Assembly (NCBI RefSeq): GCF_963676685.1
Contig: NC_092349.1
Span: 80,724,001-80,788,000 of the forward strand
DNA length: 64,000 bases
Reading direction: 5' to 3'
Source: Mytilus edulis
Taxonomy: Eukaryota
Part shown: positions 1 through 64,000 of the stretch, one piece after another
How positions within the stretch are numbered: position 1 is the stretch's first letter
Layout: each line of letters begins with the position of its first letter
Made by a program: the position numbers and the translations under genes
The notes under the pieces: model-generated
Told to the model about the DNA's origin: nothing
Databases searched by the model: none
What the model saw: the letters and a program-made list of their open reading frames with translations, nothing else

Positions 1-546
1 CTCACACCTCTTATTGAAGCACACCTTTCATTCAAACCAGAATTTGGTTGGCCAAGATCGGGAGCCAAATGGCCATCTTTTACCAAACATGAAGAGATAA
101 AAGCTGAAGGAATTCACCAAGTTGCTAAAGATCCACTGTATTGGTCTTTTTCATTTGTAACATGTGAAAAGAAGTTGCTAGATGGTATTGACTCAAATGG
201 AACTTGCCGTAAAAAAAGTCAACGCATAATGAAGAAACTTCGAGAAGTGTGGTGTCCAAAAGGAACAAAACAAGAACTAAATTCGTACCATCTTAAAAAC
301 ATTTTATTTTGGGAGTGCGAAAATCATCCATACGATAGTAAATGGACCAATGATCAGCTTTCTGTAAGAGTTGAGTCAATGTGTTACTTAATCATTCAAT
401 GTATACAGCGAGGGAACTTGCCTTTATACTTCCATACAGGTGTTAATTTGTTGGAGAATAAAGACGAAAATGTCCTCAGCCAGGTTGCATTGAATATATT
501 GAGGTTTTTGAAAAACCCGGAACAGTATTTAATTCAAAATTTCTAA
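1..546 (+). CDS. cGAS-like receptor (cGLR, Mab-21 domain nucleotidyltransferase), 3' part; 5' end lies outside the window
   Basis: Frame 1 is open from base 1 (LTPLIEAHLSFKPEFGWPRS...EGIHQVAKDPLYWSFSF...SYHLKNILFWECE...LPLYFHTGVNLL) to TAA at 544-546. It is collinear with the C-terminal half of the intact copy at 31776. Confidence 0.88.
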   Translation, partial: LTPLIEAHLSFKPEFGWPRSGAKWPSFTKHEEIKAEGIHQVAKDPLYWSFSFVTCEKKLLDGIDSNGTCRKKSQRIMKKLREVWCPKGTKQELNSYHLKNILFWECENHPYDSKWTNDQLSVRVESMCYLIIQCIQRGNLPLYFHTGVNLLENKDENVLSQVALNILRFLKNPEQYLIQNF

Positions 547-1023
547 TGAATCCCTTGTATACATTTATATTGACATATATGACTGACTAGTATTGTCTAC
601 TGCATCTTATCAACTGCAGAGAAATAAATACTTGGTTAACATCTCAAAAATTATTATTATTTAATGTTTTTCACGGTAAAGAAGAATTTTAACTGCAACA
701 AAAACAGCTTATAAATTTAAATGTCCGGGTATGGACAATGCTCCAGACTTATGTCTGGGTTTGATGCACAAACGATGAGCACTGCATGCTTCAGACAATA
801 AAAATGTCTCTAAGAAGATGTTTCTACCATTCCAAAGTATCAGTCACGATGATACCGTCTATCTACCCACTTTCTTCATACGTGACCTTTGTATTATGAT
901 GATGACTTTTAAGTTACATGTTGATCTCTTCCAGATTGTTATTAGCAAAAGCAATCGGGAACATAACAACGATTTTTCTGTTGTAATTATTTTTTCAATT
1001 AAACTTTAATTTTGCCTTCGGCT

Positions 1024-1050
1024 AACTTTTACTTTCACTTTCAGTTTTCC
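1024..1050 (-). promoter_or_regulatory. ISRE/IRF-binding element-like motif
   Basis: Minus strand reads GGAAAACTGAAAGTGAAAGTAAAAGTT, i.e. tandem GAAA(N2)GAAA cores. A homologous cassette follows several paralogs. Confidence 0.6.
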
Positions 1051-1806
1051 CAAATCTAATGAATATCGTAAACCGGGACGCAGATGTAGGTGAAATAAAA
1101 TTTTGCAACTGTAATCATGGGCTCTTACAAAGTTTTTCTTCCTCTTTTCTATTATTTACCACTCGAGTAGTTAATTAGATGTCAAAAAATGGTAAAAAAA
1201 TTGTATTCTAACAATACGTTGGTTCGATACCGATTTAAATTTGACAATGTTGAAATTGGCTCCGAAACCAGTCTGCTTTAAATAAAAGTAGGAAAATAGA
1301 TAATTGTGAAAACATGTACTTCAGAATCTGTCAGCTTAGGCATTCTTACAAAAACGTACCAATCGAGTGTAGTTGACACTTTAAAATACAGTCACACATT
1401 ACAAACTGTAAATATGTATATTATTCAAGATATTAACTAAGTCTCTGATTTTGTTATAGAGAGCGAATTTTAGAATTTTTTTGAATTATTATAAAATAAT
1501 CTTGATTTTACATTATTCACTGTATCTATAAGTATCTAGTAATAAAAAAGTTATACATTTTGAAGATCGAATTTATGTTTATTTATAATAAACCTTATTA
1601 TGATTCGATATCGCAGTGTAGCATTATCTTTTTTGGTCTTTGCATGCATCCGTTCACTTATTGTTCCTAATTTAGCTGTTTTGTTAAGATATACTCACTT
1701 AAAGGTGTGTTCACATCTATTTGCACATGTTCTTTGTGATTTGTACTTCCAAAAATATAAACCTGATTTGACGGTTTCCCTAGCACAGAACTATTATAGG
1801 GGTAAT

Positions 1807-2498
1807 ATGATGTTTTGCAGTACGTTCATGAAAGAGACAGGCGATTTAAAATGCAACCGCTGAATGTTGGTAGTTTTTATTCTCGTTTAAAAGTGTCCGG
1901 AGCAGACGAGTTTGACTATAGCGTTGTGTTAGATACAGGACCACTTCTTGCTTGGACTACTGGAACGCCGGCTTATTATGGATATACTGGAAACCAAGAA
2001 GTGGTTTGCAAATCTATTCCACTGCCGTCACGTCCAATAGGAAAATGCCTTATAGAGGTTGTAGGACTGACACAAAGATGGAATAATGAAAATTTAAAAA
2101 AAGGACCGGCTTGTTTGACAATAAGTGATCACATAATACCAATTAAAGTAAAGAGGTGGTTTAAATCTCTCGTCAGAGAAACTGTTAACCTACCACACAC
2201 TCTTCAACATGTAAATGCAAACAGGTTATCCAAGTCACCTGCTGCTACTTTGAGTATCAACCGTCCTGACATCACAGGAGAAATAAGTGTTGATCTTGTC
2301 CCTCTTATTGAATCACATGTTCCATTTAACCAAGAGATTGGTTGGCCTAGAGCAGGAGCCAGGTGGCCTCCTCGAACTAAGATTGTCGAGATAAAAAGCG
2401 GGGTCAATGTGCTGGAGAATAAGGATAGAGACGTTCTTGACCAGGTTGTACAGAACATTTTCAAGTTTTTGAAAAATCCCGAACATTATCTAATTTAG
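1807..2498 (+). pseudogene. cGLR copy, 5'-truncated, with an in-frame internal deletion
   Basis: Homology begins at ...LQYVHERD (first ~33 codons absent). GSFY...DEFD and SVDL are present. KIVEIK is fused directly to SGVNVLENK, so the EGIH...YFHT segment (~115 aa) is missing. Confidence 0.85.
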
Positions 2499-2800
2499 AA
2501 TATGTTGTAAATCTTTGAATAAATTGAATTAGCATAATATGATATTTGCATTGTCATCTTTATCGAGCACTACTTCGGAGTAAATATAACAATTATATCT
2601 TGATAATGTCTACTAAGTATTTTTTCTTGTGATGTTCTAACTGAACAACATATACTTTGGCGCGAAATCTGTATAATTCACCCGAAACTCTCTTTTGAAA
2701 ACTTATGTAGATATTTTTGAAGTATTTTGAATATATATGATATATTTGTTATTGAACATGTTAAAAACAAATTCAGTAACACAAGAAAATGCGTATCGAT

Positions 2801-2852
2801 TTACTTTCACTTTCACTTACAGTTTTCATACATCTGATGAAAAGTGAAAGTG
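2801..2852. promoter_or_regulatory. Bidirectional ISRE-like cassette
   Basis: TTACTTTCACTTTCACTT...ATCTGATGAAAAGTGAAAGTG: IRF cores on both strands, ~300 bp after the stop codon. Confidence 0.6.
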
Positions 2853-3185
2853 CAATGAACAATATGAAAAGATCGTACCATTTATCCATTCACTTACAAA
2901 TGCACTTTAAAGTTTAATTAACTGAAGGCATTATTGCTAGAACAGAATCAGAAAGAATATGAAACACTTTATTTCAAATAAATGGTGCCACAAAAGGCAA
3001 CATGAAATTATAACAACACACAAACAAGTAAACAAAAACAAATGAACAATACTGATACAAAGAATATCTTGAATTATCTATGAATGACACATATCGAATA
3101 CCTAAAACGCTTACCGGTAAATGTTTTTAATAGATTTAATATAAATGTGTAATAAAATCATTAAATTAATTTGTTCTATGTATAA

Positions 3186-3648
3186 ACCTCTTATTGAAGT
3201 ATATGTTTCATTAACCAACGAAGGAATACATATTGTTGCTAAAGATCCGTTTTATTGGTCATTGTCATCTGTCATGAGTGAAAAGATTTCACGAGATGGC
3301 ATTGACTCCAATGGAACATGCCGTCAAAAAAGTCAACGGATAATGAAAAAACTACGAGAAAGTTGGTGTCCAAAAGGAACTAACAAGTAATTACCTCGTA
3401 ACATCTAAAAAAGATTCTCTTCTGGGAATGTGAAAATCGGCCATCTGATACAGAATTGACTAATAGACAGCTTTCTGTAAGAATTGAGTCTGTGTTACTT
3501 ACTCATACAACATATCTAGCGTAGCAACCTGCCTGTCTATTTTCATACAGGAGTTAATTTGCTGTAGAATAAGGATAGAGACGTTCTTGACCAGGTTGTG
3601 CTGAACAGTTTTAGGTTTTAAAAAAATTCTGACCATTACTTACTTAAA
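3186..3648 (+). pseudogene. cGLR C-terminal fragment (degenerate)
   Basis: PLIE...EGIHIVAKDPFYWSLS...RIMKKLRESWCPKGT, then frameshifts and stops through ILFWECENRPSD...GVNLL. The N-terminal half is absent. Confidence 0.85.
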
Positions 3649-4124
3649 AATTTATCGTGAATAAATGATTCTTTTTCAATTGTCATATGTTATTTCAATT
3701 GCCTGTTTATCTAGCTCTAGCAAAAAAAACGAGGATCTCAGTGTTAAAGTTAAACTTTCGAAGGATTGAATTTTATTTTGGTTGGTTTTGCCTCAACATG
3801 GGCAAACAATGTTAATCTACACCTGATTCACTCAAAATATTCCTCTAATCAAAATGAAATGAAACAGACAGAACTAAAAATACACAAAAAAGTTTTCTGA
3901 AATTTGGAATACCTTATTTCCTGATATATGTATAAAGTGTAGATTCAGTAAATTTTGCGATAATTTGGCTTTTGATTCGTTTTGGCTTTCACATACAGTT
4001 TTACTTTCATTTCAAGTTTTCTAAAATCTAGACGAAACTTTCAATATTTTCTTTAGTTGCTGTAAACATCTGTTATATATTTTATTCCTTGTCTTTATTC
4101 ACAGCAGCCGTAAATATTGTTCGC

Positions 4125-5240
4125 TTATTTTGTTACGGTCTGACTAAAGTTTGTAGAATTATTCGTATTTTTTTTTTATTATTCTTCCTTTTCTTTTTCT
4201 TTTTCTTCCGCCACTTTAAAAATGAACTTGTCCGCAGCGTTTCTCAAACACTGCTTGTCAGATTTACTTAGAATTTCATAGAATGTTAGACTAATATATC
4301 TAGGTGAGCCATCAATCTTTCGTTTGTGCATTGGGGTCTATTAAGGGGTATTTTAGGGGACAGAAAGAGAGAAGGGGTTTACCAAAGAACCATATGGTTT
4401 TTTTTCTAAAATTTTCAAATGAATATAACTTGAAAACTTTAATTGATTAACACACATAGTCCTCAGCAATGATCAAAGGACAATTAAACAAATCACATGA
4501 AACAAAAGGGGTATCCCTGGGGGGTAATCCCCCACCCCCTTAAATTTGAAAATCTGCTATTAGCTTGTAAACGATCCAAATCCCCACCCCTTAACCCTAT
4601 ATATTCTTGAATGGGACCAAAGAACAAATTAAATGATAAAAAAGGGAAGTCCATTTGAGTCACCCCACCCTGTTCAATTTGAGAATGTGCTATTATCTTG
4701 TAAACGGTCCAGATCCCCACCCATAAACCATATATATTCTTGTAAGGGACAATAAAACAAATCAAATGAAATTAAAAGGAAGTCCCTGGGGGTCACTCCC
4801 ACCCCATTCAATTTAAGAATGTGCTATTATCTTGTTACCGGTCCAGATCCCCACCCCTAAACCATATATATTCTTGTTGGGGACAATAAAACAAATAAAA
4901 TGATGATGAAAGAGAAGTCCCTAGGGTGTCACTCCACCCCGTCTTGTTTGAAAACTTGTAAACAGTCCATATCCCCACCCCTAAACCATAATATATATTC
5001 TTGTATGGAAAAATAAAACTCAGGAAAGGAAATATAGGGAGAGTAAAAGGGGTTACCCCCACACCGTTCAATTTGAGAATGTGCTATTATCTTATAAACG
5101 GTCAAGATCCCACCCCTAAACCATATATATTCTTGTATGGGACAATTAAACAAATCAAATGAATACTGGGACCATAAGAATGGTGAGTTATGGGAGCTTT
5201 AATTGGGAGACTTCGTAACAGCATCCTGTTACAATTACTT
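4125..5240 (+). mobile_element. Non-autonomous Helentron/HINE-like element with internal tandem repeats
   Basis: T/C-rich simple repeat near the 5' end, ~5 tandem units of ~130 bp (GTCCAGATCCCCACCCCTAAACCATATATATTCTTG...) at ~4490-5165, and a 3' hairpin GTAACAG-CATC-CTGTTAC at ~5215-5232. The family assignment rests on architecture only. Confidence 0.55.
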
Positions 5241-8200
5241 CTTTTTTTCATCTGATTTTTAGCGAGAAAATTTATTTTCGCTTATTTAACAAAATTGTGT
5301 GCGACATGTTGAACATTTCCGCTTTCATATGTTCTCTTTTTATCAAATTTTATACTGTCTGATTGCAACTTATCTGGGACCTTTGGCAAAAAACTCTCAT
5401 ACAGTACAATAGTGTGTGCATATGTAAAGCAAAATTATATCCGGGTGAAATTTGATCCGGAGAAAAATATTTCCCTGGGATATTTTTTCCTTTGTCGTGA
5501 AATTCTATCTGGGTAGTTAACTTAATGAATAGTTATTAGAAAAAACTTAACCTTTACAAATACTATGAAATAAAAATAGTGTATATGAATAAAAGCTAAA
5601 TTGTTAAAAAAAAATTGTAGAATAATGGGAAATAATTTCACAAATTATCATTGAAAACATTTCCTGAAATATTCAAGTAAATATCATTCTTTTAAAAAGA
5701 AAAGTATCGTGAAACATAAGAAAGAAAACCAGAAGTAATTTCAAAGATCGTAATTGTGAAATAATATCATGATTAAATAAGGTAAGTGAAATACATGTAA
5801 AAGTGAGTTGTTTTCAGGTCTCAGTACAAATATGAATTAAAAAGTAAAGGTAGAATTATAGTTGCATTACTACTGTTAACAGTAATGGAAGAATTTGAGT
5901 ATGATGATATTTTTAACTATATATAAATTGATTTTTTTTCTGGGGACAAAGATGTAGTTGTTGATTATCAGATAAATAATAGCATAACAATATATATTGG
6001 AACAAAAGCAATTTCAACAGCTGGATAGTATTTATCTGTAAAATGTTATCTGTCTTATTAAATCATGTTGTAAGTCATCTTTTTATATAATTGAATTTAT
6101 TAAAAATAAGATTCAATGAAAATTTTCACCATGAAATAGATTCAGGAGTATATTATATAAATATCTTTAAAATATAAATTGATTTTAAAATATAAATTGC
6201 TCATAATTACCTCCCTTTGATTGATAAATTATGCAAATTTGTTCTACCTTTGTGAAACATTTATAATTATGGTCAGGTATATATTGATTGCGAGTAACTT
6301 GCATAGTAGTTAATGGGATTCTATTTCACAAGGTTCTTGGAGATATGGTACGGCAGATATATACCGGTACATACTATCCGCATAACACAGATAGATTTTC
6401 ACTCCTCTGGAAAAATATTACCTGTGAAATACCATGTCTGGAAAAAAATTACTGTCACAAATTATCCCAAGGATAAAATATCACAGAGGAAGAAATAAAC
6501 CGTTACACATACACGTGTTGTTGAAATATTTAGTCCCGTTCAGATTCAACCGTTTTTATAGGAGTCATATGATTTTGAACATTTGTTTTAGTATTGCAAA
6601 AAATACACATTGTTAATGCAAGACAATTGTATATAAAGGTATCATATGTGGTAGTATTTGTCATTATGGTTTGTTGACTTTATTAAAAATATCAAATTTA
6701 ATCCTGGTATCTATGATAAGTTGAGATAGATATATCACTGTTTTGATTCGAATATATTTTAAGAATTGAAAAAGTCAACTGAAACCATTTCACTGCTATT
6801 GTCAGTCGTCTTGTGTTGTTGACTTTATTGTAGTGCTATTTTTAGTCGATTATTTTTCCGAATAATTGAAATAATCCATTTAGACCATCTCACATAAAGA
6901 TAGCATACGTCAGTGGTGGGTATGTTTACCATGATGTGCTGTTGAGAATATCATATCGTTGAGAAAATTCTCGATCATCAACATGCATATTCAGAAAACC
7001 CTGATAATATCGTGATCGACCAATGAAATCCATCTGACGGAGAGCATTTCAGCAGACGTTTTAAGTGAATACACGAAGAAGGTTGGAGTGATGACGACTC
7101 TTATAGTCTTTGGAATGCCAAAGTAGATGAAAAGCATTTGATAGCTTCAAAAATAAATTTACCAAAACGAGTAAACAATATTAAACGAGGAGGCAATAAA
7201 TACGATGCATGAAATACAGTTTACAAAGTCTTTATTCCCATATCTAGAAAAGATATCGCATCGAGATATCTTTGATCATTTATTGTTTTATAATAGATTG
7301 AAGATAAGTGATATCAATTTAAAAAAAATAGAATAAATCATTCAAACGTTTAAAGATTATGACATTGAGGAGTGTTCAGTGCATAAGAGAATTGTTTTTT
7401 CAATTGTTTATTAGATGCATATTACCCATCTGACATTAATAAAGACATAGGCTAAATGAAATCTAAGAGACGAACGAACTCTTGTAGAATCGACCTAAAA
7501 TGTCTATTAAAATATAGTATGCTTTGTTATTCTTAAAAAAAGGACTAAGAGAATGTCTTGAATAGAAAATATAATGCTTTTATAGTTAATACAGTTCTAT
7601 TTAAATGGAATGAATTACATTGATGGTTTAAGAAAGATAACATAAAGGGCGCGTAGCAGTTTTCCTGTCGGTAAAAAGACCAAATTAAAGTACTTAGAAC
7701 AATCTATTTGTCAAACGTATTAATTTTTTCAAAAGTACTACTGCATGCATGTCAAAGGAGATCACATCATATCTTCATCTTGTTCAATGTGAATCGTCTA
7801 AAATAAATATATAAACCAGACTGCTTCAAGGCGTTAGAAATACGCCGGTTGGTTGATTCTACAGTTATTATTTATCAATGAAAATTCTTCTGAAGACGTT
7901 TGACCGTCCCTTCTATTTCTGTTCTTTTTCATTATTTCAAAAATGCATTTCACTTTGGACTTTAACATTATCAGCAATATAATAAAGTTAAATTATGTCG
8001 AAAAGGGGTAGATATATTACATCAAAACTTAACTTCATACAACATCCATTTAACATAGGTTTAATAATGGCTGAAATTTCGTAACTGTATACTTATCTTT
8101 TATTGTACACATCATTGACATATAACCCAGGTATCTTACTTTATTTTCCAACCTTGAAAACTTGCCAATAACTATGACAAACACAAATTATATCGTTCCG

Positions 8201-9860
8201 TAGATGTCTCTTTTAAAAGAATTTTATTTTTAACTATGTTGATTTTATGAATCCAGATACTGTTCATGTTAATTTTGATCTACGTTATTTGTTTACTTTG
8301 AAAATGTGTTTATCATTTAGCGGTGTGATATTTATCATAAATAAAACCTTTAATTTAAGAGTTTATAAGGTCTCTGATGATATTATCAAATGTGTATTCA
8401 GCTATTTATAATGATATCAGTTTGTCTAGTAGGAAATGCCATTAATATGTGTGTATCACTGTAAGTTTTGTGTGAAAGTAATGCGTGCATAAGGTCATCA
8501 GAGGGAGGAGTTCGAGATGCCAGACTTTCGGTTGGCAGCGTTGATACGTTTGTTTTACAATGGTAACTAGAGTGTGAGAGATTAACTTTATTCATGTAAA
8601 CTTTCAATTTTGGAAATATTTTAAATTGTATTTTTTTTTAACACATAAACATATTGACCATTGTAAAAATTTAGTATTTTTTGTTTTGTGGGCTGGATGT
8701 TATATATCAATATGTAAGATCAGATTATGTTTGTCAGTATTTTGTATTTATGTTTGTGACGTCATCTTTGTCTGATTAAAATGTAGAAATGGAAGCTGAT
8801 GTGTTTTTGTGTGTCCGTATGTAATCGCCGCCATCCATGCAACCAGAGCTATTCGCCTATTCTGTAATATTAATTGTAAATTTTGAATGGAAAAAATTAA
8901 AGAGCATATCTGCCTATAGGAAAATTGTTAGAATAGCAAAAGTTGATATATTTGTATGACAGTATCACAATTTTATTTACAAACAAAACATAATACCATT
9001 TTAACCTAAAAAAATAACCTTTTTTTAAAGTGACTAAAACAATAAAGTATTAACGAAGGCAAAAGTAGTATACCGCTGTTCGAAAGTCATAAATCGATTG
9101 CGAGAAAACAAATAGTTACAAACTAAAACCTAGGGAAACACATCACCTATTTGAGGAAAACACCGAAGGAAAACAACGAAACAACAGAAACATTTAAGTG
9201 CAACAAAAAACTAAACGACAATGCAACACACACAGAAACGAACTATAAGACAATAACTGCCATTTTCTTGAAAATATGTAAAAATATATAAAAATGTCTT
9301 GCGTCAGTACATTCAAAACTAATGCCTATGCAAAAACAAATTAACTCAAATTTCCGCTTAGCAACGAATTTAGATTTATTTACACCTTAAATAAATATCA
9401 GTATTTAAAAAAATAATTCCAAATGAGACAACTGTCTGCCGGTGTTTAAATGAAGTAGATATAATTTATTATAGGGCACCATCAATCTTTCAACGATGAG
9501 GAAATCCCATACTGTGTTGTAAGCTATAAAAAACTAGACAAGGACAAATGTTGAACAATGTAAAGGCAGAAAATATTAACCATTAGTGAGCAAACTTTAT
9601 CAATCCTTAATTAACATGATATACAAGATACATCGACGAGGTCGTTATGGTTTACTTCAATGAGGAAGTTTTCGCACAGTAATTAAACCTTAATTTACTA
9701 GTATTTAATAGTATGATACATCATATGAGCCTAAGTTACATCAGACTTATTTTTTAAAATTTAAAAATCCCTTCATCTATGAATTTGATACCAAGCTATT
9801 CAAGAATGCAGAGGAAAAGCATTAATTTCACATTATTGCTATCAAGATTTACATGTAAAC

Positions 9861-10989
9861 ATGAATAACATCATGTTGAATAAATTTTATAAAGACGATG
9901 TGAAAATTACAAAACTAGAAATTAAGCACAATGCTGATTTTGTGATTCCTCTTGTCAATAGCATTTTGCAGAACGTTCATGAATTAGACGAGCGGTCTAA
10001 ATCACAACCATTACATGTTGGTAGTTACTACTCTCGTCTTAAAGTGTCTCGAGCAGACGAGTTTGACTATAGCGTAGTGTTGGATGTAGGATCATCTCTC
10101 TCTTGGATTCCCACAACGCCGGTTCATTATGGATATCATAGAAACAAAGAAGTGGATTGTACATCGATTCCACTGTCAACACCACCAGTAGGAAAATGCT
10201 TAACACAGATTCCAGAACAGATACAAAGCTGGAATAATAAAGGTTTAAATAACGGACCGGCATGTTTGTCAATTGATTATTATACCTATAAAAGTTAAAA
10301 GATGGTTTAAGCAACTCGTCATTAAAGCTATAGATCAACTCGGAATATGGGACATCGTCAAAGTGCAAGGATTACCCGAGTCTCCTGCAACTACTTTGAC
10401 GATTTGCCATTCCAAAATTGCTGGAGGAACAATTAGCGTAGATCTCACACCCATAATCGAAGGAAAGCTATCATTCAAACCAAGGTTTGGTTGGCCTAGG
10501 GCGGGGGCAAAATGGCCATCCGATACCAAGATTCAGGAGATAAAAGATGAAGGAATACATATTGTTGCCAAAGATCCATATTATTGGTCTTTATCATTCG
10601 TCGCATGTGAAAAGAAATTGATAGCTGGCATTGATTCAGATGGATCTTGTCGTAAAAAGAGTCAATGCATTATGAAAAAACTTCGAGAAATGTGGTGTCC
10701 GAAAGAAACAAAACAGGAACTTACTTCGTACCATCTTAAAAATATTCTTTTCTGGGAATGTGAAAATCATCCAGATAATAAAGAATGGAATAAAGATCAG
10801 CTTGCTGTAAGAATTGAGTCCATGTGTAATCTACTCATACAACAAATACGATGTGGCAACCTACCTCTATACTTCCATACAGGGGTCAATTTGTTTGAGA
10901 ATAAGGACAAAGACGTTCTTGGCCAGGTTGCGCACAATATTTTAAGGTTTGTGAGGGCGCCACATCATTACTTATATAAATACATGTAG
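9861..10989 (+). pseudogene. Full-length cGLR with a single frameshift
   Basis: ORFs 9861-10298 and 10273-10989 together give the whole protein. About 5 nt are missing at ~10275-10281 (GATTATT versus GATGATCACATC in paralogs). All catalytic motifs (VGSYY, DEFD, SVDL) are intact. Confidence 0.85.
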
Positions 10990-12233
10990 TGAATTTTTTA
11001 TATAATGTAGATTGGTACCTCATATTTACATTATCTTATACCAAAATACTGATTCTGAGAGAATGTTAGAAATGCTCTTTTTTGTATATTTATAACAGAA
11101 ACGTAACATTAACTTGAATAAATTATATATAAGCGTATTCGGATTCTAGTGTTCATGATCACTCGGTTCTTAAGTGCACTTTTTGACTATTGTCATAACG
11201 AAATGATGAGTATCATACACTTTGTTAAAAGCAAGTGTTGAAAATAAAATCATAACGGTACTGAAATTTAAAAGGGAAAGTCCCTAATCAAACACAATAT
11301 AAAAAGCCCAAACATATGAAAAGAATGGGTAACACTTGTAACAGGCATTTTCATATTTAGAAAACGGTGGTTTACACCTAATTTTATAGCTAGCTAACCC
11401 TATCACTTGTATGACGGTCGCATCAAATTCCATTATACTGACAACAATGTTTGAACAAAACAAACAGATATAATAGGTAAAAATGTCAAAGTTACAGCAG
11501 TCAACAGCGTGTTATAATCTTAATCACTATAAAAAAAAATTTTTATTATGTAACAAAAAAAGCAACAAAAAAAAAAGCACATTTGCAAAAATTAAAGACC
11601 AGAATACAAAAAGTTTTGAAACAGCACAATGATACAATAACGGGTTAAAGTACAGAGCCACGTCATATGTATCCAAAAACACAAAAAAGCAAATAGACAA
11701 AGAACATTAACAAAAATGAAAGACGAGATCTCAATATCCATTCTCAATTTTAAAAATAAAACAATCATCATAGAACAATAACACAATGACGGGATGTATA
11801 AGTGCACAGACACGTCAACTGTTTCAAACATATTAATCAGTCAAAGTTTAATGTCTCTTCAGTGATGTTATGGATCGAATAGAATTTGGAATATAATTAA
11901 CCTGACTTAAAGATAGACTCTTGAAACCTTCGGTGGCCGGGTGTTACCCTTCAACGTCAGTTTCAATCTAGCGTCGTACTACAGTACATGATATATAAGG
12001 CATGAAGATGTTATTTTACAAATCAGCTAAATTATCTATAGTAAAGGATCCTACAAATTAATGTAAGAAACAGTTACAGAAATAATATATTTATAAGTAC
12101 GTCTGAACCAGTGACAACTCTACAACAGATTTATCCATCGGATCACCAGCAGTGATGGTTATACACGGCTGTGTACATTCAGTATATATAATTCATCTTA
12201 ACATCAACCCAACAATGTTAGATCTGTAAATAA

Positions 12234-12344
12234 ATCCATATTATTGGTCTTTATCATTCGTCGCATGTGAAAAGAAATTGATAGCTGGCATCGATTCAGA
12301 TGGATCTTGTCGTAAAAAGAGTCAACGTATTATGAAAAAACTTC
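12234..12344 (+). pseudogene. 111-bp captured cGLR fragment
   Basis: Matches 10574-10684 with 3 mismatches (PYYWSLSFVACEKKLIAGIDSDGSCRKKSQRIMKKL). Confidence 0.9.
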
Positions 12345-12437
12345 CCTCGCCGGGATTCGAACCCATGCTACTGAGATATCGTGACACCAAATCACCTGCA
12401 CTGTAACCGGCGCGCTAGACCACACGACCACCTGGGC
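12345..12437 (-). ncRNA. tRNA-derived (Leu/Ser-like) Pol III promoter head of a SINE-like repeat; probably not a functional tRNA
   Basis: Minus strand GCCCAGGTGGTCGTGTGGTCTAGCGCGCCGG...GCATGGGTTCGAATCCCGGCGAGG has an A-box-like TGGTCGTGTGG and a B-box GGTTCGAATCC. The acceptor stem does not pair well. Confidence 0.6.
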
Positions 12438-12946
12438 TTCAAATTGAAGCTTTCGGTGGCCGGGTGTTACCTTTCCGCGTCAGTTAAATCTAGCGTCGTA
12501 CTACTGTATATGATAAATAAGGCATGAAGATGTTATTTTTACAGATCAGCTAAATTATCTATAGTAAAGAATCCTACAAATTAATGTAAGATACAGTCAC
12601 AGAAATAATATATTTATAAGTAAGTCTGAACCAGTGACAACTCTACAACATATTTATCCATCGGATCACCAGCAGATCAGCTGCAAACAAACTGTTATGT
12701 GCGAGAATTCATAGGAAAATGTTCAAGGCTAATAATGTCTTTACTAAAAAAGAAAAAAGTGCTATAAGACTTTTATTTAAGAATAATAATTTTCACAGAC
12801 TGGGTTTTGCTTGTGTACACCAAAGAGATAATCTTGTACTTACTCTGTCTAAAAAAAAAGGAACAAGATTACGTGGGAAAATGCTATCATAGGTCTTTCG
12901 CAAAGATTAAAAACGAATTGATTACTAGTACATCAAATCTTCTTAA

Positions 12947-13660
12947 GGTAGCACAATACAAAGATTTTTCATCCCCAATCAGACATCTTTAAACTGATGT
13001 AATTCCACTCATACTTCTATAAATTTTATAAATGAGAAACCAAAAGAAAGAAAAAAGATTAATCTTTCAAATTGTGATAGTTTCATTATGACATAATTAT
13101 AACATAATCAATTGTTATGTAACTAGTTGGTATATTGTGATGTCCATACTTGAATTAATTTAGCTTCTTTGTTATTCATAGCATCCCAAAATATTTTATT
13201 GATTCTTGCACAACACAGTTTGACCTCCAAAACTGTGTCTCAGATTTTTCCTATTGTATTTCATTCTCTCATAAATCTTCAATGAAGTTTGCAACATCAA
13301 TTCATAAGAGATCACTAAATTCAATTGGGTATCAAATTTGTTCTATTGATGTTTTTGGAAATCTGAGACACAGTTTTGGAGGTCAAGCTGTGTTTTACAA
13401 GAATCTATAAAAAATTTTGGAATGCCATGAAGAACAAAGACGCTAAATTCATTCAAGTGTAGACATCACAATATAGCAACTAATTACATAACAATTGATT
13501 ATGTAATAATTATGTCATAATGAAATTATAACAATTTGAAAGATTAATCTTTCTTCTTTCTTTTGTTACCTCATTTATAAAATATAAAGAAGGATAAAAT
13601 GAATTACATCAGTTTAAAGTTGTCTGATTGGGAGTGACAAAATCTTTGTATTGTGCTACC
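12947..13660. mobile_element. Foldback non-autonomous DNA transposon, TTAA TSD (Kolobok-like)
   Basis: TTAA|GGTAGCACAATACAAAGAT...ATCTTTGTATTGTGCTACC|TTAA with ~300-bp imperfect TIRs (12947-13248 / 13357-13660). RR..YY termini with a TTAA TSD fit Kolobok. Confidence 0.85.
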
Positions 13661-14394
13661 TTAATGTGAACCTCGAAAACAAAACCTATGTCATTTGAAA
13701 GGTATCTGCCTATAAATCTGATATTCGGATATTTAAGGGAGCTCGCAGGTAAAAATCTTTTTTTTTTTTAATATAGGATTTCGCTATTTTTTCTATAAAA
13801 TAAACTTTATCCTATACTAAATAGAAGAAAATTCTTAATATTGGGTCACCGTTCATTTAAACTCACAATCTGCCTTCGAAAGAAGCTTGCATTTTTGTTA
13901 TGGTACTTTTTTCTATTGAACTAATAGGAGAAGAAATGTAATATCGAAATAAAAAAATTATGAGTAAAAAAAGTAAATTCATATGCAAAAAATGTCATTG
14001 TTTTCACTAAAGGGAGATAATTTGGAGCTTTTTCAATGATATAAACATTTTAAAAGTCATATGGGGCCAAAATGAATCAGTTCTTTAGTTGATTTTAATA
14101 CCATAAGTAAAAACTAATAGTGTAATAAAAAAACATTTGTATAGATAAATAAAAATCCCGTTTTTTTTCACATCGAGCCTGCTTTATGTATCAGTTAATA
14201 AGCTGTCACCCGCACCTAAGACATCATTGTGGTGATTACCATCTAAATTTTGGCATATGGGAAACATGGTGTTCGATATATACTATTCTATCCTAAAAAT
14301 CGGATTGCAGATTATTTACTGCAAGTCAAATAAAGCTTTTATGTAGTGGAAAATGGTAATATCCTAGATATACTTAATGGAAATGTAATGAGAT

Positions 14395-14535
14395 AAATAA
14401 CGATGTAAATGTTCTCTTCGACAACATCTATGAGCGTTTCGCCAATAGGGTCTATCGACAGCTTGTAAACATTCCTAGCTGCACCTATTGCACCCCTTTA
14501 ATGACAGATTTGTTCTTATATTTTTATGAAAGAAA
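14395..14535 (+). pseudogene. Penelope-like reverse transcriptase relic
   Basis: Translates as LFDNIYERFANRVYRQLVNIPSCTYCTPLMTDLFLYFYE, resembling the PLE RT motif (DNI.V.F....Y.Q..GIPMGTNCAPL.ADLFLY.YE). Confidence 0.65.
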
Positions 14536-14677
14536 TTTATGGCTAAACTTAGTGAATCGTTCAATTAAGGAAATGTTTCAGCCCGCCATATTCATTAAGT
14601 ACATGTCAAACGTCAGGATTCTGTAATTCAGTGGTTGCCGATGGTTCATGTCTGTTATATTTCTATCGCAATATTTT

Positions 14678-15107
14678 GAAAGAGGGGCGAAAGATACCAG
14701 AGGGACAGTCAAACTCAAAGATCGAAATTAAACTGACAACGACATGGCTAAAAATGAAAAAAACAAAGATACAAATAAAAGTAAACATGACACAATTTAG
14801 AAAACTAAAGACTAAGCAACACGTACCCCACCAGAAACTGGGGGCGATCTTAATAGTCCCAGAAGGGGAAAGCAGAACCTGCTCCACATGTGGCACCCGT
14901 CGTGTTGCTCATGTTATTACAAATCCGATAGATAGTCTAATTTGGTAGATCACATTCATGAAATGGTAAGGGGACTGTAGTTACGACGTAAGGAACAAAT
15001 CCGATATCATATTGGAAACGGTTATTCCATAACGGCCAATCAACTTGTGATGGCGTCCGTGAAATTTACGAAGCGATGTTTTCAACTTCACCATTTGGAA
15101 CTCTTGA
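14678..15107 (+). repeat. Interspersed repeat (second copy ~53230-53520)
   Basis: Shared core CTCCACATGTG...CCGTCGTGTTGCTCATGT at ~14882-14915 and ~53351-53388. Confidence 0.6.
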
Positions 15108-16810
15108 TTCCTATGAATAAGGCCGGTAGTTTTTCGACGGTCATAAAAGTGAGAGGTTTAGCTAGCTATAAAACCAGGTTCAATTCATAATTATCTGCAT
15201 AAAAAACGCCTGTACCAAGTCAGGAATATGATAGTTGTTATACATTTGATTGATGTGTTTAAGCTTTTAATTTTGCCATTTGGTTAGGGACTTTCCATTT
15301 TGAAATTTTATCGGAGTTCAGTATTTTTATGATTTGACTTTTGAATATTTTCACAATTTTCCAGTCGGTGCCTTGAATAGCTCTATTATTTAAACACTTG
15401 TGGATACTAGTTTCATTTGCAATTATACTATATTCGTGCGTGTATGTTCGTTGTTATTCTGCGGGTTTTATGTTACTAATGTTCTATTGCAGTATTTATT
15501 GATGCGTGTCTGTGTGATTGGTGTTTTTGTATTTGTTCGTACTGTACGACTGTCACGCGGTGTTGACATTTTAGCGACATAATTTTTAACATTGCCATAA
15601 AAGCGGGAGGTATGACTAGCCATAAAAATAGGCATAAACAACTATTTAATCTAAAAATGCACTGTACTAAGTCAGGAATTTGGCAGTTGTTATTAAATAG
15701 TTCGTTTCTATATATGCTGTCGTTTGTGTTTGTTGCACTTCACTGTTTCTGTAACCCGCTGTTTTCCTCGTATAGTTTATGTGTTTACCCAGGTTTTAGT
15801 TTTTAACTCAATCGAGTTATTACTTTTGAAAAGCGTTACTATGCTGTTGCCTTTATTTACTACACCTTCTAATTTTATAGTGCTTGGATCGTCACAACGC
15901 AGTCTGCATGGAAAAATCAACTTACGGGTGATAGGTCATCAACAAAGAGAGGTGGCATAAATAGAAAGGCGTGCATCTTAAGCCGTTTTTAACCGTATTT
16001 TCGAAAGATAATCGAATAGTGATTTTGGGATGTACAGTCGGCTGCATAACAGTGCCAGTTCATTAACATGAAAACGCATTGACGAAATCTTTTCAAATTT
16101 AGGTATGTTCTCTTGTTTCCAGTAGCTAAAGGACGTTCAAGTTTGATTTTTACAATTTTAGCTGCTCTCTTTGTTGAGTTGCATACCTTTCAGTTGCAAA
16201 TTTGATTTTTATGCCCCCATTGTGGCGAAGAGGCATTAAGTTTTACTCTTGTCCGGCTGTACGTACGTACGTCCCAAAATTGGTTTCGGTTCTATAACTT
16301 TATTTTGCCTTAACCAAATATTATGACACTTAGACACATTGCTTATTGTCACAAAACACAGGTCAAATTTGAATTTTGGTGGCGTCGGCATACCTGTTTG
16401 AGAGTTATGTCCCTATAGTGGTCTTTACCAATTGAAAAATTGCTGGATTTTTCGTTTCCGTTCTATAACTTGAGTTTGCTTCAACCAAATATTTTAAAAC
16501 TCATACATAATGCTTATTACCTCATATTACAGATCAAGTTTTCAATTGGGTGGTGTCACTTTTACCGTTCTTGAGGTATATCTATTTATATACATACAAA
16601 TTGTTGTATTATTTTAATATCTTGGCCTTAAACATCACCGAAGAGACATTAATTGTCGAAATGAGGATGTTTTGATACTGTCGATTGACAATCGATAATG
16701 TAACATGTGTAAAAAACAGTACTAAAATTATTGTCTTTAACCTGTGAAATGAATTTGAATAATGATCAAGCAATGGGTTCAAATGGAACAAATAAACTAT
16801 GGACCCACCG

Positions 16811-17126
16811 ACATGTTTAACCCCACCACATTATTTATGTATGTGCCTGTCCCAAGTCAGGAGCCTGTAAATTCAGTGTTTGTCGTTTGTTTATGTGTTA
16901 CATATTTGTTTTTCGTTCATTTTTTTTTACATAAATAAGGCCGTTAGTTTTCTGGTTTGAATTGTTTTATATTGTCTTTTCGGGGACTTTTATAGCTGAC
17001 TATGCGGTATGGGCTTTGCTCATTGTTGAAGGCCGTACGGTGACCTATAGTTGTTAATGTCTGTGTCATTTTGGTCTTTTGTGGATAGTTGTCTCATTGG
17101 CAATCATACCACATCTTCTTTTTTAT
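16811..17126 (+). repeat. Abundant Mytilus-type interspersed repeat (other copies ~30165-30338, 57749-57893, inverted ~36315-36415, 62205-62400)
   Basis: Near-identical TTTTATAGCTGACTATGCGGTATGGGCTTTGCTCATTG...GTTGTCTCATTGGCAATCATACCACATCTTC in several places. It is absent from the paralogous site at ~35145. Confidence 0.75.
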
Positions 17127-18697
17127 AGGGACTCTGTCTAGGTGTTATACCACCAAATCATGGTACGTTACATACGGTTGTATATGAAAATAGGTCGAAA
17201 AAAATATTGCCTTGAATTTGACAGTTGTAGGTAATTAATCCTACATTTTATTGCTGTAAAAGATTTCTGTGTCATAAACATATGTCTTGGGTATTTCAAA
17301 GCACCATTATTTTTTTATTTGGGATTTCTATAGAATATTTTGTAATCTTGAGGTTACATGGTGACTAAACCTTGTACACAGATAAAATAAGGGGAGAAAT
17401 TTGATTGGTTTACTTCCAGTGATGGTTATTTTCTGATATGCAATGAAATGTATGTGAATTTTTTGCTACAGTACTGGACAGGATAAAACTTTACTCATGT
17501 ATTTCTTTATTTGAAACAAAGATTTTTTTTTTCAAGTGCAAATTTAACAAAGACTAATAGGGAAAAAACAAAGGTGGTATAACACCTAATAGGACTTTAG
17601 GGGATTAGTGAAGAGTTGTTATAGGAAAATTTTGAAACAAAGACAAGCTTTGAATATAACAAAATTTAACCATATATGTGACAAGCCATGATATTTTTAA
17701 GCAGGGTCAAAATGAGTTTCTGTATTTTATGAAGTTTACATAGATTAAAATCACTGGTATGTTATTGCTAGATTCTTTAAAATAACAGAACTATGGTCAT
17801 TTTTTTTATTTTCGATTTTATTAAAACTATAAATTTTTTTCTTCAATTTTCACATTTCCATCTATAATAGTTGCTTAGTCATATTGTGCTGTTTTAGGGT
17901 GAGGGGTTAAGTCTTGTTTTTTTATGAATTAAAATGTCTGCTTAAATAATTAGATAGTGGAAGTTTGTATTTTCTATATTACAAAAATAGCAAAATGTAA
18001 TCAAAATTATACTGAATTTACAATTTTTCTTTCTTTCGTGAGGATAACAACATCAATTCTTAGAAACGGCATATAAAGATATATAATTAACATCAACGAG
18101 CTGTGTATCATTTCATATGTTTCCTAATGTTCATCTACTTTCTTATCGAAAATACATTTTGTACTTGTAACCTGACAAAGCGATTAAATAAAAGATCTTA
18201 TGCAGAGTAAGATGAAAACCCAAACAGATCCAAACAGCATGATCAGTAGTATTAATTAGGGTATTTTGGTAAAAGGGATGTAAGACAACTTCCACCAACA
18301 TACACATTTGTTTACGCAATTTTTAGACTGTCATAGATAAAAAAATATATATATATATAAAAGGAATCAAACAAGGAATAAACATTGGATTAGACAATAT
18401 TGGGATCTTTATGGGCAGGTATATTTTGCTCGATTTACATGTGCCGGTATATGTTCATATTTTCCCTTACAAAGAGAAACAATGGGATTTACTCCAAAAA
18501 TTAAGTGTCCGTGCTGCAATCTTATTCGGAAAAAGTAATAATGTTTCGTGGTACTGTATCAATCAATCAATTGAATTGCAAAAAAATGATCTTATCTTAA
18601 CCCTAATAAAAGTACATCAGCGGCCAAAGTAGTTGTCAGTTCAATGATCATATGGGTGTAATGAACAAAAAAAGTTTTAATAATTACATGGTATTAA

Positions 18698-19307
18698 GGT
18701 AGATAGGGTGTCTTCCTCCATCTTGGATTTTGAAATACTAGAAAACAAGGTCTAGATCTTTGATGAAATGTGCAAATTTTTATAGTAGTAGGTAATTCAT
18801 GTGTAAGAATTTTCATTATAATATAGAAAATGCCATGTTTGATCATATTTATGATTGTATTTTACAAAAATAAGAATTCTTTTGTTTAATTCATTTTTTT
18901 CCAACTTTGTCAAATAAGGGGAGGCAACTCAAATGCAAGGGCAGATAATCCAGATAGTGTTACTTTTACAATAGACTGTGTTAGGAATTTACCAATTTTT
19001 ACATGTAGCAAGAAAACGAGTCCGGTGACCCCATTGTTTCTTTTTCTTATCTGAAAGCATAATATTGAAGCTATCTTCTCATATTTTATCTCAAAATTCT
19101 ATGGTGTGGTTTGCGTTTTATGGCGGAAAAATGGGTTTCCATGCATAATCTATACAAAATCTTGACAATTTTGAACAACCTGTAGTGTGAAAATAATTCC
19201 GGTGACCCATTCTTTTTATTAATGTTTTTAAACAAGCAGGATATGAACTACATTTTGGCAAATTATTAAAAGATTCTATGGATTATAATTTAAACACCCC
19301 ATCTACC
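18698..19307. mobile_element. Non-autonomous DNA transposon, TTAA TSD (Kolobok-like)
   Basis: TTAA|GGTAGATAGGGTGT...ACACCCCATCTACC|TTAA (13/14-bp TIR). The paralogous upstream region at ~31240 lacks the insertion. Confidence 0.85.
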
Positions 19308-19630
19308 TTAAATCAATGTGGTTTTTCTGTATGGCAAAGTATTGTAAATATGATAAGAAAGTAGTATGATTGTCAATGAGACAACTTTACAGGCCTCAGA
19401 ACACAATTATTCTTTCCCTTTTTTTTTTTTTTATTAAAGTCAAGTTAAATTAAAAAATTTGCACCGCTACGTACATGAAATAAATTCAACTGCTTATAGA
19501 CCATTATTATTCTAATACAATATGCTTGTCCCAGAACAACCCATCAGTGCTTTTTCTTTTGAGAGCCCCATTAAAATGCCAATGGTAGGATTTGGTTCTT
19601 GAATAAATGACAAAGGCTAATTTCTACCCT

Positions 19631-19680
19631 ACTTTCATTTTGGCCAAATCACTTCTTTCACTTTCAACATTAACTTTTTT
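19631..19680 (-). promoter_or_regulatory. ISRE-like motif upstream of the 20397 copy
   Basis: CTTTCACTTTC (GAAAGTGAAAG on -) at 19655-19665 plus a nearby ACTTTCATTTT. Confidence 0.45.
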
Positions 19681-20396
19681 CCATATGTTTTACTTATTTC
19701 AATATATATGTAACTGAAAGGACACTTAAATAGTAAACATTTCAAAGATAACAGCAGACAGATTACCTAGGAAGAAATACCCCATATAATAATTAGGAAA
19801 TATTTTCCTAGACCACGAACAAAGGGAATTAATTGTTATCTTAGGCCTACACAAGAGATCAAATGACACATAAATTAACAATTATAGATTACCTTATACG
19901 GCTTTCGAAAATGATCAAAACTCATTTCACTAAGTCATCTATAAAAGGCCCCGAAATGATATCAAGTAATCAGATAAATGAGGCTATGAGTTTTTCATGT
20001 AATGTTAATGGAATAGGTAAGCGAAAAAAAGCTGTCAATGCCTGTATTAAAGGTTGCACTTTGACCTAGAATGGTTTACTTGTACAAATTGTGACTTGGA
20101 TTGAAAGCTGTTTCAATGACACTTATGCCACATCTTATTATATATATAAAATCAAATTACAGCAAATATCATCCTGGAACTAGTAATTGTCCATATGCAT
20201 GTTGTATGTATATAATCTAAACAACATTGGGGTCATATTGACCCGACTTATTTCTATATAAAAAATATATATGAAGAACACCTATTTCTATTTTTAATTT
20301 TATATTTTGCTCTACACATTATTATGATAACATATCATGAAAAACGAAGATAAAAAGCTTAAATTTCACAATTGTCATTATTGTTTACATGTCGAA

Positions 20397-21509
20397 ATGG
20401 ATATAAATACAATGTTTAATAATTTTTATGTCAAAATGTCAAGAAACGAAACAAGCCAGAACGTTCATTTTGTGACGCCTCTTGTGCAAGACATTTTGCA
20501 GTACGTTCATGAATGGGACAAACGGTTTCAAATACAGACACTAAATGTTGGGAGTTATTATTTAAAGTGTCTCGAGCAGACGAATTTGATTATAGTGTAG
20601 TCTTAGAAGTTGGATCATCTCTAGATTGATGTATTGGAACACCATCTTATTAAGGATATAATGGTAGCAACGAAGTTGTTCGTTCATTGATTCCACTTCC
20701 GACAGCACCAACAGGACAATGCGTTACAGAGGTTCTAGGACTGACAAAAAAGATGGAATAATGAAGGTTTAAATGAAGGACCGGCTTGTTTGACACTTGA
20801 TAATCACATTATACCTATACGAGTGAAAAGAAGGTTCAAATCACTCGTCAGTGAAGCTATTAACCGACCAGACACTCGTCAGTATGTTGACGCAAGACGA
20901 TCATCCGAGTCACCTGCTACTACACTTATAACTTGCCATCCTAACATTGTCGGAGATCAAGTTAGTGTAAATCTTGCACCTCTTATAAAATCACATGCTT
21001 CTTTCAAATCAGAGTTTGAATGGCCTCGCCATGGGGGCCAGATGACCATCCCGTACAAAGATTGAAGAGATAAAAGCTGAAGGAATACATTTAGTTGCTA
21101 AACATCCATGTTACTGGTCTTTGTCATTTGTCATGTGCGAAAAGATATTGATAAATTGCATTGACTCGAATGGAACTTGCCGTAAAAAAAGTCAACGAAT
21201 AATGAAGAAACTTAGAGAAATGTGGTGTCCAAAAGGAACAAAACAAGAATTAACTTCATATCATCTTAAAAATATTCTTTTCTGGGAATGTGAAAGTCAT
21301 CCATTTGATTCAGAATGGGATAATGACAAGCTTTCTGAAAGAATTTCTTCAATGTGTTACCGGATCATAGAACACATACGATGTGGCAACCTGCCTCTCT
21401 ATTTTCATGAATGAGTCAATTTGTTGAAACATAGGGGCAAACACGATCTTCCCAAGGTTGAACAAAACATTTTGAGGTTTTGAATACTCCCGAACATTAT
21501 CTAATTTAG
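20397..21509 (+). pseudogene. cGLR pseudogene (multiple stops and frameshifts, third catalytic Asp->Asn)
   Basis: MDINTMFNNFY start. Homology is split across ORFs 20337, 20790 and 21121, with internal TGA/TAA codons. SVNLAP replaces SVDL. It ends PEHYLI*. Confidence 0.9.
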
Positions 21510-21970
21510 AAAATGATGTAAATTTTTAATATAATTTATATTGACAGATTTAAAAAAATGCTACACTAGGTTATTCTGTTTTATTCTCATTTTCAAATAA
21601 CCAATTTTTGTAAAATAAATGTATAAACATAAATTCAATCGATTTCTTAATTGTCTGAAAATACATAATTAAAATTATCATGATATGATATTTGTATGTC
21701 TGTTTTATCGAGCACTGCTTCGAGGTAAATATTTAAATTAAATCTTGATAATGTCTTGTTATGTATATGAAAAGTAAAAACATTAAACCATCATGGCACG
21801 ACTTCTGTATAAATTACCTGACATCATATCTGTCAGATTCTCGTCAGAAACAAAATGTACAACAATGGTCCACACAATACTTTGATTATACAAGTACATG
21901 GTTTATTCGTTGTTAAACATGTCAAAGACATTTCGGTCATACCAAAAAAAGCCAAAAAACTATTGAATAT

Positions 21971-22012
21971 CTTTCACTTTCACTTACAGTATTCATAAAT
22001 CTGATGAAAAGT
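21971..22012. promoter_or_regulatory. ISRE-like cassette
   Basis: CTTTCACTTTCACTTACAGTATTCATAAATCTGATGAAAAGT, homologous to 2801-2852. Confidence 0.55.
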
Positions 22013-22029
22013 TACATTGTGAATCGCTT

Positions 22030-22800
22030 GTACAATGGAATCCAATCAGAAAAGTTTGGGTTGTTAATGGAAAGAACATCATCAATATATCTGAAAGTGA
22101 AATTAAATTACCTGGCTTGTTTGATCTTCTTGTTTTTGACAAGTGCACACAGTTCGTTCCAATAGGAATGTGTACAATTTGTTGAAAAAGTCTACCTTTA
22201 ATTTCCACAAATATGTTGTCAATAGGAAACTCCAGCATACTGATCCCTTTTTGATCTATGTAGCATGTTTTACCTTTGTGTTCACTATTAACAAAATATG
22301 CCGTATTGTATCCCAAAGTAATAAATTTATAGCGTATGCTACCGTTTTATGTTGAAAAGCATTGTGGATTATTTTTATACGATTTTTAATTTCACATGGT
22401 GGTATGCAGGGTTGAAAAATCAAAAGTTTTGATAAAACCAGTTTCAGAAAAAGATCGAGATTAAAAATTATCTAGAAATTCTTAAGACTTTTTTTAGAAT
22501 CAACATATGGTTAATACCACTACTCGAGTAAACAGTTTCACAGTTTTTCTGAAGACCCTCTTTCATTGCGGATAGACATTTGATCAATCAAATGGGCAGT
22601 TCTTCAGAATAATGAGTCTTTAATTAACAGTGACAACATAGATCTGTCATCAGCAACGTTTTTTCTCAAATAACTAAGACAAGATAGGGAAAAATAAAGA
22701 AGACAAGGATGCTAATTCCATTTTTCTACAAGCATCGTTGTTTTGCTCATAAAACAATTTTGAAATCCAAAATAAATCTTTCTTGAACTTTGTTTGCAAT
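22030..22800 (-). pseudogene. Penelope-like reverse transcriptase relic
   Basis: The minus-strand ORF contains MLEFPIDNIFVEIKGRLFQQIVHIPIGTNC (PLE RT motif). The flanks are degenerate and the boundaries approximate. Confidence 0.7.
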
Positions 22801-24372
22801 TCTAATAAGAACTCGAAGAATAACTTTAACTTTGACTCAAATTATAACTCGATCTCTCTAGCTCAAAATTGAACTCGAACTTGATTGCAATGGCTAACTG
22901 CATTCATGGAGATTCACGAACACTTATAGTTATGGATAAATTGTATCATGCAAAATGATTGTACATTTGCTTATATAGCTGTCACATGTAACAAACGTGT
23001 GGAGAATACTGTATATGCAATCTATTGGCTGCAACAATGGTAACATTAACATCGGAATAGTTAACAGCTACTAGTATATGGGACAAACATTAAGTTGTTA
23101 CTGAAGGTTTGGGGACTTTGCACCTTATCATCAATTGAATCAGAATAATTAAGGTAGGGATATTTTCAATAATTGAAGGACCAACCCAAACCAAGCAACG
23201 TCAAGGTGTTTAGTTCTCCAAAGAAAAAATATTCCAAGGTATAAATAACATCACTAGCAATGTTTTGTTCCGAAATCGAGGACACCATCGAAATCGGTCG
23301 GTAGTTACCTGTGTCAATTTATCTATACTTTAAAATTAGAAACGGTTTCGAGATCTCTTAAAAGAAATATAACTTTTTAACATTTAATCAGTTATGTTGA
23401 GGCTGATTGATTACGCAATATAATGGAAGTTTATTTAAGTCCTTCCTAACATATAATTGTGTGTACAAATAATTTTAATAAAAGTACGTTCAATACAAAA
23501 TGGAAAAGAAATTTCAATTTAATATATTAATCTAGTTTTTCTAAACAGCTAATGGTTATGTTGATTAATTAGTTGATATATGTCCAATTGGGAGATATGC
23601 AAACGCATTTACGTTTTCTATATAAGATAAGGAAATGTGGTATTATTATAATAGTCAATTATTCAACATAATCCGAAGCAGTTGAAGGTCACTATACGGC
23701 TTTTCTTATGCTAGTATAAGTATCATAAAGTGCTTCAATTTCATCTTTATTTGGTTTATTGCTTTTCTTTTTAAAGTGAAACCACAAAAACACTTAACTC
23801 CGAGGAATAATTCAAAACTAAAGTCCTTTATCAAATGGCAAAATCAAAAGCTCAAACACATCAAACGAATGGACAACAACTTCATACTCTTGACTTGGTA
23901 CAGGCATTTTCCTATGTAGAAAATGGTGGATTGAACCTGGTTTTAAAGCTAGCTAAACCTCTCACTTGTAAGACAGTCGCTTAAAATTCCATTATATTGA
24001 AAACAATGTATGAACAAAACGAACAAAACGAACAGACGTAATAGGTAAACATGTCAAATATGTTAAGCGCATGTCCTTGGTGATTCCTCACGCAAGCTTA
24101 TTTCATACTGGATATGATGCTTGCTTATGGTGCACGAACACTAAACATTGTGCTTTCTATTCTTGTTATATCATTAACTCATGTTCCTCGTTTGAACCTG
24201 CTTTATCTTTTTGTATTACCAGTATATTAAGTCAACACGTTAATTGTGTTCAACATTGAACATTGAACTGATTTTCCCCACAGTGAGTCCTCTATATTGG
24301 AAATCTAGTCTATCTATCCATAATATACATTGCAACCTCATATACCCTTGTATCATACTTATTTTTAAAAAT

Positions 24373-24382
24373 GAAAATCCCC
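24373..24382 (-). promoter_or_regulatory. kappaB-like site
   Basis: GGGGATTTTC on -, ~120 bp upstream of ATG 24503. Equivalent sites precede the 39426 and 46996 copies. Confidence 0.4.
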
Positions 24383-24502
24383 TTTCCTATTTACACTATC
24401 GGAAATTTCTCGAAAGTGATAACATATTATATATATCTATATGTAAGAAGGCAGAAAAAGGAATTGATTTTTCATAATTGCAAGTAACGTTTACCTGTAA
24501 AC

Positions 24503-25628
24503 ATGGATAATGCAATGTTAAATAGATTTTATGAAGACAATGTGAAAATGACAAAAGACGAAACAAGCCAGAACATTGAAATTGTTATTCCTCTCGTCAA
24601 TGATATTTTGCAGTACGTTCACGAAAGAGACGGGCGGTTTAAAAAAACAACCATTGAATGTTGGTAGTTACTATTCCCGTCTAAAAGTGTCTCGAGCGGA
24701 CGAGTTTGACTATAGCGTAGTATTAGATATAGGATCATCTCTCGTTTGGGGTACCGTCACACCGGCTTATTATGGATATAACGAAAACAAAGAAGTGGTT
24801 CGTAAATCGATCTCACTACCTTTAGCTCCAACTGGAAAATCCTTTACACAGATTACAGGACTGACACAAAAATGGGATAATGAACGTTTAAATGAAGGAC
24901 CGGCTTGTTTGACAATTGGTGACCACCTTATACCTATAAAAGTAAAAAGGAGGTTTAAGACACTAGTTAGTGAAGCTGTGAATAGACCAAGAATACGCCA
25001 ACATGTCGACGCGCAAAGATTATCCGAATCACCTGCCGCTACTTTGACAATTCGTCATCCCAAAATTGCAGGAGAAACAATAAGCGTTGATCTCGCACCT
25101 CTTATTGAGGGACATCTTCCATTCAAACCAGAGTTTGGCTGGCCTAGACAAGGAGCCAGATGGCCGTCCTGGATGAAGATTGAGGAAATCAAAGCCGAAG
25201 GAATACACGAAGTTGCTAAAGATCCATTTCACTGGTCACTGTCATTTGTCATGTGCGAAAACAAATTGGTGGATGGAATGGATTCGAATGGAACTTGCCG
25301 TAAAAAGAGTCAACGGATAATGAAAAAACTTCGAGAAATGTGGTGTCCGAAAGGAACAAAACAAGAAATAACTTCGTACCATCTTAAAAACATTTTATTT
25401 TGGGAAGGTGAAAATCACCCAAACGATAGTGAATGGACTAATGACCAGCTTTCTGTGAGAATAGCGTCAATGTGTTACCTGCTCATAGGATACATACAGC
25501 GTGGCAACCTGCCTTTGTATTTCCATACAGGGGTCAATTTATTGATGAATAAGGACAGAGACGTTCTTACCCAGGTTGAACAGAACATATTCAGGTTTTT
25601 GAATAATCCCGAGCAATATCTAATTTAG
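24503..25628 (+). CDS. cGLR, full length (374 aa) apart from a +1 frameshift in an A7 run; intact gene with a sequence error, or a young pseudogene
   Basis: ATG 24503 MDNAMLNRFYEDNVKM...DGRFKK. The A7 at 24641-24647 sits where paralogs have 6 nt. The frame then continues open to TAG at 25628 with all motifs. Confidence 0.8.
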
Positions 25629-26066
25629 AATATGATGTAAATCGTTGATATATATTGACAGATTTTTAAAATGCAACACCAGATTTAATGTTTTATTCCC
25701 ATTTTCAAGTAGGCAATGTTCTGTAAAATAAATAGATTAAGATAAGTTTTATTAATTTGCTAATTGTCTGAAAATATATAATTTTAATAATATAATATTT
25801 GTATTGTCTGCTTTATCAAGTCCTACTTCGGAGTGAATAATAAAATCAAATCTTGATAATTTCTTCTTTTTTGATAATATCAAAACTGTACAAAATATTA
25901 AACTATTGCACGACTTCTGTATAATTCACCTGAAAAAAAAACTGTGTCAGATTTACTTAAGAAAACAAATGCAGAAACTATTTTAACATTTTGAATATAC
26001 ATGATATATCCGTTATTAAATGTTTACAAGATACAATCAGTCATACAAACAAAAATAATTTTGATT

Positions 26067-26115
26067 AACTTTCACTTTCATTTACAGTTTTCCTAAATCT
26101 GATGAAAGGTCAAGG
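26067..26115. promoter_or_regulatory. ISRE-like cassette
   Basis: AACTTTCACTTTCATTTACAGTTTTCCTAAATCTGATGAAAGG, homologous to 2801-2852. Confidence 0.55.
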
Positions 26116-26134
26116 TACAAGGAACAATATGATA

Positions 26135-26500
26135 AAAGCAAAATCACACAAATACTGAACTCCGCGGAAAATTCAAAAATAAAAGTCCATAATCAAATAG
26201 CAAATCTAAAGCTCAAACACATCAATCTATTGGACAACATCCAGCATATTCCTGACTTGGTATAGGCATTTTCTTATGTGGAAAATGGTGGATTAAATTT
26301 GGTTTCAAAGCTAGGTAAACCTCTCACTTGAATGACAGTTGCATAAAATTCCATTATATGACAACGATGTGTGGACAAAACAAAGAGACATAATCGGTAA
26401 AAATGTCAAAAATCGATTTACAGCAGACAACATTGTGTTAATATCGTAATCAATATAAAAAAAATATATAAACAAACATTTGCCATGACACAATAACCAC
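26135..26500 (+). repeat. Interspersed repeat family (copies ~11240-11530, 23775-24060; inverted ~15140-15345, 35730-35858, 52270-52415)
   Basis: Shared AAAGTCC..ATCAAATGGCAAAATCAAAAGCTCAAACACATCAAA...CCTGACTTGGTACAGGCATTTT core. Confidence 0.7.
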
Positions 26501-26699
26501 ATGATAACACAAAGAATCAGTTGTACAATTCATCCCGTCACTTACAAATGCATAAAAACTTGATTAGCTATGGGCATTGCTAGTACAGAATCGAAAAGAA
26601 TGTGAAATACTTTATTCTTAATTAATGAAACCACAAGATGCAATATGAGTTATAACAACAAACAAACTATTAGCTACTACTATTTATTTACGTATTATT

Positions 26700-27000
26700 G
26701 ATTTTAGCGAGAGAAATGTATGTATTACTGAAAAAAAATTCACCAGGGTTTTCGATATCACAAACTAGTCAAACCTTTACTAAATTTTATCATTGGTACA
26801 CGAACATCATTTGTAAATATAACTCAACATGCAGAAATCTTATACGTTCAGGTATCTCACATCCAATTGTTTATGGTAATATTCTATATAAAGCACAAAA
26901 ATGTCAGTATTCACCAGCTAACAAAACCTTTAAACAGACTTATTAAGAAGGCATATAGTTACGATACTGTTGTCAGGTCATTAAAGATTGCATTCACTTA
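26700..27000 (+). pseudogene. Penelope-like element C-terminal relic
   Basis: CAGGGTTTTCGATATCACAAACTAGTCAAA..TTTACTAAATTTTATCAT encodes QGFRYHKLVK.FTKFYH, resembling the post-RT region of PLEs. It is frameshifted. Confidence 0.5.
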
Positions 27001-28350
27001 TAGGGTCTTTGTAGCGGAATCAAACACATTTTTTCTAAAACCAGTTGTTGGCATGACACTAGTACTGGTTATGTTCTTCTCATATATTTTATGATAGTAT
27101 AATACTAAACCCCTAACGGGAGGGATTGTGCTTAATATTCACATGATGAAGACATAATATATCAATCAGTTTATTTGAGGTCTGGAGCTGGCATGTCAGT
27201 AAATGCTAGTAGTCCTTTGTCAATTTATGTATTATTGTCATTTTGTTTAATTTCTTATTCTGACATCGGACTCGGACTTCTCTTAAACTAAGTTTTACTG
27301 TCCTTATTATTGTGTGTTTTTTCTACTTTTGCTATAGGTATAGGGGAAAGGGTTGAGATTTAAAAAAAAACATGCTGTTACCCGCTGCATTTTCGCGCCT
27401 TTCCCAAGTCAGGAGCCTCTGGCTTTTGTTAGTCTTGTATAATTTTTAGTTTTAGTTTCTTGTGTATAATTCGGAGTTTAGTATGACGTCCAGTATCACT
27501 TAACTAGAATACATATTTGTTAATTGAATTTGTAAGGATTAACCGTATTGACCCTAGTGCTTCATGTAATATCCCTATTTTTCTGATATCAAATTAAAAT
27601 TGAGAATGGAGATGGGGAATGTGTAAAAGAAACAACAACCCGACCCCAGAGCAGACAACAGCCGAAGGCCAACAATGGGTCTTCAATGCAGCGAGAACTT
27701 CCGCACCCGGAGGTGTCCTTCGGCTTGTCCCTTCATAAATATGTATTCTGGTTCAGTGATTATGAACGAGATACTAAACTCCGAATAATTGTCTGGTAAA
27801 TAATGTATTGTCATGAGTTTCAACGATGAGGCTGTATATTAAATTTTTGAAAGAGACATTTGGTCACAAGATAAGATTGCCAACGCACAAATAAAGGCAT
27901 TGATAGAAACCCTATCTATCAGAAATACATCAGTTCAGAGGTAGTCCGTGTCCGATTTCATTTTTCATATTAAAATTAGATAACGTCAGAAATATTTTCA
28001 GTTCTTTGATAATCGGATTGCAGATTATTTTCTGTAACTAATATAGAGCCTTCTAATAGAAAGGCGTGTATTTTTTATATTTATCCAACTTTCAATATAT
28101 CTTAACTAATTGAGACATATTATATATCAAATATGATAATTTATCTATTAAAAATGTTAAGTAATTTATTTTATTAGTTATCTTATATAGGTTATGACAT
28201 ATCTTATATAGTTAAAATATATCTTGGTTATTTGTTTTGTAATCAATTAGGCGATTGATTTATGTCTTGGCCTTTTATTGCCAACCATACGATGTCGGCC
28301 TTTCTCATTGAATAAGATCGAACGGTCGTATATAATTGTTAAAATTTCCT

Positions 28351-28548
28351 ATATTTCTGGGAATGCAAATATCATCCATCAGAGTGGACTATTGACCAGT
28401 TTTCTGTTAGAGTTGATTCAATTCTTTATCTGATCATACAAAACATACAGCGAGGCAACCTTCTTACAGGGGGCAATTTGCTAGAGAATAATTGAAAATG
28501 TTCTAGACCGGGTTGAACAAACAATGTTAATCCGTTTTACAACCCTAG
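28351..28548 (+). pseudogene. cGLR C-terminal relic
   Basis: TTCTGGGAATGC...GAGTGGACTATTGACCAG...CATACAGCGAGGCAACCTT...GGCAATTTGCTAGAGAATAA (FWEC..EWT.DQ..IQRGNL..NLLEN), degenerate. Confidence 0.8.
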
Positions 28549-29405
28549 ATCAGAACTTTATTTATTGTCTGTTTTGTCTAGCACTACTTGAGAATAAGTA
28601 TTATAGACTTAAGACTTGAAAATACAATTCTCTTTAATACCAGAAACGGTACCAAATGGATGAAACTTCGAAAAATTGCATGCCGTTGCTGTTTTAAAAA
28701 GTCTCAGTTAGAACGATACTTCAACATGTTCAAATGAAATCCTCATAGATACCAGTATTGAAATTTTCGCAAGTCACGTTTAGCAGGGATATCTAACTGG
28801 ATATTTCTACTAGAGACTGCAGGGTATCAGTGCTGAATTCGAATTTTCGAACTATGAATTAACCTGACATCAAATTTGTTCCATCTCCGTTCTTCTGTTC
28901 AGTCTGTTTGGTTTTCTTTTGCACCGAAAAACATTTATTAACTATACATGAGTCACTCAAATTCACATTTTAGAAAAATTCAAATGGAAAAGCCAGAACA
29001 AAAGATACACACAAAACAATACACTTATTCTGAAATTTGAAATATCTTTTTTCATATTATCTGTATATGATATGTGATAATATTTGTTTGAATTTCACAA
29101 ACAGTTGACATTTAACTTTCAAGAACTGTTTTGTAAAATCACATAAACAGTTTCTTAATTTTCCTACCAAATGTTCTAAGTTGGCTAAATAATGAAACAT
29201 TTCATCTTCTACATTTCGTATATCAGTCGGACATAGTTTGAATTATGCTTATGAAAAGCAGTAGTCAGATGGGGTTGCACCAGAATTCAAACACAAATAA
29301 ATTGGACTATAAACTGTTGGCTTGGATTTACCTTGTACTCCTTGCCGTCAAATCCGATTGAAAATCATTTCACCGATACATTGAAAATACTAGAAAGTAA
29401 ACAAT

Positions 29406-29660
29406 GCTTGTCTGAGTATTAATGCCGGTATTTTTTCCTAAGTATAAAAAAGAGAAATGCAAATCATTCATCAGTGAGGCTATTAATCGGCCTCGAATAC
29501 ATCGATTTGCTGATATAAAAGGCTACACTGAGAATTATTTACCATCCAGAAAACAAGGTTGGACAGCAAGCATTGATTAAGCTCCATAAATTGAGGCACA
29601 TTTCCTACCCAGACACGAGTTCGGTTAACCAAGATCAGGAGCCAAATGTCATTCTCAAAC
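29406..29660 (+). pseudogene. cGLR central relic
   Basis: AAATCATTCATCAGTGAGGCTATTAATCGGCCTCGAATA...GAGTTCGGTTAACCAAGATCAGGAGCCAAATG (KS..SEAINRPRI...EFG*PRSGAK), degenerate. Confidence 0.7.
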
Positions 29661-31604
29661 TGATATATGCTAAGCTCTGACTTCTTGTTCAGTATTGGCT
29701 ATTGTTTTATTCATTTTTAAATTGATCCGCTCTTCAACATTTGTATTTTAATTTGGATATTTAAAAAAATATTTTGGCCCCGAGCACCATAGAAGAGACA
29801 TTAATAGTTGAAATGCGGATGTGATGCATTGTAGATACTGCCGTTGGCCGTACGATGATATAACAGTTTTAAAAACAGTAATTAAACCATCTAAAATGTA
29901 CTGTATTTAATTTGTGAAATGAATTAGAAAAATGTTCAAACAAAGATTATCAGGTCGAAACGGAAAAAAAACACTATCGACTCTGTGTAGGGTTTTTGGG
30001 GATTGAATCAACGGTGCTTGGTGTAATTTTCAGGCAAGACAAGCTTTGAATATCACATGTATAAACCATATATTTGACTAGCCATGATATTTTCAAGCTC
30101 ATGAAGGTACCACGGTCAAAATGAGTCTCTGCATTTATATGAAGTTTTCGTTTATTTATATACATAAATTATGCCGTTAGTTTTCTCGTTTGAATTGTTT
30201 TAAAATGTTATTTCAGGGCCTTTTATAGCTGACTATGCGGTATGTGCTTTGTTCATTATTGACGGCCCTTCGGTTACCTATAGTTGTTAATTTTTGTGTC
30301 ATTTTGTCTCTTGTGGATAGTTGTCTCATTGGCAATCTTAGATTTTCTAGATTCTTCAAAATAACAGAACTATTGTCATTTTTGTTATTATCGATTTTAT
30401 TAAAATTTTCCATCTTATTCTTAAATTTTTTCACATGTATGTTTATATTTTATAGTTGTTATGTAACATTGTCTTTGTAGGGAAAAGGATTGTCAAGTCT
30501 TTGATTAATAAAAAATGTAAGCTTTAAGAATTAAAATAACTGAAGTTTGTATTTTCTAAATTCGGTTGTAACTGCAAAAATGTACTAGAACCTGTAATCA
30601 AAATAATACTAAATTTAAATGTTTTCTTTTTTTCGTAAGGAAAACAACATCAATTTTAACAAAGAAAATATAAAGATATATAACTAACATCAACAAGCTG
30701 TGCATCATTTATATGCTTCCTAATGTTTATTTACTTTCGTATTGTAAATACATTTTACATCCTGACAAAGTGATTAAATCAACACAGAGTTTGATGAAAA
30801 TCAAACTGCATGATCAATAGTATGAAGGTATTCATGTAAAAGGTATGTAAGAAAACTTTAAACAACACACACTTTTTTTAAGTAGTTGGAAGACTGTCAA
30901 AGATTTAAAAAAAAAATGAAGCAAACAAGGAATGAAGATGGGATGAGACAATATAGGGATCATAACAGGCAGTATATCTTGCTCGATTTACATGTGCCGG
31001 TATTTGTTCATATTTTACAGTGAGACAAAATGTGATTTACTCCCAACACTTAGTTTCCATGCTGTAATCATATTCGAAAAAGTTATAAAGTTTAAATGTT
31101 AGGTTCTGTATTAATAAATCACTTGAATTGCAGAAAATGAGCTTATCTTAACCCTAATAAAAGTACAACAACCGCCAAAGTAATTGTCAGTGCAATGATC
31201 AAATGAACGTAATGAAAAAATGAAGTTATAATAATTGCATGGTATGTCGTCAATTCGGCTTCTCTGAAATTAACAAATATAGGTCACCTTAGAAGGCTTT
31301 CTGCAATGATCAAAATCCATAACCCTAAGTCAGCTATAAAAGGCCCCGAAATGACACCAAGTAATATGATAAATGAGGCTATGAGTTTTTCATTTAATTT
31401 CAAAGGAAAAGGAAAGCGAAAAAACCTGTCAATGCCCGTGTTGAAGGCCGTACTTTGACCTATAGTGGTTTACTTTTACACTCTGTGGCTTGGATGCCAG
31501 TCATATAACATCTTATTATATATATGATATCAAATTACATCAAATATCATCCTGGAACTAGAATTTGTCCATAAACATGTTGTATATAATCAGAACAACA
31601 TTGG

Positions 31605-31617
31605 GGTCATCTTGACC
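31605..31617. promoter_or_regulatory. GGTCAnnnTGACC palindrome (ERE/IR3-like) upstream of a TA-rich TATA-like tract
   Basis: GGTCA-TCT-TGACC here, GGTCA-TAT-TGACC at 20231-20243, GTTCA-TTT-TGACC at 36698-36710. Confidence 0.35.
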
Positions 31618-31775
31618 CGACTTATTTCTCTCTCTATATATATATATATATATATTTGAAGAACACCTATTCCTATTTTTAATTTTGGATTTTGCTCTAC
31701 ACACTATTATGATAACATATCATGTAAAAATGCAGATAAAAAGCTCACAATTATCATTATCGTTTACCTGTCAAA

Positions 31776-32903
31776 ATGGATATTAATAAAATGTTAAATA
31801 ATTTTTATGAAGGCAACGTAAAAATGTCAAGAAACGAAACAAGACAGAACGTTAATGTTGTGATGCCTCTTGTGAATGACATTTTGCGGTACGTTCATGA
31901 AAAGGACAAACGGTTTCAAGTACAGCCATTAAATGTCGGGAGTTACTATTCCCACCTTAAAGTGTCTCGAGCTGACGAATTTGATTATAGTGTAGTCTTA
32001 GATGTTGGATCATCTCTGGATTGGGGTATTGGGACGCCATCTTATTATGGATATAATGGAAGCAACGAATTGGTTCTTTCATGGATTCCACTGCCATCAC
32101 CACCCCCAGGAAAATGCCTTATAGAGGTTGGAGGACTGACACAAAGATGGAATAATGAAGGTTTAAATGAAGGACCGGCTTGTTTGACAATTGATGATCA
32201 CATCATACCTATACGAGTTAAAAGAAGGTTTAAAGTACTCGTTAGTGAAGCTGTGAATCGACCACACATATATCAGTTTGTCGACGCAAGGCGATTATCC
32301 GAGTCACCTGCTACTACACTGATAATAAGCCATCCTAACATTGTAGGAGATACAATAAGTGTAGATCTTACACCTCTCATTAAATCACATGCTTCATTTC
32401 AACCAGAGTTTGGGTGGCCTAGATCAGGAGCCATATGGCCATCTTGTATAAAGATTCAAGAGATAATAGCTGAAGGAATCCACGGAGTTGCCAAAGATCC
32501 ATTGTACTGGTCTTTGTCATTTGTCATGTGCGAAAAGAAATTGCTAGATGGCATTGACTCGAATGGAACTTGTCGTAAAAAAAGTCAACGGATAATGAAA
32601 AAAATACGTGAAAGTTGGTGTCCAAAAGGAACTAAACAAGTAATTACTTCGTACCATCTACAAAATATTCTTTTCTGGGAATGTGAAAGTCGCCCATCTG
32701 ATGAAGAATGGACAAATGAACAGCTTTCTATAAGAATTGAGTCCATGTGTCACTTGCTCATACAAAATATTCAGCGTGGCAACCTGCCACTGTATTTCCA
32801 TACAGGAGTCAATTTGCTGGAGAATAAGGACAGGGACGTACTTGACAAGGTTGTACAGAACATTTACCGGTTTTTGAATAATCCCGAACATTATCTAATT
32901 TAA
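31776..32903 (+). CDS. cGAS-like receptor (cGLR; Mab-21 domain cyclic dinucleotide synthase-like), intact, 375 aa
   Basis: Uninterrupted ORF with the hG[S]x(9-13)EhD motif (VGSYYSHLKVSRADEFD), third acidic residue SVDL, WSLSF..CEK, SYHL and LPLYF..GVNLL, all matching cGAS/Mab-21 landmarks. No zinc-ribbon insertion. Confidence 0.95.
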   Translation: MDINKMLNNFYEGNVKMSRNETRQNVNVVMPLVNDILRYVHEKDKRFQVQPLNVGSYYSHLKVSRADEFDYSVVLDVGSSLDWGIGTPSYYGYNGSNELVLSWIPLPSPPPGKCLIEVGGLTQRWNNEGLNEGPACLTIDDHIIPIRVKRRFKVLVSEAVNRPHIYQFVDARRLSESPATTLIISHPNIVGDTISVDLTPLIKSHASFQPEFGWPRSGAIWPSCIKIQEIIAEGIHGVAKDPLYWSLSFVMCEKKLLDGIDSNGTCRKKSQRIMKKIRESWCPKGTKQVITSYHLQNILFWECESRPSDEEWTNEQLSIRIESMCHLLIQNIQRGNLPLYFHTGVNLLENKDRDVLDKVVQNIYRFLNNPEHYLI

Positions 32904-33204
32904 ATTATGTTTTCAATCTTTTAGATCATTTGAATCAGCAGAATGTGATGTTTGTATTGTCTGTTTCACCAAGGAATACTTCGGAGTGAACTTTAAAATT
33001 AAATCTTGATAATGTTTTCTTTTCTAGTAATATCATAACTGGACAAAACATTAAACTGTGGCGCGACAACTGTATAATTCACCTGGAATAATCGCTGAAA
33101 ATTTTCTTTAGGAAACTGATGTAGACTAAAAATTCTAACATTTGTAATATACATGATATATCCGTTAGAAAACCTTCAGTCATACAATAAAATGATTATC
33201 TATT

Positions 33205-33258
33205 AACTTTCACTTTCATTAACAGTTTTCATAAATCTGATGAAAAGTAAAAGTAAAC
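33205..33258. promoter_or_regulatory. ISRE-like cassette
   Basis: AACTTTCACTTTCATTAACAGTTTTCATAAATCTGATGAAAAGTAAAAGT, ~300 bp after the stop codon. Confidence 0.55.
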
Positions 33259-33477
33259 TGAACAGTATAAATCGGTCGTACTATTTATCAATTCTCTAAC
33301 AAATCACATAAAGTTTAATTAACTGAAGGCATTGCAGAATCCAGAATAATATGAAACAGTTCATTTCAAATTAATTTGACCACAATCGGCAACATGAAAT
33401 TATAACAACAAACACATAATTAAACAAACAACAAAAGAACAATACTGATGAAAATAATATCTCGATGTATACACTAT

Positions 33478-34182
33478 TATAGCTATCAAATGTACCAGGA
33501 TTATAATTTAATATGCCAGACGTGCGTTTCGTCTACATAAGACTCATCAATGACGCTCAGATCAAAATAGTTATAAAGCCAAAAAAGTACAAAGTTGAAG
33601 AGCATTGACAACCCAAAATTCCAAAAAGGTGGGCCAAAAATGGCTACGGTAAACTATTCCTGGGATAAGAAAATGATTAGTTTTTCGAAAAATTCAAAGT
33701 TTTGTCACAGGGAATTTATAAAAATGACCATATACATTTTTTTAATTGATATTCATGTCAACACCGAAGTGCTGAATACTGGGCTGGTGATACCCTCGGG
33801 GATGAAACATCCACCAGCAGTGTCATCGACCCAGTGGTGTAAAGTTATCAAAGGTACCAGGATTAAAATTAAATATGCCAGACGCGCGTTTCGTCTACAC
33901 AAGACTCATCAGTGATGCTCAGATTAAAATACATGTAGTTATAAAGCCAAACAAGTAAAAAGTTGAAGAGCATTGAGGATCCAGTAGTTATCAAAGGTAT
34001 CAGGATTATAAAATTAAAAAAAGTTGTGTCAAATTCTGAAAAGGTAATCTTTGCCTGGGATAAGAAAATCCTTCTTTTTTTCGAAAATTCAAAGTTTCGT
34101 AAATAGGAAGTTCATAAAAAAGACCATATACTTGATATTCATGTCAACATCGAAGTGCTGATTACTGGGCAGGTGGTGATAC
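33478..34182 (-). mobile_element. Non-LTR retrozyme-like tandem repeat (family 1, ~362-bp unit, ~2 units)
   Basis: Direct repeat with a hammerhead motif once per unit (33514-33555, 33876-33917). Same family as 44275-44949. Confidence 0.8.
33876..33917 (-). ncRNA. Type I hammerhead ribozyme (core intact, stem I weakened)
   Basis: CAUCA CUGAUGA GUC-UUGUGUA-GAC GAAA CGCGC GUC UGGCA. Confidence 0.7.
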
Positions 34183-34638
34183 AATTAAGATTAGTACCCA
34201 AATCAAATCATAGAGGTATATTTTACAAGAAGCACTAATATTAAGGTTATCCCTTACCAAAACAAGTTACTATGAAGTTGTATGTCCAATTTGTTGATAG
34301 AGTCACTTTTTTAACAAGATGAGATTGTCAGCGTATAAAAAAGGTCTTGATAGAAATCCTATCTACCAGAGATACGCTAGCTTCGAGGTAGTCCATTGAC
34401 ACTGGATTCATTTATCCTTGTTGGTATCAATTTTTGTGGATTTAGAAAAACATTTTTGATGGATATTTTATTTTGTGGTTTTGCCAATCTCTGCATTAAA
34501 AGCCTAGAAAAAAATTTGTAATTCGTTGTTCACCTCAGTCCACGAAACACAACAAACTTTGCATCCAACGAATAAAAATGAATGCATAATCAGCGGGAAA
34601 GGGAACATCGTGGGTCTCAGCTTTAAAATACCTTTTCA

Positions 34639-34790
34639 GCAAAGAAAGATGCAAATCACTCGTAAGTGAGGCTGTTAACCGGCCACGTATACGTCAATTT
34701 GCTGATATTAAAGCTGATATATGTCTAAATTCCCGGCTGTTACACTGACAATTATAAACCACCAGGAACCAAAATGGCCTTCTTAAACTG
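34639..34790 (+). pseudogene. cGLR central relic (paralog of the 29406 relic)
   Basis: AAATCACTCGTAAGTGAGGCTGTTAACCGGCCACGTATACGTCAATTTGCTGAT (KSLVSEAVNRPRIRQFAD), then degenerate. Confidence 0.75.
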
Positions 34791-36833
34791 AGTTTGCAAA
34801 GCTCCAACTCATTGTCCGACTATTGTTTAAATCATTTTTAGGTTGATCCGATCTTGAACATTTGTATTATAGTTTTAATATCAAAATATTTGGTCCTCGA
34901 GCATCACCGAAGAGACATTAGTTGTCAAAATGCGGATCTGGTGCGGTGCATCTGGCGTGAATAAGACATTTTTATCCTGGTATCTATGATGAGTTTATTT
35001 GTTATTACTCCCGTTTGACATACGATAATGTAACAGTTGTAAAAATAATCAAACCATCTAAAAAAGTACTGTATCTTACCTGTGAAATGACTTAGAAATT
35101 GTTTTACGAAAAGTTGTTCGGGTCCAAATGGAACAAATAAACTATGGACGCTGTCTAGCGCCCGAGGGGATTGTATTAACTATGTACGGTGTAGAGTTGT
35201 CATAGGAAAATGACGACACAAAGACAAGCTTTGAATATAACAAAATTTAACCATATATGTGACCAGCCATGCTTTGTTTTTTAAACTTATCGGGGTAACA
35301 GGGTCAAAATGAGTTTCTTGCATTTTATGAAGTATACAATGATTAAAAAACACTGATAAGTTATTGTTAGATTCTCTCAAATAACAGAACTATGGTCAAT
35401 TTTGTGGGTTTCGATTTAAGTAATACTTTCCATTTTTTCTGCAATTTTTACATTTTCATCTAAAATAGTTCCTAAGTCATATTGTGGGTTTTTTTTAAGA
35501 GGAAGAGTTGTAAAGGTTTTTTGAATAAACAAAATGTAAGCTTTGATAAATAAATAACTGAAGATTGTATTTTCTAAATTCGGTTGCAATAGCAAACATT
35601 TACCAGAAACTGCGATCAAAATAAAACGGATTTCTAAATTTTTCATTTGTAAGGTAAACTACATTAATTGTAAAGAAAGGGATGTAAAGATATAAAATGA
35701 ACACCAACGAGCTGTGTATCATTTAATATAGCAGGAATATGACAGTTGTTATCCATTTGTTTGATGTGTTTTTGATTTTTTTAATATGGCCATTTGATTA
35801 GGAACTTTCTGTTTTGAATTTTCCTCGGAGTTCGGTATTTTGGTGATTTTACTTTTTAATATGCTTTCTGATGTTCATTTACTTTCTAATTGTGAATACA
35901 TTTTGTACTTGTATCCTGACAAAGTGATTTAATCAAAGATCCGATAATGCAGAGTAAGATGAAAAATCAAACAGTATATGGGTATTTGGTAAAAAGGATT
36001 GAAGAAAACTTTCAACACAAATATTTTGCTTACATAGATAATAAAAACCTGAATTAAACAAGGAACAAACATGGGATGAGACAATATTAGGATCCTTATG
36101 GGCAGGTATATCTTACTCAATATACAAGTACTTGGATATGGTCATATTTTCAGTGTAAAACAATGAGATTAACTACACGGAGTCCATGCTGCAATCTTAT
36201 TCGAGTAGGAAAAAATTCCAAAAAAATGGGCTGTATTAATGACCAAATAAAGTAATATCAAATGCTTGGTCTTTTCAGCAATTGGCGTCCCTTTCTGATA
36301 GAATATGATACGAAAGTGGTAAGATTGCCAATGAGACAACGCTACACAACAGACCAAAATGACACAGAACTACAGGTCAACTAACGGCAATCAACGATGC
36401 GCAAAGCCCATACCACTTAGATATAAAAAAAAAAAAAAAATGATATCAAGTAATCAGATAAAGGAGACTAGGAGTTTTTCATTTAATGTAAATGGCAAAG
36501 GAATGCGAAAAAAAATGTCAATGCCCGTGTTGAAGACCGTACTTTGACCTATAATGGTTTACTTTTACACATTGTGACTTTAATGGCACTCATGCCACAT
36601 CTTACTATATAAATGATATCAAATTAGTTCAAATATCATCCTGAAATTAGAATTGGTCCATAAACATGTAAAATATACATAATAAAAAAAACATTGGGTT
36701 CATTTTGACCCGACTTATCTCTATATATGAAGAACACCTAATTCTATTTTAAATTTTGGATTTTGCTCTACACACTGTGATAACATATTATGTAAGAACG
36801 ATAATAAAAAGCTTTTATTTCACAATTTTCAAA

Positions 36834-37961
36834 ATGGATATAAATACAATGTTAAATAATTTGTATGAAGACAATGTGAAAATTTCTAGAAACGAAACAA
36901 GCCAGAACGTTAATGTTGGGATGCCTCTTGTGAATGACATTTTGCGGTACGTTCACGAAAGGGACAAACGTTTTCAAATATAGCCATTAAATGTCGGGAG
37001 TTACTATTCCCACCTTAAAGTGTCTCGAGCAGACGAATTTGATTATAGTGTAGTCTTAGATGTAGGATCATCTCTGGATTGGGGTATCGCAACGCCATCT
37101 TATTATGGATATAATGGAAGCAACGAATTGGTTCTTTCATGGATTCCACTGCCTTCACCACCCCCAGGAAAATGCCTTATAGAGGTTGGAGGACTGACAC
37201 AAAGATGGAATAATGAAGGTTTAAATGACGGACCAGCTTGTTTGACAATTGATGATCACATCATACCTATATCAGTGAAAAGATGGTTTAAAGCACTCGT
37301 CAGTGAAGCTATTAACCGACCACACATACGTCAGTATGTCGATGCAAAACGATTATCCGAGTCACCTGCTACTGCACTAATAATTTGCCATCCTTACATT
37401 GTAGGAGATCAAGTAAGTGTAGATCTTACACCGCTTATAAAATCACATGATTCATTCAAACCAGAGTTTGAGTGGCCTCGCCCGGGAGCAAGATGGCCAT
37501 TCCGTGCAATGATTGAAGAGATAATAGCTGAAGGAATACATTTAGTTGCTAAACATCCATGTTACTGGTCTATGTCATTTGTCATGTGCGAAAAGCTATT
37601 GGTAGATTGCATTGACTCGAATGGAACTTGCCGTAAAAAGGGTCAAAGGATAATGAAGAAACTTAGAGAAATGTGGTGTCCAAAAGGAACAAAACAAGAA
37701 TTAGCTTCATATCATCTTAAAAATATTCTTTTCTGGGAATGTGAAAATCATCCATATGATTCAGAATGGGATAATGACAAGCTTTCTGAAAGAATTGGGT
37801 CAATGTGTTACCGGATCATAGAACACATACGATGTGGCAACCTGCCTCTCTATTTTCATACAGGAGTCAATTTGTTGGAGAATAAGGACAGAGACATTCT
37901 TTGCCAGGTTGTACAGAACATTCAAATGTTTTTGAGTTCGCCGGAACAAAACTTACTATAA
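36834..37961 (+). pseudogene. Full-length cGLR with one premature TAG
   Basis: ATG 36834 is in frame with ORF 37020-37961. The only frame lesion is TAG at 36981-36983, where the 31776 copy has CAG (Gln). Confidence 0.9.
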
Positions 37962-39425
37962 AACTTATCCTTAATCAAGTATCAAATTTCTATCATCGTT
38001 TAATATCTTAAATGTCTATTTTATCTATCACTACTTTAGAATAAATATTAGATTTAAAAAAGTGCATTTTGTTTTATAACATAAACGGCATACAATAAAT
38101 GAAACAAAAACTTACTTCAGCGTTTAACCATTGCATTTCGGAGTACCATTGCAGTGCAGAGTCCTTCATATTAACTTCAAAATATGAACGCACAAGTACA
38201 TCATACCCAAAGCGCTATTTTCTATACTCTGTATCTACCTATCTGTCTATCTTTTCCATTTTCAGTATGGTTTCACCAGGTTTAGATTTTCATAACTATC
38301 TGCATTAAGAACCCGAAATGTCTATATATAAGTCCAATCGTTTGCTTTGAAGACACGATGATTTTTATCTTCGATTTGTATATACATGTATATATAAAAG
38401 TGCATAGTGTGATAAAGAAAATACACTTAATTCTTCTAACAAAATGTAATGGAGAACAATTTGATGAAGCATTATGTTAATTATAAAATTCAGAGACTGG
38501 TTAAGATGCATACTAGGTGAATAGACAGGTGTCGAAAAGAGTTGTCAAAATTCGACTGAGATAATCTTTCCTGGGGTAGAACTTCATAAGTAATACGAAA
38601 ATGTGAGAAAAACGAAAAAACATATCTGCTAAAAACTGGGATACAAAAGTTTACACTATGTTGTAATCTTCATCACTATAAAAACAACAAGGGAAAACAA
38701 AATTAGGAGATGACTGTATTGCATTGTAAGCTTGGGAAACGGATATTTGCGACAGTAAAATCAAGTTTTACGACGGTTAAGCTTAAAATATAGTAAATGT
38801 ATATATATTCCAATGCAGCATACTGAAATAAATTCCGTTCAATATATATTTTGGCTTAAAGTGTCATGAATGAAACCATTGCATTTTTAAACATCTAAAC
38901 ATTGTGACGTACATATGAGAAATTGTCAATGATAAAGCTTTGAAAAGTCAAAAGAGAATATTTTCACGCAAAAATTTCACTGGCTAATACATGTATCTCG
39001 AAAACATGCACATTGACCTATATATTTGTTTTTCTCTTTTGATTCCTTTATTAATCCTCTATCAATATAAACTAGTGTTTTGAAAAGTTAATTATTTTGA
39101 AACTGAGAAACGAACTTCCATAAGATATTTTGAAGATTCATTTTAAGTATAGGAATAATAAACCTTGATATGACCCGCCTATAGCTATGATATCAAAGGA
39201 CATAAAGTTTTCTGTTCTCTGCATGTATCCTTTCATTCGTTACTCTATCCTGTGTATCACATACATACATATATTTCATGTATATAAAACACCAGATCCT
39301 TAATTACACGTACAGATATGAAATTCCCCTTTTAAATTTTTATCTTTGGAAATGTCATGAAAGTGATAACGGCAGATAAGAAAAAAACATTATTTCACAA
39401 TTCCAGTTAACGTTTACCTATAAAC

Positions 39426-40526
39426 ATGGATAATACAATGTTAAATAAATTGTATAAAGACAATGTTAAAATGACAAGAAACGAAAGAAAACAGAATGTT
39501 GAATTTGTGATTTCTATCGTCAATCAAATTTTCCAGAACATCCACGAAAAAGACAGGCGGTTTAAAACACAAATGCTGCATTTTGGTAGTTACTATTCTC
39601 GTCTAAAAGTGTCCCGAACAGACGAGTTTGACTATAGTGGTGTGTTATATGTAGACTTTCGGAAAACCAGCTTGTTATGAATATAATGAAAACAAAAAAG
39701 TGGTTAGTACGTCGATTTCTCTCCCGTCACCTGCTGCAGGAAAATCTTTTACACAGATGCCAGAGCTCATACAAAAGTGGAACAATGAACGTTTAAACGA
39801 CAGCTTGTTTGACAATTGGTGACCACATTGTACCTATAAAAGTTATAAGAAGATTTAAAGCACTCGTCAGTGAAGCTGTAAACCGACCGCAAATACGACA
39901 ATATGTCGAAGTGGAAAACTATCCGAATCACCTGCCGTTACTTTAACGATAAAACATACCACAATTACAACAGCAGTAATCAGTGTAGATCTCTCACCTC
40001 TAATTGAAGCACACCTTCAATTCAAACCAGAATTTGGTTGACCGAGATTCGGAGTTAACTGGCCATCGTGGACTAAAACGAACGAAATTGAAAGAGAAGG
40101 AATTCATCAAGTTGCTAAAGATCCATTGTATTGGTCAATGTCGTTCGTAACATGTGAAAAGAAGTTGCTAGATGGCATTGACTAATATGGTACTTGTCGT
40201 AAAAAAGTCAACGAATAATGAAGAAACTTAGAGAAATATGGTGTCCGAAAGGAACAAAACAGGAACTTACTTCGTATCATCTTAAAAATATTCTTTTCTG
40301 GGAATGTGAAAATCATCCATATGATTCAGAGTGGACTAATGACAAGCTTTCTGTAAGAGTTGAGTCAATGTGTTATCTGACCATACAACACATACAGCGA
40401 GGTAAACTGCCCTTATACTTCCAGGGGTAAATTTGCTGGAGAATAAGGACAAAAATGTTCTATAAAGGCAGGTTGAACAGAACATTTTGAAATTTTTGAA
40501 AGACCTAGGACATAATATTATTTTGA
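39426..40526 (+). pseudogene. cGLR pseudogene (several deletions and stops)
   Basis: MDNTMLNKLYKDNVKM...FGSYY...DEFD, deletion and stop at ~39655-39680, GGTTGACCG (W->*), TAA at ~40183, frameshifts. The C-terminal ORF is 40218-40430. Confidence 0.9.
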
Positions 40527-41390
40527 ATCATTATTTCCAATAATTAAAAGTATTTGTTATTTACATTATATAAAATGGTACTTTGCCGTATCGTTATACG
40601 AAATTAACTGTTGAAAGTGACCTGTGTAGTGAACAGTTAAGACACAAAAAAAATGAAAAACCCAAACAATCCATATTGCTTATAAACTGGGGTTGTAATT
40701 TAAAACGATAGAATTGATTAAAAATTTGCCAGATAATGTTTATATCTTTAAAAAAACAAATACAAAAGAAAGGGTCAAGGAGCTTTTTCTAAACTTTAGG
40801 TTATGCAAAATTGTCACAATTGGTACAGACAATAAATAATTAAAAAAAAACATTATTATATGGTTTCAGAAAACAAAATGAAAACAGTTAGAACTCGTTT
40901 CTTGCTTCTAAATATATAAATTTATTACACATACCTTTATATAAGTTTCAATACGGGAGCTCATCCCCAGTTTTGGCTGAGGTTCGTGCTGGTTGGGCTT
41001 TAGTTTTATGTGTTTTGTTTTATGTGCCTTTTTGTAATGTTTTTTTTGTCAGTTTGTGTTCGATTTATAAGTTTTTATTTTCGTAGAATATCTTTCGCCT
41101 CTCTCTCTTATCTGTAGTGGAAAATAAGAACAATTGGACATCATTTGTATAAACTACTGTTTTTGCAACATCGTGTTGATAAGAATAAGAACACTTTTAA
41201 TAAGTGAAACCAAGTAAAAATATTAAAGGATATTTAAGATAAAATTAAAACACAAAACTTGAAATAGGGGGTCTTTATCCAAAGCGTTTGTGTGCGAAAC
41301 TTATCTCTTTCCTTATCTGCATGATGTAATTTATTTTTTATCATTGATTTTAAAATACAGCGAGTTCGGTATTTGTAATATCTTACTATT

Positions 41391-41442
41391 AACTTTCACT
41401 TCCGCTATGTTATTTGACGACAGGAGAGCGTGAAAGTGAAAA
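41391..41442. promoter_or_regulatory. IRF/ETS composite-like plus ISRE-like motifs
   Basis: AACTTTCACTTCC (GGAAGTGAAAGTT on -) and GTGAAAGTGAAAA on +, ~30 bp apart. Confidence 0.5.
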
Positions 41443-43040
41443 TATTCAACTCCTTCATATGTTTTCTACTTGTGGCCATTGTTAAACCAATTACGTTGAC
41501 CGTTTCCTTTTCCCCTTCTTGTAGCATCCACTTATCTAAGAATGGTATTACAATACGTTACTTTTCCTAAATTGAATATAATCATGTTTTGATATAATCT
41601 TGACAATGCCAGCACTTCATTGGTTTGAACTCAAGGACATTTTTCACATGAGGATATAATAGTAAAACCACCCATATTGATTTTCATATTTAGCTACTTC
41701 TACATTTTGTTTCGACAAGGGAAATGCAAAACATGACTTCAATCATATTGTGCACAATATATAACCTAAAATGATATATGAATTGTAATCCTAATCTTTC
41801 CACGGATTCACATCAAACGAAAAAATGAAGATATGCACAATATGAACGGTGACAGCCTTTTGATTAGAAATTTAAGGTTTGTCTATATCTTATTAAATTC
41901 AAATCGTAGACTAGAGAATCTTCTATGTGTATGTATATGGGCAAAGTATATAGTTTGGTATAGCAAACACATATTATCATTCAGACAAACAAAAATGGGA
42001 ACACAAAACTTTTAGTCCCGATATTTCATCAACTTTAGGTACTGCTTTTTGAAGGAAATGCAGATAAATGAATAAGTGGAGAACTTGCACGTAAATATCA
42101 TTTTCGGAATGTGTCAAAGAGGCAACAACCAGCTCAAAGAGCAGAAAACAGCAGAAGACCACCAATGGGTCTTCAGCACAGCAAGAAAATCCCGCACCGG
42201 GAGGTAGGATTCAGTCGATCATGTTCAAGACCGTTCGTTACCTGTCTAGGTGTATATTCAATTATACACCTAAAATGATACTTGTGTTATTTCATCTTTC
42301 ATTCAACTGCTTTAAGACTGGTCAGATTATTAGAAGTCATCAGTAAAGTCAATTCTGATTTATCCTTTTTCGAAAATCAAATATACAAAAATAAGCTGAT
42401 TAAAATTTATGTGTTTATTCGTGTTATCTAATACACATGACTGTTTTGGCTTATTCACGTGTACATTCACATGTATGCTTTTGTTTATTTAGAAAACATT
42501 CACCATTAGTCGTGATTGGACCTTCAAAATTTGACAATTTTTTAGTTCAAAATTGAAACTTATTTAACATGAATTTCCAAAGCGGGAATAGTTTTCTTAG
42601 TTTATCAAACTACTGTTTATTCGAAGCTCAGTTTTCGGTGCAGCTTATCCATCGCCCAACCCAATAACTATTTGTAAGGAGAATGAATATAAGTTTCATT
42701 TATTTGTATACTGAATATTTTTGTTTTGTTTCTGTAGATATTTCAGCATAGCAACGGACAGTAGATATGTTATATATAACTGAGACTATCTATATATGTT
42801 TGTTTAATCAATTTTGGAAATTTAGCTGCCCTGGCGAGCTGATCCCGTAATGATATGGGGTTTTCGTTTAATGTATACTAGCATGAGTGTAGTGGAGAAT
42901 GTAAACAACAATGTTAAAGCCTTCCATGAGTTAACCTATACAGTACAGAACGCTATAAAAGACAAACTGTGAATCAATTCAAAAGAAAAACAAAGCAATG
43001 CTCTTCAAATTAATTTGGCTTTTCTACTGTTTTGATTTTA

Positions 43041-43084
43041 ACGCTTCTGATGAGTCTTTTGTAGACAAAACGCCCGTATGGCGT
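43041..43084 (+). ncRNA. Degenerate hammerhead ribozyme (family 1)
   Basis: CUGAUGA GUC-UUUUGUA-GAC AAAA CGCCCGUA UGGCGU. The GAAA->AAAA change removes G12. Confidence 0.5.
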
Positions 43085-44274
43085 ACACAATGTTTGTTTT
43101 GGCATCTTTTATGATTTTATTCACGAAAAACCCAAATGGTATTGGCAACCAACGAAAACCATCGGATAGCATAATCCTTGCTTCGGACGGTAAAAAAAAA
43201 TGTTACAGATTTTGTTGCCTGCAAAATTTTGATTGCCACATGAAAAAGGGTAAGTTCGGAAGGGTGCACTATACTCTTAAGTCGGGTTAGTGTAAGGGTT
43301 AGGATTAGCCTTGATTTAAAATGATACATTTATCTGACCATTTTTTAATAATCGGGATGGGTTTTATTCCAAATAAATAAATGAAATGTTCTCTAAGTTG
43401 ATATATCTTTAAGAATTTCTCATAGTTGGTTTCAGGGATGGGCATGATTACTGACAAATGTAATCGATTAATAATCGATTACATGAAGGATTTTTGTGCA
43501 ATCGATTAATAATCGATTACACTTATTTTTGTATGTAATTGATTACAATCGATTACTTTATCAAAAGTAATTACATTACTTTTCGATTACTGTCGATTAC
43601 ATACTATAAAATGATGAAGAAAGTTTAAACACAACTATGCTGCTTAACTTATTTAGAGTATAAATTTAGAACATTTTTAAAGCATGGTTTCAAAATGTTA
43701 TTTTGTCAGTTGTTTTCTAGATGGATGCTCTTCTCTCACAGTATGTTTAAACTATTTAAAGTTCTTAAGTCAGTGATGATAAACATGCATATGCTTGGAA
43801 TGACATAGACCATTGCATCAATTGCTTCTTTATATTACAGGTCATTTTCATAATAGTTTGCACATTTTTGCTGTCATACTGACTTAAGTTTGATTTTAAT
43901 TTATTTTTATTAGACATATTTGAATAAAATTCTTTGCAATGTGAGAGGTTTCCTCTGAAAACAATATATATATAAAAAAAAATAAAAAATTAGTTGATCT
44001 AATTTTAAAAGAAGGAAATTTATAATTTATAGTAACATGAATGAATTCATCCTCTTGTTTGGATAATCCCCATAATTACACCTTATAAAACTGTCAATGG
44101 AGAACAATTTATAACCTTATAATGTAATAAATCTCTCACTTATGATTAATTAGAAATATTGAAATCAAAACATAGTCTGTGTCTCATTGATTAGAAGTCT
44201 TTGATCATCTGATTAGTAAAATCAATGAACAATACACATTTTAGTGTCTTATTGAAAGTAAAGCTTTAAAGTTA

Positions 44275-44949
44275 ATAGTTATCAAAGGTACCAGGATTAT
44301 AATTTAGTACGCCAGACGCGCGTTTCGTCTACATAAGACTCATCAGTGACGTTCATATCAAAATATTTATAAAGCCAAACAATAAAAAAGTTGAAGAGCA
44401 TTGAGGATCCAAAATTCCAAAACGTTGTGCCAAATACGGCTAAGGTAATCTATGCCTGGGATAAGAAAATCCTTAGTTTTTCGAAAAATTCAAAGTTTGG
44501 TAGACAGGTAATTTATAAAAATGACCACATTATTGATTTTCATGTCAACACCGAAATGTTGACTACTGGGCTGGTTATACCCTTGGGGACGAAACGTCCA
44601 CCAGCAGTGGCATCGACCTAGTGGTGTAAATAGTTATCAAAGGTACCAGGATTATTATTTAGTACGCCAGACGCGCGTTTGGTCTACATAAGACTCATCA
44701 GTGACGCTCATATCAAAATATTTATAAAGCCAAACAATAAAAAAGTTGAAGAGCATTGAGGATCCAAAATTCCAAAACGTTGTGCCAAATACGGCTACGG
44801 TCATCTATGCCTGGGATAAGAAAATCCTTAGTTTTTCGAAAAATTCAAAGTTTGGTAGACAGGTAATTTATAAAAATGACCACATTATTGATATTCATGT
44901 CAACACCGAAATGTTGACTACTGGGCTGGTGATACCCTCGGGGACGAAA
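44275..44949 (-). mobile_element. Non-LTR retrozyme-like tandem repeat (family 1, 355-bp unit, ~1.9 units)
   Basis: Near-identical direct repeat with hammerhead motifs at 44309-44352 and 44664-44706. Confidence 0.85.
44309..44352 (-). ncRNA. Type I hammerhead ribozyme, intact
   Basis: ACGUCA CUGAUGA GUC-UUAUGUA-GAC GAAA CGCGC GUC^ UGGCGU: 6-bp stem I, 3-bp stem II, palindromic stem III (ACGCGCGU), GUC cleavage triplet. Confidence 0.88.
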
Positions 44950-45158
44950 GAATTTTATTACAATAACGCATACTACTTCAATGTAGTATATAACGTAACT
45001 TGTTACAAAATGATAGAAATTATTATAAATTAAGGAATGTATCTCCCTCATGCAAAGCTCTGATTCCTTTCATGGATTTGGCTATACTTTTTGGACCTTA
45101 TGGATTATAGCTCTTCATCTTTTATATAAGCTTTGGATTTCAAATATTTTGGCCACGA

Positions 45159-45202
45159 GCATCACTGAAGAGACATGTATTGTCGAAATGCGCATTTGGT
45201 GC
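45159..45202 (+). ncRNA. Type I hammerhead ribozyme (family 2)
   Basis: GCAUCA CUGAAGA GAC-AUGUAUU-GUC GAAA UGCGC AUU^ UGGUGC: CUGANGA and GAAA cores, palindromic stem III (AUGCGCAU). Confidence 0.8.
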
Positions 45203-46180
45203 AAGAAAATTGGTACCGTTAATTTTATTACAAAATGTAGGACTACATGTATTTTCATATTCTGAATCTATTTTCTTATTTTCAACACTTTTGGGTATTA
45301 TATAAAAGGTCTAGAAGTATTGACAAACATTTAAAGTCCCTTATTTCAAAAGCTGGAAATATAGTAAATTTTGTACGGAGATCTGATTGATCTTAATGTA
45401 AATTTAAATAAGGTATATGATAAACTCTCAAGTAAAATTAATACACTATATTTTATCAGTACTATAAACTGATGAATACATGCAGTTGTCTATTTTCATT
45501 TAAATTATAGGTTTTATTTTATTAAACTATTTAACTAAAGTTATCGAAATGTAATCGAAAGTAATCGATGATTACATCATAATTTTTGCTGTAATCGATT
45601 AAATAACGATTACATGTAATCGAAAAAACGGTCGATTACAGATTACTGTCGAATACTTGAAAAAATGTAATTAATTACAATCGATTACGATTACAGATTA
45701 CGATTATCCCATCCCTGGTTGGTTTTAGATTTTATCCGTTCATCAATTTCCAAAAACGAAAGTAAGAAGATTAAAATCGGAAACTGAACCATTGCCAAAT
45801 AGAAAAAAAAACCAATAAAAAACACTTTACTGCACAAAAAGTTATTGATAAACACAAAAGAGCACAACTAGATGATCGGAGCTAATTTTATGCCAATACT
45901 TCCCATTTTCCTAATCTGGTTACTCCTCTTAAAATCAATTGATAAATCACAAATGTAATTGATGCATGAAACAGCGGCGGATTTGTAGTTGTATATATAT
46001 TCTTGCAATCAATAATATTTTGCCAAACTTTATTATAAGAATTAAAATTAAAATATGATTAAAACACAAGCGTTCTAATTGTGAAAGCACATAAAAAATA
46101 CCCTCTCAAGTCCTATCATATTGAATTTAAACTTTTGTTTCATCCATTTGGACAATAAAATTAACGGTACCAATTTTCTT

Positions 46181-46224
46181 GCACCAGATGCGAATTTCGA
46201 CAATACATGTCTCTTCAGTGATGC
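46181..46224 (-). ncRNA. Type I hammerhead ribozyme (family 2) within repeat 46154-46472
   Basis: GCAUCA CUGAAGA GAC-AUGUAUU-GUC GAAA UUCGC AUC^ UGGUGC. Confidence 0.8.
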
Positions 46225-46472
46225 TCGTGGCCAAAATATTTGAAATCCAAAGCTTATATAAAAGATAAAGAGCTATAATCCAAAAGATCCAAAAAGTATA
46301 GCCAAATCCGTGAAAGGAATCAGAGCTTTGCATGAGGGAGATACATTCCTTAATTTATAATAATTTCGAATATTTCGTAACAGCAAATTTTAATAACACA
46401 AAAAATCCGTATTTTCATGCCAGTACCGAAGTACTGGCTACTGGGGTGGTGATACCCTCGGGGACTAATAGT

Positions 46473-46923
46473 CCTCCCTAAAACACTATCGTCAGCCCTA
46501 TATTGACTGATATCCCGAATCTGTACAAGAGCTTGTTCAGTACCATTGGATCATTTTGAAAACCCCTTGTGTTATCAATCTAAATCTAGGGATATTAGAT
46601 AACTGTAGCCTAAGTATTGCCTTTGTTAAATCACATCTATTTTTAGAAATGAAAGTCCCCTTTTTTATTTTATATATTCATTTCTCGATAATTAACAGCC
46701 CTCCCTAAAAAAAGTAACCTCAGCCCTACATTGACTACAATTCTGAATCTATAAGGGAGGTTGCTTTATATTCAAGTACCATTGGGTTATTTTGAAAACC
46801 CTTTTGTTATCAATTCAAATCTATTGATATTAAATTACAGTAGCCTAAGTATTGCCTTTGTTATATTACATCTATTTTTAGAAATGAAAGTCCCCTTTTC
46901 TATTTTATATATTCATTTCTCGA
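46473..46923 (+). repeat. Tandem duplication (~220-230 bp x2) of the proximal upstream region
   Basis: 46473-46688 matches 46700-46923. Each unit contains GAAATGAAAGTCCCC. Confidence 0.85.
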
Positions 46924-46995
46924 AAATGATATTGATACATTTTGAAAAATGACAAAGTATTAATTTCATTATTCCAATAAGGTTTAAATGTAAAT

Positions 46996-48110
46996 ATGGA
47001 TAATACAATGTTGGAGACATTTTATAAAAACAATGTTAAATTGACAAAAGATGAAACAAAGGAGATTCTTGATTTTGTCAAACCTATCATAGATTATATT
47101 GTTCAGTACGTCCATGAGAAGGACAAGCGGTTTAAACTTCACCAACTGAATGTCGTGAGTTACTATTCCCGTCTTAAAGTGTCTCGAGCAGACGAGTTTG
47201 ATTATAGCATTGTGTTGGACTCAGAACCATATTGGGGTTGGACAACCGTGACACCGGCTTATTATAAATTCGATGGGAATAAGGAGGTGGTTCAATCATT
47301 AAGTCCACTACCGCCAGCACCCGTTGGGGAATACGTTACTAACTTTTCAGCGACTATACCCGAGTGGAATAAAAAACGTTTAAATGAGGGACCTGCTTGC
47401 TTGACAATTGGTTATCACATAATACCACTGAAAGTTAAAAAAAGATTTAAAGCACTAGTCAGTGAAACTGTTAAGCAACCATGTATACGTCAATATGTTG
47501 ATGCAAAACGATTATCTGAGTCACCTGCCGTGACATTGACGATAGCTGATCCCAATGTTGCAGCAGAACCAATAAGTGTAGACCTCGCACCTCTTATTGA
47601 AGCACACCTTCCATTCAGACCAGAGTTTAATTGGCATAGACCAGGGGTCGGATGGCCATCTAGTACACAGATTAAAGATTTAAAAGATGAAGGTATACAC
47701 TTGGTTGCTAAAGATCCTGAATATTGGTCTTTATCATTCGTCACATGTGAAAAAAATTGTTAGAAAGCACGGAAACAACGGGAACATGCCGAAATAAAAG
47801 TCATCGAATAATGAAGAAACTGCGTGAAATTTGGTGTCCAAAAGGAACAAAACAGGTTCTCACCTCGTACCATATCAAAAACATTTATTTCTGGGAATGT
47901 GAATATCAGCCGGATGAATCGGATTGGACTAAAGAACAACTAGCTGTCAGAGTTGAGTCTATGTGTGAATTGCTTATTAAATTCATAGGGAATTGGAACC
48001 TTCCTGTATACTTCCACACAGGGATCAATTTGTTAAAGAATAAGGACAAACAAGTGTTTGGCAATGTTCAACAGGATATTCGTATTTTTTTGGAAAACCC
48101 GGAAGACTTT
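46996..48110 (+). CDS. Divergent cGLR; -1 frameshift in an A7 run, G->V in the GS motif, 3' end runs into the assembly gap
   Basis: ORFs 46996-47763 and 47757-gap join if one A is added at 47750-47756 (CEKKLLES...). It has LNVVSYY in place of LNVGSYY. Confidence 0.75.
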
Positions 48111-48267
48111 NNNNNNNNNNNNNNNNNNNNNNNNNNNNNNNNNNNNNNNNNNNNNNNNNNNNNNNNNNNNNNNNNNNNNNNNNNNNNNNNNNNNNNNNNN
48201 NNNNNNNNNNNNNNNNNNNNNNNNNNNNNNNNNNNNNNNNNNNNNNNNNNNNNNNNNNNNNNNNNNN
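48111..48267. other. Assembly gap (157 N)
   Basis: Run of N. Confidence 1.
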
Positions 48268-48481
48268 TCGAGATATAGATCTAGTTGTTTACAGACCTGC
48301 TTAAAATTTTAAATTGTCTTAAGTTCTCAGCACAAAGTAGCGCTTAAACAGATGTTCAATGTTAACAATACTTTAGGCGAATCAAATATTAATAATATAT
48401 GACCTTCTATAAAGTTATATAAAACCGAGTCCTCTGAGTTTTATTGTTACTCCTTCATTGTAATTAAACCTGACAGGTGAC

Positions 48482-48532
48482 CATATGATCATCATAAAAC
48501 TTATCCAGAAGAGTGTTCAACTTGCGCATCAT
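48482..48532 (-). pseudogene. N-terminal stub of a third minus-strand cGLR
   Basis: Minus strand encodes MMRKLNTLLDKFYDDHM (compare MDNTLLNRFYDDHV). The upstream region 48545-48760 matches 55050-55260. Confidence 0.75.
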
Positions 48533-50094
48533 TTACTTCTAAGAGTAAAGGAAGTTTGACAAATAGATTTGCAGCTCAGTTTCGATTTAATTGAATAGAA
48601 ATATGTGGAAGTTTCCAGTCTATATTTAGATATGAAAAAATACAGGTATTTGTAACGGTAGTAACATATTTAATTTTTTCCGGAAAATCAACTAAATATG
48701 TTTCATTCTTTTGCAATTTAAATTTATATGACCTAGTATTAAATGTGGATCCTATTTGATTGAAGGCAGTTCTAGTGTTAAAATTCAAACTCCGGTTAGT
48801 TGATTATATATTTGATTTGAGTTCACCACGAGATAATAAAGCAAAGAGTTTTATTGATTAAATTGTTAGATATGCATAATTGAGCAAGTTTCGAGCTAAA
48901 TTTAAATGATAGTATGAGCTCCAGCGAAAGTTCTAGTTACAGTTACATTGTGAGTTTCAATATGAATTTGGGTTACAATTCTAGTAAAGCCTTAAAAGAT
49001 AACTTCAAAATAATACTACCTTCAGTATCAAAAAGACGTTCATAGCAGAAACAAGTGCTGGCAACAGATGTTCAATGTCAATCTATCTTTTCACACATTA
49101 ATATAAGTATAGATATTGCCAGTGTTTGTGTTGTTCAGTGGTTTTTTTTATTATTAAAGTGCCTCTTTAACTGTTGATTGTCTGCTGGTTTTGTTTTGTC
49201 ATGATGTTTTTCTAGTCTTTTTTATGTAGCAATTGACTCTTTGCTCTCTTATCTCCTTATTATAATTTATAATTAAACATTTTACTCTCATGCCTTTCTT
49301 AATCTCTTCATTGATAAAATTAGTAATCATACGGGTTTCCTAGCCACAACACCACGTTCAATCAACACTTTTTTTGCAGGAAAATGGCAGTTGTTATCTG
49401 ATAGTTATTTTATGTGTGTGTTGCATTGTCGTTTTTGTTTGTTTGTTGCATTTCAATGTTTTTGTTGTTTCGTTGGTTTCTACCCGGATTTGTTTTTTCT
49501 GGATCGATTGATGACTTTTAAACAGCGGTATACTACTGTTACCTTTATTTTAACTCTTAAAGCAAAATCAGATTTTAATATTCCTTGCATGACCATTTTC
49601 GTCATACAAAAATAGCTCCTCTTTCATTCTAGCTTTTATTTATTAAATTATTTGTCAAAACAAATTTCTAAAAACACAAAATTTAAAGTTTTGATTTATA
49701 TTACATTCGAGATGTTAGGTACTGCGTTTTATTTACTTGAGTTTAGATAAACACTAACTAGATGGTCAATGCTCCGAATCTAGTATACTATAATTGATAT
49801 CTTTTGTTTTCAATTTGTATCGACCTTTTTTTTAAAGAAATTATTGAATTCATACTAGCCAGTTAGTCGCAACATCCTCATGGAAAAGACAGACATATGT
49901 TTTAAAGCCTTCTGAACCTTTTATGATTTACTCTTGTGTAATAGTTTTCTTATATTTGATACGTTTCCCTCAGTTTTAGTTTGTAACCCAGATTTGTTTT
50001 TTCTCTATCAATTTGTGAATTTCGAACAGGGGTATACTACTGTTGACTTTATTTATTCAAATATCAAGAACATAATCACCTAGATCTGTGGTGT

Positions 50095-51267
50095 TCATTT
50101 TCCACTTTTTGATGGTTTTATTTTGTAGTATTTCGCCTGAATGTAGCTAACAGGTTTCCTCAAAATCTTTTGAATGTTTTCTTTAACTTGATTAAGCACG
50201 TCAATTTTCTTTGTTGAGAATAAATTCACTGGAGGATGAAAATATTGAGGTAAATTGTTTTTACGTATGCATTCACATAGGTTTTCAGACATTGAAATTT
50301 TCCTTGTAGCCACATGATCTTCTGACCATACAGAATCATGAAGATATTCCTCACACTACCAGAAAAGGATATTTAATAAATGGTAAGATGTCAATTCTTG
50401 TTTCATGCTTTTTGGACACCACTCTTCCTTCAGCTTTTTCACAATTTTTTCAGACATCTTCCTACAAGTTGGATTATCGTCATTATTATCAATACCTTCT
50501 AGTAATTTCTTTTCACAACTTGCAAATGAATATGTCCAATAAAATTTATGCTTTGCAATATTATTAAATCCCATTTCTTTAATTTCATCAACTTTTTTCT
50601 TTAGTGGCCATTGACTTTCAGGTCTTGGCCATCCGAGAAATTCAACGAAAGTACTACGTGACTCTATTAAAGGAGTTAAATCAACACTGACGTCACCTTT
50701 TGCAGGTTTGGTCAGAATTATTGTGAGCGTTGTTGCTGGTGAATCCGTCAATCTGTTGGCATCAACATTTTCTATATCAAGTTTATTTACGGCTTCAGTT
50801 ACAAGCGCTTTGAATCTTTTTTTAACCATTATTGGTATAATGTCGTCATCAAAAGTAAGACACGCTTTGTCGTCATTGATACCATCTCTGTTCCATTTTT
50901 GAATGATATTATCCGAAAGAGATATTAATCCTTGCCCGATTGGTGGGTTTGCTTCTGCTACCGATTTTCTGACTAGCTGATCTTGTTCATTGATTTCATA
51001 AATATAGCTGGAATCATCATTGCACCAGTCAAGAGGCGGTACATCCAATACTACGCTATAATCAAATTCATCTGCTTTCGATACTTTAAGATGTGTGTAA
51101 TAAGATCCTACACGTAGCGGTTTCCTTTTAAATCGTCTGTCCTTTTTATGTACATGATCTAGAATTTTTCTTACGATACGCATCACCTCCTTTATGTTTC
51201 GTGCAGTCTCGACTTTATTCATTTGGACATGGTCACCATAAAACTTATTCAGAAGTGTGTAATCCAT
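50095..51267 (-). pseudogene. Full-length cGLR (390 codons) with one premature TAG
   Basis: ORF 50356-51267 ends FW-TAG where paralogs have FWE. The same frame continues CEEYLHDSVWSEDHVATRK...LPQYFHPPVNLF to the stop at 50095. Confidence 0.88.
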
Positions 51268-53896
51268 TTTGAATTAAAATTGCGCAATGATTGACTGTCG
51301 GTTTTGTAGTTCATTTAAGCCATTTAGTGGAAGTTTTTGGTCTATATTTAGATGTTTAAATACAGGCACTTTTTTACCTCTTGCCTATTTTCGGAAAATC
51401 AACTGAATGTTTTTTGCAAGTTGGATTAATGTTGACTTCTTTGAGCTTATTGTTCGTTTTAATAAAGGGGGGAGATGACGGGGTTTCCTTTGTTGTTATT
51501 ATCATATAACACATGATCGGTTTCGTTTATTGAAATGCATATTTTTCTTTTAAAGATGAAAAACGAACACAGAAAAGAACCTTCATAGTTGCTAGGCATA
51601 TTATGTGATACTCCAGATACTAATTTTGTCTACATTAGACTTATTAGTGGCCCTCAAATCATACAGTTACAAAGCCAAATCAAAATGTGAACCTAAAGAG
51701 CTTTAAAAATCAGAAGGGAAATGAAAGGGAACCAAATACGTGCAAGGCCTGTTGCTAGAAAAACCTTAGCACATCGATTAATTAAACATTTTATAAACTG
51801 TAAATTAAAAAATAAATACATGTATACAAATGACAATTCAAATCCACATAAAAGTGCTTACTATGGGACTGTTGATATTTTACTGGACGAAACTTCTATC
51901 AACAGCAATCTGATCAAAATACTTGTCTACAACAGTTTATTGGAAGATACCAAGACCTTGTTGATAAATATTCAGTGTCATTTTCAGACATGATACACTA
52001 TGGTCTTGAAGTATAGATTCCAGGTACTGATGTCGTTTAGCATCAAAATAACGTGTTATAGTTTTCGTTTATTTGTCTTTGTAAATTATTACTTTTACTA
52101 TTTAAACTATTTTTGGAAGTGACGTGGCTCGATACTTGTAGAACCCATCATTATGTTATTGTGCTGTGGTAAATTTTAGTATTCTTGTCTTTAGATTTTG
52201 CTAATAGTAAGCCTTTTTTGGTTTTCCTTGTTGACAAATTTGTTTGTTTTTAAAGTAGAGTGTGATTTCAACACAATCTTGACTGCTGTACCCCTATTTT
52301 GACATGTTTACTTGTAACGTCTGTTTGCTTTATTCACACATCGTTGTCAATATAACGGAATAGTATGCGAATATCATACAAGTGAGAGGTTCAGTTAGCT
52401 ATAAAACCAGGTGTTAATTTCAGGTTTCTCCTACAGTTTAGTTTATATTTTTTAGTACATATTTCGAAATATAGGGTGAATAATTGAGCTTATCATGCGC
52501 AAACATTAGAGTTCGAGTTACAGCGGGAGTTTTAGTTTTGATCCGAGCTATAATTTCAAAGTTCAATCCTGGTATCTTTCATGAATTTTTTCACAACCAC
52601 TGGGTAGATTCCACTGCTGGTGGAGTTTTATTCCCAGAGTATATCACCAGCTTAGTAGCCATCTTAGTAGTCGAGCGTCACTAATGAGTCTAGCGCAAAT
52701 ATAAATTTTTATTCCTGGTATCTATCATGAGTATATTTAAAACAGATGTTCCAGTGTAAATAATTGCTAACTAAGCAATCATCTTTTTAGTCTAATTAAA
52801 TATTGTTTATTTGAAACCTTAAATTGTTATACAAAACCGATTACTGCGTGTAAAATTTGTATTCAAACATGAGAGGCGGAATATACCAACAGCATAGTCT
52901 CATAAGTCTGAAACAAACTTGTAACCCCGCCGCAATTTTGCGCCTGTCCCAAGTCAGGAACCTCTGGCCTTTGTTAGTCTTGTATGATTTTTAATTTTAG
53001 TTTCTTGTGTATAATTCGAACTTTAGTATGACGTCCATTATTACTGTACTAGTATACATATTTTAGGGGCCAACTGAAGGACACCTACAGGTGCGGGAAT
53101 TCTCGCTACATTGAAGACCAATTGGTGGTCTTCGGCTGTTGTCTGCTATATGGTCGGGTTGTTGTCGCTTTGACACATTCCCCATTTCCTTTCTCAATTT
53201 TATTGTCCTGCCATGGCAAAAAAAAAAACAACGACCGAAAAGCAAACAACAGTCGATCAAACAGAATATAGAACATTAAAGACTGAGAAACATGAACCCT
53301 ATCAAAAACTGGGGTGATCACAGGTGATCCGGAAGGGAAATCAGATCTTGCTCCACATGTGAGTGACAACCGTCGTGTTGCTCATGTGAGTATAAACCTG
53401 GTGATAAACCATTATTAGAGAGAAAGAAGACGGGATTGTTGTTACAACAATTGGAACATATCCGTTGCCATATTTGACACGGATTTTCTTAAGAAAGCTA
53501 ACAATTTATGACTTTATAATGGAAGTTATTTCTTTGAAGCATAAAAAAAAACCTAGAACTTTAAGTTACGCAGTATGAATTTAGATTCACTGACTTGTTA
53601 TGAGCAACACAATTGTGTACACATGTAACATCCCGTGATATAGATATCTATATTTCAATAAAGTTCATTCCATTCTTTGCAATACATCCTTGCTCAATTG
53701 AAAACTGGACTCCTATTAATGGTCGGAAGATCCAAATAGTTGATATAGAAGACTTCATCAATAAAAATATAATAATTATCACATATTGAAAGTTAGTGCA
53801 AGTAAATTTGTTTAAATACCAGGGAAACGTCTTCAAGATATGGAGTGTCCATTTGCCACAACACTATATCTACTATTTGAAATGTAAAATTTATTG

Positions 53897-55030
53897 TCAG
53901 TAATGCCTCTGCAAGTAGCTGACAGGATCCTGCAAAAACTTTTGAATGTTTCTTGCAACTTGATGAAGTACAGCAATGTCCTTTGTTGAAAATAAATTCA
54001 CTCGAGGATGAAAATATTGGGGTACATTTTCCTCCCGTATACATTTAAGCAAACGGTCACACATTGACCTTAGCCTAGTAGCCAGTTTATCATCTGACCA
54101 TTCATAATCATGTGGGTGGTCCTCACATTCCCAAAACAGGATATTCTTCAAATGGTAAGATGTCAAGTCTTGCTTCATTCCTACTGGACACCATGATTCT
54201 TTCAGCTTTTTCATGATCCTTTGCGATTTCTTCCGGCATGTTCCATTAGCATCAATACCGTCCAACAATTCCTTTTCACAGCTTGCATAAGAATATGTCC
54301 AATAAAATGGATCTTTTGCGATATCATTAAATCCCATGGACTTTAATTTCTCAACTTTTTCATCAGAGGGCCACTGTGCTTCTGGTCTTGGCCACCTGAA
54401 GTCCTCTTTAAAAGGCGTGCATGATTCTATCAGAGGCGTTAAATCGACGCTTACAGAATCGCCTGCAATTTTTGGATGAGTAATTCTGAGCGTTGTCGCT
54501 GGTGAATCTGATAATCTTTTAGCATCAACATATTTGCGAATGTGTTGTCGATTAACTGCTTCACCCACAAGTGATTTAAATCTGCGTTTAACCTTTATAG
54601 GTACTATATCGTCATCAATTGTAAGACAGGCTGGGCCGTCATTGATCCCCTCTCTCTTCCATTTAGGTATGGTACTTGAAAGATATATAAAACCTTTCCC
54701 AGTTGGTGGGTCTGGTAATGTTAAACTTTTTCTGACTACTTCATTGTTCTCGTCGAATCCATAATTATGAGATGAGCTTTTACTACTCCAAACAAGGTGT
54801 GGCGTATCCAAAACAACGCTAAAATCAAACTCATCCGCTCTCGACACTTTCAGATGTGTATAATAGCTTCCGACATTCAATGGTTGACATTTGAATCGTC
54901 GGTCCTTGCTGTGTACATACTGCAGAATATCCTCGACTATAGGCATCACTATCTTTATGTTTTGTCTTGTTTCATCTCTAATCATTTTCACGTGATCATC
55001 ATAAAACCTATTCAGAAGTGTGTTGTCCAT
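53897..55030 (-). CDS. cGAS-like receptor (cGLR; Mab-21 domain), intact, 377 aa
   Basis: Uninterrupted ORF with VGSYYTHLKVSRADEFD, SVDL, WTYSY..CEK, TSYHLKN and VPQYFHPRVNLF. Confidence 0.95.
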   Translation of the reverse strand: MDNTLLNRFYDDHVKMIRDETRQNIKIVMPIVEDILQYVHSKDRRFKCQPLNVGSYYTHLKVSRADEFDFSVVLDTPHLVWSSKSSSHNYGFDENNEVVRKSLTLPDPPTGKGFIYLSSTIPKWKREGINDGPACLTIDDDIVPIKVKRRFKSLVGEAVNRQHIRKYVDAKRLSDSPATTLRITHPKIAGDSVSVDLTPLIESCTPFKEDFRWPRPEAQWPSDEKVEKLKSMGFNDIAKDPFYWTYSYASCEKELLDGIDANGTCRKKSQRIMKKLKESWCPVGMKQDLTSYHLKNILFWECEDHPHDYEWSDDKLATRLRSMCDRLLKCIREENVPQYFHPRVNLFSTKDIAVLHQVARNIQKFLQDPVSYLQRHY

Positions 55031-55560
55031 CTTTCCACTACCACTAGTCAGGAAAGTTTGACAGTTAGTTGCGCTTCGATTGAATAGAAATACGTGGAAG
55101 TTTTCAGTCTATATTTAGATATGAAAAACTACAGTTATTTATATTATATTTAGATTTAAAAAATAACAGGTACTATAATTACCTTATGCATATTTTCTGA
55201 AAATCAACTAAATGTGTTTGCATTTCTTTCATCTATATAGTCATATGACCTAGTACGAAATTTTAGTCTAGTATTAATTGTTTGGCTTTCTTGAGAAAAA
55301 TAAATAAAACAGAATGGCTTAACGAATTAGTTTATAAAAACAAATAAAGACCTGGATCTTTGTAGTAAATTGATGTTGGAAGAGTTTGAGAATGAGATCG
55401 TTCCGTTCGAGTAAGAACAGAGTTCTAGTAAAAGTTCGAATTGAAATTTAAGTTATGTTTTGATTTTAATTTCGAGTATACCATCGGTTCTGCGTAAGAG
55501 TTCGAGTTAACCATTAGCCAAGGCTTAAGTAATACTTACGGGAGCATATATGTGCTGTAT

Positions 55561-55823
55561 TTGACTATGCAATTTTGTGTGAAATTACAACCCGATTACG
55601 AGTTTAGAAATCGAATAGTTTAAACCAACCCCAATAACTCAAGTTCCGTAACTCGTCTTAATGCAAATATTGGCGCCTTTTCATATCAAATACGATGCAA
55701 TGCAGAAGCCAATATTTGTATTAATACGAGTTAATTGACTTGTATAGGTGTGTGTGGATTAACAAACTTAAACTCCACAACACGTAATCGGGTTGTCAGA
55801 ACATACAAACTTGTAAAGTAAAA
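55561..55823. repeat. Imperfect inverted repeat (MITE-like)
   Basis: ACAACCCGATTACG...AACTCGTCTTAATGCAAATATTGGC versus GCCAATATTTGTATTAATACGAGTT...CGTAATCGGGTTGT. Confidence 0.7.
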
Positions 55824-57252
55824 CTCGCCTCACGCGATCGAATCGAAATGAGTAACTCGATTTTAATTGCAGTCTATTTTCATGCTTTAGATTAGCCTAT
55901 TGATATTGCACCAACCCCATACGAACCGTAGTAGTAGAACTACATTAATACAATCATAACTTGTAAATGCATTTTTTTAAAAGAGAAAGATTAGAGGCAT
56001 ACAGTTGTTAGTAATAACATAAACAGTACCAATTGCACTGCATCAGAAAAGCATTCCGACAATTAATGTCTCTTCAGAGATGCATGAGGCCAAAATATTT
56101 GAATGTTGAAGAGCTGATCAAACCAAGAAGGACCTTAAGTATAATCATTTTTAATTATGAAGCTGGGCATGTCACACCATTTTTATCAATAATCCAGCAG
56201 CGTAGATCATACTCTTACATTTGTAGTGAAAACATTTATTGACAGTCATGGTCAAGTTTTGATTATATTTCCGTGGCAATAAATCATCAACATTTGATAC
56301 AGTGAGTGATAAATAACACATCAGTGGTTAGAGGACACATATAGTAATTTTGAAGGACGCGGTTCAACAATTTAAAGCGTATTGTGATGTTTTTTCTTCT
56401 TTTCGTAGAATCCAATGGCATACCAGTACAATATATATATTATATATATAAATTCAACATTTGATATTTTACTGTTATGAAAAGAAATTTTAAAGACGAA
56501 TTCCGATTAATCATTATCATTTTAATTTGAATATATTTCCGAATAGTGAAAATTTTATATGATTGCATGCAACAGAAACATAGACACAATGACGCATATA
56601 TATGCAAGCTGTAGTCAACCATACGTCACAATGCGGTCTTCAACAATGACTTAACCTCATACAGTTAGCTTAATAATTCAACGATGTGACAAATTGTAAA
56701 ATATTTGTTTGGAAAATATTGACTCTGACTTTTACCTTATGTTTGCAATGGGATTTCCAGTGACACTAGAACATTAGAAAAATCACTCTTCTTATGAAAG
56801 AGATAGAAAAGGTAGAAAAAAAGGAGAGACAATTTACGCATAAAAACCGATATGCATAACCGAATTGCCAAACATGATGTTAATTGAACAATCTATTGTT
56901 CAACATAGGGGTGTGTAAAAAACTGCCAGATTTGACTGCATATTTTTCTTTTTTTTTGAAAAAAATATATATCAAACCTTAATAATGCAGCTTTCTGAGT
57001 ATCCAATTTTTAACGTGTTCCGAAATGTAGTTTCGTCACAAGAATTTTTCAAAGTTGGGTCATTTTGTCTATATGAATGTCGGTAAATTCGTATGATCGA
57101 GCACACCGACAAGTGTATCGTTGGGACAACTCGATATAATGTAATCAATATACGTGACAAATAACCTAATGTGAAGTTTATTAAAATCATCATAACATAA
57201 TTGAACAACACATTATATTTGAAAAACATGAGTCCTATAATATAAAACTGTA

Positions 57253-57384
57253 AAGGTTCATATCATTTACATTCAACGTTTTTATTGGATTTTTTTTTAC
57301 TACAATGTAACCTCGAGGTTAAACGTTGGTAGTAAAAAAAATCCCAGAAAAATGTTGATTGATATTGTAAATGATATGAACCTT
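57253..57384. repeat. Short palindrome/hairpin (MITE-like)
   Basis: AAGGTTCATATCATTTACA...AACCTCGAGGTT...TGTAAATGATATGAACCTT. Confidence 0.75.
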
Positions 57385-60300
57385 CGAATTCTTATAATAT
57401 CGGAATAGAAAATATGTGATCCGAATTAACTATGCACGTGTATTGAAGAAGACTTTGCACTTTTATGAAGTACAGGGGGTAAGGTGTTTTTCTTAAACAA
57501 TATTATGATCCCAAAACATAAAAAACACTACATATAGGAAAGTATATGTTAAATCTCAATGTATTATTATTATGAAAAAACCTTCCCCCTCCCCGATTAA
57601 GCATGTAATAGTTGAAACCTAAGGTGATTCGCACTAACTGCCTAAAAGGGGGCCCGCTTCAGTCTTGCGTCAGTGATTTAGTATATACTAGTAATAAACA
57701 AAATATTGTCTCATACTGAAAGGGGCGGCCGAGCAACCTGCACAGCCAAGCCTTTTATAGCTGACTATGCGGTATGGGCTTTGCTCATTGATAAAGGTCG
57801 TACGGTGACCTATAGTTGTTAATGTCTGTGTCATTTTGGTCTTTTGTGGATAGTTGTCTCATTGGCAATCATACCACATCTTCTTTTTTATATTGTCTTG
57901 CAAAACAGCCAAGATTTACAAAACATTTCCAACAAAAACCTTCAGTTGGGCAATCTGACTGGAATCTAATTATCGCTACTGATAAATAATGCAACACTAA
58001 TGATACATTTAAGTTTTGGAAGGATTTTATTCACAAAGAATGTTTCTCATTGATGTACATTTCTATGCTCTTGTCTTTTCGGAGTTTATATTGGAAATTA
58101 AATTGTTCGATGAAAGAGTCTAGCTCCACATTCCTATGCATATGATTGTCATATGTACGTGAGAATCATTCCATAAAACATCCGTTTGATATCCTTTCAA
58201 TGCCAGACACTGTATATACATAGTGTGGGAAATCTGGCTAAACTTGTGCTTGATCAGACACTTGAATCTTACATCGTTATTGATGTTAAGCAATTAGTTT
58301 AACGGGCCATCCGGAACTGTTAGATTTTACGACAGTCTTCCTTCCATACAGAACATCACTGCAAAATAATTTGAACATTCAATTAGGTGATTATAATATA
58401 ATTATTATTTGGCAATCCAAAGAGAACCTGAAAATATTAGACCAACGTACGTTTGAACAGAGATGCTAAAAAAAATCCCCCCACAAAACCCCAGCCATTT
58501 TACTTTACAATCAAATTGAAAAAGTAGTTAGTTGCATGTCCCATCATCCTTTGGTTGTAGACCCCAGATAAATATAATCTAAATTTCGTAGCATTTTCAC
58601 CACCCCCCCCCCTTTTTTAAACTGAATTTGTTCAAGGTATAGTGGTTTTACCCCTTTTCACATTTCAGTATGTCATGTTGTATATATTTTATAAATAAGA
58701 TGAATTTCTAGTAAGTTTCTACGATATTTTTTATCGTTTGACAAAATACTATGCATCTGAATTAAATTGTTTACTATTTGAAAAAGCGCGCCTTCTTATA
58801 CTTTAATTTACCTCCCATTATTTCACATAGCAACACAAATTAAAAACTGCCAGACTTTGCTGCATATCAAATTTTTCCCCCGATAAAAATATATATCATG
58901 CAACATAATCAACTTTACTAATTGGGAGAAAATCAAGGTGTTCCGACCATTGGATAATATTTGAAAAAAATAATGAAAGGATGTCATGATTACAAGATTG
59001 ATCCCTGACGACACTGAAAATCGATAATTCACGCATTTACCTATCATATGATGATACGATGAGGTGATAAACTTAACAAGAAATAATTTACCCGATTCGT
59101 TATCATATTCACATTATGTTGACACGTCTTAGTTCGTTTATGCTAGCTCATTTTAAACACGCTAAACAATTACAGCATCATCCGTTTTTTTTCCCGATTA
59201 CCTCTAGTCAGAAGAGCGCACTGTTTACAGGGGAGGTAATATTTTGTCACCAGTTCGCCCACTGTTTGTATTGGTATTATTTGCAAATCGAAAGAAAAGA
59301 TATTTAGAATTTGCTCAAATTTGGGTAAATGACATTTTCTGAGCTATTAAAGTCTTATATGAAAAGAATAATGGGTGTAATGGCGCAAAATACTTAACCT
59401 GTTAATCCTCAATCTATCTTTGATGAGTTGGTATGCACATTGAAAAGGAGTAAGACGATAGAATGCCATGAGAATGGTCTATAAACATAACCATTTGGCA
59501 CGAAATATATATTTAAGTAATAAACGAATTCATGAATACAATACTTCTTCTTGTATCAATAGGGATTATCGATTTCAAAGAGGCAAAGTTTCTAGAAGTG
59601 CATTTATAAACAGTTTTATTTTTCTGGGTTTGCAAACACACGAAACATCTGAAACTCACTAACAACTATTCCGTGTTCATATATCATGGCTTCAAAGTCA
59701 CCTTGAAACAACTTATTCTTTAGATAAATCCGATACAGATTTTTTAAATAATCAATCTGCAAATTAACATATTTGATTTCTTTACCATTTTATTAGAGTG
59801 TATATGTTTACGAGACAGCAAGAGATGTGCAACAACAAAACAACAAAACAGTATGTGTCAGGAGATCAGCATTCGCTCTTCGATGAGAAATAGGTCTACG
59901 AACTATTAAATTTAATACCCGTCGTGTTTAAACGGTTTGAATTAATTTAAGACATTCTTTTCAAGATCTTACTGCAACAAAAAAAATACACGAACAACTA
60001 AAAGCCTCATTCTTTCAAAACGTGGAAACTAAAACAAATCAAGGTATTGCAATGAAAAATCAATTTTAAAATACTTAACTCCCTATAGCTAGCACCGCAT
60101 AAAAGGCAACACAAGGGGTAATAAGTAAAACTATTATAAATAGTACCTTTGGCAGAATGTTAGCAGTTGATAAAAGCAGAACATATGAACCTTCTCTGAT
60201 CATATCAATCATGTTTCCTACACTCTATAGCTAGTATCAGTGCCAAATGAACGTTGGAGTATATCTTGCATACAGCATCAATAATGCAGTAAACACTGTA

Positions 60301-61585
60301 CAATGCCTTCAAAATACATAAATTCAAGACTTCTATGCAAAACTATTATAAGATACATCGCATTGTTGTTTCATGCCATAAATTAGCAAATTGATATTAC
60401 CGAAACCCCATACCAGCCGTAATAATGTAACTACACCAATAAAATCATAATTTGTAAACTCATTTTTAAAAGAAATATTAGAAATATTTGGTTAAGGCCA
60501 AAATACTAAGTTCACTGCAACAGATGTGCTTTTCTACAACTAATGTCAATTCAGTGATGCCCGATGCAAAAACATTTATCCAACACTTTTATAAAAACTT
60601 TGAACAGCTGATCAAACCAACAAGGATCCTTAAGTATTAACTTTACAATATTTTTCTGTCACTTATAAAGCTGGGTATGAAACACCCTTTTAATCAATCA
60701 CCCTACAGTGTAAAACATACACTGAAGTTAGTGATCATTAGTTATTACATTTATTAACAGTCTTGGTCAAGTTTTGATGTGTATTTCTGAGGCCAAAAAA
60801 AATCAGTAAGAGATATAAAATAAATGACTACCTAGAGGGCCATAGCGGATATTATTTATATACACGGTCATACTATATGTAACAAGCGTATTCATGTTTA
60901 TGTTTCACAACCACCAATGACACATATATATACATATATTTACATTTGATATATAACCGTTCAATTGAATAAGATTTATATTTGGATTCCTTTAAATTAC
61001 TTTTATTTGAATGTGTATTCAGAATTTTGATGAAGATGTGAAATGATTGCATGCAACTGATACAGATATTCACCGTAGATCAAATGGCGCAGATGTAAGC
61101 AACTATAGGTAGCCATATGGCCTTCAAAATGAACAAATCCCATACAGTAAGCTGAATATATCCTCGATATGACAAAATGTAAAATCTTTCAAATGAAAAA
61201 ACCAAGGATTCGGTTTATGCACAAAGCACAAACGACAACGACAACTGAATTACAGGTTCTTTGACAAGTAAGGAAAGTGGAGCCTTTAAACATTTTTGCG
61301 AGTAAATCAGCCGTTCCCTGACCTTGGACAGTGGTGCAAAGAGGTCTCTATATATCCCAATACTTTGCAAAAACAAAACGCTCTATGTACGTAAGATCTG
61401 AGAGAAATCAAAGTTATTGACAGCTAGTTCAAGGCCAATATCAACTAATACAAATCAAGTATTTAAAACTAAAAGTCTTTTTGTTAGTTCTTTGAGTCGT
61501 TTAATTAGTCAAACATTTTCCAGATTACTTCTCACCAAGAGAATTTCAAATTTGGTTAGAGGAATACAAGGACGATGAGGATGCA

Positions 61586-62011
61586 TTGGATGCTTATATA
61601 CCTAGGATATCTACATTTACTGGTGATGATACCAACGCAGCTAAATACGATATATGGAGGTATGAAGTATTATGCTTAGTCAAGAACCGTTATACTCACG
61701 AAACTATCAAGATGGCAATAAGAAAGTCACTAAAGGGAAATGCTGCAGTAATACCAATGAGATTAGGAGTAGATGCAACAATAGATAATACTATAGATAG
61801 GATGGATAGTATATTTGGTTCTGTTTTTCCAGTAGAAGCAGTGCTTGGTCAATTTTATACTGCAAGACAACATGAAGACGAACATGACGTATCATGGGGA
61901 TGTCGCTTAGAAGATATTTTACGAAAAGCAACAGACAGAGGGAAAGTTAAACAGGAGGATACAAACAGTATGCTAATATCTAAATTCTTTGACGGACTTG
62001 TTGTTTTCTGA
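61586..62011 (+). mobile_element. Ty3/gypsy Gag capsid (PNMA-like) fragment
   Basis: PRISTFTGD...YDIWRYEV...AIRKSLKGNAA...MDSIFG...LGQFYTARQ...SWGCRLE...KFFDGL resembles a PNMA-type retrotransposon capsid. It is truncated by a repeat, with no pol and no LTRs seen. Confidence 0.75.
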
Positions 62012-62944
62012 ATTGTTAAATGCAGAACGATTGTCTAAAATTGCTTTATACATCCACTTCATTTGAATTTTGGTGGATAGTTGCCTCGTTGGCAATCATA
62101 TACTAGTATACCAAATATCCTTATTTTTATAAGGACATTAAGTACGGATCTTAGTAACGGAAAACTAGTCAAAAGCAAATTACCATTAACTAAATAAATA
62201 AATATAAGAAAGTGTGCTATGAGTGCAAAAGAGACAACTCTCCATCTAAGTCACAATTTGATAAAAAAAAAAAAAAAAACAACATTATAGGTCATAGTAC
62301 GGCTTCAACACGGAGCCTTGGACCGCACCGAACAGTAGCTATTAAGGTTCCAATAAAATGACTAGTGTAAAACCATTCAAACAGGAAAACACACGGTCTA
62401 ATCTATACAAAAAAATATAAATAGAAAGACACACAATAAAATATCGTTTGAAATGGCTTACCTCAATCAAAAGACATATAAACACAAGTGTACATACACT
62501 GATCGATACATTTGATTTATGACACAATTTAAATACAAAATCAATAAAATAAAGGTTGGATAAATAAAGGCAACAGTAGTATACAGCTGTGAAATGTTAA
62601 AAAATTACAGAAAGTAAACCTTAACCTTGCACAAATAACCATAGTGAGTGTGTATTTATATATCCCACTTGAAAAAAGCACAAATTTAGTTATGTTTTAA
62701 TTTGTTGATAACAAAATCGATATCTGTGCCAATGTAAACTTTATTCAAAGATTTGATTACATCTTTTGTAAGATAACCTTTACTAATAAAATTGTTTAAA
62801 GGTTCGATGAGTTTTCACGGATCACACAGTGATTTCCTCGCTTTTAGTACAATATTACCGTACAATTTAGGATGTGACATACCGTTTTTAATAAGTTTTT
62901 CTACAAGTACGTCGTCGTCTCAAAAAAGAAAATTAGCAAAAGGG

Positions 62945-63675
62945 TATGGCACGCCGTTTTTATATTTATTCAAATTTGACGATATCTTATTTATTTAACA
63001 AGATATCTTATTAAGTATTAAGATATCTTTAATTTTTATAAGATATCTTATTTAATTTGAAAGTAAATAAGATATCTCTATTAGTATATAAGATATCTCT
63101 ATTAGTAAATAAGATATCTCTATTAGTTTATAAGATATCTCTATAAGTTAATAAGATATCTCTATTAATTAATAAGATATCTTATAAAGTATATAAGATA
63201 TCTTACTTCTTTATAAAGATATCTTTTAAATACATACTTTATAAGATATCTTATTAATTAATAGAGATATCTTATAAACTAATAGAGATATCTTATTAAT
63301 TAATAGAGATATCTTATAAACTTATAGAGATATCTTATTAACTTATGGAGATATCTTATTAAGTAAATAAGATATCTCTATTATAAACTATATAAAAGAT
63401 ATCTTAAATAGTTAATAAGATATCTTATTAATTTAATAGAGATATCTTATATTTTAAATAAGATATCTTATATATTTAATAAGATATCTTTATAAACATT
63501 TTAATAAGATATCTTATTTAATAAATCAGATATCTCAATTAATATATAAGATATCTCAATTAATATAGAAGATATCTCATTTTGTTATTAAGATATCTCA
63601 ATTAGTTTATAAGATATCTTATTCAACTAAATAAGATATCTCGAAATTGAATAAATATAATAACGTCGTGCCATA
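62945..63675. mobile_element. Palindromic non-autonomous DNA transposon with a 6-bp TSD (IS3EU-like termini)
   Basis: AAAGGG|TATGGCACG...CGTGCCATA|AAAGGG. The interior is made of dozens of AGATATCT-centred AT-rich units. Confidence 0.8.
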
Positions 63676-64000
63676 AAAGGGAATGACAAATCGTCTCTTT
63701 CGTAGTAAATTTTACTATGAAGTTATTTTAGAAAGGAGTAGGTCCAGTAAGACCACTTTTTGGCCCCAAAATATAGCAGTTTTACAAAATTGTTAAACTG
63801 TAAACTTTTGGTTATTTATTGGGCAGTAGAATGCTTCTGCTACATAAATATAGGCTCTTTTTGACAATACAATGCACATATATCGGGTACTAGCACCATT
63901 AAGTCAGGCTAAATTACTGAAATCTTCACAATTCCAGCATTTTAGTTAAATTTTATACGGTTTTCGTGTAAAACGGAAGTGGCCGCATTCGTGTTCATCC

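What the first reader, a model, noticed from the sequence alone, without database searches (positions are those of the whole stretch)
1..55030. Rapid birth-and-death array of stand-alone cGAS-like receptors
Seen: 11 full or near-full paralogs and 6 fragments of a ~375-aa Mab-21/cGAS-fold gene in 55 kb, in two convergent subfamilies (+ group and - group), with only two uninterrupted ORFs. Known: cGLRs are nucleic-acid-sensing cyclic dinucleotide synthases upstream of STING and are expanded in bivalves. Inference: this is a fast-evolving antiviral receptor locus whose subfamily is probably uncharacterised biochemically, and it may show presence/absence variation between individuals.
Basis: partly seen in the sequence, partly recalled or inferred. 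Interest (0 to 1): 0.8.

Follow-up and report, generated by a model that had tools for sequence, protein, structure and literature searches.

The report
Mussel cGAS-like receptor gene array
This is a real 61-kb tandem array of intronless cGAS-like receptor (Mab-21 fold) genes on Mytilus edulis chromosome 6, about a third intact and the rest broken. It is one more example of the bivalve cGLR expansion already catalogued in 2023, not a new kind of system.

Summary
The window carries 11 near-full copies and several fragments of a ~375-aa Mab-21/cGAS-fold gene: a + strand block, then a − strand block after the N gap.

The array starts 6.1 kb upstream of the window. It has four intact genes (A, B, H, M), not two.

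- **Broken copies:** five have one lesion each (E, G, I, K, L), two have several (F, J) and one has a large deletion (C).
- **Active site:** the catalytic GS / E-x-D / D residues are invariant in 41 homologues and align with cGAS's catalytic residues.
- **Fold:** the best solved-structure match is the coral receptor Sp-cGLR1.
- **Zinc thumb:** absent.

The "rapid birth" reading is only partly supported. Whole-gene dS is at least 0.21 and ω is 0.15–0.5. However, the copies are significant mosaics, and the youngest exchanged tract has dS of about 0.06.

Transcript-like contigs cover H alone. Presence/absence variation is suggested but not shown.

Li et al. 2023 already list a 99.7%-identical M. 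galloprovincialis protein and an M. edulis M-like protein among animal cGLRs. Ligand and product remain untested.

The scan also noted other cGLR arrays elsewhere in this genome.

The parts
1..537 (+). Copy B, 3' part of an intact 378-aa gene whose ATG lies 590 bp upstream of the window
   Evidence: 100% match to called protein P0004
1809..2498 (+). Copy C, pseudogene: lacks the first ~34 codons and has a 333-nt internal deletion (codons ~234-344)
3187..3651 (+). Fragment D, C-terminal part with stops
9861..10992 (+). Copy E, single lesion: 5-nt deletion at codon 141
12221..12343 (+). Fragment (codons ~236-277)
20397..21512 (+). Copy F, pseudogene: -7, +1, +1, -1 frameshifts and catalytic D197N
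24503..25628 (+). Copy G, single lesion: one extra A in an A7 run at codon 48; otherwise under constraint (ω 0.16 against A and B)
28349..28489 (+). Fragment (codons ~298-350)
29431..29643 (+). Weak fragment (codons ~143-219, 36% identity)
31776..32903 (+). Copy H, intact 375-aa cGLR; catalytic G55-S56, E68, D70, D197; modelled at pLDDT 91.9; covered by transcript-like contigs
34641..34706 (+). Very short weak fragment (22 aa)
36834..37961 (+). Copy I, single lesion: TAG at codon 49; mosaic of an H-like 5' part and an F-like 3' part
39426..40528 (+). Copy J, pseudogene with five frameshifting deletions
46996..48110 (+). Copy K, -1 in an A7 run at codon 254 and G55V in the GS motif; its last 2-3 codons are lost in the gap
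48111..48267 (.). Assembly gap at the junction of the + and − blocks; continuity not demonstrable
48486..48744 (-). 5' stub of a − group copy: promoter-like flank plus the first ~38 nt of the coding sequence
50125..51267 (-). Copy L, single lesion: TAG at codon 304
53897..55030 (-). Copy M, intact 377-aa cGLR of the − group

Best explanation
This is a tandem cluster of intronless, single-domain cGAS-like receptor (cGLR) genes in Mytilus edulis, at chr 6 positions 80,717,892-80,779,030.

The four intact members (A, B, H, M) most likely work as cytosolic pattern-recognition enzymes:
1. A ligand binds.
2. The nucleotidyltransferase cage, with catalytic residues G55-S56, E68, D70 and D197, makes a cyclic (di)nucleotide.
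3. One of the mussel's STING proteins reads that signal.

The cluster turns over in three ways: segmental duplication of gene plus flanks, exchange of gene segments between copies (gene conversion or unequal crossing-over), and pseudogenisation.

Shown here: the fold, the catalytic residues, the array anatomy, the lesions, the mosaicism, purifying selection, and the presence of STING in the genome.

Inferred, not shown: enzymatic activity, the ligand, the product, the link to STING, and an antiviral role.
For: - Domains: Mab-21 and Mab-21_C are both above cut-off.
- Sequence match to solved structures: the best is 8gjy 'cGAS-like receptor 1' (E 1e-26 for H, 1e-36 for M), ahead of MAB21L1 and cGAS.
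- Fold: the AF2 model has pLDDT 91.9 and pTM 0.89. The top Foldseek hit is Sp-cGLR1 of S. pistillata, with TM 0.75-0.82.
- Catalytic residues: G55, E68, D70 and D197 are invariant, and S56 is at least 90% conserved, in 41 homologues.
- These residues align with cGAS 'GSYYEH..NEFD' and 'SVDI', including the two residues mutated in the catalytically dead structure 4kb6.
- All four intact copies keep them. Pseudogenes K (G55V) and F (D197N) have lost one each.
- Constraint: pairwise ω is 0.15-0.5.
- The H allele in another organism label differs at 7 synonymous and 4 non-synonymous sites, with no stops.
- Expression: contigs of run X15 cover 31792-33111 only (the H coding sequence plus 208 nt) and none of the unique intergenic DNA.
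- Partner: STING_LBD exons are present in the genome.
- Literature: Li et al. count 55 cGLR and 5 STING genes in M. edulis. They list VDI50356.1 (99.7% identical to A) and CAG2257887.1 (M-like) among cGLRs.
- Duplication unit: it includes 125-500 bp upstream and 270-700 bp downstream of the gene.
- Mosaicism: the max-chi2 test gives P<=0.001 for I versus (H|F) and for H versus (I|A).
Against: - No biochemical data exist for any member.
- The residue before GS is V, not the Q/T of the published motif.
- The distance from the E-x-D strand to the third acidic residue is 124 residues, against the 50-90 in Li et al.'s motif.
- H has a near-neutral calculated pI of 7.15. Li et al. report pI above 8.5 for nucleic-acid-sensing cGLRs.
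- One genuine RNA-seq run (X24, one fifth of it read) shows almost no reads on H.
- X15 is RNA only by the tool's guess.
- MAB21L1 is the second-best PDB match.
Confidence: 0.7

Rival explanations
1. These are Mab21L-type proteins, as the RefSeq name 'protein mab-21-like 3' implies. They would act without nucleotide synthesis, for example in development, and not as immune receptors.
For: RefSeq names them 'mab-21-like 3'. Human MAB21L1 is the second-best PDB hit by both sequence and fold.
Against: - MAB21L1 lacks the GS motif where these proteins have it; it reads 'DN...EFE' at the aligned positions.
- All catalytic residues are invariant across the subfamily.
- A 13-copy array with nine dead members is not how a conserved developmental gene behaves.
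- Li et al. state that Mab21L1/2/3 lack a predicted functional active site, yet they list members of this subfamily among cGLRs.
Confidence: 0.08
2. The genes are active nucleotidyltransferases, but nucleic acids are not their ligand and/or STING is not their output. They would be orphan cGLRs, like human MB21D2 or the acidic coral cGLRs.
For: - Calculated pI ranges from 7.15 (H) to 8.9 (A). Net charge of codons 76-135 ranges from +1 to -7 between copies.
- Relative to cGAS and Sp-cGLR1 there are 20-30 extra residues in that most variable region.
- Li et al. argue that some cGLRs sense non-nucleic-acid ligands.
Against: A, B and M have pI above 8.5, which is Li et al.'s range for dsDNA/dsRNA sensors. 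The closest solved relative, Sp-cGLR1, is dsRNA-activated.
Confidence: 0.17
3. Part of the apparent 'death' is not fixed gene loss. Some single-lesion copies, G above all, would be assembly homopolymer errors or null alleles still segregating in the population, so that real individuals carry more working copies.
For: - The frameshifts of G and K are both ±1 in A7 runs.
- G has no other defect and shows ω 0.16 against A and B.
- Nearest relatives of G, K and L are full-length gene models in other Mytilus assemblies: P0003/5/7 (83-86% identical to G), P0032 and P0041. E's nearest, P0030, clusters with a 423-aa M. trossulus model (P0111), but only at 91 support on long branches.
Against: - K also carries G55V.
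- E has a 5-nt deletion outside any homopolymer.
- F, J and C have several lesions each.
Confidence: 0.25

Closest known systems
Sp-cGLR1 of Stylophora pistillata (PDB 8GJY; Li et al. 2023)
   Same: Best match by sequence (E 1e-36 for M) and by fold (TM 0.75-0.82). Same GS...DEFD...SVDL active site, same size, no zinc thumb, no fused domain.
   Different: Only 27% identical. The mussel proteins carry about 21 extra residues in codons 77-135. The ligand (dsRNA) and product (3'3'-cUA) of Sp-cGLR1 cannot be transferred at this distance.
Vertebrate cGAS
   Same: Same fold, and the catalytic G-S, E, D, D residues align.
   Different: No zinc thumb: the loop is 9 residues shorter and lacks the H/C ligands. 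There is no N-terminal tail. About 30 extra residues follow the catalytic strand. Identity is about 20%.
Human MAB21L1 (PDB 5EOG/5EOM)
   Same: Second-best PDB match, with strong similarity in the C-terminal helix bundle.
   Different: MAB21L1 has no GS motif at the aligned position. It is a single conserved developmental gene, not a turnover-prone array.
Bivalve cGLR radiation (Li et al. 2023, PMC9980059)
   Same: This is the same phenomenon. The paper counts 55 cGLRs in M. edulis, 218 in M. galloprovincialis and more than 200 in Dreissena and C. virginica. VDI50356.1 and CAG2257887.1 of this subfamily are in its tables.
   Different: The paper, as far as it is held, does not describe genomic arrays, pseudogenes or mosaicism. 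Of five exact motifs of this subfamily, the four most specific are absent from its screened set, and the fifth occurs only in two unrelated entries (one labelled N. vectensis mab21-like 2).

Membership tests
cGLR (criteria of Li et al. 2023) | Catalytic residues of the motif h[QT]GS ... [DE]h[DE]h ... h[DE]h | tested here: met
   G55-S56, E68-F-D70-Y and V-D197-L are present. G55, E68, D70 and D197 are invariant in 41 homologues, and they align with the cGAS catalytic residues. The residue before GS is V, not Q/T; Sp-cGLR1 has K there.
cGLR (criteria of Li et al. 2023) | Motif spacings X8-20 and X50-90 | tested here: inconclusive
   The first spacing is 11 residues, which fits. The second is 124 residues, outside 50-90, because of extra residues in codons ~76-135. 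Li et al. nevertheless list subfamily members.
cGLR (criteria of Li et al. 2023) | Homology across both the NTase core and the C-terminal helix bundle | tested here: met
   PF03281 (61-75 bits) and PF20266 (80-87 bits), each against a cut-off of 24.1 bits.
cGLR (criteria of Li et al. 2023) | Predicted structural homology to known cGLR / CD-NTase enzymes | tested here: met
   AF2 pLDDT 91.9. Foldseek hits: 8gjy at E 1.4e-20, and cGAS at TM 0.72-0.77 by query length, 0.75-0.83 by target length.
cGLR (functional definition) | [quoted passage not shown] | not testable with these tools
   This needs recombinant protein and NTP assays.
cGLR-STING pathway | A STING receptor encoded in the same genome | tested here: met
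   PF15009 exon hits above cut-off on C3 and C8. Li et al. Table S5 gives 5 STING genes for M. edulis.
cGAS proper | Zinc-thumb insertion (H..C..CC..C) before the 'CRK' helix | tested here: not met
   There is a 9-residue gap against porcine cGAS at this loop and no H/C ligands.
Mab21L1/2 developmental proteins | No GS motif; single conserved orthologue | tested here: not met
   GS is present, and the locus is a 13-copy array with pseudogenes. The whole-protein E-value is worse for MAB21L1 than for Sp-cGLR1.

The most novel reading that the evidence does not exclude
The 20-30 extra residues after the catalytic strand (codons ~76-135) could be a swappable recognition cassette. This is the most variable part of the protein, it differs in charge between copies, and it lies inside a recent exchange tract between H and I (nt 181-420 are 96-98% identical). 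Recombination within the array, together with segregating null alleles, would then give each mussel its own set of cGLR specificities. That set might include non-nucleic-acid ligands for near-neutral members such as H.
Probability: 0.15. Interest if true: 0.6.

Novelty: new member of a known kind. Interest (0 to 1): 0.3.

Why it matters
Bivalves hold the largest known cGLR repertoires, and almost none of these receptors has a known ligand or product. This locus offers four intact, small, intronless paralogues for biochemical work: A, B, H and M. They differ mainly in one segment and in charge. Their dead relatives and recombinant mosaics sit alongside, so the locus is a compact place to ask how cGLR specificity diversifies. 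It is not a new kind of system. Members of the subfamily are already in the published cGLR catalogue, and the genes are annotated in RefSeq.

Tried and rejected
I could not fetch the homologous arrays of M. trossulus, M. galloprovincialis, M. californianus or the second M. edulis assembly. Synteny and presence/absence variation were therefore judged from proteins only.
- **Haplotype duplication** is rejected: copies are at most 88.2% identical, and the whole genome holds this subfamily only here and in a 41-45% identical mini-cluster on C10.
- **Retroposition** as the copying mechanism is rejected, because homology extends into both flanks.
- **A splice site at 31792**, where the X15 contig starts, is rejected: there is no AG and the context is AT-rich.
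- **Positive selection** was looked for with 30-codon sliding windows. None exceeds ω 0.63. No codon-model program was available, and mosaicism would confound one.
- **Run X24** (true RNA-seq) gave almost nothing on H.
- **Literature searches** for mussel or bivalve cGLR arrays found only Li et al..
PDB E-values and motifs were used instead.
- **The large protein searches** were not spent, as the family was not in doubt.
- **The N gap** was not filled or looked up.
Full report
**Where the window lies.** The window is chromosome-scale contig C6, positions 80,724,001-80,788,000, of a 1.37-Gb genome. The 374-aa protein of the copy just upstream of the window is identical to XP_071180721.1, 'protein mab-21-like 3 [Mytilus edulis]'. 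That protein sits on a contig of 93,901,275 bp, which is the length of C6. The genome is therefore the M. edulis RefSeq assembly.

**The observation.** Only Mab-21-like ORFs reach 150 aa in the window. I mapped the copies with tblastn using the two intact ORFs, the same search on the window plus flanks, three-frame reading and a DNA alignment.

- The array holds thirteen near-full copies in all. Eleven lie in the window, ten whole and B in part.
- The window also holds five or six fragments and a 5' stub.
- Intact copies: A (window coordinates -6108 to -4984), B (-590 to 543), H (31776-32903) and M (53897-55030, − strand).
- Single lesions:
  - E has a 5-nt deletion at codon 141.
  - G has one extra A in an A7 run at codon 48.
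  - I has TAG at codon 49.
  - K has one base missing in an A7 run at codon 254.
  - L has TAG at codon 304.
- Several lesions: F and J. C lacks its 5' end and 333 nt internally.

The array is longer, at about 61 kb, and it has four intact genes, not two.

No two copies are more than 88.2% identical in their coding sequence. The subfamily occurs nowhere else in the genome except in a 41-45% identical mini-cluster on C10. Haplotype duplication in the assembly is therefore excluded.

**The gap.**
- K's frame enters the N run (48111-48267) at codon 373 of about 375.
- The sequence to the right of the gap has no homology to the 3' flanks of the other + copies.
- It does contain, 219 bp further on, a − strand stub of the M/L promoter region plus the first ~38 nt of coding sequence (48486-48744).
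- Continuity therefore cannot be shown.
- K's status does not depend on the gap.
- The + and − blocks meet exactly at this join, so their convergent orientation is only as good as the join.
- In an older M. edulis assembly, an A-like model (CAG2257890.1) and an M-like model (CAG2257887.1) lie on one contig three accession numbers apart. This supports adjacency of the two blocks but says nothing about their orientation.

**What the genes are.**
- H and M carry Mab-21 and Mab-21_C domains above cut-off.
- Among solved structures, the best sequence match is 8gjy 'cGAS-like receptor 1' (E 2.7e-26 for H, 9.9e-37 for M). MAB21L1 and cGAS follow.
- An AlphaFold2 model of H, built on 41 homologues, has pLDDT 91.9 and pTM 0.89.
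- Foldseek ranks 8gjy first; it is Sp-cGLR1 of the coral S. pistillata. MAB21L1 and many cGAS structures come next.
- G55, E68, D70 and D197 are invariant in the 41 homologues, and S56 is nearly so.
- In the HMMER alignments these residues lie opposite cGAS 'GSYYEH...NEFD' and 'SVDI'. E and D fall on the two residues replaced in the catalytically dead porcine cGAS structure 4kb6, where 'NEFD' reads 'NQFN'.
- MAB21L1 has no GS at that place.
- The zinc thumb of cGAS is absent, and the loop is nine residues shorter.
- Relative to cGAS and Sp-cGLR1, the mussel proteins have 20-30 extra residues between codons ~76 and 135. This puts 124 residues between the second and third motif elements, against the 50-90 in the published motif.
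- The genome encodes STING ligand-binding domains.

**What is already published.** Li et al. 2023 (PMC9980059) defined cGLRs by the active-site motif, by two-lobe homology and by predicted structure. They reported extreme radiations in bivalves.

- Their supplement counts 55 cGLR and 5 STING genes in M. edulis, and 218 and 9 in M. galloprovincialis.
- Its domain table lists VDI50356.1, which is 99.7% identical to copy A, and CAG2257887.1, which is 93% identical to M.
- Of five exact motifs of this subfamily, the four most specific do not occur in the sequences of their cloned screening set. The fifth, 'LFWECE', matches only two unrelated entries, one of them labelled N. vectensis mab21-like 2. 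The subfamily is therefore catalogued but probably not assayed.
- Searches for papers on cGLR arrays in bivalves returned only this work.
- A separate paper reports from its title and abstract that a Mytilus coruscus STING responds to c-di-GMP (PMC11190208).

**How the array evolves.**
- Homology between copies extends 125-500 bp upstream and 270-700 bp downstream of the coding sequence. The copies therefore arose by segmental duplication, not by retroposition.
- Pairwise dN/dS is 0.15-0.5. It is lowest among A, B and G, and highest among pairs involving E, F and I.
- Whole-gene dS ranges from 0.21 (F-I) to saturation against the − block.
- In 30-codon windows, ω peaks at 0.47-0.63 in codons 76-135 and at 0.35-0.44 in the N-terminal helix. 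It never exceeds 1.
- The copies are mosaics:
  - I matches H at 92-98% over nt 1-480 and F at 92-98% over nt 661-1020.
  - H matches A at 92-96% over nt 721-1080 but only at 68-72% over nt 241-420.
  - Max-chi-square tests give P<=0.001 for both triplets.
- Tract-level dS is 0.058 for F-I (codons 221-340), 0.147 for H-I (codons 1-150) and 0.24 for A-H (codons 241-360).
- For scale, the H allele in a DNA run labelled as a second organism differs from the window at about 1.4% of sites.
- Exchange between copies is thus moderately recent. Whole new copies are not young.
- In a protein tree, copies K, L, M, J and B, and the F+I pair, each group with particular proteins of M. trossulus or of the older M. 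edulis assembly. The + and − blocks form separate, well-supported clades.
- Nearest relatives of several copies that are dead here are full-length gene models elsewhere:
  - P0041 for L (87% identical)
  - P0032 for K
  - P0111 for E (indirectly: E pairs, at 91 support on long branches, with P0030, which clusters with P0111)
  - P0003, P0005 and P0007 near G

This pattern is birth-and-death in which loss and recombination are well documented and 'rapid birth' is not.

**Expression and variation.** One 6-kb stretch (31200-37199) was laid on four runs.

- *X15* is RNA only by the tool's guess. Its contigs cover 31792-32195 and 32168-33111, that is, the H coding sequence from 16 nt after the ATG to 208 nt past the stop, collinear with the genome.
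- X15 has zero depth on all unique intergenic bins and on copy I. This is the pattern of an unspliced H transcript.
- *X24* is a true RNA-seq run, one fifth of which was read. It has almost no reads on H. Expression is therefore low or conditional.
- *X2* is DNA with the same organism label as the window. Its listed contig pieces match without differences.
- *X4* is DNA with a second organism label. It carries H with 7 synonymous and 4 non-synonymous differences and no stops.
- Among the five other named Mytilus protein sets retrieved, H has no counterpart above about 80% identity.
- Several family proteins retrieved from the older M. edulis assembly find only 78-94% matches in this genome; one, the A-like P0059, matches at 99.6%.
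- These results fit strongly divergent or content-variable haplotypes, as known for Mytilus (PMC7653742, by title). They do not prove presence/absence variation.
- The lesions of G and K lie in A7 runs, and I could not check them with reads. K also has G55V, so it is probably truly dead. G has no other defect.

**Charge.** Calculated pI is 8.93 for A, 8.80 for B, 8.56 for M and 7.15 for H. Li et al. give a pI above 8.5 for nucleic-acid-sensing cGLRs. The net charge of codons 76-135 ranges from +1 to -7 among copies. The ligand could therefore differ between paralogues. This is inference only.

**Surroundings.** The nearest other coding sequences found are:
- a PDZ-domain exon about 21 kb upstream of the window
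- a reverse-transcriptase zinc-finger fragment about 13 kb upstream
- a PNMA/gag-like fragment at 61505-62008

The spacers between copies are full of very high-copy repeats. One of them carries a type I hammerhead ribozyme.

**Verdict.**
- The cGLR identification is supported.
- The evolutionary reading is partly supported.
- The thing is a new member of a known, published kind, bordering on already known. It is of modest interest, mainly as a compact set of candidates for biochemistry.

Noticed in passing
window 44274-44949 (hammerhead at 44309-44352, − strand); related sequence at 33478-34182: A type I hammerhead ribozyme (Rfam RF00163, 36.1 bits, above the gathering score) sits inside a 355-bp unit repeated 1.9 times at 97% identity. 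The same repeat family occurs 3' of copy H.
   Followed up: partly
window 31200-31600, 33400-34200, 34800-35000, 35600-36000, 36400-36600: Very high-copy interspersed repeats fill the spacers between cGLR copies. Summed contig word depth is 1e5-2e6 there, against about 100 on unique DNA, and many contigs join across them.
   Followed up: no
window 32661 (codon 296 of H): The reference has C (Gln). Most depth in the DNA runs and all of it in the transcript-like contigs has A (Lys), which is the residue of the other copies with a residue there except L (Leu). The reference H allele is a minority variant at this site.
   Followed up: partly
window 4478-5163: A tandem repeat of a 133-bp unit, 5.2 copies at 75% identity, lies between fragment D and copy E.
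   Followed up: no
window 62981-63641: An AT-rich satellite built on a 21-bp unit containing the palindrome-like 'AAGATATCTT'. About 26 copies, with higher-order periods of 42, 63, 111 and 174 bp.
   Followed up: no
window 61505-62008 (+): An ORF fragment with a PNMA / retrotransposon gag-like domain (PF14893, 27.4 bits).
   Followed up: partly
G000:C10:51865118-51900956: A second, smaller cluster of the same broad subfamily: three hits at 41-45% identity to H, two of them with open frames of 387 and 510 aa.
   Followed up: no
G000 C13:1.1-7.2 Mb and C8:51-56 and 83-86 Mb: Dozens of distant Mab-21 hits lie inside ~650-aa open frames. These are large arrays of multi-domain cGLR-like genes, in line with other first-reader notes on this genome.
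   Followed up: no
JGI/ENA metagenome proteins P0012-P0029: A clade of 15 clusters, 62-66% identical to H, comes from 'metagenome' contigs up to 743 kb long. These are presumably host DNA of another mytilid in symbiosis or gill metagenomes. The family would then be expanded there too.
   Followed up: no

What the first reader, a model, noticed from the sequence alone, without database searches (positions are those of the whole stretch)
1024..33258. A conserved ISRE-like cassette 300-500 bp downstream of most + strand cGLR copies
Seen: ACTTTCACTTTCA...CAGTTTTC..AAATCTGATGAAAAGT recurs at 1024, 2801, ~3986, 21971, 26067 and 33205. The IRF cores look better preserved than the surrounding AT-rich flank, and at 2801 they lie on both strands. 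Known: GAAANNGAAA is the IRF-binding ISRE. Inference: each duplication unit carries its own IRF switch, acting as a 3' enhancer, a promoter for a non-coding first exon of the next gene, or an antisense promoter. That would make a cGLR->STING->IRF->cGLR feed-forward loop in an animal without vertebrate-type interferon.
Basis: partly seen in the sequence, partly recalled or inferred. Interest (0 to 1): 0.75.

Follow-up and report, generated by a model that had tools for sequence, protein, structure and literature searches.

The report
Conserved IRF/Blimp-1 site behind cGLR genes
In a mussel's tandem cluster of cGAS-like immune sensor genes, a 39-base stretch just behind six of the copies is much better conserved than the DNA around it and matches IRF and Blimp-1 binding sites, so it likely acts as a switch that turns these sensor genes up or down during infection.

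Summary
The cassette is real. The window is a Mytilus tandem cluster of single-exon Mab-21/cGLR genes. A 39-bp block lies 303-479 bp behind the stop of five window copies plus one upstream copy. It is degenerate at 3986, absent behind four other + strand copies, and found nowhere else in the genome. It is 91% identical between copies against 75% for the flanks (permutation p 0.001-0.008). Behind copy 1 it is the only alignable part of the 3' flank. Five of six full copies hold a perfect 12-bp IRF element. Corrections: recurrence is by duplication; the non-IRF half is equally conserved; the sites are the GTGAAAGT form that Blimp-1/PRDM1 also binds. RNA contigs of four studies over copy 7 start near the ATG with no spliced leader and stop just before the cassette, a weak hint against a non-coding first exon. 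The genes have proximal GATA/kB-like promoters. Best reading: a 3' IRF/Blimp-1 enhancer module (0.5). A 3'-end processing element is the main rival. The STING-IRF feed-forward loop is untested, is known in kind (mammalian cGAS ISREs, fly cGLR3), and oyster and anemone knockdowns do not support it.

The parts
1..546 (+). cGLR copy 1, 3' part (ORF starts 590 bp upstream of the window; open frame)
1025..1063 (.). cassette 1: hexamer array with two overlapping 12-bp IRF elements on the minus strand; the only alignable island in this flank
1809..2498 (+). cGLR copy 2, broken (5' end missing, internal deletion)
2803..2851 (.). cassette 2: IRF-E/Blimp-1 sites on both strands (minus 2803-2814, plus 2840-2851)
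3220..3660 (+). cGLR copy 3, C-terminal remnant with stops
3984..4028 (.). degenerate cassette (single half-sites only)
9861..10989 (+). cGLR copy 4, frameshifted; no cassette behind it
20397..21509 (+). cGLR copy 5, broken (stops, frameshifts)
21970..22008 (.). cassette 5 (GAAANNGAAA on minus strand), followed by a repeat
24373..24422 (.). proximal promoter motifs of copy 6: two kB-like sites and a GATA site (motifs recalled, conservation seen in copies u0, 6, 9, 10)
24503..25628 (+). cGLR copy 6, one frameshift in this assembly; RNA contigs over it
26068..26106 (.). cassette 6 (12-bp IRF-E on minus strand)
28349..29140 (+). cGLR C-terminal remnant and a decayed cassette-homologous flank without IRF sites
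31710..31743 (+). proximal promoter motifs of copy 7: GATA site and an A-rich TATA/GATA-like box about 35 bp before the first RNA-covered base
31776..32903 (+). cGLR copy 7, intact 375-aa single-exon ORF, acidic triad present, covered by RNA contigs of four studies
33186..33191 (+). AATAAA, likely poly(A) signal of copy 7, 20 bp before the cassette
33206..33244 (.). cassette 7 (12-bp IRF-E on minus strand)
36834..37961 (+). cGLR copy 8, one TAG; no cassette
39426..40525 (+). cGLR copy 9, broken; kB-like site at 39320; no cassette
46996..48110 (+). cGLR copy 10, frameshifted; kB-like site at 46886; no cassette seen (157 N follow the gene)
50140..51267 (-). divergent cGLR copy 11, one TAG; no cassette
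53909..55030 (-). divergent cGLR copy 12, open frame; no cassette

Best explanation
The cassette is a conserved 39-bp block, copied with the 3' flank of tandem mussel cGLR genes, that likely works as a DNA enhancer/silencer bound by IRF activators and probably by the competing repressor Blimp-1. Shown: the block is conserved above the flanks, is unique to this cluster, and holds tandem ACTTTC hexamers that match IRF elements. Weakly shown: it lies at or just past the 3' end of the copy-7 RNA, and the genes start at proximal promoters with GATA and, in some copies, kB-like sites. Inferred: on dsRNA or viral challenge an IRF1/2- or IRF8-like protein would bind the hexamers and boost these promoters from 1.5 kb or more away, with NF-kB acting at the promoter; Blimp-1 would hold the genes down at rest or after induction. 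Whether the IRF is activated through STING, RLR-MAVS or a secreted factor is not determined.
For: Cassette 356/390 identical vs 2027/2719 and 748/997 in the flanks; four-fold sites between those copies 59-76%. The best 39-bp window is reached by 19 of 20000 column shuffles and 156 of 20000 block shuffles. A profile of five whole flanks, built without copy 1, finds copy 1 only at the cassette (E 1.5e-5); pairwise BLAST agrees. 5 of 6 full copies hold a 12-bp IRF-E against 1 of 4053 control windows. Copy u0 has lost the minus-strand pair but keeps a perfect plus-strand site, and copy 1 has its good pair shifted by one hexamer, as binding-site turnover would look. The u0 plus-strand site shares 18 letters with the human BTN3A3 BLIMP1 EMSA probe, and copies 2 and 5 hold the in vivo BLIMP1 word AAGTGAAAGTGAA (PMC2938208). 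The same 13-mer lies about 330 bp before the viperin ATG in this genome. Oyster IRFs activate ISRE reporters (PMC5557890). The genome encodes IRF domains at four places and STING-like domains.
Against: No binding, reporter or induction data. The conserved block includes 14 bp that no IRF site fully explains. It sits where a poly(A) downstream element would sit: A(A/T)TAAA lies 20-53 bp before it in 3 of 6 copies. The copies are related and may be homogenised by gene conversion, which the shuffles do not model. No ortholog from another genus could be fetched. 20 other Mab-21 loci show 1 IRF-E in 200 kb, none near a gene end, and the three closest relatives on contig C10 show none. The excess near viperin/IRF/RLR genes (6 vs 0 in 200 kb) mostly fell away on inspection, and the viperin site weakly resembles a repeat family (63% over 131 bp). 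Intact copy 12 lacks the cassette.
Confidence: 0.5

Rival explanations
1. RNA 3'-end element: the U/C-rich block is the cleavage site and downstream element of the poly(A) signal, or a distal 3'-UTR element, and the IRF match is incidental.
For: Copy-7 RNA contigs stop at 33086, 33111, 33121 and 33172; AATAAA is at 33186 and the cassette at 33206. A(A/T)TAAA lies 20-53 bp upstream in 3 of 6 copies against 718 of 6079 background windows. The block is always on the sense strand at a similar distance from the stop.
Against: The poly(A) hexamer is not conserved between copies while the block is. 91% identity over 39 bp is more than downstream elements usually show (own knowledge). It does not explain the plus-strand GAAAAGTGAAAGT of copies u0 and 2. 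No conserved fold (z +1.7 to -2.2, different pairings) and no credible Rfam match.
Confidence: 0.17
2. Blimp-1/PRDM1-only silencer: the sites serve a repressor that sets tissue or developmental expression, with no IRF induction.
For: The doubled sites are nearly all of the G form needed for BLIMP1 binding (PMC2938208 section 20); 4 of 6 copies match a recalled Blimp-1 consensus.
Against: Copy 1 has one C-form (IRF-only) site and no match to that consensus, and u0 has no match either. The neighbours are immune sensors. A Blimp-1 gene was not looked for in this genome.
Confidence: 0.12
3. No function: a decayed hexamer microsatellite in a duplicated flank, kept alike by chance or by local gene conversion.
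For: All copies descend from one flank. ACTTTC runs arise by slippage elsewhere in the genome. The block was picked for its conservation, and the block-shuffle p is only 0.008. It has decayed or gone in copy 3, at -853, near 29100 and in four other copies.
Against: It survives as an island behind copy 1, where about 500 bp on each side no longer align. The non-repetitive 14-bp half is 94% conserved. Conversion of 40 bp without flanking homology is unlikely (inference).
Confidence: 0.12
4. IRF-driven promoter for a non-coding first exon of the next cGLR, or for an antisense RNA.
For: The orientation equals that of the viperin upstream site. A decayed homolog lies 260 bp upstream of the copy-1 ATG, so in compact units the block is also 5' of the next gene.
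Against: No contig of four runs lies on 33222-33475 and none has a loose end before the copy-7 ATG; three contigs begin within 31769-31771. GT donors after the block are weak and unconserved. The copy nearest a downstream ATG is the one without IRF sites.
Confidence: 0.07
5. 3' splice acceptor (pyrimidine tract plus CAG) of an intron in the 3' UTR.
For: 5 of 6 full copies read pyrimidines then CAG, some with a branch-like TAAC before.
Against: Intact copy u0 has CAA there; no joint to the block and no contig beyond it.
Confidence: 0.02

Closest known systems
ISRE pair in the mammalian cGAS promoter (Ma et al. 2015, as cited in PMC5934468; passages read)
   Same: IRF-type elements attached to a cGAS-family sensor gene, giving positive feedback
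   Different: There the sites are in the 5' promoter and respond to interferon; here they lie 300-480 bp behind the stop, in a mollusc, and are untested
Overlapping IRF-E/BLIMP1 sites such as PSMB8/10, BTN3A3, SP110 (PMC2938208; passages and section 20 read)
   Same: Same AAGTGAAAGT words; 18 letters identical between the u0 plus-strand site and the BTN3A3 probe; such sites are reported as better conserved
   Different: Human promoter sites with ChIP/EMSA support; here 3' of the gene, up to four hexamers plus an inverted site, no binding data
Drosophila cGLR3 (CG7194) induced by 2'3'-cGAMP (PMC10917227; passages read)
   Same: A cGLR gene turned on by its own pathway in an invertebrate
   Different: The fly pathway runs through Relish/NF-kB; no IRF element is involved
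Oyster cGAS/STING-TBK1-IRF axis (PMC8218723; PMC5557890; passages read)
   Same: Bivalve IRFs activate ISRE reporters; CgcGAS is induced by poly(I:C)
   Different: No cis-element was mapped at CgcGAS in the passages seen, and STING RNAi did not change its expression
cGAS-like receptors (PMC9980059, passages; PDB 8gjy 'cGAS-like receptor 1')
   Same: Full-length match (E 2e-45), GS..E-F-D..V-D-L acidic triad, helix bundle, expansion in bivalves
   Different: V instead of Q/T before GS and a longer spacer to the third acid than the published motif; ligand and product untested

Membership tests
IRF-E/ISRE cis-element | Two or more GAAA cores in AANNGAAA / GAAANNGAAA spacing | tested here: met
   5 of 6 full copies hold GAAANNGAAA; 5 of 6 a 12-bp IRF-E (pattern recalled); every full copy holds one or the other; background 45 and 1 of 4053 windows. 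AANNGAAA and GTGAAA as in PMC7819612.
IRF-E/ISRE cis-element | Conserved above neutral flank | tested here: met
   91% vs 75%; shuffles 19 and 156 of 20000; island behind copy 1. Paralogs of one genome only.
IRF-E/ISRE cis-element | Constraint specific to the IRF cores | tested here: not met
   Hexamers 112/120, adjacent 14-bp block 132/140.
IRF-E/ISRE cis-element | Bound by an IRF and needed for induction | not testable with these tools
   Needs EMSA/ChIP and reporters; IRF domains are present in the genome.
IRF-E/ISRE cis-element | Same motif at other antiviral genes of the organism | tested here: inconclusive
   6 vs 0 per 200 kb, but only the viperin site is clearly promoter-like and it weakly resembles a repeat.
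Blimp-1/PRDM1 site | GTGAAAGT core with G, not C, at the two critical positions | tested here: met
   All six full copies hold GTGAAA; 4 of 6 match the recalled long consensus; criterion from PMC2938208.
Blimp-1/PRDM1 site | Blimp-1 ortholog present and binding | not tested
   No search for PRDM1 was made in this genome.
Poly(A) downstream element | U-rich tract 10-50 nt after a poly(A) hexamer at the transcript end | tested here: inconclusive
   Met for copy 7; hexamer present in 3 of 6 copies; contigs cannot fix an end.
Promoter of a spliced leader exon | RNA from the block joined to the next cGLR exon | tested here: inconclusive
   No joint, loose end or cover for copy 7 in 4 of 4 runs, but depth is 7-10 and contigs cannot show absence.
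Dispersed repeat / transposon | Copies elsewhere in the genome | tested here: not met
   6 matches, all in this cluster; the DNA search hit only the cluster; no likeness to two repeat families that carry the 13-mer beyond the hexamers.
cGLR (Mab-21 family nucleotidyltransferase) | Mab-21 NTase and C-terminal domains | tested here: met
   PF03281 and PF20266 over cut-off; best PDB match a cGAS-like receptor 1.
cGLR (Mab-21 family nucleotidyltransferase) | h[QT]GS-X8-20-[DE]h[DE]h-X50-90-h[DE]h motif | tested here: inconclusive
   GS and all three acids present and invariant in the alignment, but V precedes GS and the last spacer is over 100 aa; 8gjy deviates in the same two ways.
cGLR (Mab-21 family nucleotidyltransferase) | Nucleic-acid-triggered cyclic dinucleotide synthesis that activates STING | not testable with these tools
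   Needs biochemistry.

The most novel reading that the evidence does not exclude
The block is an ancient IRF/Blimp-1 toggle that closes a cGLR to STING to IRF to cGLR loop in a mollusc without type I interferon. Each duplication adds one more 3' enhancer, so the cassettes left behind broken copies 2 and 5 (1 and 2 changes from the majority in 39 bp) keep boosting intact neighbours: the array grows enhancer dose as well as sensor number.
Probability: 0.12. Interest if true: 0.7.

Novelty: new member of a known kind. Interest (0 to 1): 0.38.

Why it matters
Bivalves carry very large cGLR families and an interferon-like response whose cis-regulatory code is hardly mapped. This gives a short, cluster-specific, footprinted element with natural variants (minus-strand only, plus-strand only, both, decayed, absent) that can go straight into reporter and binding assays. 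It would show whether mussel cGLRs are direct IRF targets and whether IRF/Blimp-1 antagonism at shared sites exists outside deuterostomes. The feedback idea itself is not new in kind.

Tried and rejected
Genome-wide excess of the 13-mer as a sign of selection: 1420 matches against 47-629 for six doubled hexamers of the same letters, and 355 for the IRF-only form against 406 for its reverse. Rejected, because 10 of 20 sampled matches (chosen by hand from the first 100 listed, contig C1) fall in two dispersed repeat families. The tool's own control was void, as the pattern reads the same backwards. IRF-E excess near RLR and IRF genes: of the 6 hits I inspected 5. One is the viperin upstream site, one abuts a splice donor, one starts an exon, one lies 16 kb from an IRF domain and one probably lies inside an RLR gene; the sixth looks like a known local repeat by its printed context. 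Not counted as support beyond viperin. Cross-genus footprinting: two metagenome scans gave no locus; no related genomes are held. Conserved hairpin or known RNA: not found; a hammerhead reading of CTGATGA...GAAA was dropped by eye (no stem II). Stranded reads: two raw runs of a related organism gave depth 0-0.5 on the genes, and that 18.8-kb lay was swamped by repeats. Lack of RNA cover beyond 33172 is not proof of absence; no DNA run was laid as control. Pseudogene test: broken copies differ at 4-10% of otherwise invariant second codon positions, and cassettes 2 and 5 at 1-2 of 39 letters, too few to tell. Presence against intactness (3 of 3 intact + strand copies have it; 3 full of 8 broken) is too small to test. 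Earlier findings: three look-ups returned nothing.
Full report
Setting. The window lies on contig C6 of a 1.37-Gb genome; the closest named homologs are Mytilus 'mab-21-like 3' proteins, with scallop and brachiopod relatives further out. tblastn shows ten + strand and two minus-strand cGLR copies plus small remnants, and one more intact copy (u0) and a remnant just upstream. Open frames are u0, copy 1, copy 7 and copy 12; the rest have stops, frameshifts or deletions. Copy 7 has both Mab-21 domains, an invariant GS..EFD..VDL triad, and its best solved relative is a cGAS-like receptor 1 (8gjy, E 2e-45). It departs from the published cGLR motif (PMC9980059) in the residue before GS and in spacer length, as 8gjy does.

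Observation. A profile of the six reported sites finds seven matches with E at most 2e-9 in 184 kb: the six it was built from and a new one behind u0. Six are full 39-bp copies 303-479 bp behind a stop; the one at 3986 is degenerate. None lies behind copies 4, 8, 9, 10, 11 or 12 (157 N follow copy 10). A degenerate pattern with up to two mismatches has 6 matches in the whole genome, all in this cluster, and 0 for the reversed control. So it is not a dispersed repeat, and its recurrence is by duplication of the 3' flank.

Is it more conserved than the flank? I aligned the five alignable flanks (u0, 2, 5, 6, 7), leaving out repeat insertions in u0 and 6 and the repeat after cassette 5. Pairwise identity is 356/390 in the cassette, 2027/2719 upstream and 748/997 downstream; four-fold degenerate sites between these genes are 59-76%. 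Allowing for picking the best window, 19 of 20000 column shuffles and 156 of 20000 six-base block shuffles reach it; these ignore relatedness and gene conversion. The clearest sign is copy 1. Beyond about 40 bp after the stop, its flank aligns to those of u0, 2, 3, 5, 6 and 7 only at the cassette (76-88% over 41-50 bp), and a 594-position profile built without copy 1 finds only positions 313-359 there (E 1.5e-5).

Anatomy. The block is three ACTTTC-type hexamers, AGTTTTC, then ATAAATCTGATGAA, which in u0 and copy 2 runs into a plus-strand GAAAAGTGAAAGT. Five of six full copies have a 12-bp IRF-E (pattern recalled), against 1 of 4053 control windows; the sixth has GAAANNGAAA. u0 lost the minus-strand pair but keeps the plus-strand site; copy 1 has its pair shifted by one hexamer. 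The sites are the G form bound by both IRF1/2 and BLIMP1. The in vivo BLIMP1 word AAGTGAAAGTGAA is in copies 2 and 5, and the u0 plus-strand site shares 18 letters with the BTN3A3 probe (PMC2938208).

Where does RNA lie? On copy 7, contigs of four studies (two on record as RNA, two guessed) begin at 31769, 31771, 31781 and 31819, with no loose end before the ATG at 31776. They stop at 33172, 33111, 33121 and 33086; nothing lies on 31480-31747 or 33222-33475 (31 of 50 piece rows shown, loose-end table complete). AATAAA is at 33186. Depth is 7-10, contigs give no strand or true ends, and no DNA run was laid, so this is a weak hint: a single-exon RNA that starts close to the ATG and ends at about the cassette. 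The 5' flanks carry a conserved TGATAA and an A-rich box about 35 bp before the first covered base. Copies u0, 6, 9 and 10 also carry GGGGA(A/T/C)TTTC kB-like sites at -106 to -130 (motifs recalled). A decayed cassette homolog sits 260 bp before the copy-1 ATG but has no IRF site.

Is this how other antiviral genes look here? The genome has IRF domains at four places, STING-like domains, viperin and 14 RLR C-terminal domains. Twenty 10-kb stretches near these held 6 IRF-E against 0 in twenty arbitrary stretches, but only the site about 330 bp before the viperin ATG is clearly promoter-like, and it weakly resembles a repeat family. Twenty other Mab-21 loci have 1 IRF-E in 200 kb, none near a gene end; three closer relatives on C10 have none. 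The genome-wide excess of the 13-mer is at least half due to repeats. The element is thus specific to this cluster, and support from other genes is thin.

Mechanism and odds. Best (0.5): a 3' DNA module bound by IRF, probably with Blimp-1 competing, acting on proximal GATA/kB promoters. Conservation, uniqueness and motif content are shown; binding, induction and target are inferred. Rivals: 3'-end RNA element (0.17), Blimp-1-only silencer (0.12), neutral or converted microsatellite (0.12), promoter of a leader or antisense RNA (0.07), splice acceptor (0.02). The STING step of the proposed loop has no evidence here. Oyster IRFs do activate ISRE reporters (PMC5557890) and CgcGAS is induced by poly(I:C), but STING RNAi left it unchanged (PMC8218723). 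Single IRF knockdowns did not alter cGAMP-induced genes in Nematostella, with redundancy left open by the authors (PMC8713801).

Novelty. ISREs at a cGAS gene (PMC5934468) and pathway-induced cGLRs in flies (PMC10917227) are known, so the loop is not new in kind. I found no description of this element or cluster in searches; the library lacks most subscription journals on shellfish immunity. What I saw of papers: passages found by term for PMC9980059, PMC8218723, PMC5869526, PMC8713801, PMC13319465, PMC10917227, PMC5557890, PMC7819612 and PMC5934468; passages and section 20 for PMC2938208; the rest as search listings only. No supplements were read; the cGLR table of PMC9980059 may list these proteins. 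Verdict: a real, conserved, testable cis-element of a known kind in an unusual 3' position; interest 0.38.

Noticed in passing
window 24373-24422, 39320-39370, 46886-46895; L001 about 119 bp before the u0 ATG: Conserved proximal kB-like (GGGGA.TTTC) plus GATA module in copies u0, 6, 9, 10; copies 1, 5, 7, 8 keep GATA but lack the kB match, so two promoter types are mixed with different 3' flanks.
   Followed up: partly
L017 (G000:C12:8803284-8803295): Perfect GAAAGTGAAAGT about 330 bp before the viperin ATG; its surroundings align weakly (63% over 131 bp) to a dispersed repeat family that carries the same 13-mer, so it may be a repeat-derived IRF site.
   Followed up: partly
L078, L079, L082, L083; L081, L086, L088, L090, L092, L093; window 19437-19777: Two dispersed repeat families carry ACTTTCACTTTCA and make up 10 of 20 sampled genome-wide matches; one copy lies about 730 bp upstream of cGLR copy 5. 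They could seed IRF/Blimp-1 sites across the genome.
   Followed up: partly
window 24525-24902: RNA contigs of two studies each show one gap over the frameshifted part of copy 6, compatible with an open frame in other individuals.
   Followed up: no
window 21996-22346 (-): Short frame that looks like a reverse-transcriptase remnant of a Penelope-like element (recalled likeness, not searched), inserted right after cassette 5; it holds a further GAAAGTGAAA at 22093.
   Followed up: no
window 61505-62008 (+): PNMA/gag-like frame (PF14893, E 2.7e-6), probably an LTR-retrotransposon remnant.
   Followed up: no
L002-L006, from 20 kb upstream of the window, minus strand: Exons that look like a myosin XVIII gene (recalled likeness) head-to-head with the cluster; two C-form IRF elements lie at -19305 and -31689, the first about 1 kb from its apparent first coding exon.
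   Followed up: no
window 48486-48654: 75% copy of the 5' end and upstream flank of minus-strand copy 12, a remnant of a further minus-strand gene.
   Followed up: no
window 4478-5163 and 62981-63641: 133-bp (5 copies) and 21-bp (26 copies) tandem arrays.
   Followed up: no
L014 5491 (G000:C10, minus strand): kB-like GGGGATTTCC about 270 bp upstream of a C10 relative of these cGLRs, as in the kB-type copies.
   Followed up: no
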